Source of the DNA: Vulcanimicrobiota bacterium
GTDB taxonomy: Bacteria; Vulcanimicrobiota; Vulcanimicrobiia; Vulcanimicrobiales; Vulcanimicrobiaceae
Direction of reading: 5' to 3'
DNA: 64,000 bases
Assembly: GCA_963723515.1 (NCBI GenBank)
Contig: CAVRQT010000002.1
Coordinates: 192,001-256,000, forward strand
Numbering within the stretch: position 1 is the first letter of the stretch; the number at the start of each line of letters is the position of its first letter. The notes under the pieces were generated by a model, which saw nothing but the letters and a program-made list of their open reading frames with translations, had not been told where the DNA came from and did not search any database. The position numbers and the translations under genes were made by a program. Below are positions 1 through 64,000 of this stretch, in pieces.

Positions 1-440
1 GCGCTCTCTCCGTGTCGATTTTCGAGCGTCACGCCGTCCGCCGGAAGATGTTCCTGAAGGTGCGCCCACATCTTCTGCGCATTCGCTGCATTGACGACGA
101 GAAGCCAATGGTCGGGCAATCGATAGAAGATCACGTCATCGTGCGCTCCGGCCTGTTCGTTGCAGAAAATATTGTAGCGCGCTTGATACGGCTTCATCGT
201 GGCCACGTTGTTGGAGGTCAGACGATCCGCCCACTCGGCAACGCCGGAGCCGCGCAACACAAATTGCCCCATGTGCGAGAGGTCGAAGAGTCCGGCGCGT
301 TGACGAACCGCGTCGTGCTCTTTGAGGATCCCCGCGTATTGCAGCGGCATATCGAAGCCGCCGAAGGGCACGATGCGCGCGCCCAAAGCAACATGCTCGG
401 CATAAAGCGGCGATTGCCGCGCCGTTTGCGGAAGCGTCAT
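1..440 (-). CDS. gcvT: Glycine cleavage system T protein (aminomethyltransferase), 5' part; runs off the window start
   Basis: Not in the ORF track. Manual translation gives [59 protein letters not shown], the typical GcvT N-terminus. ATGA overlap with the upstream stop at 437-440. Confidence 0.93.
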
Positions 441-874
441 CGCGCCTCTTTTGGATGATTCGTGTTGAGGAAATTGAGTGTCGCGTGCGCAACGAGCTGT
501 TCGCCGCTGCGGACCATCACCTCACCGTAGACGATGCGCCGGCCGGATTTGAGGATCTTCGCTTCGGCAACTAAATCATGCGGCGGTAATGCGGGACGCA
601 GGAAGTTGCACTGCAGCGCTGCGGTTGTCGTCTCTTGCTCGCGTCCGTAAATTGAAGCCAACGCACAGTAAAAGACCGTGTCGCACAAGCTAACGATTGC
701 ACCGCCGTGCACGGCACCCGTGCCGTTTGTGATTTCCGAGCGATATGGCATGCGCATAACCGCGATACCGTTCGCGGCACTCTCCAGATGCAAGTCGAGA
801 AGCTCGACGAAGTGCGAACGCTCCTTGTCCCAAAGGTAGCGGACCAGTTCTTGATCCGCATGATCGGCGCGCAT
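437..874 (-). CDS. PaaI-family hotdog-fold thioesterase
   Basis: NGTGAVHGGAIVSLCD motif. Start taken at ATG 874; the track starts at 892. Confidence 0.88.
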   Translation of the reverse strand: MRADHADQELVRYLWDKERSHFVELLDLHLESAANGIAVMRMPYRSEITNGTGAVHGGAIVSLCDTVFYCALASIYGREQETTTAALQCNFLRPALPPHDLVAEAKILKSGRRIVYGEVMVRSGEQLVAHATLNFLNTNHPKEAR

Positions 875-919
875 GGCGCTAGCCCGCTTCAAGAGTCTTT
901 CGTACTCCGCCTCGTCGCG

Positions 920-1807
920 CTAAAATGTATCGCCGGACGCTTCAAGCGCTCGGCGCAGATATAAAGGAAGAGCGAAGATTCGGCGGTGCGTTTGGGCGTC
1001 GTAGAAGAAATTCGCGCCGCGCAACTCACTCGTGTAGCGGTCGATCGCAGATGGATCTAACTCTGCGACGTCGATCTCGTCGCTACAGGCGATGAACGAC
1101 CAATCGTTATCAAATGCCGGGACGTGCGTGTAGAAGGAACGGACGTGGCGATAGTACTCTCGCAACGTGCGCGCCATTTTGGCGTGAAGCGTGCAGTTAT
1201 GAAAGCCCGCGCTACTCGCTTGAAGGGTGTAGACGCCGCCGTCTGCGAGGCGCGCTTTGATCGCCTCGAACACCGGCGCACAGAAGAGCGGATGGGACGG
1301 TGAGTCGCCGAGCGGCTCGGTTAGATCGGAGATAATGACGCCGTAGCGCTCTTGGTCTTCATGTAAGAATTGGACGGCGTCGCCGATGAGGACACGCGCG
1401 CGCGGATCATCGAATGCGCCGGCGGACCACTCCGGCAAGTATTCCTTGGAGAGCTCAACGACTTGCCCGTCGATGTCCACCATCGTTGCGCGCTGGACGT
1501 CCGGGCAACGCAAGACCTCGCGCAGCGTCGCTCCTTCACCGCCGCCCAAAATCAAGATTTTGGATCGATCGCGCGCCGCCGCAAGCGCGGGGTGCACCAG
1601 CGCTTCATGGTAGATCTTCTCGTCGGCCTGTGAACTTTGCGTGTCGCCGTCGATGATCAGCATCTTGCCGAATACCGGCGTGCGAACGACGCCGACGCTT
1701 TGATATGGCGTGCGTCCGGCGTAATAAAATTCTTCGATTGCGTGGCGGTGCTCTTCACTCGGAGAGAACTGCTCGACGTACCATTGCCAGCGTTCCGTTT
1801 TAGGCAT
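920..1807 (-). CDS. speE: Polyamine aminopropyltransferase (spermidine synthase family)
   Basis: IDGDTQSSQADEKIYHEAL, LILGGGEGATLRE, VDID and DLTEP motifs; adjacent to speD. Confidence 0.92.
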   Translation of the reverse strand: MPKTERWQWYVEQFSPSEEHRHAIEEFYYAGRTPYQSVGVVRTPVFGKMLIIDGDTQSSQADEKIYHEALVHPALAAARDRSKILILGGGEGATLREVLRCPDVQRATMVDIDGQVVELSKEYLPEWSAGAFDDPRARVLIGDAVQFLHEDQERYGVIISDLTEPLGDSPSHPLFCAPVFEAIKARLADGGVYTLQASSAGFHNCTLHAKMARTLREYYRHVRSFYTHVPAFDNDWSFIACSDEIDVAELDPSAIDRYTSELRGANFFYDAQTHRRIFALPLYLRRALEASGDTF

Positions 1808-1870
1808 GTTGATGCGGCGCGCCGCTATCGCGGCTCGCGTCTTACTCCAGCGTTGCGGTGAAGGGTGGGG

Positions 1871-2359
1871 TTATGCGCTGCGTCCGGAGAGGGCGCGCTC
1901 TTCGCGATCTGTCGTGATGACGTGCGTAAACTCGCCTTTGGCCGCTTCGATGCCACGCTTTACTTCGGTCGTGCGCATCGTCGAAGCGCCGAAGGCTCGC
2001 GCCGCGTATTCGCATGCGGCCCACGGATCGGTGTGCTCGCCGCACGTGTAAAAATCCATGGCTGCATAACCCGTCTCGGGCCATGTGTGGATCGAAAGAT
2101 GCGATTCAGCCAGCACGACCACGCCGGAGACTCCCTGCGGCTCGAACCGGTGAAATGCGGTCTCCATGATCGTTGCCTTGGCTTCGCGTGCCGCCTGCAC
2201 GAGGTGTGATCGGACGCCGTTGACATCGCTGAGCACTTTGCGATCGCAGCCCGAAAGCTCGCAGACGATGTGAGTGCCGAGTGCCTTCAATTTGCTCTCC
2301 TCGAGTTTTGGGAAATCCCACCTCCGGACTACGTCGGCTGGCGTCTGCGGTGCAGTCAC
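1871..2359 (-). CDS. speD: S-adenosylmethionine decarboxylase proenzyme
   Basis: LAESHLSIHTWPE self-cleavage motif and DFYTCG. Confidence 0.95.
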   Translation of the reverse strand: MTAPQTPADVVRRWDFPKLEESKLKALGTHIVCELSGCDRKVLSDVNGVRSHLVQAAREAKATIMETAFHRFEPQGVSGVVVLAESHLSIHTWPETGYAAMDFYTCGEHTDPWAACEYAARAFGASTMRTTEVKRGIEAAKGEFTHVITTDREERALSGRSA

Positions 2360-2489
2360 GTCCCCGACCTATCGGCGAACTCTTGCCGGCGCGTTTCGGT
2401 GCGCGGGCGTCTCGCCGCGATGGCACGTTCGGGCGTGCCTCCCCTCCCGTGGCGTTCTCGGCCTCTCCTGCCGAAAACGCTCGGCGACT

Positions 2490-2518
2490 ATAGTACCCCC
2501 CTTGCCCCCCTCTGTAAA
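2490..2518 (-). promoter_or_regulatory. Sigma70-type promoter of speD-speE
   Basis: Minus strand TTTACA (2518-2513), 17-nt spacer, TACTAT (2495-2490). Confidence 0.65.
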
Positions 2519-2595
2519 GGTGACGGCGTACCGTCGTCGCCGCGAAGCCGGCGGAGTTCGCAACCCGGCACACAGGGCGTACGTTGAAGAAAGTG

Positions 2596-2643
2596 AAGAT
2601 ACTACTTACTTATCTTGACCGCCCGTGGGTACAAGGGTACCCT
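2596..2643 (+). promoter_or_regulatory. sufB promoter with a palindromic operator overlapping the -35
   Basis: TTGACC (2615-2620)-N17-TACCCT (2638-2643); inverted repeat AAGATA-N9-TATCTT (2596-2616). Confidence 0.6.
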
Positions 2644-2680
2644 CGAAGCCGCGGAACGATAGGGGAACGGAAGAAAGCGC

Positions 2681-4098
2681 ATGGCGACCCAACTGAAGCC
2701 GACGACCTTAATTGAGGATTACCGCCACGGGTTCCACGACCCGCGAGGACGGTACGTCTTCAAGTCGGGCAAAGGGGCTGACGCGCGACATCGTTCACCG
2801 CATCAGCGAGATGAAGAACGAGCCGGCAGTGGATGCGAGAGTTCCGGCTCAAAGCGCTCGACATTTTCTTGAGCAAACCGATGCCGACGTGGGGCGACAC
2901 CGCGCTTCTCAACGAGATCGATTTTGACAACATCCACTACTTCGTCAAATCGACCGAAGGCACGGAGCGTTCATGGGACGACGTGCCGGACGACATCAAG
3001 CGCACATTCGATCGTCTGGGGATTCCGGAAGCAGAGCGCAAGTTTTTGGCGGGCGTTTCCGCGCAATACGAATCCGAGGTCGTCTACCACTCGATTCGCG
3101 AGGATCTTGAGAAGCAAGGCGTCCTCTTCTGCGACATGGACACCGCATTGCGCGAGCATCCGGAGATCGTCAAGAAGTATTTCGCGACCATCATTCCGCC
3201 GGGCGATAACAAGTTTGCTGCGCTGAATTCCGCAGTCTGGTCCGGCGGATCGTTCGTCTACGTGCCGCCGGGCGTTGAAGTGAAGACGCCGCTTCAGGCC
3301 TACTTCCGCATCAACATGGAGAACATGGGCCAGTTCGAGCGGACGCTGATCATTGCCGACAAAGGTTCGAAGGTTCACTACATCGAGGGTTGTACGGCGC
3401 CGAAGTTCTCGACGAGTTCGCTGCATAGCGCGGTCGTTGAATTGATCGCGATGGAAGGCGCTTCGATTCGTTACACGACGATCCAGAACTGGTATCGCAA
3501 CATCTTCAATTTGGTCACAAAGCGTGCGATCGCACACAAGAACGCGACGGTCGAATGGGTCGACGGCAACATGGGCTCGCGGCTGACGATGAAGTATCCG
3601 TCGATCTACTTGATGGGCGAAGGCGCGCGCGGCGAGATTCTTTCGATGGCGTTTGCCAGCGAAGGGCAGCATCAGGATGCCGGCGCAAAGGTCATTCATG
3701 TCGCTCCGAACACAACCTCGATGGTGACGAACAAATCAGTCTCGGCGCACGGCGGCAAGACGACGTACCGCGGGCTGGTTGAGATTTTCCCCGGCGCAGT
3801 CGGCGCAAAGACGCGCGTTCGTTGCGACGCGCTGATCATGGACGAGAAATCGTCGAGCGATACGAAACCGACGATGAAGATTCACGAGCAACGCGCGACC
3901 GTCGAGCATGAGGCCAGCGTCTCGAAGCTCGGCGAAGATCAGTTGTTTTACGCGATGAGCCGCGGCTTCAGCGAAGCCGAAGCAACTGCGATGATCGTCA
4001 ACGGCTTCTTTGACTTCTTCGTCAAGGAGTTGCCAATGGAGTATGCGCTCGAACTCAATCGCTTGGTCCAATTAGAGATGGAAGGTGCGGTAGGTTAA
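2681..4098 (+). CDS. sufB: Fe-S cluster assembly protein SufB (5' end split by apparent indels)
   Basis: [39 protein letters not shown] and YTTIQNW motifs; N-terminal pieces in ORFs 2681, 2712 and 2833. Confidence 0.95.
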
Positions 4099-4104
4099 TA
4101 TTAT

Positions 4105-4186
4105 TCGAAGAAAATGCAAGCATTTTCTTCGAGGAGAATCAAGCGGTAGAAACAAGAGCGGACAATAAATGCCCGCTCTTGTTTCT
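4105..4186. terminator. Two perfect hairpins after sufB (likely terminator region between convergent genes)
   Basis: TCGAAGAAAATGC-aa-GCATTTTCTTCGA (4105-4132) and AGAAACAAGAGCGG-N11-CCGCTCTTGTTTCT (4148-4186). Confidence 0.6.
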
Positions 4187-4318
4187 TAATTCGGCCGCAC
4201 TTCCTAGGCGTACATCGGTGCTTCACGCAATCACAACAAATGTCAGAGCTTTCGCAGGAAAACGCCGCCAAAACGCCGCGTCATCAACCAAAGTGTGAGA
4301 TGGCAGACTATGTAGGCA

Positions 4319-4612
4319 TTACTGAAGTGCCGGGCGGTGGACCCGAGTACCGCAGGGCGGCCCGCCACGCACGCGTCGCAGTTCTTGCTCGATCGGCCAA
4401 TCCGCGAATGCGAAGTAGATCAGCACGATAAAATTGACAAGCGGTACCAGCATCAGCAGCGACAGAATTCCACTGTAGCCTGCCTTCGATGCGATGCGCC
4501 AATAGCAAACGATCGTCAAAACGATGATCGCGCAGATAAAGAGCAACCAAATCAACCAAAAAGCGCCGAAGAGCGCCATCCATTGGGCATTGTGAGCGTC
4601 GGAAGTAGGCAT
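4319..4612 (-). CDS. Small membrane protein (DUF805-like)
   Basis: Hydrophobic helices; WRIASKAGYSGILSLLMLVPLVN..FAFADWP pattern; upstream GAAGGAG RBS. Confidence 0.75.
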   Translation of the reverse strand: MPTSDAHNAQWMALFGAFWLIWLLFICAIIVLTIVCYWRIASKAGYSGILSLLMLVPLVNFIVLIYFAFADWPIEQELRRVRGGPPCGTRVHRPALQ

Positions 4613-4674
4613 AAGCTATGACTCCTTCATAAAGAGCATTCCGACTCAACTTCTGATTTGGAGCTTCAACCCCT

Positions 4675-4977
4675 ATGGCCGAACCCGTCGCAAAGAAGTC
4701 CTCAATTGCACCCGGCACCACGATGAAAGTTATGGTCGACGAAGCGCCGGTGTTATTATGCAACGTTGACAACCAAATCTACGCGATCGAAGACGTCTGC
4801 ACGCATGACGGCGGCGAGCTGGACCAAGGCGACCTCGAAGGCGATCGCATCATGTGTCCGCGCCACGGTTCGTATTTCGACGTAAAAACCGGTGATGCGC
4901 TGACGCTTCCTGCCGTGTTGCCTGTGGCGACGTACAATGTGCGCGTCGAGGGTGACGACATCTACGTCGAAGCGTAA
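4675..4977 (+). CDS. Rieske (2Fe-2S) ferredoxin, non-heme dioxygenase ferredoxin type
   Basis: CTH...CPRHG Rieske ligands; this family often accompanies suf genes. Confidence 0.92.
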   Translation: MAEPVAKKSSIAPGTTMKVMVDEAPVLLCNVDNQIYAIEDVCTHDGGELDQGDLEGDRIMCPRHGSYFDVKTGDALTLPAVLPVATYNVRVEGDDIYVEA

Positions 4978-4992
4978 CGTCGCGAGGGAACG

Positions 4993-7196
4993 TTGGACTA
5001 CTTAATAAGGTTCTTGATAGTTAAGCGAATCGGCGTGGTGCTGATTAGCCGCGGCCGCTGTGCTGCGCCCTGGCGATTGGTGCATTTGTCCTTTATTTGG
5101 CGATCAGTTTTCACACCGCCGTTTCACGTACCGATGGAACGATGAAGTTGCCCGGCCTGCGCGCGCCCGTCAGCATCGTTCGTGACGAACGCGATATCCC
5201 GCACATCACCGCACGCAACGAACATGACCTCTTCGAAGCGCAGGGATTCGCCGAAGGTTCGGATCGGTTGTTCCAAATCGATCTGACACGTCGCGCCGTG
5301 TACGGACGGCTCGCCGAATGGTTCGGCGCTCGTGCTTTAGACGCGGATGAGCGCGCGCGAATTATCGACGTGCGTGGCATCGTTGCTCGCCAATTCTCGC
5401 ATTTGACCGCAGCGCCAGCGCGATGAACTGCGAGCATTTAGCGACGGCGTTAACGCGGCGATCCAATCGCAGCCGCTTCCCTTTGAGTATCGTCTCTTGA
5501 TGGTGCGCCCGGAGCATTGGACGTCCCGAGGATTCACTCGCCGTCGGTTTTGCAACGGTGCTCGTGCTCTCCGATTCGTATCGCGACGTGCTTGAGCGTG
5601 ACGCCGTCTACAATGCTTCTACGATCGCGCCATCCACCATCATTAGCCGAACGTCGAGCAATACGACGCGCTCTATCCGTTATCGGATCCTAAGTACGAG
5701 GCGCCGACGGCCGAAGCTGCGGGTCGCGCGGGCAGTAACGCTTGGGCAGCGGGAGCCGCGCATTCCTCGACGGGCCGAGCACTCTTAGCGAACGATCCGC
5801 ACCTCGCGCCGTCGATTCCGGGAATCTGGTATCTCGTCGATCTGCGCGCGCCGAGCTACCATGCCGCGGGCGCCTCGCTCGCGGGAACGCCGGGCGTGAT
5901 TCTGGGACACAACGACTCGATTGCTTGGGGAGTCACGAACGGAGATGCGGCAGCGGTTAGCGTCTTCTGCCGGCTCGCGCCATCGAGGTTCGACGCCGTC
6001 GAGGAACGCTTTCATGTGCGCTTTGGCGGCGCGACAGTCGCGAAGTTATTTTCGAGATCGGCGCGGCTTCTATGTTTACGACGATCAAACAAATGAAAAG
6101 TGCCTCGTCGCATGGAGCGCCTACACTAACCCGACATCCCCGATCTCTGCATTTGATGGGCTGGATCGCGCAGCGTCGCTCGAAGCGGCGCGAGCGGCGC
6201 TGCTGCAATATCCTGGACCGACGCAGAACTTCGTTGTGGCACAGCGCGATGGGCGCGTTGCATATCAGCTCGCCGGTTGGATTCCAAACGACCCGGCGTG
6301 GGCGCGTTACGCGCACCGCGAGGGCTATCGTGCCTACCCGATCTTGCCGTTTCGTCTTCTGCCGCATGTTGCCGCTTCACAAAACGCAATCGTTTGGACC
6401 GCGAACAATAAAATGTACGGCAAGAGTTACAGGTACCGGCTCAGCGCGACATTCGAGCAGCCATATCGTGCCTTTCGCATCGAGCAATTGCTCAAAGGCC
6501 CGGCGCAAATACGACGTAGCGTATTTCTCGCAGATGCAAGCCGACGTCTATTCGATCGCGGATCTCGAGTTGGCGAAAGCGTTGGGCGCCATCGCGAAGC
6601 GCAGCCCATTTCCGAGTCAGCAGCCAGTGTTCGCGGCGATTGCCCGCTGGGACGGACAGTTCGAGCCGGATTCGAGCGCAGCCACGATCGTACATGACAT
6701 GCGCGTCAACGAAACGGCATCGCCCTTCGGCGGACGCGATCTGATTACGTCATTCCTTGAAGATCTACGCAGGAAACGATCGAGCAACGCGCACGATACG
6801 GTGGATCGCGCATTCCATTGTCCAACGGTTGCGCGCGCTCCCTGCGTGCGCCGAATTCCATGGCGCGAGGCAGGTGCTGTAACGATCCGCCATCCGCTTC
6901 ACGGCCTGGGGATTGGATGGCTCGATGGGCCAACATTCCCTGGCGACGGCGACAAATTTACGATTCGCGTTCAGCGCCAACCGTTCACGCAAAGTTTTCG
7001 CGCAGTCTGGGACGTGGGGAATTGGGACGCCGGCGGCATCGTCATTCCATGCGGCGAGTCGGGCGAACCTGGTTCACCGCATTATCAAGATTTAGCACGT
7101 GATTGGATCGCTCACCGTCTCATTGCGTTGCCTTTCTCTAGCGTTGCTGTAAGGCGCCACGCCGTCAGCACACAAACGCTCGTACCTTGGGAATAA
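4993..7196 (+). CDS. Penicillin acylase family (Ntn hydrolase), several apparent frameshifts; start approximate
   Basis: IVRDERDIPHI, AQGFAEGSDRLFQIDL, GSNAW near 5732, ILGHNDSIAWGVTN, QNFVVA, TANN, GESGEPGSPHYQD. Confidence 0.85.
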
Positions 7197-7197
7197 G

Positions 7198-7473
7198 ATG
7201 GTTATGGCCAAGAAGAAACACCGTTACAGCGCAAAGGAACACCGGCAGATCGAGCACATCAAGCAGAGCGAAGAAGCGCGCGGCCTTTCCGCGCAACAAG
7301 CCCAAGCGATCGGATACGCTACGGTCAATAAGCAAGATCCCGCCAAGCATCGATTTACGGCGAAGGAAGATCGTCAAGCCGAGCACATCATCGAGTCAGA
7401 AGAGTCGCGCGGCAAGTCGAAGGCCGACGCGAAGCGCATTGCCTATGCGACGGTCAACAAGCAGCGCTCTTAA
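7198..7473 (+). CDS. Small basic protein made of two tandem copies of a ~42-aa domain
   Basis: KHRYSAKEHRQIEHIKQSEEARG..GYATVNKQ / KHRFTAKEDRQAEHIIESEESRG..AYATVNKQ. Confidence 0.8.
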   Translation: MVMAKKKHRYSAKEHRQIEHIKQSEEARGLSAQQAQAIGYATVNKQDPAKHRFTAKEDRQAEHIIESEESRGKSKADAKRIAYATVNKQRS

Positions 7474-7479
7474 CGAACG

Positions 7480-7662
7480 CTAAACGATTTCGTCTTCATC
7501 CGCCTGGTGGACGCTGCGCTGATCGTCCTGATTCGGATTCATGTCGGTGTCACCGTACACGGCTTCATTGCGCTGCCGCGGCGGTTCGGGCTTCTCTTCG
7601 CGAATGATGTTCGTGATCGTCCGTTCGGCGGTGGTATCGTCGAGGTCATTCCGTTTGTCCAT
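7480..7662 (-). CDS. Small acidic hypothetical protein
   Basis: 60-aa ORF filling the intergenic gap directly downstream of the hydrolase gene. Confidence 0.55.
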   Translation of the reverse strand: MDKRNDLDDTTAERTITNIIREEKPEPPRQRNEAVYGDTDMNPNQDDQRSVHQADEDEIV

Positions 7663-7671
7663 GGGATGCTG

Positions 7672-8623
7672 TTACCCGTTTTTTAACGCGTTCGATAAGA
7701 ACTCGGTTATCTGCGGCCACGCCTGCGCTGCTGCACGCACATTCGCGTCTTTGGTACCGCCGAGCAAGAGCGTCGCAGGTCCCATAGGCGCCTGGGTCAG
7801 TGGCTGCTGCGGCGTCGCAAATAAGAAGATGTGCCCGGCGCCCGCAAAGTGTTGGAAGACGTCATTGTATGGATGGCTGTGTGCTTTGAGGTAAGCCATT
7901 CCGAGCTCTGATTGCGCGACAGAATTCCAAATCTGGTCGTCGTCCGCGGCAATGAAAAAGATGGGGCCATGCACGTTTTCCAGGTGAAACATCGCCGCGG
8001 GAATCGTCGCGGCGTTTTCTTTCATCGAAGCGTCGTAGCCGGGCCGCAAATCAAGCGGTTTGCCCTGCGCGAACGCCGCCCCAAAAATCGCCCCCATCGA
8101 AGAGCTATACGGCACGAAAGGCACGGGTTTGCCCGCAACACGTCCATGACGAATGCGCAGTCGGTTCGGGCCCTTGCGCAATGCTTTGCCAAGCGAACGG
8201 ACTCGGAACATCTGCAACGACGGCATGAATTTGCGGGTAGGTTGATGCCGCCAACAGTGCAAATTCGCCCCCTTTTGAGATGCCGAAGATCGCAATGCGA
8301 TTCGCATCGACGTCGGCACGCGCGCTGATTGCATCGAGCGCCTTGCCGACCGTCTCAACCGGAATCTCTTCTAGAATTTGCGGGAGTCCCGGCAGCCCGA
8401 AATACGCAACCGACGCCGCAAGGTATCCCGCCGAAGCAAAGCGCGGCGCGGAATAAGACATCTGATTTCCGCCTTCGGAGCCGCCCAACAGCAGAATCGC
8501 CGGATGTTTTCCGGTGCTGGACGGGGTGCAAATCGTCCCAACAAATCCGGTGGCATTCGTGCAATTGGGAGGAAGCGATGGTGTCGCGGCTGCGATCGTT
8601 AGCGCCGCCAAAAAAGATAACAC
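7672..8623 (-). CDS. Secreted acyl-CoA thioester hydrolase / BAAT-family alpha/beta hydrolase (one apparent frameshift near 8150)
   Basis: LGGSEGG, GISKGGEFAL nucleophile elbow, AADDDQIW and FAGAGH; signal peptide. Confidence 0.85.
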
Positions 8624-8909
8624 TATGAAACTCTCCCTTGCTTAAGAATTGCTTGCATTTCACGAACGTGGTGGACGAATGCTGCGCGGCCTTGTTTCGT
8701 CAAGCCGGTAGCGCGTTTGCGGTCGTCGATCGACGAAAATCTTCTCCTCGGAAACGTAACCGCGCGTCGACGAGCTTCGCTAAGTGAGCGCCGAGGTTCC
8801 CCTGCGTTGTTCCGATTGCTTTTTGCAACGCAGGGAACGTTGCCCACTCAGCCGTCAGCAACTCAGCGATCGCGCTCAGCCGAATCTTTGAGAGCAAAAG
8901 CTCATCCAT
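8623..8909 (-). CDS. Winged-helix (MarR-like, HTH_34 type) transcriptional regulator, apparent frameshift
   Basis: MDELLLSKIRLSAIAEL...TTQGNLGAHLAKL and C-terminal LTKQGRAAFVHHVREMQAIL. Confidence 0.8.
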
Positions 8910-9486
8910 TATAGCGACGCCCGTGCGGCCCGCTTCAGTGGCGATACCGGCGCCCACATATCCGATCAGCATGCCGAGCGCCAAAATGATGCCTATCGCA
9001 TGCGGGAAAAAATTCGCAACAATGATCGAAGCGAACAACACGACGCCGCCTCCGAGTGCAAAACGATTTCCTTGGACCCCAATAAACGTTAGCGGTATCG
9101 CATAGGCGATCGACCAGATCGCGCCGTCGGCCCAACCGTTGAAGATATTTCCTGAGAAGACGGCGACGCCGGCTGCGCACAGCGATATGTAGAGCACACG
9201 AAGATACTGTGCCTGAATGATGCTTAGCCGCCCGCAGCGACGCGCTCGGCTTGCATAGACGATCGTCGTTGTTATGGCTGCGCCGTAAAGGATGATCGCC
9301 GGCACAAACCACCACCAGACGAATACGCGTCGAGTACCAGCTGATCGCCTGAAACGTCAAGTCGACGACAGCGGCCACGACGCCCCAAAACACCAACAGC
9401 GTTCCGCTGGGGTGAATCGTGCGTTCAGCGTGCGCTAAGACGCGATCGACGACGTCGAGCTGCTCGCGCGCTTCGGGCACATTCAT
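8910..9486 (-). CDS. Multi-pass membrane protein (apparent frameshift; 3' end approximate)
   Basis: MNVPEAREQLDVVDRVL..LLVFWG continuing into the hydrophobic ORF 8700-9305. Confidence 0.65.
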
Positions 9487-9531
9487 ATGCGCGGTCCCCA
9501 TCCGGCGAAGGTTGTATGAATGGCGATCGAT

Positions 9532-9600
9532 TTAGGCTCGTCGTGAGCTCAGCCGCAGACCGCGCTCCGGAGTCAACGAGTGCGACGCAGGCATGATCAT
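9532..9600 (-). CDS. Small ORF (22 aa as read) at the head of the membrane protein-HTH operon
   Basis: Strong RBS AGAAAGGA (9617-9610), then ATG ATC ATG...TAA. Confidence 0.4.
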   Translation of the reverse strand: MIMPASHSLTPERGLRLSSRRA

Positions 9601-9617
9601 GGTTTGTCGTCCTTTCT

Positions 9618-9713
9618 TAGACTACTCTATTATTTAGACTAGTCTAGAGATTACCGAAAAGAACGCGGCTTGTCAAGCGCTGTTTGACACTCCGAACAAG
9701 CCGATGTTAAGGT
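9618..9713. promoter_or_regulatory. Divergent sigma70 promoters with a duplicated palindromic operator
   Basis: Minus strand: TTGACA (9676-9671)-N17-TAATCT (9653-9648). Plus strand: TTGACA (9684-9689) and TG-n-TAAGGT (9705-9713) before rplU. Operator copies TAGACTACTCTA (9618-9629) and TAGACTAGTCTA (9635-9646). Confidence 0.7.
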
Positions 9714-9722
9714 TCCTAGGTT

Positions 9723-10035
9723 ATGTATGCGATCATCGAGACAGGCGGCAAGCAATTCAAGGTCGCCGAGGGGGACGTCATCCGCTGCGACATCGCCGGC
9801 GGAGCCGGGATCCGACGTGACCTTCGACCGAGTTGCGCTGGCCGGCAAAGGCGCGAAATCGCTCGTCGGGACGCCGGTCGTCGAAGGCGCCAAAGTGACC
9901 GGCACGGTTCTGCGCCAGGGCAAAGGGCGCAAGATCTTGGTTTTCAAGTACAAGCCGAAGAAACGCGTTCGCAAGCTGACCGGCCACCGCCAGCGATTCT
10001 CGGAAGTGAAGATCACAAAGATCGACCTTCCCTAA
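9723..10035 (+). CDS. rplU: 50S ribosomal protein L21 (apparent frameshift near 9795)
   Basis: MYAIIETGGKQFKVAEGD and KILVFKYKPKKRVRKLTGHRQRFSEVKI. Confidence 0.96.
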
Positions 10036-10044
10036 GGCAGCCGC

Positions 10045-10360
10045 CTGCTCACCGTCATCTTCTTTAGAGACAGCCGCCAACGGCTGTTTTCTGTTTCCGC
10101 CGAAGGGCATGCGGGTTGGGATCAAGAGGGTCAAGATGTCGTCTGCGCGGCCGTTTCCGCGATTCTGCAGGCTGCACGGCTGGGGCTCGAACAGCATGCT
10201 CGCGCCAATCTGCGTGCCGAGCAAAGCAAAGGAACGTTTTCGCTAAGCGTGCCTGCCGAAAAACGGGATGACCCCGCCGTCGCGGCGATCATCGACACCG
10301 CACGCCTTGCGATCGAGCGAATATCCAAGGACTATTCCGATCACGTTCGCTACGATATAA
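10045..10360 (+). CDS. prp: Ribosomal-processing cysteine protease Prp (YsxB); probable CTG start, 3' end approximate
   Basis: Upstream in-frame translation of ORF 10249 gives SAEGHAGWDQEGQDVVCAAVSAILQAA (GHA...CAAVS motif); lies directly after rplU. Confidence 0.85.
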
Positions 10361-10425
10361 GGCCGCTTGACGCGAAACCCGCCGCCGCAAGGTGGGTAAG
10401 TACTGACGACGACAGAGGAGCAACC

Positions 10426-10698
10426 ATGACCGATACTTTCAAACCCACACCGGCCGATACGTACGCCGGCTCGACCTACAATAGTGCGGCGGAGAATAAC
10501 ACGAGCTACGAACCGACCGACGATACTCCGGATGTCGGCAAGGCGCTGCTGATCGGCGTTTTGGGCGGTATCCTCTCAGCAGCCGGTTATCTTGTGTATC
10601 AACGCTTGCCGGAAGAGCACAAACAGCGGCTGCAGTCGCAAGCGAAGACGGCGTTGCAACAACGCCTCAACGACATTCGCAGCAACTTCAACATCTAA
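10426..10698 (+). CDS. Small single-TM protein (YtxH-like organisation)
   Basis: Own RBS (AGAGGAG) and ATG at 10426; TM segment ALLIGVLGGILSAAGYLVY followed by a helical tail. Confidence 0.65.
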   Translation: MTDTFKPTPADTYAGSTYNSAAENNTSYEPTDDTPDVGKALLIGVLGGILSAAGYLVYQRLPEEHKQRLQSQAKTALQQRLNDIRSNFNI

Positions 10699-10928
10699 GG
10701 CACGTTTGGGGGCCGGTGCTCCGGCGCATTGGCCGGCGCATTGGCCTGCGGCGCGGCCGGTTCGTAGTCGTCCGCTGCGCGCTCCATTTCTCGGATAAAA
10801 CTCTGCGAGGTGTTCTGCACGTCGCGCATGACGTGGCCCGCTTTGCGCATGATGCCGGGAAGGCGCTCGGGCCCAAAGAGCAGCAGTGCGCCGACGCCCA
10901 AGATCGCGATTTCCGTCACCGAAAGCAT
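10695..10928 (-). CDS. Twin-arginine translocase TatA/TatB-family subunit (TatB-like)
   Basis: MLSVTEIAILGVGALLLFGPERLPGIMR. Confidence 0.85.
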   Translation of the reverse strand: MLSVTEIAILGVGALLLFGPERLPGIMRKAGHVMRDVQNTSQSFIREMERAADDYEPAAPQANAPANAPEHRPPNVP

Positions 10929-11026
10929 AAAGCGCCCTCTCGTTCGGCAGGGCTCTCCTGCGGACCCGTGCAAGGACCGATGTCCGCCGACTCCCGGTTC
11001 ACTTTAGAGCAAAGGCTGACTTCCTT

Positions 11027-11497
11027 TTGAAGATCATCTACACGCGGGGCAACCGAACCGAGACCCTCGCCTCTCTGGCAACGCTGCGCAAGATTCTGCA
11101 CAGATTCGTGGCGCATCGGGTCTTCTATGAAGTGTCGAGCCGCAACAAACGCGGCCATGAGTTCTTCTCCGCCAAGAACATCTTCGTCTGTGGATCGATC
11201 GAGATCACGAACCGCGATTATCTTACGATCACGGTTTTTGACGCTAACAACCCAACGCATTCGATTGAAATTTTGAACCCTGCAATGATGCGCATCTATG
11301 AAGAAACGCCCGGACAGGGATTCGCTGTCTCGTTCATCAGCGAGAGCGATACGGGAGTTGAATCGCGCTGTTATCTGCGGGATGAAGGCGACGACGGCGA
11401 AAGTGCTACGAAGCGAACCGCGCTCGAGCACATCACGCTACCGCAGCTTTTCGAATACCTCGAGGAAATCACAACCACAGAAACCTCGAAGCGCTAG
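11027..11497 (+). CDS. Hypothetical protein
   Basis: 156-aa ORF with globular composition and host-like codon usage. Confidence 0.7.
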   Translation: MKIIYTRGNRTETLASLATLRKILHRFVAHRVFYEVSSRNKRGHEFFSAKNIFVCGSIEITNRDYLTITVFDANNPTHSIEILNPAMMRIYEETPGQGFAVSFISESDTGVESRCYLRDEGDDGESATKRTALEHITLPQLFEYLEEITTTETSKR

Positions 11498-11979
11498 ATC
11501 GTCCAGCGTTTCGCCCGCCCTTCTGAGCGGCGGCCAAGGCGGTCGGCGCGCCGAAATTCTCGCACCGCATCCGCGTGGCGTCCGAGCTTCTTGTAAGCAA
11601 CACCCAAATTGAAATGTGCGACGCGATAGGCATCGTCGCTGCGCACCGCGGCTTCGTATTGCACGACCGCGGCTTCGATTTGACCGCCTTCCAGCAACAG
11701 GTTGCCGACGTTGACGAGCGCCGGCGCAAAGCCGGGACGAAGCTCTAGAGCTGCGCGAAAGTCGCTCAAGGCGTCCGCGTGTCGTTCTTGATGTACGCGC
11801 GCGACCCCGCGCTTGTTGAAGATGCTCGCGCGATGGCTTGCATCTTCAGAAGAAAGCAACGCCGTTAGCTCAGCTTCGGCCTTTGCATAATCTCCCGTCT
11901 CGATCAATCTCGTTGCGCGTGCGAACGGCGAGGGCGGACGAACGCCAAAAAATGCCGCGACTTTGTTCAGGTTGAACAC
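11494..11979 (-). CDS. Tetratricopeptide repeat protein
   Basis: Three TPR-like units (FNKRGVA, LVNVGNL, HFNLGVA). Confidence 0.85.
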   Translation of the reverse strand: MFNLNKVAAFFGVRPPSPFARATRLIETGDYAKAEAELTALLSSEDASHRASIFNKRGVARVHQERHADALSDFRAALELRPGFAPALVNVGNLLLEGGQIEAAVVQYEAAVRSDDAYRVAHFNLGVAYKKLGRHADAVREFRRADRLGRRSEGRAKRWTI

Positions 11980-11986
11980 ACGGGTA

Positions 11987-12667
11987 ATGTTTGCGGTCGA
12001 TATCGTGACGCTCTTTCCGGAGGTCTTCGCGCCGTTTGTCGGGTTATCAATTGTCGGGCGCGCGATCGAACGGCAGCTGATCGATGTGCGCTACCACCAC
12101 ATCCTCGAGGCGCTGGAACCAGGCGAGCGCGCCGACGAGCGCCCGTACGGCGGCGGCCCCGGGATGGTGATGCGAATTGAACCGCTCGCTCGGATTCTAG
12201 ACGGGATTATCGCTGCGGCGCCCGCGGCTCGAACGCCGTGCAATCGTCGTTCCTTCGCCGGCCGGAAAGCGATTCGAACAAGCGGACGTGGCGCGCCTTA
12301 GCCGGCTCGATCGTCTCGTGCATTGTTTGTGGCCACTATGAAGGCATCGATGAGCGCCTCGGCTCCCTCTATCCGATCGAAGAGTTTTCATTGGGAGACT
12401 TCGTCATGACCGGCGGCGAGATTGCCGCCCTCGCGATGCTCGATGCAACCGTCCGGCTCATCGACGGTGCACTGCCTGAGGAATCCGTGCGAGATGAGTC
12501 CTTTGTGGACACCTTGCTCGACCATCCAGCCTACACCCGTCCGCCCACATTCCGCGGCGTAGATGTTCCGGAGGTGTTGCTTTCAGGGCGACCACGCGAA
12601 GATCGCCGAATGGCGACGAGAAGCCTCGCGGGCTCGCACTCGCGCCCGGCGTCCCGATCTGCGATAA
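11987..12667 (+). CDS. trmD: tRNA (guanine-N1)-methyltransferase (apparent frameshifts)
   Basis: [54 protein letters not shown]. Confidence 0.95.
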
Positions 12668-12693
12668 GCCAAGCGTGCCGGCTTCCAGCACGC

Positions 12694-12776
12694 TTGCCCC
12701 GCCGCTCGCCGAATGGTATCATCCGAGAGTTGTCCGCCAGCCGGCCAATTTTTTTTACGGATTTAAAGAGCAGAAC
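12694..12776 (+). promoter_or_regulatory. rplS promoter and possible L19 leader
   Basis: TTGCCC-N17-TATCAT (12694-12722); the leader GTTGTCCGC...AAGAGCAGAAC resembles, from recall, Firmicutes L19 leaders. Confidence 0.45.
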
Positions 12777-13127
12777 ATGAACGTCATCGACATCCTAAAC
12801 CGCGAGCAATGTAAGCCCTCGATTCCGGATTTTCGCTCCGGCGATTCGGTAAAGGTGTACTCAAAGGTCACCGAAGGCGGCAAGGAGCGCACCCAGATGT
12901 TCGAAGGCGTCGTGATCGTTCGCAAGGGCGGCGGCACGAACGAGTCGATCAAGGTGCGCCGCGTCGCGCATGGCGTCGGCGTCGAGAAGACGTTCTTGAT
13001 CCACAGCCCTCGCGTTGAGCGAATAGAGGTAACCAAACGCGGCGTTGTGCGGCGCAGCCGGCTCTACTACCTCAGTCAGAAAGTCGGTAAAGCCGCGCGG
13101 ATTCAAGAGAAGAAAGTCCTCCGTTAG
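12777..13127 (+). CDS. rplS: 50S ribosomal protein L19
   Basis: [42 protein letters not shown]. Confidence 0.97.
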
Positions 13128-13134
13128 TATCGCC

Positions 13135-13868
13135 CTGACACCCCTTCAGCTGCTTGGGCTGATTTGCGTCTTTGCGGTCGCCCGCCTCGCTACTTTCCGT
13201 CCGCCCGCTCACTGTCGCCGCAAAGCAACGCGGCTCGGCCGTCGCCGTTGTGCGCGAGTATTTGGATGCGTTCATCGTCGCGGGACTTGTCGCGCTCTTC
13301 CTGATCACGTTCGTCGTTCGCACGTTCTACATTCCGTCGGCTTCGATGGAGCCGACGCTGCAAGATTCACGATGTCTTGCTCGTCAACGAGTTCGAATAT
13401 CGCTTCGTGCAGCCGAACCATGGCGACATCGTCGTCTTTCCGCCCCCGATCCCATCGCAAAGCGATTTCATTAAGCGCCTGATCGGCACGCCCGGCGATC
13501 GTCTAGCGATTCGCCATGGTATTGTCTACCGGAACGGCGTTGCGCTAAAAGAGCCGTACGAGTCCGAGCGACCCGACTACGATCTGGACGTAAAGAACTA
13601 CTCGATCTACGTCAATGGAACTGCGCTTGATTCGCTCTCGGCAAATATTCCGCCACGCTCTGAGTGGCAGGCGCCGGATAGAATTCCGAACGGCTTCTAC
13701 TTCATGATGGGCGACAATCGCAACAACTCAGACGATTCGCACGAATGGGGTTTTGCGCAGCTGCGCGGCGATTTTGCCGCCGGCCCGAATAAAGGTCATA
13801 AAGCGGGATTTACCGGCCGGGCTTTCTTGTTGTTCTGGCCCCCAAACCGCATTCGAATTCTGCACTAA
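13135..13868 (+). CDS. lepB: Signal peptidase I, copy 1 (apparent frameshifts; probable CTG start)
   Basis: FYIPSASMEPTL (Ser), DFIKRLIGTPGD (Lys), MGDNRNNSDDSH. Confidence 0.9.
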
Positions 13869-13873
13869 GAATT

Positions 13874-13946
13874 GCGAATTACACTTCGCGTAATTCGCTG
13901 GCGCTGCGTCCGCCGCCCCCGCCCAAACTATCGCGGGCGGGACCCC
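13874..13946 (+). repeat. Tri-hairpin intergenic element, copy A (middle hairpin reduced)
   Basis: GCGAATTAC-acttcgc-GTAATTCGC, tggcgct linker, CCCGCCC-aaactatcgc-GGGCGGG. Confidence 0.85.
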
Positions 13947-13968
13947 AAAACCGCTTTAGCCGACACAA

Positions 13969-14511
13969 GTGTATCGACAACAGGACGCGAACAAAGTCGC
14001 GTGCCCCGGCAACTGCAGTGGCGGTCGGTCGCAAGCATCTCGCTGCAAATCGTCGCCCTTGGAGTCCTCGCACTTGCGTTCTTTATGCGTGCGCCGCAGG
14101 TCGCCGGTCTATCGATGGAACCGCACGTCATTTCGGGCGAATACGTGCTGATCAACACGATCGCATATCGTATCGGTCATCCTTCGCCGCGGCGACATCG
14201 TCGCGTTCCGGCATGAACGATCCGCGCCTTCGGTCTATCTCAAGCGTGTGATCGGACTACCGGGCGATCGTGTCTCGATCGTTCGAGGCGCAGTTTTCGT
14301 CAATGGCATTCGTTTGCGAGAAGGGTACGTGCGATTCGCTGACCACCGCAGTTTCAAGAGCGTCGTCGTGCCGCCTACAACGCTCTACGTGCTGGGCGAC
14401 AATCGTGCGAACAGCGATGATTCGCGTTTTTGGGGCTTCGTCGATCAGGATCAAGTTATCGGTAAGGCGATTGCCGGGATCTGGCCGCCAGCCCAACTTG
14501 GCGCGCTATGA
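13969..14511 (+). CDS. lepB: Signal peptidase I, copy 2 (apparent frameshift; start approximate)
   Basis: VAGLSMEP, YLKRVIGLPGD, LGDNRANSDDSRFWG. Confidence 0.88.
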
Positions 14512-15320
14512 GCGCGCAGCTCGACCGCCAGATTCAATGGTATCCCGGGCACATGGCCGCCGCGATGCGACGGGTCGATCGGCTCATCGGCCTGATCGAC
14601 ATCATCATCGAGGTTGTCGACGCACGCGTACCGCACAGTGGAATGAGCCCGATGCTCTCCAAGCTCGGCGGACGCCGTCCGCGGCTGATCGTGCTGACCC
14701 GCGAAGACCTTGCGGAGCCGCAAAGCACCGTGAAATGGCTGATGTACTTTGAACGATCGGGACAATCCGCAATTGCCGTCGACACCAAAGAGCGCAAAAG
14801 CGCCAAGCGCATCACGGCGGAACTTCACCGCCTGGCGCTACAAAGGAAAGGCGCACAGCATCGCGCTATCGTCGTCGGCGTGCCCAACTCGGGAAAATCA
14901 ACCGTGATCAACGCGCTGTGCGGGCGAGCCGTCGCGGCAACAGAAAATCGGCCGGGGCGGACGCGGGGCGTTCAGTGGTTTCGCCTCGAACCGTCGCTCG
15001 AGCTCATGGACACGCCTGGTATCCTCGCCCCGAAAATCGAATCGCCACAGTCGCAGTGGATGCTTGCAATAACCGGCGCGATTCCGGCACAACGCTACGA
15101 TCCTGAAGAGGTCGTCGCTCACTTCAGCGCATGGCTGCGCCGGCATCTGCCAAACGCGGAGGATATTCCGGACTTGATTGAGTTTGCGCGCCGGCGCGGA
15201 ATGACGACGCGAAACGGCAGCCTGCATAACGCAGCGCGGTCATACATCAAGGCTTTCAACGACGGCACATTCGGACGCATTTCTTTCGAGCATCCGCCGA
15301 ATGAACGAAAAGCGGCGTAA
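14508..15320 (+). CDS. rbgA: Ribosome biogenesis GTPase RbgA/YlqF
   Basis: IQWYPGHM, EVVDARVP, GVPNSGKS, DTPGIL. Confidence 0.95.
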   Translation: MSAQLDRQIQWYPGHMAAAMRRVDRLIGLIDIIIEVVDARVPHSGMSPMLSKLGGRRPRLIVLTREDLAEPQSTVKWLMYFERSGQSAIAVDTKERKSAKRITAELHRLALQRKGAQHRAIVVGVPNSGKSTVINALCGRAVAATENRPGRTRGVQWFRLEPSLELMDTPGILAPKIESPQSQWMLAITGAIPAQRYDPEEVVAHFSAWLRRHLPNAEDIPDLIEFARRRGMTTRNGSLHNAARSYIKAFNDGTFGRISFEHPPNERKAA

Positions 15321-16002
15321 GGCTCGCAACGCTTACGAACGCGAGCGGCGGCGACTGCATCGCCTGCACCGCTACGAGAAGCGCGCGCAGGGGCGTGGTT
15401 TCGTTCTGGTCGGGGGAATCGATGAGGTCGGCCGTGGGCCGCTCGCCGGCCCGGTAGTCGCGGCATGCGTCGTCGCCGACGGACCGCTCATGCTCAAAGG
15501 GCTCAACGATTCCAAACAAGTGCGTCGCGAACTGCGGTTGGAGTTGGACGCGATCATCAAGCAGCGTTGCGCGGCTTGGTCCGTCGGGGTCGCGAGCGTC
15601 GAGGAAATCAATCGAATCAACATCTATTGGGCAAGCATCCTGGCCATGGAACGCGCGCTGGCGTCGCTGTGCGTGCCGCCGCACTACTTGCTTACCGACG
15701 CGGTGCGCATCCGATCGTATTCGGCTTGCCCGCAGCAGCCGGTCGTTAAAGGCGATGCCAAGTGCGCCACCGTGGCGGCGGCTTCTATCGTGGCAAAAGT
15801 TCACCGAGACGCTTTGCTCGTCGAGCTCGACAGCATCGAGCCGCGTTATGGATTTGCCGAACACAAGGGCTACGCCACGCCGACGCACATTGCGGCGCTC
15901 AGGGAACACGGACCCAGCGTCCATCATCGCACTGCCTTTTGGCGCGTGCGTGATGCGCAGTTGCAGCTCGATCTCTCGGCAATTGCGATCGACGAAGAAT
16001 AA
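15301..16002 (+). CDS. rnhB: Ribonuclease HII
   Basis: GIDEVGRGPLAGPVVA, LNDSK, AAASIVAKV, HKGY. Confidence 0.96.
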   Translation: MNEKRRKARNAYERERRRLHRLHRYEKRAQGRGFVLVGGIDEVGRGPLAGPVVAACVVADGPLMLKGLNDSKQVRRELRLELDAIIKQRCAAWSVGVASVEEINRINIYWASILAMERALASLCVPPHYLLTDAVRIRSYSACPQQPVVKGDAKCATVAAASIVAKVHRDALLVELDSIEPRYGFAEHKGYATPTHIAALREHGPSVHHRTAFWRVRDAQLQLDLSAIAIDEE

Positions 16003-16321
16003 AGGAACGTTCGGCGAGGCGCGCGCCGCGGCGTTCTTGCGGAGCTGCGGCTTCTCGATCGTTGCAACGAACGTGCGTCTGCCCGGCGGCGAGATTGACC
16101 TCATCTGCAAGGATGGCGAGCAGATCGTCTTCATTGAGGTCAAATTTCGCACGACAAATGCTTTCGGAAGCGCGATAACGGGCGTCCATCCGCGTAAGCG
16201 CGCAACGCTGCGGCGGTTGGCGGCGGACTATTTGCAATTCTTTGCACCGACTGCGCGCGTTCGCTTTGATATTGTCGCCATCGACGGCGATCGCATCGCG
16301 CTGCACCGCAACGCTTTCTAG
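15983..16321 (+). CDS. yraN: YraN-family (UPF0102) nuclease
   Basis: GTFGEARAAAFL, GEIDLI, VFIEVKFR, RFDIVAI; TTG start assumed. Confidence 0.92.
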   Translation: MRSTKNKGTFGEARAAAFLRSCGFSIVATNVRLPGGEIDLICKDGEQIVFIEVKFRTTNAFGSAITGVHPRKRATLRRLAADYLQFFAPTARVRFDIVAIDGDRIALHRNAF

Positions 16322-16327
16322 CGCCCT

Positions 16328-17977
16328 TTGGCCATCGAAGCGCGCATAGCCGCAAAATCCACCCCGCAACTGCGACGCGCGGTCAAACCGTGGGGTTCGT
16401 TCGCTTGGGGTTACTCGGATGTCGGTGCCGACATCTTCGTTGGGCTGGGATTGGTGCTCGGCGCGGCGGCCGGCGCCTCAAACATCGCCTTTCTCTTTGC
16501 CGGTCTCGTGTATGTCGCCATCGGCCTCGCCTATACGGAGTTAGCGGCAACCTACCCCGTTGCAGGCGGCGGACAATACTTTGTGCTGCGCGGGCTTGGC
16601 GACATCTTCGGCTTCATCGCCGGTTGGGCGGTACTGCTCGACTTCACGATCGACATCACGCTCTTCGCCTGGAGCTGCGTCGATTATCTCAGCCAGCTGA
16701 TTCCGCAGTTGCTCAGCATTCCGCACCCGGTGACGCATTTTGTCGTTGTCCTGATCTTGATTTGCGGACTTTCGTTGCTCAACGTGATCGGCATCCGTGA
16801 AAGCACCGCGTTCAACGGCATCGTGAGCGGACTGGATGTCGTTAGCGAGACCGCGATCCTCTTCTTCGGCTTCTTCTTTGCATTCAATCCGCAACTGCTG
16901 ATCCACACGATGCAAACCTCCTGGCCGACGACGTTTCAGCTGATGAATGGTGTGTCGCTTGCGATCATCTCTTTCGTCGGACTGGAATCGATCTCGCAAG
17001 CGGCCCAAGAGACGCAGCGGCCGGCCTCAGTCATCCCACGCACCTCGATCAGTTTGATCTTGACGATTCTGATCTTCGCGCTCTCATATTCCAACTTAGC
17101 GCTCGGCATGCAGCCATGGAGCGGACATGGCGCACCGCCGTCGCCGATGATGCACGGCCATCTCGTCCCGTTGTGGGCGTATCTCGGCAACAGTGAAAAC
17201 AACGGAAAGGCCGTTGCGGTGCTGGCGTCCTATGTGCCGTTTTACGGCGCGCTGGCAGCGCTGTACGTACCGCTGCTCGGCTCAATCTTGTTGTTGATTT
17301 CCAGCAATTCGGGCGTCTTCGGCAGTTCGCGAATTGCCTACGCAATGAGCACAACGCGGTTGCTTCCATCGTTTTTCCAGCGGGTGCATGGACGCTTCCG
17401 TACGCCGGCCGTTTCGATCATTGCGTTCACGCTTGTTGCAATCGTCGAATTGATCTTTGCCGCGTTGCCGAGTCTCAACGCCCACGCCGCAGTGATCTAC
17501 CGTAGATTCTTTCACGGCGAGGACGGCATCACGTTCTTAGGCGACCTCTATGCATTCGGCGCGGCAACCAGCTATTCGTTCGTCTTCATCGCCTTGATCG
17601 CGCTGCGCCTCTTCGACCCGTTGAGCCCGCGCAAGTTCAAAATCCCGCTCAATATTCCGCTGCGAGTCCGCGGCGAGCGGGTGGAATTCCCGATTGTCGG
17701 GGTCTTGGGCTTCATTGGAATCGGCTCCATTCTCGTTTTCACGATGATTACGCACGAAATCGGGCGGATTGCGGGACCGGCTTGGTTGATTTGCGGGCTG
17801 ATCGGTTACTTGATCTACCGTCATCGTAAGGGTTTGCCGATTTGGCGCTCTCAGCCGCACAACTGGCGGATCGCGCAGCTCGACATCCTGCGCGCATCAG
17901 GCGAACTTGAACTGATGGACGAATACGTCAGCAACTTGCGAGAAAGCGAACGCCGCCGTGATGAGGAGCGCAGGTGA
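16328..17977 (+). CDS. APC-family permease
   Basis: About 12 TM segments; AYTELAATYPVAGGGQY, SFVGLESISQAAQE, VHGRFRTP. Confidence 0.9.
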   Translation: MAIEARIAAKSTPQLRRAVKPWGSFAWGYSDVGADIFVGLGLVLGAAAGASNIAFLFAGLVYVAIGLAYTELAATYPVAGGGQYFVLRGLGDIFGFIAGWAVLLDFTIDITLFAWSCVDYLSQLIPQLLSIPHPVTHFVVVLILICGLSLLNVIGIRESTAFNGIVSGLDVVSETAILFFGFFFAFNPQLLIHTMQTSWPTTFQLMNGVSLAIISFVGLESISQAAQETQRPASVIPRTSISLILTILIFALSYSNLALGMQPWSGHGAPPSPMMHGHLVPLWAYLGNSENNGKAVAVLASYVPFYGALAALYVPLLGSILLLISSNSGVFGSSRIAYAMSTTRLLPSFFQRVHGRFRTPAVSIIAFTLVAIVELIFAALPSLNAHAAVIYRRFFHGEDGITFLGDLYAFGAATSYSFVFIALIALRLFDPLSPRKFKIPLNIPLRVRGERVEFPIVGVLGFIGIGSILVFTMITHEIGRIAGPAWLICGLIGYLIYRHRKGLPIWRSQPHNWRIAQLDILRASGELELMDEYVSNLRESERRRDEERR

Positions 17978-18165
17978 ATCAAGCCCGCGTCGGCTTTTCT
18001 CTTATCTACATCGCGCTTGGAATTGCAATCATCGTTCGGCTTCTGCACTACGGGCTGCATCGTGAGCTCTTCGGCGGTATCGTGCTCGGTTTGGTGATGA
18101 TCGCCTTTGGCGTTTACCGCGTTCTCTTCTTCATGAGAGCGCGTAAGATGGGCGTGCGACCGTGA
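17974..18165 (+). CDS. Small two-TM membrane protein
   Basis: GTGA overlaps with both neighbouring genes; two hydrophobic helices. Confidence 0.7.
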   Translation: MNQARVGFSLIYIALGIAIIVRLLHYGLHRELFGGIVLGLVMIAFGVYRVLFFMRARKMGVRP

Positions 18166-18782
18166 CAGCACAAATCCATGTAACGGTTGCGGGCATGCTG
18201 AGCGCGTTGCTGATCGCGGCGGCAATTGGCGCGACGCTGTGGTGGATGATGCATCCGGCTCCGTCGTACGTGCAACGATTGGCACAACGCGCGGAACACG
18301 AGCTCGAACACCTGGTCGGCAGTTTGATCATCGTCTTCTCACCGGAGATCGACTCGGCGCATATGATGGCACTGGCGGCGAAGCTCGCGCGCGGCGAAAA
18401 ATCGCATCTTCTGGCGCTCTATGTGATAGAAGTTCCCTTAACGTTGCCGCCCAATGCCGCGATGCCGCATGAGGAGCGCACCGCGATGGACGCGCTTGCA
18501 GCGGCCGAGACGATTGCGAATAAGTACGGCGTCAACTTGCGCACCGAAACCGTTCATACCAGGCAGACCAGTCAAGCTGTGCTTGATATCGCGCGGCAAG
18601 AGCAAGCGCATCTGATCATCTTAGGTTCCTATCGCGAGGGCAAGTACACTGGCGCGCCGCTTGGCCGGACGATCGAGACGATTGCGGCCTACGCGAAGTG
18701 CGACGTTCTGATCGGCGTCGAAGGAAAGCACGGCACGCTGCTGGTGGACGAACAGCAGCCGATGGAAACGGTTCAGCCTTAG
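18162..18782 (+). CDS. Membrane-anchored universal stress protein
   Basis: N-terminal TM segment; LALYVIEVP, AHLIILGS, LGRTIETIAAYAKCDVLI (USP fold). Confidence 0.88.
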   Translation: MTAQIHVTVAGMLSALLIAAAIGATLWWMMHPAPSYVQRLAQRAEHELEHLVGSLIIVFSPEIDSAHMMALAAKLARGEKSHLLALYVIEVPLTLPPNAAMPHEERTAMDALAAAETIANKYGVNLRTETVHTRQTSQAVLDIARQEQAHLIILGSYREGKYTGAPLGRTIETIAAYAKCDVLIGVEGKHGTLLVDEQQPMETVQP

Positions 18783-18797
18783 GAAAGGCGATGACAC

Positions 18798-19844
18798 TTA
18801 CGTTTTCGCTAAATAGCGTTTGCGCAGCTCGTCGAGCACGACCGCCAGCAGAATAACGGCGCCGAGGACGATCTTCTGCGTGTACGACTCGATGCCGAGT
18901 AAGTTCATCACGTTGTAAAGAACGCCGATCAACAGCGCGCCGAAGAACGTCCCGATGATGCTGCCGCGGCCTCCCATCAGGCTGGTGCCGCCGACGACAA
19001 CCGCCGCAATCGATTCAAGCAGCTCGTCGCCGGTCGCGGTATTCGGCGAGCCTGATGCGAAGTTCGCCATCAGCAAGAAACCTGCGATCGCAGCGCACGT
19101 CCCGCTGATAACGTACACAAGCGCCTTGACGCGCGCAACCGGAACGCCGGCTAACCGCGCGGCTTCCTCATTACCACCGATCGCGAAAACGTATCTGCCG
19201 AACCGCGTACGCGTCAGCAGTACCGACGCAACGATGGCAATTACGAGCATCCAAATGACAACAACCGGGATCTTCGACCCCAAAAACAAGCCGTAACCGA
19301 TATGTGAAAAATCACCGGTTTGCAATGCGACCGGGCGACCGTGACAGAGTTTGTACGAAAGGCCGACCGCCATCAGCATCATCGCGAGCGTCGTAATGAA
19401 CGGCGGCAAATTCAAGCGAACGACGGGGATCGCGTTGATGAATCCGGCGCCTGCGCCGACGGCGATGCCGAAGATCAGCGTGGCAACGATCAGCGCAAAA
19501 CCGTGGAAGGGCAGCGCGTTGGCAAAGAGCGCCATCGCGACGCCGGTCAATGAAACGAGCGATCCGACCGAAAGATCGATTCCCGCGGTAATGATGACGA
19601 AGGTTTGACCGAAGGCCAAGATCGCTTCATACGTGATCTGGCGCAAGACGCGGATCAGGTTGCTCGGTTCCAAGAACGAACCGCCGGCGGCCCAGTTTAC
19701 GAGCACGACGATGATTAACAAGCCGATCGACGCAAGAACGATCCGCAACCAATACATCCGCGTCTGTCGAACGCGCGCGTGTTCGGCGGCTTCGGTGAGG
19801 ACCGTCTTGACTTCGGTCTCACGCTGAGCTTGTCGAAGAGCCAT
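18798..19844 (-). CDS. rbsC: Monosaccharide (ribose-type) ABC transporter permease
   Basis: VIITAGIDLSVGS, AIGGNEEAARLAGV, IAAVVVGGTSLMGG. Confidence 0.9.
   Translation of the reverse strand: MALRQAQRETEVKTVLTEAAEHARVRQTRMYWLRIVLASIGLLIIVVLVNWAAGGSFLEPSNLIRVLRQITYEAILAFGQTFVIITAGIDLSVGSLVSLTGVAMALFANALPFHGFALIVATLIFGIAVGAGAGFINAIPVVRLNLPPFITTLAMMLMAVGLSYKLCHGRPVALQTGDFSHIGYGLFLGSKIPVVVIWMLVIAIVASVLLTRTRFGRYVFAIGGNEEAARLAGVPVARVKALVYVISGTCAAIAGFLLMANFASGSPNTATGDELLESIAAVVVGGTSLMGGRGSIIGTFFGALLIGVLYNVMNLLGIESYTQKIVLGAVILLAVVLDELRKRYLAKT
19819..19840 (+). repeat. REP-like family 2 copy inside the rbsC 5' end
   Basis: TCACGCTGAGCTTGTCGAAG matches TCACCCTGAGCTTGTCGAAG at 48471. Confidence 0.75.
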
Positions 19845-21325
19845 TATGCAGCCACGGTCCCCGTCGCGATCGCGATGATCTTCTCCGGCGTCGCCTCTTT
19901 GCGAGAGAACTCTGCTGCGATCCGGCCTTCACGAATGACAAGGATGCGATGCGACATCCCGAGCACTTCGGGCAGCTCGCTCGAGACCATGAGGATCGTG
20001 GCACCTTCGCGCACGAGCGCGACCATTAAGTGGTAGATCTCCGACTTTGAGCCGACGTCGATGCCGCGCGTTGGTTCATCGAACAAGAAAACGCTCGCAT
20101 TTGCAACGAGCCACTTGGCCAACACGACTTTCTGCTGCGTGCCGCCCGAAAGATTGCGCACGAGTTGTTCGTCGTTCGGCGTGCGGATGCGCAGCTCAGC
20201 GATGTACTTGTTGGCAACTGCTGTCTCTTTGCCGCGATCGATTAACAGCTCGCGGTTGACGAATTGGTCGAGATGCGCCAGCGTGATGTTCTCGCGCACG
20301 GTCATCCCCAATATCAATCCTTGATTCTTTCGATCTTCCGTGATGAACGCGACGCCCGCGCGAATGGCATCGCGCGGCGAATGCGCGGTTAGCCGGTGTC
20401 CGCGGATATCAACCTCGCCGCTTTGCGGCAAATCCGCCGCCGCAATGGCGCGCAACGTCTCGGTCCGGCCGGCGCCGACCAAACCCGCTAAACCTAAGAT
20501 TTCGCCTGCTCGCACATCAAAGCTGATGCCGTTGACGGCCGGACGCCGCACTAAGTCGCGAACCGAGAGCACAACGGGCGCATCAGGTTTAATCGGCGGC
20601 AACTCCGGAAAATGCGCTTCGAGCGTGCGGCCGACCATCGCCCGGATCACCGCTTCCGGCGGAAAGTCGGTCATTTTTCGGGTTTCGATCACGCGCCCGT
20701 CGCGCATGACGGTGATGCGATCCGCGATGCGAGGAAGCTCCTCGAGTCGGTGCGAGATGTAGATGATGCCGACGCCGTTGCTGCGCAACTTTTTGATCAG
20801 CGCAAAAAGGCGCTCGATTTCGTTCTCGGTTAGCGTCGCAGTCGGTTCGTCCATGACGATGATGCGTGCATGTTTGCGCAACGCCTTCGCAATCTCGACC
20901 ATCTGCTGCTGAGCGACGGAGAGCTTGCCGACCTCAACATCGAGCGGGATCGTGATGCCGAGATCAGCCAAGACCGCCGACGCCTCTTCTGTGGCCTTCT
21001 TGCGATCGAGAAAGATGCCGCGCTCCGGCTCATCTCCCAAGGTGATGTTTTCGATCGCATCCAGCGCCGGCACGAGATTGAACTCCTGGTAGATCATTCC
21101 GATGCCAAGGCGCTCCGCATCGCGCGGGTTTGCAATGTGGACCTCGTCGCCGTCGATTGAGATGCTGCCCTGATCGGCCGGCTGCGCTCCGGAGAGCACT
21201 TTCATGAGCGTCGATTTGCCCGCCCCATTTTCGCCCACGAGCGCGAGCACCTCACCAGGATAAAGTTGTAACGTCACGCCCTCGAGCGCGCGAACTCCGG
21301 GAAAGCTCTTGCCGATCTCCCGCAT
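19844..21325 (-). CDS. rbsA: Monosaccharide ABC transporter ATP-binding protein
   Basis: GENGAGKST, two NBDs, LSGGTQQKV, DEPTRGIDVG; the true start may lie about 40 nt further upstream. Confidence 0.92.
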   Translation of the reverse strand: MREIGKSFPGVRALEGVTLQLYPGEVLALVGENGAGKSTLMKVLSGAQPADQGSISIDGDEVHIANPRDAERLGIGMIYQEFNLVPALDAIENITLGDEPERGIFLDRKKATEEASAVLADLGITIPLDVEVGKLSVAQQQMVEIAKALRKHARIIVMDEPTATLTENEIERLFALIKKLRSNGVGIIYISHRLEELPRIADRITVMRDGRVIETRKMTDFPPEAVIRAMVGRTLEAHFPELPPIKPDAPVVLSVRDLVRRPAVNGISFDVRAGEILGLAGLVGAGRTETLRAIAAADLPQSGEVDIRGHRLTAHSPRDAIRAGVAFITEDRKNQGLILGMTVRENITLAHLDQFVNRELLIDRGKETAVANKYIAELRIRTPNDEQLVRNLSGGTQQKVVLAKWLVANASVFLFDEPTRGIDVGSKSEIYHLMVALVREGATILMVSSELPEVLGMSHRILVIREGRIAAEFSRKEATPEKIIAIATGTVAA

Positions 21326-21353
21326 CTCGAGAAGCGGGATCGGCGCGCCGCTG

Positions 21354-22310
21354 CTATTTGGCGTTGGCTTTGGTGTAGGTTCCGACGGTGACCGTCACTC
21401 GCGCAGGCGGCTTATGCCCGGCAAAGTAGTCGTGAATCGCCTCGACCGTCCGCGCGCCGATCTGTGCCGGATATTGGATCGCATCGCCGTACATGTCGCC
21501 GGCTTTGATGGCGGCTTGGGCCTCCGGGGTCGCATCGTATCCGATTACGACGAGGCCGCTCGCATTTGCGGCCTTGATCGCAGCGACGGCGCCCAGCGCC
21601 GAGTCATCGTTGATGCCGAAAATTCCCTTCAGATTCTTGTGCGATTGCAACACGTCGCCCACTGTCGAATTGGCTTTTTGACGATCGCCGCCGGCGTCGA
21701 GATCTGCAACGATCGTCACATTGGGACACGCCTGCTTAAGCGCCATCCGAAAGCCTTTGACGCGATCTTGAACGCTAGTGACTTCCGGTTCATCGATGAT
21801 CGCGACGGTGCCGACTTTTCCGGGCAGCGCTTGGCACATCAGCTTTCCTGCCTGCTCGCCGCCCTGCACGTTGTCAGAAGCGATATGCGCGACGACCGTG
21901 CCTTGCTTCGCCGTGCTCGCTATATCCGCGGTAAAGACCGGGATGTTCGCGTTGTTCGCCTCCACGATCGCGCTTCCGATCGCCTGTGAGTCATACGGCG
22001 TCAGGACGATCGCATCGACCTTCTTCGAGATAAAATCTTCAACTTGCGACTGCTGTCGTTCGTTGTCCCGATTCGCGTCGACCACGATCAACTTATAGCC
22101 GTACTTATTGGCGGCCGTCGCCATGCCGTCTTCCATATCTTTGTAGAACTGCGCCTCACGGTTCTGAATGGAAATGCCGATCGTCTTGGTCGCATTTGAC
22201 GGTCCAGTAACATTCGCGCCGGATGACGCTGATGAGGATGATTTGTTCGAACATCCGGCAAGCGCGATTGCGACGATCGCAGCGCCAACGAAAAAACGGG
22301 TGTAGCCCAA
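21354..22310 (-). CDS. Sugar ABC transporter substrate-binding lipoprotein (RbsB-like)
   Basis: GGAGGA RBS then TTG at 22310; lipobox LAGC; IASDNVQGG, GINDDSALG, IGYDA. Confidence 0.9.
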   Translation of the reverse strand: MGYTRFFVGAAIVAIALAGCSNKSSSSASSGANVTGPSNATKTIGISIQNREAQFYKDMEDGMATAANKYGYKLIVVDANRDNERQQSQVEDFISKKVDAIVLTPYDSQAIGSAIVEANNANIPVFTADIASTAKQGTVVAHIASDNVQGGEQAGKLMCQALPGKVGTVAIIDEPEVTSVQDRVKGFRMALKQACPNVTIVADLDAGGDRQKANSTVGDVLQSHKNLKGIFGINDDSALGAVAAIKAANASGLVVIGYDATPEAQAAIKAGDMYGDAIQYPAQIGARTVEAIHDYFAGHKPPARVTVTVGTYTKANAK

Positions 22311-22363
22311 CGTGAAGTCCTCCGCTCTAGCAGAACGCTGACTACGAGCGTGTAGTCCGCTAT

Positions 22364-22624
22364 CCTTTATGTAGCGACGCACTTTGCGCGTCGCTCGGCG
22401 TTTCGCCATCGCTTCCGCCACGATGCGGCGGAAACGCGGCTCCACGCCCCCGCCCAAACTATCGCGGGCGGGTCCCTTTATGTAGCGACGCACTTTGCGC
22501 GTCGCTCGGCGTTTCGCCATCGCTTCCGCCACGATGCGGCGGAAACGCGGCTCCACGCCCCCGCCCAAACTATCGCGGGCGGGTCCCTTTATGTAGCGAC
22601 GCACTTTGCGCGTCGCTCGGCGTT
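22364..22624 (+). repeat. Tri-hairpin element, locus B: exact 111-bp tandem repeat (about 2.35 units)
   Basis: Units start at 22364, 22475 and 22586; hairpins AGCGACGC-actttgc-GCGTCGCT, TTCCGCC-acgatgc-GGCGGAA and CCCGCCC-aaactatcgc-GGGCGGG. Confidence 0.95.
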
Positions 22625-22671
22625 CGGCCTTCGGACTTGCCTGCGCGAAGCCAATGCGCAGATGTAGCGAT

Positions 22672-24207
22672 ATGCTCTCACTCGCCTTCTCTGCGGCGAT
22701 GCAAGGAATCGAAGGGTACGTCGTGCGGGTCGAAGCCGACAGCTCACCCGGTTCGCCCGTCTTGACGATCATCGGACTTCCCGACCGAGCGCTGAACGAG
22801 GCGCGCGAACGCGTCCGCTCGGCGATTTTCAATTCCGGCTTCGCATATCCGGCCGGACGATTGCTGATCAACCTCTCGCCGGCCGACATTCGCAAGGAAG
22901 GACCGGCGTTCGATCTTCCGATCGCACTGGCGCTCTTAGCGATCGACGAGCAGATCGACCGTTTGCAGTTGCAAGAATTCGCGGCGCTCGGAGAACTCGC
23001 GCTCGATGGAAACCTTCAACCGGTCAACGGCATTCTCCCGATGGTCTTGGGCGCGCGCAACGCGGGATTCACAAAACTGATCGTTCCACGCGGGAACGCG
23101 GATGAGGCGGCGCTGGTCGATGCGATCGAACTATACGCCGTCGATTCGCTGCAGTCGGCCGTTGCGACGGTAATCGGCAACGGCGCGCAATGGAGAATCG
23201 CAACGAAGCGCGTTGCGCCGCTTGAGTGCGAAACCGCCGGCGCGGATTTCGCCGACGTTCGCGGACAGCACGGCGCCAAGCGCGCGCTCGAGATCGCCGC
23301 AGCAGGCGGTCACAATGTGCTCTTCGTTGGTCCACCCGGATGCGGTAAGACGATGCTGGCGCGCCGTCTGCCTTCGATCCTTCCGCCGATGACCAACGAT
23401 GAAGCGCTGGAAGTTACGAAGATCTACAGCGTTGCCGGACTGCTCGGCACGACGCCGGGCATCGTCCGCGCGCGGCCGTTCCGATTTCCGCATCATACGA
23501 TTAGCCAAACAGCGTTGGTGGGCGGCGGTTCGATCGCGAAGCCGGGCGAGATCTCTCTGGCGCACCATGGGGTGCTCTTTCTCGACGAACTCCCCGAGTT
23601 TAACCGAGCGTCAATTGAAGTGATGCGGCAACCGCTCGAGGAGAGAAGCGTTACGATCGCGCGTGCGGCCGGCACGTTCACGTACCCCGCGTCTTTTATG
23701 CTCGTTGCCTCGATGAATCCGTGCCCATGCGGTTATCGTGGGACGCGGTCGGCGGAGTGCCGTTGCGACGAAAACGCGGTCGCCAAATACGTCGCAAAAT
23801 TATCCGGCCCATTGCTCGACCGGATCGACCTCCAGATCGAGATCCGGCGCGTACCGTTCGATGAAATGGTCAAGCAGCAACCCGCAGAATCGAGCGCGAC
23901 CATTAGGCAACGCGTCGAGCACGCGAGGCGCAAGCAACAATCGCGCCTCCAAGAGAGCGGGTATTTCTGCAACGCCGACATTCCGGCGCATGCAGTCCGC
24001 GCATTTTGCCGTTTGGACGATAGCGCTATGCGACTTCTCGCGGCTGCCTGTGCGCGACGCCATTTCTCCGCCCGCGCGCTAGACCGCATAGCCCGCGTCG
24101 CACGCACGATCGCCGATCTCGCGGAGTGCGCGGAGATTGCAACACAGCACGTCGCGGAGGCGGTCCAATACCGTTCTCTAGAACGGCTGGACGCTCGCGC
24201 AGCCTAG
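22672..24207 (+). CDS. comM: YifB/ComM-family Mg-chelatase-like AAA+ ATPase
   Basis: GLPDRALNEARERVRSAI, NLSPADIRKEG, GPPGCGKT, HHGVLFLDELPEF, MNPCPCG. Confidence 0.93.
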   Translation: MLSLAFSAAMQGIEGYVVRVEADSSPGSPVLTIIGLPDRALNEARERVRSAIFNSGFAYPAGRLLINLSPADIRKEGPAFDLPIALALLAIDEQIDRLQLQEFAALGELALDGNLQPVNGILPMVLGARNAGFTKLIVPRGNADEAALVDAIELYAVDSLQSAVATVIGNGAQWRIATKRVAPLECETAGADFADVRGQHGAKRALEIAAAGGHNVLFVGPPGCGKTMLARRLPSILPPMTNDEALEVTKIYSVAGLLGTTPGIVRARPFRFPHHTISQTALVGGGSIAKPGEISLAHHGVLFLDELPEFNRASIEVMRQPLEERSVTIARAAGTFTYPASFMLVASMNPCPCGYRGTRSAECRCDENAVAKYVAKLSGPLLDRIDLQIEIRRVPFDEMVKQQPAESSATIRQRVEHARRKQQSRLQESGYFCNADIPAHAVRAFCRLDDSAMRLLAAACARRHFSARALDRIARVARTIADLAECAEIATQHVAEAVQYRSLERLDARAA

Positions 24208-24273
24208 CAGGATTCTCATGCTCCCTTCATAGGCTCAGGATGAGTTCGGCCGCATTGCGAAAATCTGCCAAAC

Positions 24274-26655
24274 GTGCGCGGCCTTTTTTTTGTTTGCGGC
24301 CTCTTGATTGCGCTGTTATGCATCAGCGCGCAGCCGGCCACTGCCCAGGACGCCGCAGGCTCGACGTCTGTTTCCGGTAGAGTCTTATCGGCGCAGGCGT
24401 CTCCTGTTGCAGATGCACAGCTCGTCTTTGCCGACAATGGTTCAATCACACGCGTCGTTACTGGACGAGACGGTGGCTTTTCAACTGCGCTCGCTCCAGG
24501 CACCTATCGCTTATCTGTATCAGCGACGGGCTTTCGTCAAATCGTCCGCGACCTCACCGTTGGATCAAGCCCGCTGGCGCTCAATCTCGAGCTGTCACCG
24601 GCGTCAGGATCGTTGATTGAAATCGGACGCGTCGGCGTCAATAGCACGACGACACTCTCAACGTCTTCGAATGTAACGGTGGAACTGAATCCTCAGGCCG
24701 CGGCACAGCGCGGCGTCGAGAGCGTCGCCGATATTGTGTCAGGCGAAATTGGTGTCACCGCCGTGCGACCCAGCGGGGGTGCACCGACGCTCCCTTTCGC
24801 CGTCGCGCTTCGCGGGCCGGATCCGACTGAAACCCTGATCGATATCGACGGACATGAGGTCAACAACTCAAATACCGGCGATTTCGACCTCTCGCTGTTG
24901 GATCCGAACGACCTCTCGGGAATCGAACTGCTTTACGGTATCGCGCCGTCGTCGCTGCTCGGCCCGAATACGATTGGTGGCGCCATCAATTTGCGGACCC
25001 TCGACCCGACGACGGAACCTCACGGACTGCTGCGCACCAGCGTCGGAAGCTACAACACGTTTGCTTCAACGCTCGAAGCGACGGGAACGCACGATCGCCT
25101 GGGCTACGCCTTTTCGCTGCATCGTTTCACGAGTCAAGGCGAATTGCACAATCGAACGATTCTCTCCAGCGATGATGATGGAAACCTTACGCCGGTTGTC
25201 GTTAGCAGTGATGCAACGGCGGCTTCAGCGTTCGCAAAGCTCCGCTATGGTTTCGGCGGCGGCGCATTCCTGCAGTTCACCGCACGAGATCAATCCTCAA
25301 ACCGCGATCAATCCGCGGGGCTGAGCGTGCAAAACGACGACGGGACGTTCACAGCGTTTCCGGGCGCAACGGTGAGCGGACACAACACGGCCTACGGGCT
25401 CGATTTTTACACGCCATTGGGTCCACGTAACGACGCAGGAGGACGCGGTTCAACGCTGCTGGTTCGGCATTACAACACGATCGCAAATCAGTCGGTCAAT
25501 GGACCAATCGCAGACAACGGTTCGGCCTACTTTTTCAATGACCGGGACTTGATCGTCGAAGACTCGCTCGAATACAATCGGTATCTTCAAAACGGCGGCC
25601 TAACGTTCAAAGCGGACATTCGCACTGAACGCTTGACGGAACCGTTCGCCTCGCTCTCCTCCGGCGGTGCCATCGACGAATCCGGCGTCGCGCCGTCAGC
25701 GGAACCGGCCGACGCACAAGAAGACGGACCTGTCCCGATCACAAAAAGCGCCGTCGGGCGCTCTTTCGCATTGCGTTACTCGACCGAAGCATTGCGCAAC
25801 GTCGAGCTGACGCTGGCTACGTATTACAGCCAGTTTTCACAGTTCGGCAGCTCGCTGGATCCCCGTCTCGGCGTTGTGTGGACACCAACGCGTCGCAGCG
25901 TCTTGCGAGCCTCGGTCGGATCGACATTCCAGGCGCCTGAGCTGACGGAGCTCTTCGTCCCAAATCCGCTGCCTACGCCGCCCCCCGATGGTTTCGTCTC
26001 GATCGGCAATCCGAATTTGACCGCGGAACACGCGACTGAGTACCAGCTTGGATACGAGCATCTTTTCGGATCGGAGAATGCGCCCTCGCGTGCGTCCATC
26101 GATCTTTATCAGACGAATTTGCACAATGCAATCGCTCCTTTTTTCTCCCCATCCGGTTACATTTATCCGATCAACACTGCCAGTGTAATTTATCGCGGTT
26201 TCGAGTTTCGATTCGACCACAGCCTTGGATCGCAGCTGCACCTGACCGGCGGATACAGCACCAACAGCGCCTTCCCGATCTCTCTTCCAGCGAAGGTCGG
26301 CGACGGATCGCTCGTCGCCGGGCAACAATTTCTCGGAACGCCGCTGCATCGTGCCGATCTCGGCCTGCGCGGAGACGCGGCTCACGGCTTCTCATTCAAC
26401 GTCGGCGCGTACTACGAAAGCGCTAACAACGAACTAAATCGGCCGCCTTTCGCGACCGTGCGGGCCAGCATCACCGCGCGGCGTGGACCGTTCCTCTTCA
26501 CGCTTGCCGGCACGAATCTTACGAACGCCTACGCGGACGGCTTCACGCGCGATGGCGCCGGTCTGTCCTATGCGGGAGCCGAGGGACCAATCGCAACGCC
26601 CGCGTTCGCGTTGCCGGCACGGCAGATTATCTTTTCAATTACGCGAACGTACTAG
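24274..26655 (+). CDS. TonB-dependent outer-membrane receptor with N-terminal carboxypeptidase-like domain
   Basis: Signal peptide, GTYRLSVSATGF, plug motif LLGPNTIGGAINL, DPRLG, GNPNLTAE, terminal aromatic residue. Confidence 0.9.
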   Translation: MRGLFFVCGLLIALLCISAQPATAQDAAGSTSVSGRVLSAQASPVADAQLVFADNGSITRVVTGRDGGFSTALAPGTYRLSVSATGFRQIVRDLTVGSSPLALNLELSPASGSLIEIGRVGVNSTTTLSTSSNVTVELNPQAAAQRGVESVADIVSGEIGVTAVRPSGGAPTLPFAVALRGPDPTETLIDIDGHEVNNSNTGDFDLSLLDPNDLSGIELLYGIAPSSLLGPNTIGGAINLRTLDPTTEPHGLLRTSVGSYNTFASTLEATGTHDRLGYAFSLHRFTSQGELHNRTILSSDDDGNLTPVVVSSDATAASAFAKLRYGFGGGAFLQFTARDQSSNRDQSAGLSVQNDDGTFTAFPGATVSGHNTAYGLDFYTPLGPRNDAGGRGSTLLVRHYNTIANQSVNGPIADNGSAYFFNDRDLIVEDSLEYNRYLQNGGLTFKADIRTERLTEPFASLSSGGAIDESGVAPSAEPADAQEDGPVPITKSAVGRSFALRYSTEALRNVELTLATYYSQFSQFGSSLDPRLGVVWTPTRRSVLRASVGSTFQAPELTELFVPNPLPTPPPDGFVSIGNPNLTAEHATEYQLGYEHLFGSENAPSRASIDLYQTNLHNAIAPFFSPSGYIYPINTASVIYRGFEFRFDHSLGSQLHLTGGYSTNSAFPISLPAKVGDGSLVAGQQFLGTPLHRADLGLRGDAAHGFSFNVGAYYESANNELNRPPFATVRASITARRGPFLFTLAGTNLTNAYADGFTRDGAGLSYAGAEGPIATPAFALPARQIIFSITRTY

Positions 26656-27491
26656 CGGTTAAGTTGCGGCACGGAAGCACCGCTCAAAAATATCGGCAAC
26701 TGCGAAATCGAAAACTGCACGCCGCTGTAAAACGGCCCGAACGCGGCGTATTTGGCGCTCGCTTCATCGAAGCGCATCTCGTACACGAGCTTCTTGAAGA
26801 TCAGCGGATCGTCGGCATACAAATCGACGCCCCACTCCCAATCGTCGTGTCCGATGGCGCCCGAGATCACTTGAGTGACCAGCCCGTGAAACGTTCGGCC
26901 GATCTTCCCGTGCTCAACCATCATCCGAGCGCGCTCAGCATACGGTAGCGCGTACCAGTTGATGCTTTCGCCGCGCTTCTTATCCATCGGGTAAAAACTG
27001 ACGTAGCGTCGCGCCGGGATCTTCCCCCATAATCGCTCCGCGTTGCGCGAATTGCTCGCTTGCTGACTCAACTTTTGATCGAAGGCCGCGTTCCATTCCG
27101 CCGAATGCGGCTTCAAATCTGCGGCTTGCAGTTCATCGTGAATTTTCGCCGTCGCATCATAGAGACCGAGCTCCAAGACGGACGTGAACGACTCACGCGG
27201 TACGAGATGGTCGGTCAGCGCAAGCCGATCGAACGCACTTTGCGCGTGAGCGAGACCGTCAAATGCGCGCGCATAGTGCGTGACCATCAGATCCGCCTTA
27301 TGTCCGATGATTTGTGCCAGCCCAACGTCGCCATCTTTGGACTTCAGCGAATCGAGCTGCTCGACGGCTTCATCGCAATCGCGGGCGCGCTTCTTCTCGG
27401 CAAGCGCCACGAAACCGCGACGATCGAATGAAAACATCCGGTGCAGAATCCACCAGCCCTCGAGCGATTCGGGAACGTTGGGGTTGCGCAT
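26652..27491 (-). CDS. chdC: Coproheme decarboxylase (HemQ/ChdC)
   Basis: EGWWILH, GHKADL, FYPMDKKR..NWYALP, MMVEHG, DDWEWGV, MRFDEASAKY; ATG at 27491 overlaps the panE TAA. Confidence 0.88.
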   Translation of the reverse strand: MRNPNVPESLEGWWILHRMFSFDRRGFVALAEKKRARDCDEAVEQLDSLKSKDGDVGLAQIIGHKADLMVTHYARAFDGLAHAQSAFDRLALTDHLVPRESFTSVLELGLYDATAKIHDELQAADLKPHSAEWNAAFDQKLSQQASNSRNAERLWGKIPARRYVSFYPMDKKRGESINWYALPYAERARMMVEHGKIGRTFHGLVTQVISGAIGHDDWEWGVDLYADDPLIFKKLVYEMRFDEASAKYAAFGPFYSGVQFSISQLPIFLSGASVPQLNR

Positions 27492-28466
27492 TATACTTTC
27501 GAGAGCGCTCGGACGCGCCGAACTTCCGCGTTGACTTCCGCCGCCAAGGCGTCGGGCTGCTCCCGATATTTTGCCCACAGTTGCGGCATGTGCGCGATAT
27601 CGCTGAGCACGCGAGCGAAGATCGCGTTGACCGGCGTATTAACGCCAACCTCGCGCCCGGCGTTTGCGACGGCGCCGTTTAGCGCGTCAACTTCCGTTGA
27701 CGCCTTGTTGGCGCGCAAGTCAACGAGCAAGGAAGGCGATTTGCGCCCGCGAGCGCCGGCGATCCGTCCCGCGAGCAAGGTTCGGGCAACCGGACTCGGC
27801 AAGGTCGCGATCCGCTGCAAAATGCGCACCGGGTAGCGCGGCAAATCGATCGCTTGCAGCCCCATCCTCTGCATGACGGCGCGCGTCTCGCGGATCGCAC
27901 GAATTTCAAGCGTGAAGACTTGGTCGTAATGCACCAAGCGATTCGGCAAGACGTTGAGGATCGCGCAGCTTGCGTTCGCAACGCTGTTCAAGGCCAGCTT
28001 CGACCATTTCAGCGAACGCCAGTCATCGACGATCTTCACGTCAAGTCCGGTGCTTCCAAAGGCCGCCCAGAGCCAATTGAATGCCGTCTTGCCGCACGGC
28101 GCAAAAGCCAGACCACCCTCTTTGGTCGCCTGGACGGTACCCGGCCCGTTGCGCTCGATCGGAACCGTTAGCGCCGCCGCAACGACGTTGTCCGCGCCAA
28201 AGGCGGCGCTCAGCTTCTCCTCGTTGCCGATGCCGTTTTGCGGCGAGACGAAGACCGTTTTCTCCGGATATTCGATTGCGGCGCGCAGCGTTTCGATCGC
28301 TCCATCGGTGTCATAAGACTTGACTGCGACGATCGCGACATCGGGATCGACGCGGGGCGACGGCATCGGTCGAGCGAGGCGCAAACGTGACATCGACATT
28401 GATCGACCGCAGCAAATCACCGAGGTACGTGCCGACAGCTCCCTGTCCAACGATGTAGACATTCAT
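27491..28466 (-). CDS. panE: 2-dehydropantoate 2-reductase (apparent frameshift near the 5' end)
   Basis: The frame from ATG 28466 reads [16 protein letters not shown]; then [33 protein letters not shown]. Confidence 0.88.
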
Positions 28467-28918
28467 GGCGAAAGTCCGGTGCTGCCGAATCCGCCTTCTT
28501 GGCGCGCGGTTTTGCTCAGCGACTCAACGATCTCGAACGACGCGCGCGCGACGGGAGCGATAATCATCTGTGCAACGCGATCCCCGCGCCGAATGCGAAA
28601 CGGTTCGCTTCCAAAGTTCGCCACGATCAAGTTGACCGGACCGCGGTAATCGGCATCAATTGTGCCCGGCGTATTGAGCAAGGTGACACCACTGCGCAAT
28701 GCCAGACCACTGCGCGGACGAATTTGCGCTTCGTAACCGGCCGGCAGCGCGATGCAAAAACCGGCTGGAATCAACGCGCGCGCGCCTGGCAATAATGTCA
28801 CTTCTTCGCTAATCGCTGCGCAAAGATCGGCGCCGGCTGCGTGCTCGCTCATGTAGGTGGGCATCGGCAAGCCCTCGCCTTCGGGCAGCCGCCGAATCTG
28901 GATTGCGATCTTGCGCAT
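28463..28918 (-). CDS. dut: dUTP diphosphatase
   Basis: [37 protein letters not shown]. Confidence 0.97.
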
Positions 28919-28927
28919 TAGCGGGGC

Positions 28928-29380
28928 TTACTTTGAAAGCAGCGTTGCGAGCTCTTCTTGAAAACTCTCGACGTCGCGGAAGGAACGATAGACGCTTGCG
29001 AAACGGATGTACGCGACTTTGTCGAGTTTCTTGAGCGCCTCCATGAGCTTCTCACCGATCATCGCGGCCGGCACTTCGCTTTCGCCACGCGAGAAGAGAT
29101 CGCGCTCTAAGTCCGCGGCGACCGCTTCCATTTGATGCTCTGAAACCGGCCGTTTTTCGCAGGCGCGGCGCAGGCCGCTCAGGATCTTTTCGCGATTGAA
29201 TTGCTCGCGACGGCTGTCTTTCTTGACGACGAAGAGGCGCGGTGCTTCCATGCGCTCGTAGGTGGTGAAGCGGTGCTTGCAGCGTGCGTCGAGGCATTCG
29301 CGTCGTCGCCGGACGACCGTCTCGTCGTCGCGGGAATCGACGACGCGGGTCTCGCTCTTACGGCAAGTCGGACAGATCAG
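28928..29380 (-). CDS. nrdR: Transcriptional repressor NrdR (probable CTG start)
   Basis: CPTC..VVDSR..RRRREC..C..RFTTYE zinc ribbon plus ATP cone; AYIRFASVY. Confidence 0.96.
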   Translation of the reverse strand: MICPTCRKSETRVVDSRDDETVVRRRRECLDARCKHRFTTYERMEAPRLFVVKKDSRREQFNREKILSGLRRACEKRPVSEHQMEAVAADLERDLFSRGESEVPAAMIGEKLMEALKKLDKVAYIRFASVYRSFRDVESFQEELATLLSK

Positions 29381-29402
29381 CGGCAGCCCCTTAAATGAAG
29401 AA

Positions 29403-29456
29403 GACCCACATGTTGTGGGTCCTCTCATTATAAGACACAAGTTATAGACGGAGCAA
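29403..29456 (-). promoter_or_regulatory. nrdR promoter with two NrdR boxes
   Basis: Boxes at 29403-29418 and 29435-29450 (32 bp apart) flank minus-strand TATAAT (29432-29427). Confidence 0.7.
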
Positions 29457-29461
29457 ACTGA

Positions 29462-29611
29462 CTATGCCGCGGCTCCGATCTTGAACATCTTCGTGCCGCA
29501 GACCGGGCACTTACCCTCGGTCGCCGGCCGGCCGTTTTTCATCGTGATTTGCACCGCGTCTTTCATTTCACGCTTGGTCTTGCACTTCACGCAGTACGCT
29601 TGAGCTGCCAC
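29462..29611 (-). CDS. Small zinc-ribbon protein (DUF5679-like), 49 aa
   Basis: Not in the track. MAAQAYCVKCKTKREMKDAVQITMKNGRPATEGKCPVCGTKMFKIGAAA; GGAGG RBS. Confidence 0.88.
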   Translation of the reverse strand: MAAQAYCVKCKTKREMKDAVQITMKNGRPATEGKCPVCGTKMFKIGAAA

Positions 29612-29718
29612 GTTCTACCCCCTCCGAAGGCCCCACCGCTTGAATAGGGCCGGAGTATTCAGGGCCGCCCTTCCTTCCCCTTGCTTGGAGAACCCGCACG
29701 CGTGAAGGGAGGCCGAGC

Positions 29719-30592
29719 GTGGAGCCGCCGTTCGTTGCCTGGTCCGAGGTCTGTGCTCACCGAGGGATCCGCTCGGCCGGAATTCCGGAGACGGCCGCAG
29801 GCCTCTACGTCTGGGGATCGCTCCAGGGCCTCGAACGGCCGTGCGTCGCGATCGTCGGGACCCGGGCAGCCTCGCGAGCGGGTTATCTGCTCACGCGGAA
29901 GGTTGCCGCCGACCTTGCCGGAGCCGGCATTTGCGTCATTTCGGGGCTCGCGCTCGGCATCGACACGGCGGCCCACGAAGGCGCGCTCGAACGCAGCGCT
30001 CCCACGATCGGCATCCTCGGCGGGGGCCATGCCAATTTCTTTCCGTCGCGCAATCTGGCGCTGGCGCGACGCCATCGTTGCGGCGGGCGGAGCGGTATGC
30101 TCGCCGTACGAACCCGCGCGCCCCGCGATGCCTCATCAATTCTTGGAGCGCAATGCCATTGTGGCCGGGCTGGCGGACGCGGTCGTCGTCGTCGAAGCGC
30201 CATCGCGCAGCGGCGCGTTGAACACGGCCGCCTGGGCCGCTGGACGCATTCCGGTCCTGGTCTTTCCGGGTGACGTCGATCGCCGCAACGTTGCCGGATG
30301 TCTCGCATTGATTCGTGACGGAGCCACGCTCGTGCGCGATGCCGCCGACATTCTTGCGGAGCTTCGCGTGGATGCCGCACCACCACCACAACATGAACGC
30401 ACGATGCCGTTCAAACCGAATGATGCGCTTCAAACCAGCATCTTAGAGATGCTTGAATCGGAAGCGCAAAGCCAGGATCAACTGATCGAGGATCTCGACT
30501 CCGACGCGCCGTCGGTGCTCTCGGCGCTTACGCAGCTCGAGCTCGCGGGTGCAATCGAGCGCCGCGAGGCCGGCGTCTTCGCCCGGCGTTAA
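29719..30592 (+). CDS. dprA: DNA-processing protein DprA (apparent frameshift near 30065)
   Basis: VAIVGTR, ISGLALGIDTAAHEGAL, FLERNAIVAGL, VVEAPSRSGALNTA; C-terminal winged helix. Confidence 0.93.
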
Positions 30593-30626
30593 AGAACCGC
30601 GCACCGCTTCGGCGAAGACGGCGGCG

Positions 30627-32305
30627 ATGCCGAACGCAACGCATACGGCGCCCCTGCCCGAGGGCGCCCTGCAACAAGTCGCGGACGCTTTACGCAATGC
30701 GATCGAGCAAGAATTTCCAGCCGCGGATGCGCCTCTCGATTTTGAGCCGCCGCGACGTCCCGAATTCGGTGATTACGCGACAAACATCGCCTTTGCGCTC
30801 GCGCGCACGGCGCGGCGGGCGCCGCAAGCGGTTGCCTCCGCGTTGCTCGATGCGCGTCGATCGAAACGCTTTGGAGTCTGTTGTCAGCAGCATCGACGCT
30901 GTCGGAGGTTTCATCAACATCCGCCTGGCGCCGGCGTGCTGGCAAACGAACCTTGCGGTCATTCTGCGTGAAGGAACCGGTTTCGGAGATGCACCTTCGA
31001 ACGGCACGCGCGTTTCGCTCGAGTTCGGCAGTGCGAATCCAACGGGGCCGCTCGTCGTCGTTCAGGGACGCACGCTGAGCATCGGGCAGACACTTGCCAA
31101 TGCCATGCGCGCCCGCGGCTACGACGTCACGACGGAATGGATCATCAACGATGCCGGCGCACAGATCGATGCCCTCGGACGCTCGCTCTATGCGCGCTAC
31201 CGGCAACTCAGCGAGCCGGATTATCCATTTCCGGCTGCGGGATATCCGGGCGACTACCTCAAGCCGATCGCGCAGCGGATCTTCGAGCGCGATGGAGATC
31301 GCTGGAACGCAGCGCCGGAAGCCGAGTGGTTGCCGTATTTCCGTATCGCCGGCCGCGATGCGATCGTTGCGGAACAGCAAGCCGTTGCAATGCGGTTTCG
31401 AGTGCATTTCGATCGCTGGCAGAGCGAACTCGAACTCCACGAAAGCGGCCGCGTCGTCAAGGACCTTCAACGCTTGACCGATCGCGGACTGACGTACATG
31501 TCCGATGGCGCTCTCTATTTTCGCGCCACCCGCTTCGGCGACGATAAAGACCGCGTGCTCTTGCGCTCCGATGGTCGTCCAACGTACTACGCGCCTGATG
31601 TCGCCTACCACTACGAGAAGCTGCAGCGCGCCGATCGCGTCATCGACATCCTTGGGCCGGACCATCACGGTTATATCGGACGTCTAAAAGGCATTGCCGA
31701 TGCGCTCGGTTATCCCGGCGCACTCGAGGTGATCATCGCGCAGCAGATTACGCTGCTAAGCGGCGCCCAGAGCGTTTCGGTGAGCAAGCGCGCCGGCGCG
31801 ATCATCACGCTGGACGATATTCTTGACGATGTCGGCGTCGACGCGGCGCGCTTCTTTTTCATCATGCTGGCGCCTGAGTCGCCGCTCAAATTCGATCTCG
31901 CGCTCGCCAAAGAGCAGAGCGAAAATAATCCGGTCTACTACGTGCAGTACGGGCATGCGCGCATTTCGTCGGTGTTCAAGAATGCGGACGCCTCAGACAT
32001 TCAAGCGGCGTCCGACTTCACCAAACCTGAAGCGCCTCATCGAGCCCTGCGAACTGGCGTTAATTCGGCGGCTTTCAAGCCTGCCCCGAACGATCCAAAA
32101 CGTTGTCGATCAATTTGCGCCGCATCGTTTGACGCAATACGCGCGTGACGTCGCGGCGGACTTTCATCAATTTTATACGGAATGCCGCATCTTGGTTGAG
32201 GAGCCGGAACTGCGCTTGGCACGTTTGGCGCTCTGCATCGCCGCACGCACCGTGTTGGCGCGCGTGCTTCAGCTAATGGACGTCACCGCCCCGGAATCAA
32301 TGTAG
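30627..32305 (+). CDS. argS: Arginine--tRNA ligase (two apparent frameshifts)
   Basis: FGDYATN, LEFGSANPTGPL, DDKDRVL, LGPDHHGY, SKRAG, NPVYYVQYGHAR, APESM. Confidence 0.95.
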
Positions 32306-33521
32306 CCTTTAAGTGCTGCACGCTAATTAACGAGACTGTCACCCTGAGCTTGATCGCCGCTTCGAAGGCTAAGGATGACAACTCTTGCGACTGAGCTTTC
32401 GCGTATGCTTTCTTCGAAAGCCGGCGCGGCTCGGGACGCAGATCGAGCGGCTCAACGGGATGCCCTGTCAGCCACGGCGCGACGAAATAGCGCCAGAGAA
32501 TCTTAATGAGCGCGGCTGCGGGAATGCCCAAAATCAGTCCCGCAAACCCGAAGAGCTCACCGCCGGCGAACACCGCGAACATGACGCCGATCGGTGAGAC
32601 GCCCACCGACGTACCCATGATCTTTGGAACGAGAACGTTGTCGCTGATGCGCGCCACAACGAAGAGGATCAACTGCACCCAAAGGATCATCCAACCGCCT
32701 TGCGGAGCCGCAACGACAGCGCCGATCAGGTGGGCGGCGATCATCCCGACGATCGGAATCGCATAAGCGATCGCGCTTATCACACCGAGAATGAGCGCGA
32801 ATTTGAAGCCCACGATCGCAAGCAACACCGCAATCACGATACCGGTAATCGCGCTCACGATTATTTGTCCGGCGATGAAACTGCCGAACATGTGCGTCAC
32901 TTCATTGGAAAGCGACCGCGCAGTGGCGCGCCTTGACGTTGGGAAAAGCGCCACGAAGCCTTCCAAAATTTGCGTTCGCTGCAGCAAGAAGAAACAAGAG
33001 AGAATCAGCGCTGAAATCGCGATGAAGATCGCAGTAGCGGCACCGAGTAAGACGCTGCCCAGGGACGAAACGGAAGACGTTACGAGCGCCGAAACTTTAG
33101 CGCTAACGAGCTGCTGAAGGTTCAGAACCCCAGCAGGCAGATTCGCGTGCGCAAAACGTTGCCGCAGCATCGTCTCCCCGCCGAGCATCCAGCCTTGCGT
33201 CGACTTCAGGTATGCCGGCGCGTTTTGCACGAGCGCCTGACCTTGCTCGATCGTGGCGGGCAAGACGATCAACGCACCGATTGCCATTACGAGCAAAAGC
33301 ACGATGTAAACAAATGCGATCGCGAGTCCGCGCTTAACGCCCCGTGATTCTAAGTGGGTGACAATCGGCTGCGCTCCAAACGCGATGAAGGCAGCCACGA
33401 CGAAGATCGTGATCGTGCGCGGGATGTGCGATGCAAGCCAGAGCGCAAAAATCGCCGCGACGATACCGGCCGCGGTCAGGGCGATGCGGCGCATCGTCTG
33501 CGGGCTTACGGCGTTCGGCAT
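32283..33521 (-). CDS. AI-2E-family transporter (3' end uncertain)
   Basis: Multi-TM; FIAGQ, IPIVG, DNVLVPKIMGTSVGVSP, GGELFGFAGLILGIP. Confidence 0.88.
   Translation of the reverse strand: MPNAVSPQTMRRIALTAAGIVAAIFALWLASHIPRTITIFVVAAFIAFGAQPIVTHLESRGVKRGLAIAFVYIVLLLVMAIGALIVLPATIEQGQALVQNAPAYLKSTQGWMLGGETMLRQRFAHANLPAGVLNLQQLVSAKVSALVTSSVSSLGSVLLGAATAIFIAISALILSCFFLLQRTQILEGFVALFPTSRRATARSLSNEVTHMFGSFIAGQIIVSAITGIVIAVLLAIVGFKFALILGVISAIAYAIPIVGMIAAHLIGAVVAAPQGGWMILWVQLILFVVARISDNVLVPKIMGTSVGVSPIGVMFAVFAGGELFGFAGLILGIPAAALIKILWRYFVAPWLTGHPVEPLDLRPEPRRLSKKAYAKAQSQELSSLAFEAAIKLRVTVSLISVQHLKATLIPGR
32337..32380 (+). repeat. REP-like family 2 copy (degenerate)
   Basis: TGTCACCCTGAGCTTG...AAGGATGACA between the convergent argS and AI-2E gene ends. 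Confidence 0.65.
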
Positions 33522-33580
33522 AAGCATCGTCTCTGCGAGATACTGCCGTGCGGCCGGAAAGTTCCGACGCCATTTGGTCT

Positions 33581-33683
33581 GACATCGCACGATGCGCGAT
33601 GTCTGGCGCTCCGGCTCCCTTTTGCCACGATGCGGCAAAAAGGGCCTACGCGCCCCCGCCCAAACTGTCGCGGGCGGGCCCCC
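33581..33683 (+). repeat. Tri-hairpin element, copy C
   Basis: GACATCGC-acgatgc-GCGATGTC, tggcgctcc linker, TTTTGCC-acgatgc-GGCAAAA, CCCGCCC-aaactgtcgc-GGGCGGG. Confidence 0.9.
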
Positions 33684-33684
33684 A

Positions 33685-34254
33685 TCATATTCGGCGCGAT
33701 CCCGGGTCGCTCAGCGGCACACCGGCTTTACACTGTGGACATGCGTCGGCTTCATATGAGTCCAACGGGAGATTCAGCAATGCAAACGTTTGCACGCCGA
33801 AGTCGACCGGCGCTCGCTGCACGATCGCTCCAACGCCGACAACTTGCGCACCACGATCGCGTCCTAGCTGCACAACTTCGCGTACCGATCGTCCCGTCGT
33901 AATGACGTCCTCCACGACGAGCGCGCGATCTTGCGAAGTCAGCGCAAAATCCCGACGCAGCGCCGGCCTTCCCTCTTCTTTCTCGACGAAAATCGCCTTC
34001 GTTCCGAGCACGCGCGCGACTTCGTAGCCCAGCAAAATGCCGCCGACGGCAGCGCTGAGCACCACCGTTGGATCGCAGTCTTCAAAATGCCGGGCGATTG
34101 CGTCCGCCAGCGGCGCGAGCAACTTCGGATCTTCTAAGATGCGGAACTTTTGCACGAAACGGTCGCTGTGCCGTCCTGAACTCAACAAGAAGTGGCCGCT
34201 TTGCAAAGCGCCGCGCCCTTGCAGCTCTTCGAAGAGATCCGTAACGGCGCTCAT
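33685..34254 (-). CDS. pyrE: Orotate phosphoribosyltransferase
   Basis: [11 protein letters not shown] and [15 protein letters not shown] motif; lies in the pyr operon. Confidence 0.95.
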
Positions 34255-34970
34255 GCCACTTCGACGCCTTGCATCTCATCCAGAATCGCGCGCGCCGCGG
34301 CGCGCGGATCATCGGACTCGGTGATCGGCCGGCCGACAACGAGATAATCAGCACCGGCCGATACCGCTTGCGCGGGCGTCGTGACCCGCTTTTGGTCGCC
34401 GTGTACGGTACCAAGGGGACGAATCGCGGGCGTCAACGTCAGGAAATCTTGCCCGAAAAACTGCTTGATGTCGGCAACTTCTTGCGCGCTGCAGACGATG
34501 CCGCTGCATCCGGCGTCACGGGCGAGGGCCGCGAGCCGAATCGCGTTCTCTCCCGGACCGCCCGAGAGGCCGAGTTCGCGCAAATCTTCGTTTCCAATGC
34601 TCGTGAGAATCGTGACGGCAAAAAGATAAGGCACCGTCACTCCTAATTCGCTCGCGCGCGCGTCCGCGGCCTCAACGGCCGCCGCCATCATTTCGTTTCC
34701 GCCGAGCGCATGCACCGTGATGATGTGGGCTCCAGGACGTACGAGGGCTCGCACACCGGCGGCGACGGTATGCGGAATGTCGTGCAGTTTTGCGTCCGCA
34801 AAGTAGCGTACGTCGCGTTGCTCGATGTAGTCGAGAAGCGGTCCGCCGTAGCCGTAGAACGCTTCGAGGCCAACTTTGAAAATGACGTCGAGTTCGTAGA
34901 GCTCATCGATCAACGACCGCGCTCGCTCGAATGTATCGACGTCCAGCGCGACGATCAGCGATGCACTCAA
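34251..34970 (-). CDS. pyrF: Orotidine-5'-phosphate decarboxylase
   Basis: [32 protein letters not shown]. Confidence 0.96.
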
Positions 34971-35920
34971 CCCTCGTCTCCTTCGTATTGATGCGCGCTC
35001 GAGAAACCGATGTTCGCTTTGCCGATGATCTCCTTGAGCGAGCTTAGGTTGCGTTGCTGCAAATAGCCGCGCAGCCCTTCGACGATGCGTAGTGGCGCAC
35101 GCGGATCAGTAAAATTGGCGGTGCCGATGCAGACCGCCGTAGCGCCCGCCAAGAAGAACTCCAGCGCATCGTTTGTCGTTTCGATCCCGCCTTGTCCGAC
35201 GATCGGAATGTGCACCGCACGCGCGACTTCATACACGGCCAGCACCGCGATTGGGCGGATCGCGGCCCCGGAGAGGCCGCCTGCGACGTTGCCGAGCCGT
35301 GGCCGCCACGCATCGACGTCGATCGACATCGCGCGCACCGTGTTGATCACGGCAAGGGCATCTGCGCCGGCTTCTTGCGCCTCTAGCGCGATCGCCGCAA
35401 TGTCGGTGACGTTTGGCGACAGCTTGACGATCAGCGGCTTATCGGTGACGCTTCGCCCAAGCGCAACGACTTTTTTTGTCAGTCGCGGATCGCAGGCGAA
35501 GGTCTCGCCTTCGGATGCGACGTTCGGACATGAGATGTTGACCTCGATCGCGGCGATTTCTTTACGCCGCGCCAATCGCTCGGTGATGTAACCGTAATCG
35601 TCGACCGAAAAGCCGGCAACACTGCCGATGATCGCGCACGGACGGTCGGCGAATTTGCGAACCTCGTGCTCGAGGTACCAATCAATGCCCGGATTCTGCA
35701 GTCCGATCGCGTTGAGGAATCCCGAGGGCGTCGGCATCAGACGCGGCGTCGCATTTCCGAGCCGAGGCCAGCGCGTGACGCTCTTGAGCACGATGCCGCC
35801 GACCTTGGAAAGATCGACGAACGGCGCGTACTCAGCTCCTGAACCGTAACAGCCGCTCGCCATCAAGGTCGGAAGCGGCAATTGCAACTTGCCGAGCGAG
35901 ACGGAGAGGTCGATCACCAT
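34967..35920 (-). CDS. pyrD: Dihydroorotate dehydrogenase, family 1B catalytic subunit
   Basis: [34 protein letters not shown]. Confidence 0.95.
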
Positions 35921-36748
35921 CGCAACTCATGCGCCCAGAAGACCGGGCCTTCTTTGCAGATTCGCGCGTATACGGGATCGCTTCTCACGCCGTCGGTGGA
36001 AAGCATCGGAAAGCGCGGCGCTTGATCGCTGCCGCGCTCGATCGGGATGACGCAGCCCCAGCATGCGCCCACGCCACAGGCAAATGTTTCCTCCAATGAA
36101 AGTTGGGCGCGCGTTTTCATTTGCGCCGCAACTTTGCCGACGGCATGCAGCATCGGCGACGGTCCGCAGGCCAAAATCAAATCCGGCACATCATCGGTTT
36201 GCGCGAGCAAATCCGTCACGAATCCGCCGTGGCCGTAGGAACCGTCATCGGTGGCGCAATGAACGGTGCAGCCGGCTTGCGCAAATTTTTCTGCATCCAC
36301 GAGCAGCGCGCTCGTTCTCGCGCCATAGTAGAGCCGAACCCGCACGCCGTTCTGGATCAAGCGCGCGCGCCGCGAGCAGCACCGACGCGATGCCGACGCC
36401 GCCCGCGACGATGGCCACGTTTTTCATCCCACGCTCCAGATCGAAGCCGTTGCCTAGGGGCCCAAATAGATCGAGCGTTTCGCCCGGCGCAACATCGGCA
36501 AGTTCGCGGGTGCGCGGACCACAAACCAGCACCATGAAACTCGCACGCTCGCCTTCCGCTTCATAGACGCCAAGCGCGACGGATGCACGTTCTCCCGACG
36601 GCGGAATCATCATAACGAAATGTCCCGGACGCGTCACAGCGACAAGTTGCGGGGCGTGTAAACCGATGACGACGACGCCGGGAGCGAGTTCGGTGCGGTC
36701 GAGCACCGTGGTTGTATGCACCGCCGCGCTCGATTGGACCAAGGGCAT
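35914..36748 (-). CDS. pyrK: Dihydroorotate dehydrogenase electron-transfer subunit (apparent frameshift near 36365)
   Basis: GPLGNGF, VAGGVG, ATDDGS, ACGP, ACGVGACWGC...RICKEGPVF. Confidence 0.92.
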
Positions 36749-36816
36749 CGGGGCGGAAGCTTCTCGGCAACGATTAGGCAACCATGCGCCAAGAAGATAT
36801 GCTAAATGCGACGGTC

Positions 36817-36924
36817 GGGGGCCCATCCGCGAAGTTTGGATGGGGGCGCGAAGTTCGTTTCTGTCGCATCGTGACAGAAACGAAACGGAGCGCCAAGCGT
36901 CAGGCGAAGTCTGACGCTATAAAG
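36817..36924 (-). repeat. Tri-hairpin element, copy D (reverse orientation)
   Basis: Minus strand: AGCGTCAG-acttcgc-CTGACGCT, tggcgctcc linker, TTCGTTTCTGTC-acgatgc-GACAGAAACGAA, CCCATCC-aaacttcgc-GGATGGG. Confidence 0.9.
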
Positions 36925-37039
36925 AGGGATGCGATTCACCGAATTTTAAGTTTGCTACGAGAAATAGAGAACCGGTTGAATCTCTGAACCGTTATTAGGG
37001 TAGAACGGTTAGAAAACAAAGAAAGGGGGGTCCAGGAAC

Positions 37040-37180
37040 ATGGCAGGTCTGATGGTCTTTAAATCGTTAGCCGACGCGCTAAGAGCGGGCTACCAAGTCT
37101 ACGACCGCACTGCGGACGGATATCTCGTTCGTACACGAACTGCAGCTGGATGGGCGATAGCTCTGGTTTCCTGCAAGTGA
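37040..37180 (+). CDS. Monocistronic 46-aa small protein
   Basis: Not in the track. MAGLMVFKSLADALRAGYQVYDRTADGYLVRTRTAAGWAIALVSCK; purine-rich RBS upstream and a terminator downstream. Confidence 0.8.
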   Translation: MAGLMVFKSLADALRAGYQVYDRTADGYLVRTRTAAGWAIALVSCK

Positions 37181-37205
37181 CCCCTGGATCGCAGGACTCA
37201 TAAGC

Positions 37206-37240
37206 AAAGCGGCGTCGAAAGACGCCGCTTTAAATTTATT
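37206..37240. terminator. Bidirectional intrinsic terminator
   Basis: AAAGCGGCGTC-gaaa-GACGCCGCTTT followed by an AT-rich tail, between convergent genes. Confidence 0.85.
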
Positions 37241-37275
37241 ACGAGGCCTCTCTTGAGCATGGGCCGAACTCTTCT

Positions 37276-37870
37276 TCAGCGAACGTTGTCAGGCGGTCGC
37301 GTCGGCGGCTCAAGCTCTACCGTTCGATCCCGGGCGATAAGAATAGGTTCCCGGCGAAACGTCGCGCGGTGCTTGCTGCGCCGCAGTATTCCCATTGATT
37401 GGGGGCGGATTGTAGGGAATCCCAAACCCGGCGAAACGGGCGCCGGACATCACCGCGATCACAATTTGCGCAACGCCGACACAGAGCGGAATCAATCCGC
37501 CGAGCAGCCACGGTCCCGGCCGGCCGATATCGATGAACGACAATCCGATCAAGAGCGCAAGGCCGACGAAAGCGACGACAATGCCTTTGCGAAGCTGCGC
37601 TTGCGCGCCGGCTTGTTCGTAGGCATAAAGCTGCGCATTTACGTCAGGAGGCGTTTGTGGGCCGGCTTGCGGCGGCGGCACGAACGGTGCGCCATATTTC
37701 GCGTAGCGCCGCAGATCGCGCGGATTGGGCGGCGGGACGATCCCGTGTTTGATCATTTCGATACGTTCCTGATGCGCTAAGACACGCGATACGATGAACG
37801 CGGCAACGGGAAGCCCAAAGATGCAGATGACTGCAGCGAGTGGGACAAGCAGCCCAGCAAGTGAGTCCAT
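37276..37870 (-). CDS. DUF6249-like membrane protein (apparent frameshift at the 3' end)
   Basis: TM segment, HQERIEMIKHG, LRKGIVVAFVGLAL, GLIPLCVGVAQI. Confidence 0.8.
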
Positions 37871-37872
37871 CG

Positions 37873-37989
37873 TTATATCCTCGGGCCCCAGCCGGCGAAC
37901 GTCGTGCGGGCATCGCCGGCGTTGCCTTCGATTTCGGGGAGAGGCAGCGTCGTTCTGCCGAAGTTGCGGTGGGTGTACGGCGTGATCAT
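37873..37989 (-). CDS. 38-aa small ORF directly under the ECF promoter
   Basis: GGAG RBS; MITPYTHRNFGRTTLPLPEIEGNAGDARTTFAGWGPRI; stop 2 nt before the next ATG. Confidence 0.5.
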   Translation of the reverse strand: MITPYTHRNFGRTTLPLPEIEGNAGDARTTFAGWGPRI

Positions 37990-38023
37990 ATTTTCTCCAA
38001 ACTCCTCATGCGTCTGCCCTAAG

Positions 38024-38085
38024 TACGTCGCAGCAGGCTCGCGGTTTCAGAGACGACCCTGAAACACCGACGGCACCCGTCCGTA
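38024..38085. promoter_or_regulatory. Back-to-back ECF (SigW-type) promoters
   Basis: Plus strand TGAAAC (38060-65)-N16-CGTA (38082-85); minus strand TGAAAC (38049-44)-N16-CGTA (38027-24). Confidence 0.85.
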
Positions 38086-38094
38086 GTTAAGAGT

Positions 38095-38669
38095 GTGGCA
38101 GCCGCAGCCTTGGATCTCCCGGGCGTGACGTTGCGGGCCGCTCCGGATAGCGACCACAGCTCGTGATGGAGGCGCTTCGGGGCGATCCCGATGCCTTCGC
38201 TGCACTCGTCCAACGATACGACCGCGCGGTCTACCACTTGGCATACCGCACGATGCGCGATGAGGAGGAAGCAAAGGATGTGGCCCAAGAGGCGTTTTTC
38301 AAAGCCTACCGCAGTCTCAAGACGTTTAAGCCGGGCGCAAAATTCTCAACCTGGATCTTTGCGATCACGTACCACGCCTGTTGCGACCGCCTCAACCGGC
38401 GTAAACGGTATTCCGATGAGGAGCTGCCCGAGCGCGCCGATTCCGCACGCGGCCCGGCCGACACGGTCATTGCCGGCGATGAGGCGCGCCGCTTGCGCCG
38501 AGCGATTCTCGAACTTCCCGAGAAGTACCGGACGGTCGTGACGCTCTACCACCTGCAGGGTAAGCAATACGATGACATCGCAAATGTTCTCGGGATACCC
38601 GTCGGAACCGTGAAGACGCACCTCTTTCGAGCCAAAGAGCACCTGCGCAGAATTCTCACGGCTGACTGA
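38095..38669 (+). CDS. ECF RNA polymerase sigma factor (probable GTG start at 38095 with an indel near 38158)
   Basis: GDPDAFAALV, AKDVAQEAFFKAY, KFSTWIFAI, GTVKTHLFRAK. Confidence 0.93.
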
Positions 38670-38683
38670 AGTGGAGAGATGAC

Positions 38684-39060
38684 ATGATGCACGAACACGA
38701 CGACGATCTCGATCGACTGCTTTTCGAGATACCCCTCGAAGAGCCGCCTGCGGATCTGCGCACCTCGATCTTGCATGCAACGATCTATCGTCCGGCGTTC
38801 TCTCTAAAGCCGTGGGAGCTGTGGATGTGCGGCACGATCGCCGCCATCGCGCTGTGGCTCGCCGTTTTGATCTTCCGTGACGGCGGAGATGCATTCATGC
38901 GGACCGTCTCAGTGCTTGGCACGATCTCTCTTCATGCGCTGCTTGCGCAGAATACTTGGCTCTGGATCGCGGCGGGAATCGGCGCGGCGTTCTGGCTGCT
39001 GATCCTTAATCCGCTTCCAATGCCGGTGCCACGGTTTTTCAGCGTTACGCTCGCCATTAA
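38684..39060 (+). CDS. Putative membrane anti-sigma factor (3' end approximate)
   Basis: Directly after the ECF gene; LEEPPADLRTSIL followed by TM segments. Confidence 0.7.
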
Positions 39061-39063
39061 GGA

Positions 39064-39744
39064 ATGCAGAAAGACGGACGGCCGTTTCGCATCCTCATCG
39101 TCGAGGACGATCACGCAATAAACCGCGTGCTTCAGCTCGAACTGGAGCATGAAGGGTATTTCGTGGAGACCGCGCGCGACGGTTTGGCCGGGCTCGAAAA
39201 AGCGCTCAAAGAGCCCGACCTGATTATCCTGGACTTGATGCTGCCGAAGATGGACGGTCTCGAAGTCTGTAAACGCGTCCGCCGAAAGAGCCGCGTGCCG
39301 ATTATCATGCTCACGGCGAAGGATCGAATTCCGGACCGCATTGCCGGCCTCGACATAGGTGCCGATGATTATTTGACCAAGCCGTTTGCGACCGAAGAGC
39401 TATTAGCGCGCGTGCGAGCACGCTTGCGCGAAAAAGCGCCGGCGAACAACACGATCGCATACAAAGATTTGGTGATGGACCGCGATCGTCATGAAGTACT
39501 TCGTGATGGCCGCTCGATCAATCTGACGGCCAAGGAGTACGCGCTGCTCGAGTATCTCTTGCTGCACCGCAACAAAGTCCATACGCGCGACGAACTTTTT
39601 AACGGCGTCTGGGGCAGCGATTTCTTGGGCGACTCCAACCTGATCGATGTCTACATCCGCTACCTGCGCGGCAAAGTCGACGACGGCTTCCCGGAGAAAT
39701 TGATCACAACGGTACGCGGCGTCGGCTACACGATCAAAGATTAA
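39064..39744 (+). CDS. OmpR-family response regulator
   Basis: ILIVEDD, ILDLMLP, GADDYLTKPF, IDVYIRYLR, TVRGVGY. Confidence 0.96.
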   Translation: MQKDGRPFRILIVEDDHAINRVLQLELEHEGYFVETARDGLAGLEKALKEPDLIILDLMLPKMDGLEVCKRVRRKSRVPIIMLTAKDRIPDRIAGLDIGADDYLTKPFATEELLARVRARLREKAPANNTIAYKDLVMDRDRHEVLRDGRSINLTAKEYALLEYLLLHRNKVHTRDELFNGVWGSDFLGDSNLIDVYIRYLRGKVDDGFPEKLITTVRGVGYTIKD

Positions 39745-39756
39745 GGGAACCTCTTA

Positions 39757-41176
39757 ATTCATCAACTTCGGTGGCGCATTGCGCTATGGTATGCCGTGCT
39801 TTTGGCTGCCGTGATCATCTTGATCGGCGTCGTCGTGACGGCCCGTTTCCAGTCGATCCTCTACGATCAAGCGCGTAGCCGCATCGATCGCACGATGCAG
39901 GACATCGCGCGCATCGCCAATCCGTCGTCGAACCCGTTCTTGAACATCGGAGAGTCGGCGCCGATCGAGCAGACCTTAGCGAATAGCGATAATCTCGAAC
40001 GCTGGTCTTCACCGACCACATTTCTGCAGGTCGACAACGCGCAGGGCTACCCGATCGGCAAGAGCTCAAACATGGGCGGAATGTCGTTTCCGCCGGCCAC
40101 TGGACTGAGCGCGAAGCACGACACGACGTATCGAACCGTGCGGCTCCAGCGCGGCGAATTCTTGGTCGAGGACCGGCTTTTCAGCGAGGGCGGCAAGCGG
40201 CAATTCGTCATCCACGTCGGCGAGCCGCTCGATCAGTTAGACGAGACCTTCGCGCGGACTCGAGAGACAATCGCGATCATCATCGCGCTGGCGATCGTTG
40301 CCGTCATCATTCTTTCGGTCGCGCTCGCGGGACGCGCCACTCGGCCGCTTGGTGAGCTTGCGATGGCGATGCGCGAGATTGGCTCCGAACGGCTGAATCG
40401 GCGGCTGAAGTGGAAGGGGCGCGATGACGAAATCGGCAGGCTCGCGGAAACCTTCGACGAGATGCTCGCGCGGCTTGAAGAGGCATTTGCGCGCGAACGC
40501 CAGTTCATCTCTGACGCGTCGCACGAACTGAAAACGCCGCTGACTTCGATCAATGCGAACGCGCAGATGCTTCGGCGTTGGGGTTCGACGGATGAACGCG
40601 TGCGGTGCTGAAAGCCTCGAAATGATCGCGCAAGAATCGGCTGCGCTCGCAAGCATGGTCAACGGCATGTTGACGCTTGCCAAGGCTGAGTCGGCCGAGA
40701 ACGTTCCTAAAGAGGCGGTCGAATTGAAGCGCGTCGCAGAAGAAGCGGTCAATAGCGCGCGCGTCCGAGCCGCGTGAAAAAGGGCTCGGCGTTGGAGCTG
40801 CACTTCGAGGGCGACCCGGTCTGTCTCGGGCGATGCGAACTTGCTCCGGCAGATGATCGCGAACCTGATAGACAACGCGATCAAATTCACCGACCGTGGA
40901 CGCATCGACGTCTCTATCAAGCGCGACGATCGGCAAGCCGTGGTTGAAGTTTGCGATACCGGCAGTGGCATTGCGGCGGATGAGCTGCCGCACATCTTCG
41001 ATCGCTTCTATCGCGCGGACAAATCACGCAATCGCAGCGTCCCAGGCACCGGTCTTGGCCTCGCGATCGTCCGCAGCATCGCGCGCGCACATAAAGGGAG
41101 CGTCTCCGCCGAAGCGACTGCCGCCGGCGGCGCTTGTTTGCGCGTCTCTTTCCCGACCCTAGACGGCTCCGGCTAG
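39757..41176 (+). CDS. HAMP-domain sensor histidine kinase (apparent frameshifts; start approximate)
   Basis: Two TM segments, DEIGRLA, DASHELKTPLT, NLIDNAIKF, DTGSGI, FDRFYR, GTGLGL. Confidence 0.92.
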
Positions 41177-41232
41177 CGGCCCTGGGCGAAATAATCGTCT
41201 TCTCATGAACCTTCGCGGCAGCAGTTCGTAGA

Positions 41233-42305
41233 ATGAGTACGGTGTCCACAATTGCGCCGCGTCTGCCGAAGCCGGCGGCGGCGATCCTTTTCGTATTCTC
41301 CTTCCTGAGCGGATTGCGCGGCGTTGCGTCAGCCGATCAGGGGCTCTATGCCGCTGCCAATGCGCCGGTCATTAACCTCAGCATCAACGGCGGGACCCTC
41401 AACGTACGAACGTGGGACCGACCGCAGGTGCAGATTCAGTCAACGGTTGCGCTGCAGGTGCAACAGTTTTCGAGCGCGGCGATGATGCGCAATGTGCCGC
41501 GTGAGATCGCCGTGTTGGCCGGACAGATTCAGTCGCCACGCGGCTTGCTGACGATGCCCCGTGAGACCTTCGTCGTCGGTTCAGCTGCAAGCGGTCCGCA
41601 TGACGGCATCGCCATCACCGGCTCAGGCGGGGAAACGACGATCACGATTCCCGCCTCCACGGCGCTGCTCGTCACAAGAATGCCTCGCGGCTTCGTCACG
41701 ATCGACGGTTATCGCACCGGCACGTTCTTCGTGCGCCTGCGAAACGGCTGGGTTCACATGACCAACGTCGGCGGTGAAGGCTTCGTTCAGGTTATGCGCG
41801 GGCCGATCGTCGCCAGCGATTCGAGCTTTCTCAGACTGCGCGCGCGCTCGGCGATCGGAAACATCATCTTCGAACGCTGCCACGCGCGCCAAATCGAAGT
41901 TTCCACGATTGCGGGCGCGATTAGTTTTGACAATGGGTCTTTTGAGCCCGGGCTCGCGCGTTTTGAATCACAATACGGCCCGGTGGCGCTTGGGCATCGG
42001 TTCGGGAAATGCGCAGATCGCGGCGCATAGCGACGGCGGACGGATTCTCGTAAACTACGAGCGCGCTGCGCGCGTCGATGCGCATGGAAACGACGCCACG
42101 GCGGCTGTCGGCGCCGGCGGACCGCTCGTAAACGTCTCGTCGGGTGGGCCGGTGTTGCTCTACGACGGCGCGATACGATCGCGCTCTCGACTGAGCGGCG
42201 GTTGGAAAGCAGCCGGCGAGGTGATCGATCGCGTCCAGCAACGCGTGCAAAAACCGGTGCCGTCGCCGCAATTGACGCGACGCCCCACCGCGCATTCGGC
42301 CTTAA
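41233..42305 (+). CDS. Secreted DUF4097/adhesin-like beta-repeat protein (apparent frameshift; 3' end approximate)
   Basis: Signal peptide, GTLNVRTWDRPQVQI, and repeated S/T-x-x-G-x-I beta units. Confidence 0.65.
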
Positions 42306-42723
42306 AGCAGAAATTTGCGCAAGACCGCGACGTCTTTTTTCCAGGCGTGTTGCGGCAAGATGGCTTCCTCTCGAAAACCGCAACGCTCGAAAAACGCTTG
42401 CGCCGTCGCTTCGATGCGGAACTTGGACCGTCAATTTGTGGCAGTTGTTGTAGCTTCCGATTTCCGTCGCCGTCTCTAAGAGACGACGGCCGATTCCGCG
42501 GCGACGGCGCATCAGGCTGCACGATGATTTCGTCAATGTGACCGAGGTTGTCGCTCACGCGCATACGCAGCGCTCCGATCACACGATCGTCGTCGAGTGC
42601 AGCGACATCGTACGTCTGTTCGTAGCCGACGATGTTGAAGCCCCAAAGCGTATTCAGAGCCTCACGGCGTGCCGTCTTAAAGAACTCATCGACTCGCTCA
42701 TCGTGCACCCGCACGATCTCAAC
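42302..42723 (-). CDS. GNAT-family acetyltransferase (apparent frameshifts; start approximate)
   Basis: IDEIIVQPDA continuing as RRRGIGRRLLE (motif A), CHKLTV, FFERCGFREEA. Confidence 0.8.
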
Positions 42724-43516
42724 CGGCGGCAGCGGCGACCTCAATATCGACGTCCAAACGATAACCGTCGCGCGCCGCGATGACACGCCGTCCCGACGTA
42801 TTCTCCAATTCCTCAGCCAGCCGGTTCGGATCGCGCTCGAGCATCTTCGTTCCGAAATGCGAGAGGACCGCAACTTTCGGGCGTACGCCATCCAAGACTC
42901 GAACGGCGTCATCGAAGGTCAGGTGGTCGACGTCCATCGTGTCCCGGTACCGCAGGACATTGACGATCAGCACATCGGGTTCATGACGCGCATAATCTTC
43001 GATCAAGCCGTCAAAAAAGCGGCCGCAGGGCATGTAGGAGATCGTGCGCCCCTCGTGCGCGAAATGCAAGCCGTACGTCTCAACGGCATGCACGTGCTGC
43101 ATGGACGTTCGCAATTCCACATCGCCGATGCGGTAGGGTCCGGCACTCGGCTTGAGCCGTTCAACTTTCTCGACGAAGCGAAGTGCGTAGGGAAAGACGA
43201 CCGGCTCACCTTCGAGCGCGTCGCTCGGCGCAAGAACGATGCCGCGTTTGCGAAAGCCGCCATGCGTCATCGCCTCGATCATGATGTTGATGTCGTTGCT
43301 GTGGTCCAAGTGCTTATGTGAAAGCACGAGCGCACTGAGTTCCGAGGGCACGCACGGTGGCACGAGCGAAAGCGCTCGCACGAGCGCGCCCGGACCCGGA
43401 TCGACGTGAATCTGCGTCTGACCGAAACGCATCCACATGCCGCCCGATGCGCGCAGCTGGCGCGCGACGACGAAGCGCGCGCCGCCGGTTCCTAAGAAAA
43501 GCACGCTCGCGCTCAT
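42719..43516 (-). CDS. MBL-fold metallo-hydrolase
   Basis: FLGTGG, VDPGPG, LSHKHLDH motif, LSHFG. Confidence 0.9.
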   Translation of the reverse strand: MSASVLFLGTGGARFVVARQLRASGGMWMRFGQTQIHVDPGPGALVRALSLVPPCVPSELSALVLSHKHLDHSNDINIMIEAMTHGGFRKRGIVLAPSDALEGEPVVFPYALRFVEKVERLKPSAGPYRIGDVELRTSMQHVHAVETYGLHFAHEGRTISYMPCGRFFDGLIEDYARHEPDVLIVNVLRYRDTMDVDHLTFDDAVRVLDGVRPKVAVLSHFGTKMLERDPNRLAEELENTSGRRVIAARDGYRLDVDIEVAAAAG

Positions 43517-44500
43517 GCGCTTCGCGCTGCCAGCCAATCATTGAGAAGCGGAAAGAGTTGCGTGCGGCCGATCTTTGAAGCGACCATTCCGATATGGCCG
43601 CCGTTCACTTCGCGATACGTAATGTCGCGGGAGCCAAGCGCATAGCGAACCGGCCGCGATGAATCGGCCGGAACGATCGTATCGCCCGGCGCAGCAACGA
43701 TCAGCGCAGCCGCTTCAATATCCCGCGGATCAACCGTCTTCCCATCGAGCGCTACGCCGCGCGATTGCAGGCGGTTTTCTTGGTAGAACCACTGCACCCA
43801 CTCGCGCGCAGCGGCGCCAGGAAAGGCGACCCAATCGTTCGCCCAACGATCCATCGCCGCAAAAGCGCGGGCGGAGTTTTCATTCCTGTACGAGCCGCCG
43901 AAGGCTAAGGCGGCGCGCATTTTGGCGGTGGGCCGCAGCAGCGTAAAGACCGTCTCGACGAGGTGTGCCGGCACCGTGCCGAAGATTTCCGTGATCCGCT
44001 CCACGTCCAAATAGCGCTTGCTGCACCAGCGCGCTAAGATGCCGCCCGCTTCGAAATCGTACGGTGCCGCGAGCATGACCAGATTATCGTCCGCGATCGA
44101 CTTGCGCACCGCGCTCGCCATCAGCGCGAGCGTTCCGCCCATGCAGTAGCCCAATAACGTCATGTGCCGGAGCGCGGCTGAAGGCCGCGACGCGGTCGAG
44201 CGCCTTAGCGATATACTCGCAGACGACCGCTTCTAATGAAAGGCCGGCGTCTTCATCGCTCATGATGCCCCAATCGATCAAGTAGACGTCGTGGCCGGCC
44301 GCGCAAAGCGATTCAATGAGCGAAAGGCCTGGCGAGAGATCCAGAATGTAGGAACGGCTAATCAGTGCGGGGATGCAGACGATCGGCTTACGGTAGCGGA
44401 CGCTTGAAAAGAAGTGCAACACCGACATTTTTCGGTGTTGCATGATGACTTCGTAAGGCGTTACGCCGTGGTAGTGGGAGAGTTGAGGGGACTTAACTTC
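43513..44500 (-). CDS. phaC: Short polyhydroxyalkanoate synthase subunit PhaC (class III/IV size; apparent frameshift near 44165; start approximate)
   Basis: GVTPYEV, PALISRSYILDLSP, DVYLIDWG, lipase box GYCMGG, catalytic D (PGDTIV) and H (GGHIG). Confidence 0.88.
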
Positions 44501-44501
44501 G

Positions 44502-45284
44502 CTACCAACCCATGTAGATGCCGCCGTTGATGTTGAGCGACTGCCCCGTCATGTAATCCGCTTCGGTAACCAAAAAACGCACGCCGCGCGCGACTTCATC
44601 CGGTTCGGCGACGCGATGCATCGGAATTCGGTCGAGGATCTTCTCCTGAATGTTCGGCGGAACGGTGCGCCACATTTCGGTGTTCACAAAGCCCGGACAA
44701 ACGGCGTTGACCAGAATGTTGTTGCGCGCGAGCTCGATCGCGAGCGATTTTGTAAAGCCGATGATGCCGGCTTTGGCTGCCGAGTAATTCGACTGCCCGA
44801 AGTTGCCCATCTGTCCGACGAACGACGAGATGTTGACGATCCGGCCGCCGCCTTGCTCGATCATGTGCGGCACGACCGCATGGCATGTATTCATCACGCT
44901 CGTTAAGTTCGTGTTGATGACCTCATGCCAATCAGAGAGCGACATCTTGCGAAACGTGCGATCGCGCAGGATGCCCGCGTTGTTGATGAGGATGTCGAGA
45001 TGCCCATCTTGCTCGTAGATGCGATCGACCATCTCTTTGACGGAATCGGCGTCGGAAACGTCGCCGGCTTCCGAGCGGGCGGAGCCGCCGCCGTCTTTGA
45101 TGCCTTGCACGACAAGATCTGCCGCCTCTTTGCCGCGGACGTAGTTGATGACCGTGTGGGCGCCGCAACGCGCCAATTCCGCGGCGATGGCTGCGCCGAT
45201 ACCGCGCGAGCTCCCGGTGACGAGGGCGACCTTACCGACGAGCGGTGCAGCTTCTTGGAACGGCTTCGGGCGAGTTTCGAGCAT
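44502..45284 (-). CDS. phaB: Acetoacetyl-CoA reductase (SDR)
   Basis: TGSSRGIG, NNAGILRDRTFRKM, GQMGNFGQSNYSAAKAG; pha gene context. Confidence 0.87.
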   Translation of the reverse strand: MLETRPKPFQEAAPLVGKVALVTGSSRGIGAAIAAELARCGAHTVINYVRGKEAADLVVQGIKDGGGSARSEAGDVSDADSVKEMVDRIYEQDGHLDILINNAGILRDRTFRKMSLSDWHEVINTNLTSVMNTCHAVVPHMIEQGGGRIVNISSFVGQMGNFGQSNYSAAKAGIIGFTKSLAIELARNNILVNAVCPGFVNTEMWRTVPPNIQEKILDRIPMHRVAEPDEVARGVRFLVTEADYMTGQSLNINGGIYMGW

Positions 45285-45336
45285 CACAGTTCCCTCCGCT
45301 AGGGAATGTGGCAATTAGAAACCCGCGAGGTTTACC

Positions 45337-45660
45337 CTACTTTTTTGTTTTCTTCTTCTTCTTGATCTGGTGGATCAGCTCGTCGATGCGCGTCGTCAAA
45401 TCATCGACGCGTTGCGCGAGTCGGGCGACTTCTGCGCGCGTCGGCAAATTAGAAGCCGCGAGGAAACGCTCGACGTTCTCGCGGCTGACTTGGGTTGCGT
45501 TCAAATACGCTTCTAGCGCTTTGCTGAGCGACTGCGCAAAGGCATCGCTGCCGGCGGCGCGTTCGAAAAGCGCACTGAGCTGCTTCTCTTGCGCCGCCGC
45601 GATTTGGCGCCACGCCTCAAACGGGTCGGACGTGTCCTGAGCCCGGTCGAAGGGCGCCAT
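45337..45660 (-). CDS. PHA synthase second subunit (PhaR/PhaE-like)
   Basis: DPFEAW, SDAFAQSL, FLAASNLPTRAEVARLAQRVDDL coiled coil. Confidence 0.75.
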   Translation of the reverse strand: MAPFDRAQDTSDPFEAWRQIAAAQEKQLSALFERAAGSDAFAQSLSKALEAYLNATQVSRENVERFLAASNLPTRAEVARLAQRVDDLTTRIDELIHQIKKKKKTKK

Positions 45661-45671
45661 CTAGTCTTTGC

Positions 45672-46073
45672 TTACTTGGCGCTCTTGGCCGCCGCTTCAA
45701 CGTGCTTCGTGAAGCCGTCGATTTGATGGCCGGTCGCTTCTTTGACGTAGTTCAGGTTGGAAACCATCACGTCGCCGAGGCCTTGGAAGCCGCGCTGCGC
45801 CGTTTCCTGCCAGGCCTTCGCGTTATCGACGGCCGCGTTCGCTAGGCCGCTGTATTGCGCCGCTGCTTCGCGGAGAAATTTTTCGCGCAGCTCGAACAGC
45901 TTGCCGGTGCGCTCGAAATTCTCGTTGATGATCGCGTCCGGCCGAATCGCCGAGTACGGCTTGGCCATCACGTCAAAACTCGCTTTCGCATACTCGAGCG
46001 CGCGCGTCGCTGCCGACGTCATCGCATCGATCGAAAGCTCGAACGTTTGGGTGGAAAGGTCGATGTAGTTCAC
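45672..46073 (-). CDS. Putative phasin (granule-associated protein)
   Basis: Ala-rich amphipathic helical protein located between the regulator and the synthase subunits. Confidence 0.6.
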   Translation of the reverse strand: MNYIDLSTQTFELSIDAMTSAATRALEYAKASFDVMAKPYSAIRPDAIINENFERTGKLFELREKFLREAAAQYSGLANAAVDNAKAWQETAQRGFQGLGDVMVSNLNYVKEATGHQIDGFTKHVEAAAKSAK

Positions 46074-46468
46074 TTGTGCTCCTGTTTATCTGAAGTCCAA
46101 TTGCCCGTGTACAAATTGAAGAACGCGTCGAGATTCGTGCGGTACGCTTCGAGTGCGGTGCTCCACAACTTGAGCGCGTCGGTTCCGGCGTCGGTCAAGG
46201 TGTAGACGCGACGCGCCGGACCTTGATCCTTAGCGTCCCACCACGAGCTGATGTAGCCATCACGCTCGAGCTGGCGGAGTGCCCGGTAGACGGTTCCAGG
46301 ATCCGAAATCACGTCGAAGCGCTCTTTAAGCTCCTTCATGATCTCGTAGCCGTGGAGGTTGTAGCCCTTGAGCATGACGAGCAGCCACGCCATCAGGTAG
46401 TTCTTAGGAGTTCCTTTGGGCGGCCGTCCCGCTTCTTTGTGGGCCTGCTCTTCCGAGGCGTTCTTCAT
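46070..46468 (-). CDS. phaQ: PadR-family PHB-responsive repressor, PhaQ-like
   Basis: PKNYLMAWLL, LHGY, DPGTVYRALRQLE, GPARRVYTLT and AFFNLYT, resembling Bacillus PhaQ. Confidence 0.8.
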   Translation of the reverse strand: MKNASEEQAHKEAGRPPKGTPKNYLMAWLLVMLKGYNLHGYEIMKELKERFDVISDPGTVYRALRQLERDGYISSWWDAKDQGPARRVYTLTDAGTDALKLWSTALEAYRTNLDAFFNLYTGNWTSDKQEHK

Positions 46469-46506
46469 GCCACTATGTGCATTTTACACCTAAGTGCTGA
46501 CACGCG

Positions 46507-46944
46507 TCAACTGGCCGCTTCAGCCGGTTCATCGTCTTCTGCGACGATGTCGCTAACGAGGCAGACGGCTTGGCCTTCCATGACCGTCACGCCGTCTTGG
46601 TTGACGCACTCGGTCCGAAGAGTCAGGATCTGCTTATCGGGCCGGTACTTTAGCACGGTCACCTTGGCCGTGATCTCGTCATCGAGGTAGACCGGCGCCT
46701 TGAACGTCAGACTTTGGCTCAGATAAATCGTCCCCGGTCCGGGAAGTTCCGAGCCGAGGACGGCAGAGACGTACGAGGCGGTCAGGAGTCCGTGGGCGAT
46801 GCGGCGCTTGAATCTCGTGGTCGACGCAAAATCGGCGTCGAGGTGGATCGGGTTGCGGTCGCCGGTGATCTCAGCGAACCGCTCCACGTCGGCGGCGGTC
46901 ACCCGGCGGGTCATCGCCGCCTGCTGACCCTCAAGAAAATACAT
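46507..46944 (-). CDS. phaJ: MaoC-family (R)-specific enoyl-CoA hydratase (PhaJ-like)
   Basis: FAEITGDRNPIHLD, RIAHG, LPGPGTIYLSQSLTFKAPV. Confidence 0.85.
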   Translation of the reverse strand: MYFLEGQQAAMTRRVTAADVERFAEITGDRNPIHLDADFASTTRFKRRIAHGLLTASYVSAVLGSELPGPGTIYLSQSLTFKAPVYLDDEITAKVTVLKYRPDKQILTLRTECVNQDGVTVMEGQAVCLVSDIVAEDDEPAEAAS

Positions 46945-47088
46945 GCTTATCCTCTTATGGCGCAGGCAAAGTCACCTATCTGACTATTACAGATAGGCGG
47001 AGTCAGGGCGTGGGTTGCACGCGGTCGCAGCATTCGGCCGGCCCTTTTCGCGCTCAGTCAGTCATAGCGCGCATGGCGACGTGCGATC

Positions 47089-47212
47089 TGTCACGGTGAG
47101 TTCATCGAAGCGCGACGATGATTTTTGCGTTTCGAGATGGTCCCATTGTCATCCTGAGCCTGTCGAAGGATGACTTAAGGTAATGTCACATTTCGACAAG
47201 CTCAATGTGACA
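47089..47212. repeat. REP-like family 2 cluster: one degenerate copy plus an inverted pair
   Basis: TGTCACGGTGAGTTCATCGAAG (47089), TGTCATCCTGAGCCTGTCGAAGGATGAC (47147), inverted TGTCACATTTCGACAAGCTCAATGTGACA (47184). Confidence 0.85.
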
Positions 47213-47230
47213 CAGGGACCGCGGGGATCC

Positions 47231-48454
47231 TCAGCCGATCGCGGCGATGGTGCTGAAGTTGCCCGACAAGATAGGCGCTGCGGGCCGCCCTAGCCAGCGC
47301 TCGAGCACCGTTGCGTACACGCTTCGGAAATCGGTCGTGAAGCCGAGGTTTCCCATGTTCAAGCGCGAGAGATCCGGATAAGAGCCATACATTCCGCCCT
47401 TGACGCCGCCGCCGATCATGAACAGCGGCGATGCTTCGCCATGGTCCGTTCCACGGCTGGCATTTTCACCTACGCGCCGTCCGAACTCCGAGAACGTCAG
47501 CGTCAAGACCCGCCCATCATTGCCATGCGCCGAAAGATCATTGTAAAACGCCGCGATCGCATCAGAGAACTCGCCGAGCAAGCGGTCTTGCGTTCCCTTT
47601 TGATTGACGTGCGTATCAAATGAGCCGTGCTGCACGTAGAGCACACGCGTTCCAATGTTGCTGCCGATAATCTGCGCCGCTAATGCGAGGCTGCGCCCGA
47701 TCGGCGAGGCCGGATACGATGCATCGGTCTTGTAGCCGGCAATCAGCTTCGGAAGCTCTTCCGAGCCTTTTTGTGCGTGGTCTTCAATCTCCATCACGTG
47801 GCCCAAGTACGGCGAGCGGAACGGCAACCGCGTATCTTCCACAATCGACGAGTAAGCCGAGCGCGCCGCGCCATTGCGGTCGCTGATCAAACCGTAGCCG
47901 TTAATTTGCGGCACGGCGGGAACGTCCGTAGACCGCGCCACGAGCGCCTCAGGCAGCACCTGCGAGATTGCAACACCGTTGAAGAGGTTGTTCTTGGGAA
48001 GATTCGCGTCATCGAGATAACGCCCGAGCCACCCGGTGTGCTCGTAGCGATCCGGCGCGGCGGTCTGCCAGATTTCGGTCGAGCGGAAATGCGAATGATC
48101 CGGATCCGGATAGCCGACGCCTTGAACGATCGCCACCATCCCTTTGTCATAGAGCGCCTTGAACGATTTCATCGTCGGATTGAGACCGATTCGTTCGTTG
48201 ATTTGCAAGACGTTCGATTTCGGAATGCCGAGCGTCGGACGGAAACGATAATATCCGTCGTCGCCATGCGGCACGACACAATTCAAACCGTCATTGCCGC
48301 CTTGCAAATTGACGAGCACGAGAACGCGATTGGCGCCTCCCTGAAGACCAGGCAACAGCGGTCCGGCGAGCGCCCGTGCAAAGAAGTGGTCGGCGTTGGC
48401 AACGATCGTGAGTCCGCTGACGGTGCCGAGTAAGAAGTGGCTGCGTTTTAACAT
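47231..48454 (-). CDS. DUF1501 domain protein
   Basis: LQGGNDGLN, SHFRSTEIW, GWLGR, FDTH, FSEFGRR, GTDHG. Confidence 0.93.
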   Translation of the reverse strand: MLKRSHFLLGTVSGLTIVANADHFFARALAGPLLPGLQGGANRVLVLVNLQGGNDGLNCVVPHGDDGYYRFRPTLGIPKSNVLQINERIGLNPTMKSFKALYDKGMVAIVQGVGYPDPDHSHFRSTEIWQTAAPDRYEHTGWLGRYLDDANLPKNNLFNGVAISQVLPEALVARSTDVPAVPQINGYGLISDRNGAARSAYSSIVEDTRLPFRSPYLGHVMEIEDHAQKGSEELPKLIAGYKTDASYPASPIGRSLALAAQIIGSNIGTRVLYVQHGSFDTHVNQKGTQDRLLGEFSDAIAAFYNDLSAHGNDGRVLTLTFSEFGRRVGENASRGTDHGEASPLFMIGGGVKGGMYGSYPDLSRLNMGNLGFTTDFRSVYATVLERWLGRPAAPILSGNFSTIAAIG

Positions 48455-48468
48455 TTAGATTCCTTTTG

Positions 48469-48492
48469 TGTCACCCTGAGCTTGTCGAAGGG
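48469..48492 (+). repeat. REP-like family 2 copy
   Basis: TGTCACCCTGAGCTTGTCGAAGGG in the 40-nt gap between the DUF1800 and DUF1501 genes. Confidence 0.85.
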
Positions 48493-48494
48493 CT

Positions 48495-49961
48495 CTAATT
48501 CAATTGGTAGGCGGGCATGGCCATCGTGAGATAAGCCGCGCCCCGCACGCGTTCTGGGTAATTCTCTCCGGAGAGCATTCCGAGCGCCGAAGTGTTGACG
48601 CCGTTCAAATAGTTCTGCACCTTGGCAACAGCAGCGGGCGATGCGTCATTTTGTAAGATCGTGCGAATCAATTGCCGCGTCGCTTGCGGGGCGCTCATGG
48701 GCACGTTGGTGAGCCAACCTGAGTTGGCCATCGACGGCGAGTTTGTCAGCGCGGTCGCGAAGTTTTCCCGCGCGATCATCATCTGCGTCGTCAGCCAACC
48801 GCTCCCGCCCGGCCAGCCGGCGACATTCGGCGGATAGAAGAGAACCTGCCCCATCTGCACGAGCGCGCGCTGCGCGGTTACATCGATCTGGTTCAGGCCG
48901 AACAACTTGTAGGACCCGATGACGAATTCGACCGGGCTCTTGACGAGCGCACGGTAGGCGCGGTCCGAGAAGAAGACGTTACTTCGAAAGATTCGCGAGA
49001 GGACCGGCGCGACGTTGAAATCGTTCTTGCGCAGCAGCGCTGCCACGCCATTGACGAGCGCCGGTTCCGGATCGTTGTAAACGAAGAAGTTCAGTAAGGA
49101 CGATGCGAAAAATCGCGCCGCGGCCGGTTGCTGAAAGATCGTGTTGACGATGTCATCGCCGGTGAAGTTGCCGGTTCGCCCGAGGAAATGCTTTAGGCCG
49201 TCGTCGTGGATGCGCGCAACGTCCATAAATTGGCCGGTACGCCGGTCGATAGTCCATCCGGTGAAGGCGCGCGCCGACTCGCGGATGTCTTGCTCAGTAT
49301 AGTTTCCGTGCCCGAGCGTGAAGAGCTCCATCAGCTCGCGCGCGTAGTTTTCATTGGGATGCGCCTTGACGCTGGTCGCGTTGTCGAGATACAGGAGCAT
49401 CGCCGGATCTTTTGAGACGTTGCGCGTGAGCTCGCGCACGTTTCCGAGCGCGTAGTTACGGAAGAGTTGGTTTTGCTGGTAGATGTACGAAGGCCAAACG
49501 CCTTTTTGGATCGCCGCGCTCGTGAAGTGACCGTGAAAGTAGAACGTCATCTTCTCTTGCAGCGGCGCGGGCGTCGTCAACATGCGCTGCAGCCACCACT
49601 GCTGGAGCGAGACGATCGAATCGCGGGAACGGCGGCGCACATCCATCAACAGTTGCCGACGCGAGCTTTCGTCCATCATCATCGCGCCGGGCCGCGCGCG
49701 CGCAAGCGGCAAAATGCCCGCACTGTAGGGATCGAAGACGTTATCCGGTTGCGGAAGATCGGCGGTCGAAGGGAAGTGAACCAGGGACTCGACCGCATCA
49801 CCGAGGCGCATCTGCGCGAGACGGGCGATCTCAGACGGCGTCCCGCCGAATCCGGCGCGCCGAAGGAGATGCGCCGCTAAGCGCTGATTCCATGGCCCAT
49901 TGTAGGGCGAGAGGGCCGTCGCGATATCGACGGATCCCGCGGGTCGGTTCGAACCTGCCAT
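48495..49961 (-). CDS. DUF1800 domain protein
   Basis: AHLLRRAGFG, AMLLYLDN, PNENYARELMELFTLG, PPNVAGW. Confidence 0.93.
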   Translation of the reverse strand: MAGSNRPAGSVDIATALSPYNGPWNQRLAAHLLRRAGFGGTPSEIARLAQMRLGDAVESLVHFPSTADLPQPDNVFDPYSAGILPLARARPGAMMMDESSRRQLLMDVRRRSRDSIVSLQQWWLQRMLTTPAPLQEKMTFYFHGHFTSAAIQKGVWPSYIYQQNQLFRNYALGNVRELTRNVSKDPAMLLYLDNATSVKAHPNENYARELMELFTLGHGNYTEQDIRESARAFTGWTIDRRTGQFMDVARIHDDGLKHFLGRTGNFTGDDIVNTIFQQPAAARFFASSLLNFFVYNDPEPALVNGVAALLRKNDFNVAPVLSRIFRSNVFFSDRAYRALVKSPVEFVIGSYKLFGLNQIDVTAQRALVQMGQVLFYPPNVAGWPGGSGWLTTQMMIARENFATALTNSPSMANSGWLTNVPMSAPQATRQLIRTILQNDASPAAVAKVQNYLNGVNTSALGMLSGENYPERVRGAAYLTMAMPAYQLN

Positions 49962-50128
49962 CTGTTGCTACCCTGCCAGAACGCGTTTGTTCTAGTGTAA
50001 CGAATTTGTGCCGCTTTTCATCGGCCGAGGCGACACATCTAACCACCGATTCACACGCAAGCGCACCGACATTAAACGAAGATTAGAGAGGACGCCGCAA
50101 AAAGGCGTAGGAAGTCGAAAAGCGCTTT

Positions 50129-51712
50129 ATGGCAATCGTTGAAACGCGTCTCGAGAGAACGAGCGCCGCGTACCCGCAGAACTTCGAACGCCTGAGCGGG
50201 CTTGTCGACGAGCTGCGGGAGGCGCTGATTGCCGTCCGCGCGGGCGGCGGCCCGGAAGCGACCGCAAAGCATCGCAACCGCGGCAAGCTGACGGCTCGCG
50301 AACGAATCGACCAGCTTATCGATCCGGGCGCGCCGTTTTTGGAGTTCAGTTCGCTGGCAGCGCACGGGATGTACGACAACCAATGTCCCTCGGCCGGTAT
50401 CGTCACGGGGATCGGCGTCGTTGAAGGTCAGGATTGCATCATCGTCGCCAACGACGCCACCGTCAAAGGCGGCACTTACTACCCCATCACCGTCAAAAAG
50501 CATCTGCGCGCGCAAGAGGTTGCCGAGCAAAACCACCTGCCCTGCATCTATCTCGTCGATTCAGGCGGCGCTTTCTTACCGCTGCAAGCGGACGTCTTTC
50601 CCGATCGCGAGCACTTCGGGCGCATCTTTTACAATCAAGCGCGCATGTCGAGCCAGAAAATTCCGCAGATCGCCGCCGTCATGGGCTCTTGCACGGCGGG
50701 CGGTGCCTACGTTCCGGCGATGTCCGACGAAACGGTTATCGTCAAAGAACGCGGCACCATCTTCCTTGCCGGTCCGCCGCTTGTGGCGGCAGCAACGGGC
50801 GAGCAAGTCACGGCAGAGGAGCTGGGCGGCGCCGACGTTCACACGCGAATTTCCGGCGTCGCGGATCATTTTGCCAACGATGACGTGCAGGCGCTGGCCA
50901 TCGTTCGCTCGATCGTTTCAAACTTGCATCGCGAGATGCCGCGCTGGTGGGACACAGTAACGCCGCAGCCGCCGGCATACGACCCGCAGGAGATCTACGG
51001 CATCGTTCCTAGCGATCCGCGCATCGGCTATGACGTCCGGGAAGTGATCGCGCGAATCATTGACGGTTCCGATTTCGCAGAATTCAAAGCCCGATTCGGA
51101 ACGACGCTGGTCTGCGGATTCGCGCGCATCGAAGGGCATCCGATCGGGATCCTCGCGAACAACGGCATCCTCTTCAGCGAGAGTTCGCATAAAGGGGCGC
51201 ACTTCATCGAGCTTTGCGCACAACGCGGCACGCCGCTGCTGTTCTTGCAAAACATTACCGGTTTTATGGTCGGCAAGGAATACGAGAATCGCGGCATCGC
51301 AAAAGATGGCGCGAAGCTCGTGACCGCCGTTGCTTGCGCTGAAGTGCCGAAGTTTACCGTGATCATCGGCGGCAGCTTCGGCGCCGGGAACTATGGGATG
51401 TGCGGTCGCGCCTACTCGCCACGCCAACTGTGGATGTGGCCGAACGCGCGCATCTCCGTCATGGGCGGTCCACAAGCCGCGAGCGTTCTTTCAACGGTCA
51501 AAGGCGAGATGACGCCGGAACAACGCGCGAAATTCGAACAGCCAATTCTCGAGAAGTACGAGCGCGAAGGCAGCCCGTATTACTCGACGGCGCGCTTGTG
51601 GGACGACGGCATTATCGATCCGCTCGACACGCGCAAAGTGATCGCGCTCGGCTTGCAAGCCGCTTCCCACGCACCGCAACGCGAGACGCGCTTCGGCATC
51701 TTTCGAATGTAG
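50129..51712 (+). CDS. liuB: 3-methylcrotonyl-CoA carboxylase beta (carboxyltransferase) subunit
   Basis: [49 protein letters not shown]. Confidence 0.92.
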
Positions 51713-51717
51713 CCCGG

Positions 51718-52461
51718 TTAAGGGCGAGGTGTTTGCAGCGATCCCGGACTTGGAAGCGGCGATTTAAAGATCGATGCCGGACTCGGTGTCATCTTTGGAA
51801 TCGGTCCAATAACGCGCGCGCGAGCCATTCCGCGAACCGTTAAGTTAAAGTAGGCTGGATGTAAGGTCCAGCGCCCGGCGCCGTACGCCAAAATCGCTCG
51901 CGCACGCGGTTGTGTCGGACAACATAACGCGGCCGTGGCATTGTAATACGGGCCGTTCAAGACGATTGTATTTCCCTGAATCTGCGCGGAAAGATCGCAT
52001 GGATTGGAGACCTGCGCGGCAACTCGAACGGTTCCGGCGCCCGGAACGGCGCGTAGAACAGAGAGCGCCGAACTGCCGCAGTCGGCACCCGCTTGATGCA
52101 CGAGAACGGCTGCTTCTTGTCGTCCAGCCCCCATAAACTCACCTTTGCCGATTAAGCGCAAGTCAACGGTCGGCAAAAACAGATCTGCGCCCGGCACTTT
52201 TTGCCGCCTTGGGACGAGCGCCAACGCGTCGCGTGCTGACGGCGATTGATAGATCTCCGTAAAACCGTCGCCGCGTTGCGCGTAAATCGTTAAATACGGT
52301 TGCCACTGTGAGTTCGTCAGCCGAAGCCGGCTCGCCACGAGCTGGTAACGGCTGTTCATCGCTTCACCGATGAGGTACGCGGTCATCGACTGCGTGACCG
52401 CGCCGGGCGGCGACGGATGATACATTTGTGCGAATGCAGCGGTAGTGCAAGCGACCGCCAA
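51718..52461 (-). CDS. Secreted Cys-containing hypothetical protein
   Basis: Signal peptide; GADCG, NPCD and ALCCP motifs; Pro-rich tail. Confidence 0.7.
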   Translation of the reverse strand: MAVACTTAAFAQMYHPSPPGAVTQSMTAYLIGEAMNSRYQLVASRLRLTNSQWQPYLTIYAQRGDGFTEIYQSPSARDALALVPRRQKVPGADLFLPTVDLRLIGKGEFMGAGRQEAAVLVHQAGADCGSSALSVLRAVPGAGTVRVAAQVSNPCDLSAQIQGNTIVLNGPYYNATAALCCPTQPRARAILAYGAGRWTLHPAYFNLTVRGMARARVIGPIPKMTPSPASIFKSPLPSPGSLQTPRP

Positions 52462-52509
52462 GATAATGGGCAGCGCGACGCTTTGTGACGCCTGCGGCGT
52501 TTTTCCTAA

Positions 52510-52561
52510 GTCACACTTCGACGCTTCGTCACTGCTCAGCGCAGGCTTGCTCAGTGTGACA
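52510..52561. repeat. REP-like family 2 composite hairpin
   Basis: GTCACAC-TTCGAC...GCTCA-GTGTGAC, same termini as the copy at 47185. Confidence 0.7.
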
Positions 52562-52587
52562 CTGGGACTGCTGCGGGTGACACGTCC

Positions 52588-53325
52588 TTAAATCCCTGCG
52601 TACCATTCATAGCCTTGGTCCTCCCAGTAGCCGCCGTGTCCGGAAAAAATTGTGGCAAATGAAGCGACGACCTCTATGCGCGCGACCCACTTGGCACTCT
52701 TGTAGCCTAATTGCGTCGGAACGCGCAAGCGCAGCGGCGCGCCGTGATCGGCGTCGAGCGGCTTGTCGTTGAGATCCAGCACGAGCAGCGCTTGCGGATG
52801 CCGTGCTTGATGCAAATCCAAACTCTCATAGTATGGCAGCCCTTCGGGCGAGCGGTCCATGCAATGGAAGACGACATAGCGCGCTTCCGGCCGCGGCTGC
52901 GCTAGGTCAAGCACATCGCGCAATCGCACGCCGCGGAACTTTCCGATCGCGCTCCAGCCCTCAACGCAATCGTGACGCGTTATATTTGTCTGCAACGGCA
53001 TGCTGCGCAGTTGAGAAAGCGAAAGCCGCTGCCGCCGTTCGACCGCGCCGTCCACGACCAAGCGATAGGCGCGATAATTGGTGTGCATCAGCATGGCGTA
53101 GTGTGCGTCCATCGGCGTATCAAAGCCGTTGACGCGAAAACTACGATCGATATCTGCGTCACGGTACTCTTTAGCGAGTCCATGCGTACCGAGCAGCGCC
53201 CGGTTGAGCGGTTCTGCTGCGTTCAGCACGTCCCGGAAGCGAGTGTCGTTCAGGCGTGTCCCTATTGCCGAGCAGCCGGCGAGCGCGGCAGAAAGCGATG
53301 AGGCAATGAAGAGCTGGCGCTTCAT
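52588..53325 (-). CDS. Molybdopterin-dependent oxidoreductase (sulfite oxidase / MsrP-like), lipoprotein
   Basis: TRHDCVEGWS, HGAPLRLRVP, GYKSAKW, GGYWEDQGY; lipobox LAGC. Confidence 0.9.
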   Translation of the reverse strand: MKRQLFIASSLSAALAGCSAIGTRLNDTRFRDVLNAAEPLNRALLGTHGLAKEYRDADIDRSFRVNGFDTPMDAHYAMLMHTNYRAYRLVVDGAVERRQRLSLSQLRSMPLQTNITRHDCVEGWSAIGKFRGVRLRDVLDLAQPRPEARYVVFHCMDRSPEGLPYYESLDLHQARHPQALLVLDLNDKPLDADHGAPLRLRVPTQLGYKSAKWVARIEVVASFATIFSGHGGYWEDQGYEWYAGI

Positions 53326-54126
53326 ATTCCGGTTCCATCATGAACGCCCAAGCGGTACCAACCGGTGACCATCGAGCGAAGGTGGTTGATGACGCCCGTC
53401 GTTGCAACGAGCACCAGATGCGTCGCAAAGAAAGCGATCAAAAGCAGCATGATAGACGAAGTGCCAAAGCCGCGCAAACTGACGTCCGCCGAAAAGAACC
53501 GTAATCGGATGAAATGTCGCATCGAATGAGGGCGAGAGAGCGAGGCCCGTTAAGACGATCAACGGCGCCAGCACGAAGAGCACCGTCGTGTACGCAAGCT
53601 TTTGCAGCGGGTTGTACTTGCCGTGCGGCGGCGGCTCTTTACGTATGCGCAAGTAGTAGAGTTGCATCGGTAAGATTTTCGGAATATCGGCGCGTCTGAG
53701 AATCAGCTCGCGGAGATCACCGCGCAATAGGCCGACGATCACATACAGCAGGCCGCCGATCGCCATGATCCACGCGAAGAACAGATGCCACCGTCTTCCG
53801 TCGGAGAGCGCTTGATACGACGGAATCGTGAGCCAACCCGGAAAGGCGCGATCCGTCTTGCCGCCCATTCCATCGTCGGTGTATCCGAGAAAGCCGGTCG
53901 TTACAAATCGATGGCCGAAGATCGTCGTGATTCCCATATGGGATTCCGTCGAGTCAATCGAAAGCACGCGCCGCGCCGGATTGCTCTTATCCGAAGCGTC
54001 GAGATACGGCGCTGCGTTGAAGATCTGCAAACCGCTGCTGATCAGTGCCAAGAACGCAAGGAAGAACGCCCAATGCGTAAGCCGTGTCGTCAAGGAGTGG
54101 CGATAGACCGCTGCGCGCTGCTCCAT
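53322..54126 (-). CDS. Cytochrome b/b6-domain membrane subunit (YdhU-like; apparent frameshift at the 3' end)
   Basis: RLTHW, SGLQIFNA, RRWHLFFAW, KYNPLQKLAY, ARLWHF. Confidence 0.88.
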
Positions 54127-54179
54127 CGCGACTATCTTAGCATAGGCGGTGACACGCAACGCCGAGAAGCTCGCGCGCA

Positions 54180-54959
54180 ATGCCCGAGCCAATTCTCGAA
54201 ATCTCGACCACCGAATCGGTCGCGCACGTCACGCTCAATCGCCCGGAAGTACGCAATGCATTTAATGCAGAGCTTATCGCGGAGCTGCGTCGCGCGTTCG
54301 AGCGGCTCTCGAACGACGATGCGCTTCGCGCCGTCATTTTGTCCGGCGCGGGCAAGACGTTCTGCGGCGGTGCGGACATCAACTGGATGCGCGACTCGCT
54401 GGAGCTTTCACATCAAGAGAACGTTTCAGACGCCAAACGGATGTCCGAGATGTTCACCACGATCGACCGTTGTTCTCGGCCGGTCATCGCGCGCGTCCAT
54501 GGTGCGGCCCTCGGCGGCGGTTCCGGCTTGGTCGCAGTCTGCGACGTCGCCATCGCGGCCGACGATGCGCTCTTCGGTTTTACCGAAACCAAACTCGGCA
54601 TCTTGCCGGCCGTCATCTCGCCATTTGTCATCCGCAAGATCGGCGTCTCTTACGCGCGCGCACTGTTTCTGACGGGAGAGCGCTTCGGCGCCGAGCGCGC
54701 CGCAAGCATCGGCCTCATCCACGAAGTCGTTCGCTTTGAGGATCTCGATACCGCGGTCGATCGGGTCGTCGATGAGATCAAGACCGGTGGGCGAGACGCG
54801 ATCGCTCTCGCCAAGAAGACGATTTTTGATGTGACGGCCGATCCGCGGAATGCGCGAGAAATCACCGCGCAAGCGATCGCGCAACAGCGCACGAGCCCCG
54901 AAGGCCAAGAGGGGTTGCGGGCGTTCTTGGAGCGGCGCAAACCGAAGTGGTCGCTATGA
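54180..54959 (+). CDS. liuC: Enoyl-CoA hydratase family, probable methylglutaconyl-CoA hydratase
   Basis: LNRPEVRNAFN, FCGGADINWM, ETKLGILPAVISP; leucine catabolism context. Confidence 0.85.
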   Translation: MPEPILEISTTESVAHVTLNRPEVRNAFNAELIAELRRAFERLSNDDALRAVILSGAGKTFCGGADINWMRDSLELSHQENVSDAKRMSEMFTTIDRCSRPVIARVHGAALGGGSGLVAVCDVAIAADDALFGFTETKLGILPAVISPFVIRKIGVSYARALFLTGERFGAERAASIGLIHEVVRFEDLDTAVDRVVDEIKTGGRDAIALAKKTIFDVTADPRNAREITAQAIAQQRTSPEGQEGLRAFLERRKPKWSL

Positions 54960-56891
54960 TTGGGCGTCTGCTCATCGCGAACCGCGGCGAGATCGCGGTA
55001 CGCATTGCCCGCGGCGCGCGAGAACTCGACATCGAGCCCCTTGGAGTGTACTCCGAAGCCGACCGCAACTCGATGCATCTCGATTTCATGGCGGACTCAG
55101 CCTGCATCGGGCCGCCCGCCGTGACGGCTTCCTACCTTAATATGGCCGCAATTCTGGATGCGGCACGGGCGCTTCATGCGGACGCAATCCACCCCGGCTA
55201 TGGCTTTCTCTCGGAGCGGCCGCAGTTTGCCGAAGCGGTGCGTGAGGCCGGATTGATCTTCGTCGGTCCGTCCCCTGAGGCGATGGCCGCGATGGGCAGC
55301 AAGCGCCGTGCCAAGGCGCTTGCGCGTGAGAACAGCGTTCCGGTCGTTCCCGGCTATGACGGCGACGATCAGAACGCCGCGCGACTGGCGTCGGAAGCGA
55401 GCCGAATCGGTACGCCGCTATTGATCAAGGCGAGCGGTGGCGGCGGCGGCCGCGGAATGCGGGTCGTGAACGACTTGAACACGTTCGACGAGGCGCTGCA
55501 AAGCGCGCGCCGCGAAGCGCAAGCCGCTTTCGGCGACGATACCGTCTTGCTCGAGCGCTATCTTCAAGATCCGCGGCACATAGAATTCCAAATCTTAGCT
55601 GACTCACACGGAAATATCGTGCACCTGGGCGAGCGTGAATGCTCGATTCAGCGCCGCCACCAGAAAATGGTCGAGGAAGCACCGTCATCGGCCGTTTCTT
55701 CAGCAATTGCGTACGGCGATGGGAGAGTCGGCGGTGCGCATTGCGCGTGCAGTCGGGTATGTCAATGCCGGAACGCTCGAATTCATGCTCGACCGCGACG
55801 GAAATTTCTATTTCTTAGAGATGAACACCCGACTGCAAGTCGAGCATCCCGTAACCGAACTTGTCTACGATCTCGATCTCGTTCACTGGCAACTGCGAAT
55901 TGCAAACGGAGAGCGATTGACGTTCGGTCAAGACGATGTTGCGCCACGAGGCTCAGCAATCGAGGCCCGGATTTACGCCGAAGATCCGTACAACAACATG
56001 CTTCCGTCCACCGGTACGATATCGGTGTGGCAGCCGGCGGCCGGACCAGGCGTTCGCGTTGATTCCGGCGTTCAAGCGGGCAGCAACGTCTCGATGTACT
56101 ACGATCCGATGCTCGCGAAGCTCATTGTGTGGGGCGAAAATCGATCGACGGCCATCAAACGGATGCAGTATGCGCTGAACTGCTTTACGATCGCCGGCGT
56201 CCAGAGCAACATTCCGCTGCTTTCCTGGATCGCGTCAAATCAAGCGTTCATCGACGGCAACACAACGACGTCGTTCTTGGACGAAGAGTTGTCCGATGAT
56301 CTCTTTGCGCAGCGCGCGCCGCCGTCTGCGCAGACGCTTGCCCTGGCGAGCGCTGCGGCATTGCAAAACGGTTCTGCCGGCTGGCGCCTTGGCGCGGTCG
56401 GAGTTCCGCTTCGCTTCGCCTATGGCGATCGCATGTATGCAATTGACGCCTCGCGCAGCGCTGAGTCGACATGGAAACTGCAGGGCGATCTCCAGGGCAC
56501 AATGACGATACGGCATGCGGGGCCGGCGCTCGACGTGCAACTTGAAGACAAAAGGATCCAAGGGGTCGCAGTCGCCGATTCCGACGGCGTTGAGGTGCTC
56601 CGCGATGGAGAGCGTCATCAATTGCGCCTTGCGCCGCCGCCTTCAATGGAGCAGCGCGCGCATGCCGGCGGCGGTACCGGCGGCGCCATCGTTGCACCGA
56701 TGCCCGGGCGCATCATCAAAGTTTCCGTTGAAGCCGGTGAGGCTGTCGGAGAACACGCACTGCTGATGGTTCTTGAAGCGATGAAGATGGAGCATCGAAT
56801 CGAGACCTCAGCCGCCGGTAGCGTCAAGCGCGTTCTCGTGAAAGACGGCGAACTGGTGACTGCCGGCGCCCCGCTCGTTGAAATCGAGTAG
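54956..56891 (+). CDS. liuD: 3-methylcrotonyl-CoA carboxylase alpha subunit (biotin carboxylase plus carrier; apparent frameshift near 55700)
   Basis: IANRGEIA, HPGYGFLSE, ECSIQRRHQK, EMNTRLQVEHP, EAMKME. Confidence 0.9.
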
Positions 56892-56895
56892 CGGC

Positions 56896-57696
56896 ATGCA
56901 AGAACGCACGTTATTCATGGTTCCCGGCTACAACGAGCCGCCGCGGCACTTTGAAATCTTGCAACATGGTCGCGGCGGCATCGCCGGACTCGAATCGTAC
57001 GGCTTTCGTTGCGTGACCTTCCCGCCCCAAGCGGATAACTTGCGCGACCGAATCGACCGCTTTGCAGACCATATCGACATGTTGCGCGAGAGCGGTCATC
57101 ACTTTCCGATTGCGACCGTCGGATACTCGCTCGGCGGCTTGGTCGTGCGCGGTTTTCTTCGCGCCTATCCCGAGCGTGCAAAAGAGATCAGCCACACGAT
57201 CATGATTGCTACGCCGAACTGGGGCGTAACGGTGCTTGAGATGCCGCACATCACGCGCATGCTACGCATCCCCGACCAAGCGATGGGCGACATGGATCTG
57301 CAGTCGGATTTCATGCGCTGGCTGAACAAGACGAGCGGACATTGGGAAATCGTTCACGACAAACGCAATCGGCTCTGGCACCTCGATGCCGAACCCTTCG
57401 TTGCGCCGCCCGACGCGGCGCTTCTCTCGATCGTCGGGCTGATTCCGCAGCGCGGCGGCGACAATGACGGCCTCGTTTGGTCGGATTCGGCGACTCTGGA
57501 CGGCCGAATTCCGGCGCACTTTATCGTCGGTCCGCATTGCAACCACATGAACATCATCGGGCACTTCGACGTCATGATCATGCTGAGCAAAGGTTTCTTG
57601 CGCAACGATCGGGTTTGGCCGCTCACGCTTGAGGCGATGCTGAAGTTTCTCAGAACCGACGTAACGCAACCGTTGGCAACGGCGCGACCGTCATGA
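56896..57696 (+). CDS. Alpha/beta hydrolase (lipase/esterase-like)
   Basis: GYSLGG nucleophile elbow, IATPNWG, NDGLV, NHMN. Confidence 0.82.
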   Translation: MQERTLFMVPGYNEPPRHFEILQHGRGGIAGLESYGFRCVTFPPQADNLRDRIDRFADHIDMLRESGHHFPIATVGYSLGGLVVRGFLRAYPERAKEISHTIMIATPNWGVTVLEMPHITRMLRIPDQAMGDMDLQSDFMRWLNKTSGHWEIVHDKRNRLWHLDAEPFVAPPDAALLSIVGLIPQRGGDNDGLVWSDSATLDGRIPAHFIVGPHCNHMNIIGHFDVMIMLSKGFLRNDRVWPLTLEAMLKFLRTDVTQPLATARPS

Positions 57697-58610
57697 GCAA
57701 CGTGGCGGTTCCAAAACGCGTGAAGGTCTGCGAGGTCGGACCACGCGATGGCCTACAAAACGAAAGCGTTACGGTGGCGGCGGACGTGAAGGTTCGCTAC
57801 ATCGATCTGCTTTCGCAGAGCGGCTTGCAGATGATTGAAGCGACATCGTTTGTTAGCCCGAAAGCGATTCCGCAACTGGCGGATTCGGCCGAGGTCTTCC
57901 GTTCGATTCAAAAACGGCCCGGCGTACGATACGTTGTACTCTGTCCAAACCTTCGGGGGTTGGAACGCGCGCGTGAAGCGGGCGCCGATTCGATCGCCGT
58001 CTTCACTGCCGCAAGCGAAACGTTTACGAAGCGCAACATCAACATGACGATTGACGAATCGCTGCGGGTGTTCGGCGAAGTGATTCGCGAGGCGCGTTCT
58101 GGGGGCATGTGGGTGCGCGGATACATCTCGACCGCCTTCGGTTGTCCTTACGAAGGTGCCGTCCCGATCGATCGGGTCCTCAAAGTGACCAGCGCGCTCT
58201 TCGAATTAGGCTGCGATGAGATTTCAATCGGCGACACGATCGGCGTTGGTGTACCGACGCAAGTCGATGCGCTGATCCCACGCCTAGCGCAATCCATTCC
58301 TCTCGAACGAATTGCGCTGCATTTTCACGACACGCGCGGCACGGCGCTCGCAAATGTCCATGCTGCATTGCAGCATGGCGTTGCGATCTTCGATTCGTCT
58401 GCCGGCGGCCTCGGCGGCTGTCCGTATGCACCCGGCGCTTCAGGCAATCTCGGAACCGAAGATCTGCTTTACATGCTGCACGGCATGGGGATCGAGACGG
58501 GTGTCGATCTGGCTCAAGTGCGCGCTGCTTCTCGGTTTATCGCCGGTGCGCTCGACCACGCCCCGACTTCAAAAACGTTCTTGGCGCTCGAAGCCGCTTC
58601 TAGCGCTTGA
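57693..58610 (+). CDS. liuE: Hydroxymethylglutaryl-CoA lyase
   Basis: EVGPRDGLQNE, GDTIG, HFHDTRG, GGCPYAPGASGN. Confidence 0.95.
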   Translation: MSNVAVPKRVKVCEVGPRDGLQNESVTVAADVKVRYIDLLSQSGLQMIEATSFVSPKAIPQLADSAEVFRSIQKRPGVRYVVLCPNLRGLERAREAGADSIAVFTAASETFTKRNINMTIDESLRVFGEVIREARSGGMWVRGYISTAFGCPYEGAVPIDRVLKVTSALFELGCDEISIGDTIGVGVPTQVDALIPRLAQSIPLERIALHFHDTRGTALANVHAALQHGVAIFDSSAGGLGGCPYAPGASGNLGTEDLLYMLHGMGIETGVDLAQVRAASRFIAGALDHAPTSKTFLALEAASSA

Positions 58611-59761
58611 CCGACCTGCGCGGGCTGCGGCTCGGCGTGCTTGCGCCGATCACGTGGCCGACGCCGCCGCGCGGATACGGCCCTTGGGAACAAATCGCAT
58701 TCAATATTGCCGACGGCATGCGCCGGCGCGGTGTCGACGTTACGCTCTTCGCGACCGGAAATTCCCGATTTGCCGGAAAGCTGCAATCCGTTGTGCCGCT
58801 GGGCTTGGCGGAAGATCCGGCGCTCAACGGCGAGGTTTTCTCGGCCTTGCACATCGCAAAGTTCTTCGAAGCGGCTTCACAACTCGATCTGCTGCACAAC
58901 AACTTCGATTGGAAGCCGCTCACATATGCGCTGACGAGCGCCTCGCCGCCACTCGTAACGACGATTCACGGCTTCTCAGGGCCGCAGATTCTGGCGGCGT
59001 ACTATGCGGCGGCACAGCGAAGCTTCTACTGCTCGATCAGCAATGCAGATCGCGATCCCGGCCTCTCGTATCTCGGAACAACGTACAACGGCATCGAGCC
59101 AAAGCAATTTACGTTTCGCGACCGGCCGGGTGATTATTTGGCGTTCTTGGGACGCTTTCACATCGAGAAAGGCGTCCATCTTGCCATTGAGATCGCGAAA
59201 CGCAGCGGCATTCCGCTGAAGATTGCCGCGATTCCGCAAGACGAGCAGTATTTCAAGACGCAAGTCGAGCCGCACATCGATGGCAAGGTGGTGCAGTTCT
59301 TGGGGCCAGTGCATGGAAAGGCGCGCGACGATCTGCTCGGCGGCGCGCTCGCGCTCGTCATGATGACGACGCGACCGGAACGCTTCGGCCTGACGATCGT
59401 TGAGGCGATGGTTTGCGGAACGCCGGTGCTCGGCGCCGATATGGGTTCGATTCCGGAAATCATCATCGACGGCGAAACGGGTTTTCTTTGCAAGAGCGTT
59501 GACGACGCCGTCGCGCGCGTTCCGGAATTGCGAGATTTAGATCGCCGTGCTTGCCGGCGAAGGGTCGAAGAACAATTCACGGTCGAGCATATGGTCGACC
59601 GGTATGCCGACGCCTACGCGAAAGCGCTCGTGCAGCGCACGCCTCCGCCGCCGACGCCCGAACGACTGCAAGCGCGCGCGCACGATTGGTGGGATCGCCC
59701 GATGGCGTTCACCGACATCCCACCGAAGCCTAAGACGCCGGTGCACGACCTGCTGCAATGA
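58607..59761 (+). CDS. Glycosyltransferase family 4
   Basis: PPRGYGPWE, FLGRFHIEKG, ERFGLTIVEAMVCGTPV. Confidence 0.92.
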   Translation: MTDLRGLRLGVLAPITWPTPPRGYGPWEQIAFNIADGMRRRGVDVTLFATGNSRFAGKLQSVVPLGLAEDPALNGEVFSALHIAKFFEAASQLDLLHNNFDWKPLTYALTSASPPLVTTIHGFSGPQILAAYYAAAQRSFYCSISNADRDPGLSYLGTTYNGIEPKQFTFRDRPGDYLAFLGRFHIEKGVHLAIEIAKRSGIPLKIAAIPQDEQYFKTQVEPHIDGKVVQFLGPVHGKARDDLLGGALALVMMTTRPERFGLTIVEAMVCGTPVLGADMGSIPEIIIDGETGFLCKSVDDAVARVPELRDLDRRACRRRVEEQFTVEHMVDRYADAYAKALVQRTPPPPTPERLQARAHDWWDRPMAFTDIPPKPKTPVHDLLQ

Positions 59762-59786
59762 ATTTGTGACTACGACGCTAACGGCT

Positions 59787-60275
59787 TTACAGTTTGATTG
59801 AGCTGATGCGCTCCCGCATGTCGTCGATATACTGACGGAGGCGTTTCGCGATTGCTTCATCCGAGAGCGCGAGCATGCGCACCGCCAACAGCGCCGCATT
59901 CTTCGCGCCGCCGATCCCGACCGTCGCCACCGGAACGCCCGCCGGCATTTGCACGATGGAGAGGAGCGAATCGAGCCCGCCCATCGTTTGCGTTCTGATC
60001 GGCACGCCGATGACGGGCAATGTCGTCTTGGCTGCGATAACACCGGGAAGATGGGCGGCCCCTCCGGCGCCTGCAATGATCACGTGCAGGCCGCTTGCGA
60101 CGGCCTTCTCGGCAAACTCGAGCGTTGCATCAGGCGTGCGGTGCGCGGAGAGCACTTTGAGCTCGAACGGGATATCGAATTCCTGCAGCACATCGCGCGC
60201 GTCGCCCATCGTCTCCATATCGGAGACGCTGCCCATGATGATCGCAACTAACGGCGCATTCGGTTGACGGTCCAT
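59787..60275 (-). CDS. purE: N5-CAIR mutase
   Basis: [37 protein letters not shown]. Confidence 0.97.
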
Positions 60276-60352
60276 GGCGCGCGCTTTCGAGTCCCTCCTT
60301 GGCCCGCCCTCGAAAAGAGTGAGCGCGTTCGCCGCGAAGCGCGCAGGCCAAC

Positions 60353-61584
60353 GTGACTCGTTTTCGCATGGGAATCAATTACTGGCCTCGCCGCAGTGCG
60401 ATGTACATGTGGCAGCGATTCGATGCCGGCGAAGTGCGCGAGGACATGGCGCACATTGCGGCTCTCGGCTTAGATTGCGTGCGCTTCTTTCTTACTTGGG
60501 AAGACTTCCAACCTGAAGCAGCGCGAATCGACTCAACGGCGGTCAACAATCTGCATTTGGTCATGGATGCGATCTCGGACGCAGGGCTCGCGGCGATTCC
60601 TACGCTCTTTACCGGTCACATGAGCGGCGTCAACTGGCTGCCGGAGTGGACGCTGGACGCGCATACGCCGCATGGCCGCTTTCGAACCTACAGCCGCGGT
60701 CGCGAAGTGCCGTTCGGCATCGGCGATTTCTATCGCGAGCCATTGTTGACGGCGCAGCTGCTGCACGCCAAAGAAGTCGGCGCTTCATTAAAGGGACATC
60801 CCGCGCTTTGGCTGTGGGACGTCGGCAACGAGTTTTCAAACTTGCGTGAACCGCAAACGCCTGCCGATGCGGCGAATTGGAGCGCGGCGCTCACCAATAC
60901 GCTTGCCGAACATTCCGCAGCCGGAGTCACCGGAGGGACGCACGGTGAAGATCTGACGCGCGATCGCCACCTGCGGCCAAGCTCGATTTGTTCGCCCTGG
61001 ACATTTGCGACGATGCACGGCTACTCGGTCTATTTTCCACAATCGCGCGGACGCTTGGATCACGAAGTCGTGCCGTTTCTTTGCCAGTTGATGCAATCGT
61101 GTGCCGAAAAGCCGGTCTTCTTTAGCGAATTCGGCAATCCAACATGTCCGCCGGGCACCGTTTCACCGTACGACCGCGTGCCATTGCCCGGCGAAACGCG
61201 ACCACAAGCAAGCGCGATCCCCGCAAATGCCGCCGCATTTGCCTGTCTAACTGAAGACGAGATGTGCAGCTATGCCTATGCGGTGCTCGATCACTGCAGC
61301 GCAGAGGCGCCCTTGGAGCAATGTGGTGGTGCTACGCCGATTACGCGGACGAACTACGCGAGGTGCCGCCGTTCGATCGTGCTCCACATGAGCTGACGTT
61401 TGGCATCATCCGCGCCGATGGATCATCGAAGCCGATCGCACAGACGCTGCAGCAATTTGCCAAAGAAAATCGGCAGACGACGGCGTTGCCGCTGCCGCTG
61501 GTTGACGAAGCAGACTACTATGGCGGTCTGCCCGCGACGCTCTCGCAACACTATCGCCAGTATTGTGAAAGCGACGACGTATGA
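60353..61584 (+). CDS. Clan GH-A glycoside hydrolase (GH5/mannanase-like; apparent frameshift near 61295)
   Basis: [25 protein letters not shown] (acid/base), FSEFG (nucleophile), WWCYAD, HELTFG. Confidence 0.85.
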
Positions 61585-62676
61585 AAGCGATGATCGTGAC
61601 CGGTGCTTCAAGCGGCATCGGACGCGCCGTGGCACTGGCTGCGGCACAAGAAGATTTTGCGCTCGTCGCAGTCGGTCGCCGTACCGAGATGCTCGAGGAG
61701 GTCTCTCAACAAATTCACGCCGCCGGCGGACTGTGCACGACGGTGCCCGTTGATTTGCGTTCGCCCAATGCTGCTTCAGCAATCGTCTCGACGGCAATTC
61801 AGCGGTACGAGCGCATTGATGCGATCGTGCATGCGGCCGGAACGGCGGCCGCAGGATCGCTGCTCGCTCAATCCGATCCCCAGTTAGCCGAACAGTGGGA
61901 AATTCACGTGCTCGCGCCGCTTCGGCTGACGCGAGAAGCGCTCACGCCGCTACGCGCAACGCACGGACAGATTTTTCTCTTCGGCTCGGGCGTCGCCGCG
62001 GTTCCAACGCCGGGATTAGGCGCGTATCCGCCGATGAAGGCAGCGGTACGCGCAATGGCGACTCAGCTGCGGCGCGAATTGCACGATGACGACATTGCGG
62101 TAACGTATGTCGATCCAGGCGCCGTTGATACCCCGCTGATGGAACGCGCGCGTTTACGCGGGCCGGCAAAACGCTTGCGTATTTCGGCGGAGCGGCGTGG
62201 CGTCGCGCATCGTGCGCTCGCTGCGTTCCCGCCCCGGTCGGCTGAGCGTCGTTCCATGGCAAAGCGCAGCCGTTTCGCTTGGCGAGCTGCTGCCGGCGAT
62301 CACAGATCGCGTGCTCAAGCGCGATGCCGCACATCGCCGGCAGCGGAGCCGTTGCCCCAAAGCGAGGCCGAACAAATCGAGCCAATGGCGCCAACGCACC
62401 AAGCGGCGACCGCCTGCGACAACGCTCGATCAAGCGCTCGAGCCGCTCAAACGTCGACTCGAACGCGTGCGTCTCTCGCGCGAGTTCATCGCGTCGCTGC
62501 TCGTGCCGGGCACAACACTGCAGTTAAGCGAGGTTGCCATGCGTTGGGCCGGAATGCCGAACAAAAATGAACGCGCGGCTACGCACGAAATGCTCGATGC
62601 ATTCACGAATGCTGGGCTGCTCGAGGAGAGCGGAGAGGAAAGATGGATCGTTCGCAAATCAGCCGCCGCAACGTGA
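61581..62676 (+). CDS. SDR oxidoreductase with an extra C-terminal domain (apparent frameshifts)
   Basis: TGASSGIG, YPPMK (YxxxK), DPGAVDT; C-terminal part continues in ORF 62197-62676. Confidence 0.82.
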
Positions 62677-63513
62677 TACTGCGTGCCACGGCGTTAGCGA
62701 ATCGTTTTCGCAATCATCGGCGCAATGGCCGCGAACGCGCCGCAAATCGGACAGTGGGCGTTGCGCGGATCGCCCGCAGATCGTTGGTGAACTGAGCGCA
62801 ACGCCGCTTGCCGAATGGAACCGAACTCGACATCACGCAGTACCGGCGCAATTCGCATGCGTCTGATCACGCAACTACGACGCTCGATCGCACGAAGTAC
62901 GATGCATTTGATCATCGTGCGCGGCCGATTTTCGTGAGTTCATGCACGTGCATCCGGCGCTGCAGCGCCGGCCACTTTCGAATTCTGGTCGCGCTCTCAG
63001 GCGGACCAACGCTACTATGCCTATGCGGACACCACGCCGGCCGGTATCGGACAACAAGTCGTTCGCTTTACGCTCAAAGGCGGGTGAACCGCCGCCGGTG
63101 CAAGCCACAAAAGTTGCCGCTTCGTTGCCGCAAGTTGCTGCAGGTCCGTACGTCGTTCATCTCACGCGCACATTCTGCCGAGCGGACGACCGACAACGCT
63201 CGGCGTGACGATAACGCGAAGCGGTCGGTCTGGCATCAGATTTGCGTCCCTATCTCGGCGCAGCGGCGCATGTCGTCGTCATCGCGACCTCTGACTTGAG
63301 CTTACATTCACGTTCACCCGATGGCGCATGGTCAAAAGGATGCCGATGAGCGGGATGAGCATGCCCGATATGAAGCCCTCAGCAGCACGTCGATCCGCAT
63401 CTCGATTTCTATTTGCCGGCGTTAACGCATCGCGGCGCCTACAAGATGTGGTTGCAGTTCAGCGGCGGACGGCGGCGCTTTACGTCGCGCCGTTTACTCT
63501 TTCTGCGCGCTAA
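62673..63513 (+). CDS. Secreted His/Met-rich putative metal-binding protein (many apparent frameshifts)
   Basis: Fragments across frames: MHLIIVR, FMHVHP, PYLGAAAHVV, YIHVHP, MSGMSMPDM, YKMWLQF. Confidence 0.65.
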
Positions 63514-64000
63514 CTCGCGTCGGAATCGAGCGGAAAGCCGGATCTCCGCACTGCCACAAGAGGAACGAGTACTCATCGGTGAGCAGCTGCTCGGTCTGCG
63601 TCCGTGATGCCGCGAGGAAGCCATGTCCGGCATCGTAGTCAACGCGCAGCAGAATCGGCTTGCCGCTGCTCGTCGCTGCTTGCAAACGCGCCGTCATCTT
63701 CGCGAGCTCCCACGATGAAACGCGCGGATCGTTGTAGCCGGTGATCAGCATCACCCCCGGGTACGCAACGCCATCACGCACGTGGGCTAACGCATCCATG
63801 TCATAGAGCGCGCGAAATCCGGTCTCATTTTTCACGGTTCCGAACTCGGGGATGTTGGGAGGACCGTTCGGTGAAAATTCGGAGCGCATCGCATTGCTGA
63901 CGCCGACGACGTCGAGCGCAGCCGCAAAGAGGTCAGGACGGGTTGTGATCGCACGCCCGATCGTTATGCCGCCGGCACTGGTTCCTTCGCCGGCAAGATG
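63494..64000 (-). CDS. Prolyl oligopeptidase (S9) family, 3' part; starts beyond the window
   Basis: GTSAGG nucleophile elbow near 63975, NDPRV, DAGHG. Confidence 0.9.
   Translation of the reverse strand, partial: HLAGEGTSAGGITIGRAITTRPDLFAAALDVVGVSNAMRSEFSPNGPPNIPEFGTVKNETGFRALYDMDALAHVRDGVAYPGVMLITGYNDPRVSSWELAKMTARLQAATSSGKPILLRVDYDAGHGFLAASRTQTEQLLTDEYSFLLWQCGDPAFRSIPTRVSAQKE

Follow-up and report, generated by a model that had tools for sequence, protein, structure and literature searches.

A dispersed three-hairpin repeat in the Vulcanimicrobiaceae, a likely non-autonomous mobile element acting as folded single-stranded DNA

Introduction

REP and SRM sequences are the two best-studied small hairpin repeats of bacteria, and each of them has a known single-strand nuclease. 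According to the sections of the literature on which our comparison draws (a restriction that applies to all systems cited below), REP, BIME and REPIN sequences, which are associated with the RAYT (TnpA-REP) Y1 HUH nucleases, are intergenic, strand-specific imperfect hairpins with conserved mismatches (PMC6006769, PMC8266576, PMC3733652). REPs measure 20-40 bases, bear a GT[AG]G or CGTC tag, form tandem clusters, lie behind stop codons, which they often abut, and are patchily distributed between relatives. NTS/SRM repeats, associated with Ssn GIY-YIG nucleases, have GC-closed G..A hairpin loops and one active strand (Chenal et al. 2025, PMC11893778). The ends of IS200/IS605 elements and their non-autonomous derivatives have subterminal hairpins, no terminal inverted repeats and no target duplication (PMC6006769), and the MIRU of mycobacteria are small mobile units at start codons inside operons that carry an ORF coupled to the next gene (PMC12548453). 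In addition, DNA mini-hairpins are described as forming with GNA triloops only (PMC13037366), and the single-stranded telomere of Streptomyces is marked by GNA-looped palindromes (PMC5449611); these palindromes and the phage G4/ssiA priming hairpins are tightly packed hairpins of single-stranded DNA (ssDNA) with GNA loops and sheared G·A closure (PMC5449611, PMC13037366). Here, we describe a three-hairpin repeat that shares features with each of these systems and of which four loci lie in the window, that is, the whole stretch of 64,000 nucleotides analysed.

Results

The element is a gene-free repeat of ~105 bases, whose fold is kept on one strand. Read 5' to 3' on this folded strand, it consists of GGGG-N, hairpin a, a long middle hairpin (b) with a GNA/GNA internal loop, hairpin c and a short NTTYAA tail. 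The preliminary description of the window had reported loci A to D, and their positions, stems and loops were confirmed. It had also suspected that the opposite strand, reading GCGAAGT, was the relevant one, and the structured strand is indeed the complement of the strand first read. The segments (t/c)ggcg and gcc, previously taken for linkers, instead pair together and form the lowest 5 bp of hairpin b, with 100% of cells paired. The single layout proposed for all four loci was found in B, C and D but not in A, which has no upper hairpin 2 because the upper stem of hairpin b is deleted.

Copy A (13869..13946, minus strand; CM 59 bits) comprises hairpin a, the hairpin b base, hairpin c and an A/T tail, which abuts the lepB stop codon (13866-13868); it is antisense to the lepB-lepB operon. 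At locus B, the reported tandem copies form a 111-bp array of 2.4 copies with 100% matches (22364-22624). This array contains a full element, B1 (22366..22476, minus strand; CM 124.5 bits), whose 3' tail faces the start of a sugar-binding protein gene (22313, minus strand), a tandem copy identical to it, B2 (22477..22587, minus strand; period 111), and a partial third unit, B3 (22588..22624, minus strand), which consists of hairpin c and a portion of the base of hairpin b and lies upstream of a divergent YifB-like Mg-chelatase gene. Copy C (33574..33683, minus strand; CM 119.5 bits) is a full element that begins one base past the stop of a phosphoribosyltransferase gene (33685-33687) and is in sense with this gene and an AI-2E transporter gene. 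Copy D (36817..36924, plus strand; CM 123.2 bits), also full, lies between pyr genes of the minus strand and a short divergent ORF whose start is at 37040; it should be noted that gene calls came from a simple in-house model, which miscalled this site. With regard to orthologous sites, A and B are empty in the sister genome G001, and A holds a full copy in genome G093. At site D in a close relative, the flanks are 89% identical, but its copy is only 73% identical.

The family is real and lies far above chance. A scaffold descriptor gave 18 matches in the genome versus 0-1 in each of ten order-4 Markov genomes, and folding z-scores of the folded strand ranged from -3.7 to -7.8, with none of 200 shuffles equally stable. 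Among 16 copies of this genome, 98.3% of stem cells were paired and 15 of the 33 pairs had changed on both sides, which none of 500 shuffles reached (slid controls were 37-48% paired), so the covariation noted earlier holds. However, the stems are not 'fully exchanged': identity between copies is 71-87%, with a mean of 79% within one genome and 71% for C versus D. Nor do identity searches largely miss the element, as had been supposed, since BLASTN from the window found sister-genome copies at 78-86%.

Stem cells of the same 16 copies comprised 452 Watson-Crick, 65 G·T and 1 A·C pairs; without three invariant pairs, 17 G·T stood against 1 A·C. Only one strand of the element folds fully because G·T pairs adjoin the loops; at hairpin c, 95 of 96 copies have such a pair. 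In each of 156 copies, the 19 classed as antisense among them, it was this strand that gave the lower folding energy. On its 5' side, the internal loop of hairpin b reads GNA in 155 of 156 copies, and the hairpin c loops of 149 distinct copies were GNA (69), ANC (44), ANG (21), ANA (5), GNNA (5) or other (5). Hairpin a had four-base G..A loops in 27 cases (24 GNYA and 3 GNRA). In DNA, sheared pairs may also close ANC and ANA triloops. On the whole, the loops, mostly GNA and ANC triloops, are typical of ssDNA.

About 20 copies were found in this genome. The earlier proposal of a structure-conserved, dispersed and probably mobile family is supported. The element is carried by at least 119 of 348 genomes of the Vulcanimicrobiaceae, which are soil bacteria, spanning at least 34 genera of this one family, and by none of the 79 genomes that belong to other families in this phylum. 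Two genomes hold 25 (G316) and 31 matches. Orthologous sites are filled, empty, tandem or inverted: four of five element sites of G001 are without a full copy in this genome, and the phoU/3HCDH gap holds the element in opposite orientations. One site of genus g80 could be read in 20 loci (10 of 30, in which the HNH start was not found, were dropped): the element is in sense in 4 and antisense in 8, two of the latter being tandem, and 8 have no full copy. Two of the four sense loci retain the end of an antisense copy; the tree of this site, with 10 of 17 inner branches open, does not give the order of the inversions. The coding tail of pdxT holds insertions in two genera, tandems of period 109-120 occur in fifteen locus entries, and deletion remnants are common. 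Sites recurring across genera include rplR-rpsE, rplP-rpmC, dnaG-rpoD, infC and lepB. No near-identical pair of filled and empty sites was found, and the junction bases are therefore not fixed.

Orientation had been considered independent of transcription. On the basis of current results, the folded strand coincides with the mRNA-like strand at 38 of the 49 co-directional sites and with the opposite one at 11 (p about 1e-4). At 46 of 64 sense sites, the element ends within 30 bases of the called start, usually just before the ribosome-binding site or start codon and sometimes 4-6 bases before the start. The element has a sharp 5' end, and its 3' tail runs up to a purine-rich stretch resembling a ribosome-binding site, a start codon, or the stop or U-tract of an opposite-strand gene. 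Junctions of ribosomal-protein, tuf and rpoD genes hold the element in several genera, and most of them are empty in this genome. Replication strand, assigned by hand from GC skew, was leading for about 13 copies and lagging for 6, numbers that are small and confounded with gene direction.

We then compared the ends and flanks with those of known classes. Terminal inverted repeats (MITE, DDE-type) are absent, the GGGG-N-CCC and NTTYAA ends not being complementary. No target-site duplication was found in 159 single copies, whose flanks shared 28 3-mers versus 27.75 by permutation, 15 versus 10.6 4-mers (p 0.095) and 6 versus 3.4 5-mers (p 0.125), old insertions lowering the power of this test. 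In these two respects, as in its subterminal hairpins, the element resembles IS200/IS605 ends and their non-autonomous derivatives. The right end of IS200/IS605 has a TTYAA-like tail a few bases past the hairpin, as in the element. However, the conserved target tetra- or pentanucleotide that precedes the left end of IS200/IS605 is absent from the element, the left flank being only slightly enriched in A/T (41% with AA within 5 bases versus 15-29% further out); no guide motif was seen at the hairpin feet, and no copy with tnpA or tnpB was found. Among the neighbours scanned, there was neither a copy enclosing a gene nor an autonomous parent with the same ends; the two collection scans covered the first matches listed for a pattern with a short middle.

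Like REPs in the sections cited above, the element is a strand-specific imperfect hairpin structure dispersed between genes, with tandem clusters, frequent contact with stop codons and patchy occurrence between relatives. It differs in its length of about 105 bases with three abutting hairpins, in its enrichment before starts, and in the absence of a GT[AG]G or CGTC tetranucleotide at the hairpin foot, the folded-strand flank being unconserved beyond GGGG; a GTAG at copy B is not kept across the family. With SRMs it shares the GC-closed G..A loops and the single active strand, but it is three times longer, its consensus is without the GTCA tag of SRM/NTS, and none of the loci tested has it beside an Ssn gene. 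This genome's true SRMs form a separate family, which co-occurs with the element and inserts into it: an Ssn-type repeat lies inside the hairpin a loop at six places, one of which is an assembly duplicate. Like MIRU, the element is a small unit at start codons inside operons, but it does not carry a coupled ORF; this candidate was rejected because an ORF spans 31 of 77 sense and 7 of 19 antisense copies, with a -4 overlap in only 4. The likeness to the telomere and G4/ssiA hairpins is structural only, since those occur singly, at origins or ends, and have known primases, whereas the element is a dispersed internal repeat. No Rfam family matched the element: the window gave no hit at the gathering score, and the two weak hits obtained from 15 loci at E up to 1 both lay elsewhere than on an element.

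The preliminary description had connected the element with REPs and RAYT, and had seen no nuclease in the window. The latter agrees with our scan, in which none was found among the window genes; the former was not borne out. Y1 genes are rare, being present in 11 of the 301 family genomes, with none in six high-copy genomes or in this 88%-complete genome, and no strong element match was found at any of 21 Y1 loci. Strong matches were likewise absent from 38 GIY-YIG loci and 11 further loci. DUF559 was found in 0 of 6 genomes, RT in 1 of 16 and Y2 in 0 of 16, the Y2 result being uninformative as its control also gave no signal. Among 18 tyrosine-recombinase loci, one (L522) has an element copy about 900 bases away. 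An HNH gene has elements upstream in genera g80 and g50 and within its operon in g64. It is single-copy in 89 of 91 g80 genomes; HNH matches occur in 16 of 16 panel genomes, six of them without element matches, and the HNH gene of this genome has no element. The HNH protein is thus a weak mobiliser candidate.

Discussion

The best reading of these results is that the element is REP/SRM-like and non-autonomous, and stands outside both families. It is likely to be mobile and to be recognised as folded ssDNA by a nuclease encoded elsewhere. Its substrate would be ssDNA, probably the non-template strand of transcribed regions, and the sense bias could have arisen because this strand is the substrate. 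A structure-specific nuclease may nick the folded strand, after which nick-primed copying and strand transfer would place new copies at A-rich junctions and leave no target duplication; tandems, inversions and deletions might result from these nicks as well, and selection would keep mainly those insertions that leave the ribosome-binding site or start of the next gene intact. The presence of an element without a REP or SRM partner, still expanding in some genomes, points to a further ssDNA-processing activity, for which the element would be the exact substrate with which to fish it out. In addition, the element alters the leader regions of essential genes (ribosomal proteins, tuf, rpoD and infC). 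Owing to its covariation, routine screens would file it as an RNA motif, though its loops resemble DNA mini-hairpins.

Several considerations speak against the ssDNA reading. The searches revealed neither a mobiliser gene nor a copy enclosing a gene, and no near-identical pair of filled and empty sites. The sense bias and the G·U pairs of the mRNA strand fit an RNA role equally well, and old insertions with many losses would also yield recurrent sites across genera. The repeat could be a portable RNA element that protects or processes mRNA upstream of the start codon and is spread or refreshed by recombination and gene conversion. The coincidence of folded and mRNA strand at 38 of 49 co-directional sites, the end within 30 bases of the called start at 46 of 64 sense sites, the G·U wobbles, which are normal in RNA, and the occupation of ribosomal-protein, tuf and rpoD junctions in several genera all agree with this possibility. 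We nevertheless regard it as unlikely, considering that the loops are of the triloop and GNYA types and not GNRA or UUCG, that strand asymmetry is intact in 19 of 19 antisense copies, that one site in one genus carries either orientation or nothing, and that most of those junctions are empty in this genome. It is less probable still that the element is a composite offshoot of the Ssn/SRM system, sharing GC-GNA-GC loop modules and being cut and spread in trans by a small GIY-YIG nuclease. This genome does contain 199 SRM core matches as well as a GIY-YIG frame of 103 codons that has SRM arrays on its flanks, SRMs enter the hairpin a loop, and SsnA, in the sections drawn on here, cuts folded ssDNA strand-specifically (PMC11893778). 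However, the element is without the GTCA tag and is absent from all Ssn loci tested, in five genomes with the element, the GIY-YIG hits that were inspected proved to be genes of UvrC length or unflanked ones of housekeeping type, and G316, with its 25 matches, gave none at an E value of 1e-10 or below.

If the repeat were instead the remains of an extinct mobile element and now largely neutral, with template switching within hairpins mimicking stem selection, and with deletion, slippage and inversion creating the differences between sites, this would explain why no mobiliser was found and why deletion remnants are common, and slippage can produce tandems. Such an origin appears very improbable to us: template switching should erase mismatches, yet the G·T pair by the hairpin c loop and the GNA internal loop persist in 95 of 96 and 155 of 156 copies, respectively, and lineage-specific bursts (25-31 matches) and the re-occupied site D point to ongoing spread. 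Beyond the likely reading as a mobile ssDNA element, a broader version of it is conceivable, if rather doubtful, in which the element and two sister subfamilies are lineage-wide mobile ssDNA mini-hairpin cassettes that insert in the non-template strand at translation-start junctions and are mobilised outside Y1, Ssn, DUF559 and RT, possibly by a core nuclease of the host, for instance the single-copy HNH protein with its operon invaded in three genera.

The family appears undescribed in the literature covered, which comprised few subscription journals. BLASTN of copy C against phage and plasmid collections gave no match, and IMG/VR gave no stretch with one pattern and three with a looser pattern, none of which continues as the element. 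A record titled Myxococcota matched the pattern but not the model and was treated as a chance match. Four records with other non-Eremiobacterota titles, their taxonomy taken from the titles alone, match the element model.

Copies in the genome and range in the family

The four loci of the window (A to D, B being a tandem array and A a shortened copy) in which the preliminary description had placed the repeat were confirmed as stated, and its suggestion that further copies should exist was borne out both in this genome and in other genomes of the family. The window corresponds to C2:192001-256000 of a genome of 2.11 Mb that is 88% complete. Across this genome, a profile built from seven copies matched 19 times with E below 1e-15, and covariance models, with which 150 of 1928 candidates were scored, gave 24 matches at E up to 0.01. 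With such models 18 matches exceeded 80 bits; these represent 16 distinct sites, because B contributes two matches and one copy recurs in a stretch shared, at 97% identity, by the end of contig C4 and the start of C3. The shortened copy A adds a 17th site. A descriptor of the scaffold matched 18 times in the genome versus 0-1 times in each of ten simulated genomes. It should be mentioned that C4:25896-32881 is 97% identical to C3:1-6988, probably through haplotype or assembly redundancy, and one copy is duplicated thereby.

Among the Vulcanimicrobiaceae, a covariance-type model matched 34 of 100 genomes (34 candidates scored per genome) and a broader model 30 of 61, the latter giving no match in 79 genomes from 20 other families of the phylum. 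A strict sequence pattern covering the 5' half was found in 119 of 348 family genomes, a count that takes in a sister subfamily too, and in 34 of 78 genera; the reversed-pattern control gave one match. Two genomes, G316 and G318, had 25 and 31 matches, respectively. Among the 80 records listed from a scan of GTDB genomes, most were titled Eremiobacterota or its genera. Four genomes marked as unpublished (G022, G045, G112 and G329) account for a few rows of alignments A2 and A3 and enter the range counts, and no claim depends on these four alone.

Folded strand and covariation

The strand first read proved not to be the one that folds best: the opposite strand was more stable in all 19 copies with both RNA and DNA parameters. 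On this folded strand GGGG-N opens the element and is followed by hairpin a (7-8 bp). Hairpin b comes directly after it, with a 5-bp base, a 3x3 internal loop and a long upper stem; a gap of one to three bases then separates it from hairpin c (~10 bp), beyond which lies an NTTYAA tail. In 16 copies, the stem cells were Watson-Crick in 452 cases, G·T in 65, A·C in 1 and of another kind in 8. The proposed covariation was upheld for 15 of 33 pairs in the 16 copies from this genome, and two further alignments, fitted to the model, gave 31 of 39 pairs (77 distinct copies from the family) and 30 of 39 (96 copies), against 0 of 500 shuffles each time, the shuffles ignoring relatedness between copies.

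Beside the loop of hairpin c, 95 of 96 copies kept the G·T. The internal loop of hairpin b read GNA on its 5' side in 155 of 156, the G being the only base that the search pattern had fixed. The hairpin c loops of 149 distinct copies were GNA (69), ANC (44), ANG (21), ANA (5), GNNA (5) and other (5). Hairpin a had 27 G..A loops of four bases, and 24 of them were GNYA, unlike the GNRA type of RNA. In the part of one study that we compared (PMC13037366), GNA alone among 64 triloops tested formed an extra-stable DNA mini-hairpin. Together with the loop types of the element, this result suggests that the fold may act as single-stranded DNA.

Position relative to genes

For this analysis 156 copies were reduced to 91 sites, with genes taken from purpose-made codon-model calls. 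Orientation had been regarded as independent of transcription; this could not be maintained, since in co-directional gaps the folded strand was the mRNA strand at 38 sites versus 11 opposite (p 1.4e-4), site D being wrongly among the 11 because the gene caller missed a short divergent ORF. Where the tail faced a sense gene, the element ended within 30 bases of the start in 46 of 64 sites; where it faced the end of an opposite-strand gene, 13 of 25 ended at -2 to +4 relative to the stop. Positions 8-12 past hairpin c were 67-88% purine.

By eye, a putative short ORF (<100 codons) with a G-rich run resembling a ribosome-binding site begins at window 37040 (+); it faces copy D and diverges from the pyr genes. 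The pyrK-like gene at window 35914-36826 (-), for a dihydroorotate dehydrogenase electron-transfer subunit, is split over two frames, so that near the middle of the gene there is either a frameshift or a mistake in the assembly. In genus g40 (loci L060 and L070), the element is flanked by a pair of nitrogenase-like oxidoreductase genes, and the product of the second has a protochlorophyllide-reductase domain.

Gain, loss and inversion

Empty orthologous sites had been proposed as a check. The sister genome G001 lacked the element at site A; at B synteny is broken, and G001 had no copy upstream of the B gene either. Conversely, four of five G001 sites had no full copy in this genome, the fifth (rimP) being common to both. 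At site D, a metagenome contig whose flanks are 89% identical carried a copy that matched D at 73% identity but matched a copy from a different site of G001 at 87%, which implies replacement or repeated insertion. In genus g80, one gap is bounded by a gene of 96 residues and by an HNH gene, and 20 of its 30 loci were readable: 4 held the element in sense, 8 in antisense (two in tandem) and 8 had no full copy, several of these with remnants. At two sense loci 15-16 bases from the end of the antisense form were retained, the trace expected of an inversion in place. Tandems with a period of 109-120 were common. The termini showed no inverted repeats, and target duplication was not above chance.

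In g80 and g50 the element was inserted in the coding tail of pdxT, immediately ahead of a purine-rich run. A TAGGGAAG ... GCRTAA motif, conserved at L490, L493, L495, L496, L502 and L503, ends at the pdxT stop codon; element insertions fall immediately upstream of it, and it looks like a putative alternative-sigma promoter for the gene after pdxT.

Candidate enzymes and interpretation

Y1 was present in 11 of 301 family genomes. The preliminary description had looked to a nuclease gene flanked by the element, and the loci searched gave no support for this, with no strong matches in 21 Y1 and 38 GIY-YIG loci, nor in 11 further GIY-YIG loci. Searches for DUF559 were negative in all 6 genomes; RT turned up in 1 of 16 genomes and Y2 in 0 of 16, the Y2 control giving no signal either. 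As the genomes searched for partners were mostly incomplete, these misses are not proof of absence. None of the 121 neighbour genes scanned coded for a transposase or a mobile nuclease; they were housekeeping genes or had no assignment. Among 96 further proteins the nucleases were HNH and the control GIY-YIG only. The HNH gene was the sole nuclease repeatedly adjoining the element, but it is a weak candidate: a core gene in single copy, found whether or not the element is there.

The element forms a family with a strand-specific fold and preferred positions that is gained, lost and inverted. We consider it reasonably probable that it is non-autonomous: a nuclease acting in trans would recognise its folded single-stranded DNA, nicking would be followed by copying into A-rich junctions at gene boundaries, and selection would retain insertions that spare the start of the next gene. 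The preference for the mRNA strand would suit an RNA-level cis element, against which the loop types speak, and we rate it as rather unlikely. Mobilisation by Ssn seems more doubtful still: an Ssn-like GIY-YIG frame of 103 codons does occur in this genome, flanked by inverted SRM arrays (L001:1200-2010), but the GIY-YIG loci carried no strong element match. A neutral relic is very improbable.

Such a non-autonomous element would work like REP repeats with RAYT and like SRMs with Ssn, as these are presented in the parts compared of PMC6006769, PMC8266576 and PMC3733652 and of PMC11893778, respectively, but it differs from both in the tag and gene-association tests. The comparison also took in the GNA-looped palindromes of the Streptomyces telomere (PMC5449611). 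It could not be assigned to MITEs, to MIRU (as covered in the part compared of PMC12548453) or, as the preliminary description had left to be checked, to a known Rfam family. No published description was found in the literature searched, and we regard the family as a previously undescribed variant among bacterial hairpin repeats.

Sister subfamilies and SRM repeats

Two sister subfamilies in the same genomes share hairpin a, a GGCG...GCGCC base with a GNA/GNA loop and a TTYAA tail. In one (L097-L113), a short hairpin b follows hairpin a, and an A-rich spacer sets these two apart from a separate GGGGTCCCC hairpin, several copies lying between tRNA genes. The other lacks hairpin c and ends directly on start codons, rpmH, gyrB and rplW among others, with at least eight copies in this genome (C2:12698, 570109, 596836, 785311, ~631500 and ~636900; C3:287066 and 760926); the rplD-rplW gap holds this subfamily here and the three-hairpin form in G070.

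SRMs are a separate repeat, with 199 core matches in this genome, and occupy the loop of hairpin a at six places. Five SRM-type CTGAGC..CGAAG repeats lie in the window, at 19824, 45637, 47154 and 48476 (+) and 52539 (-). At L543 (G318:C1:1259827-1260045), in the genome with 31 element matches, an Ssn-like gene contains an in-frame TAG.
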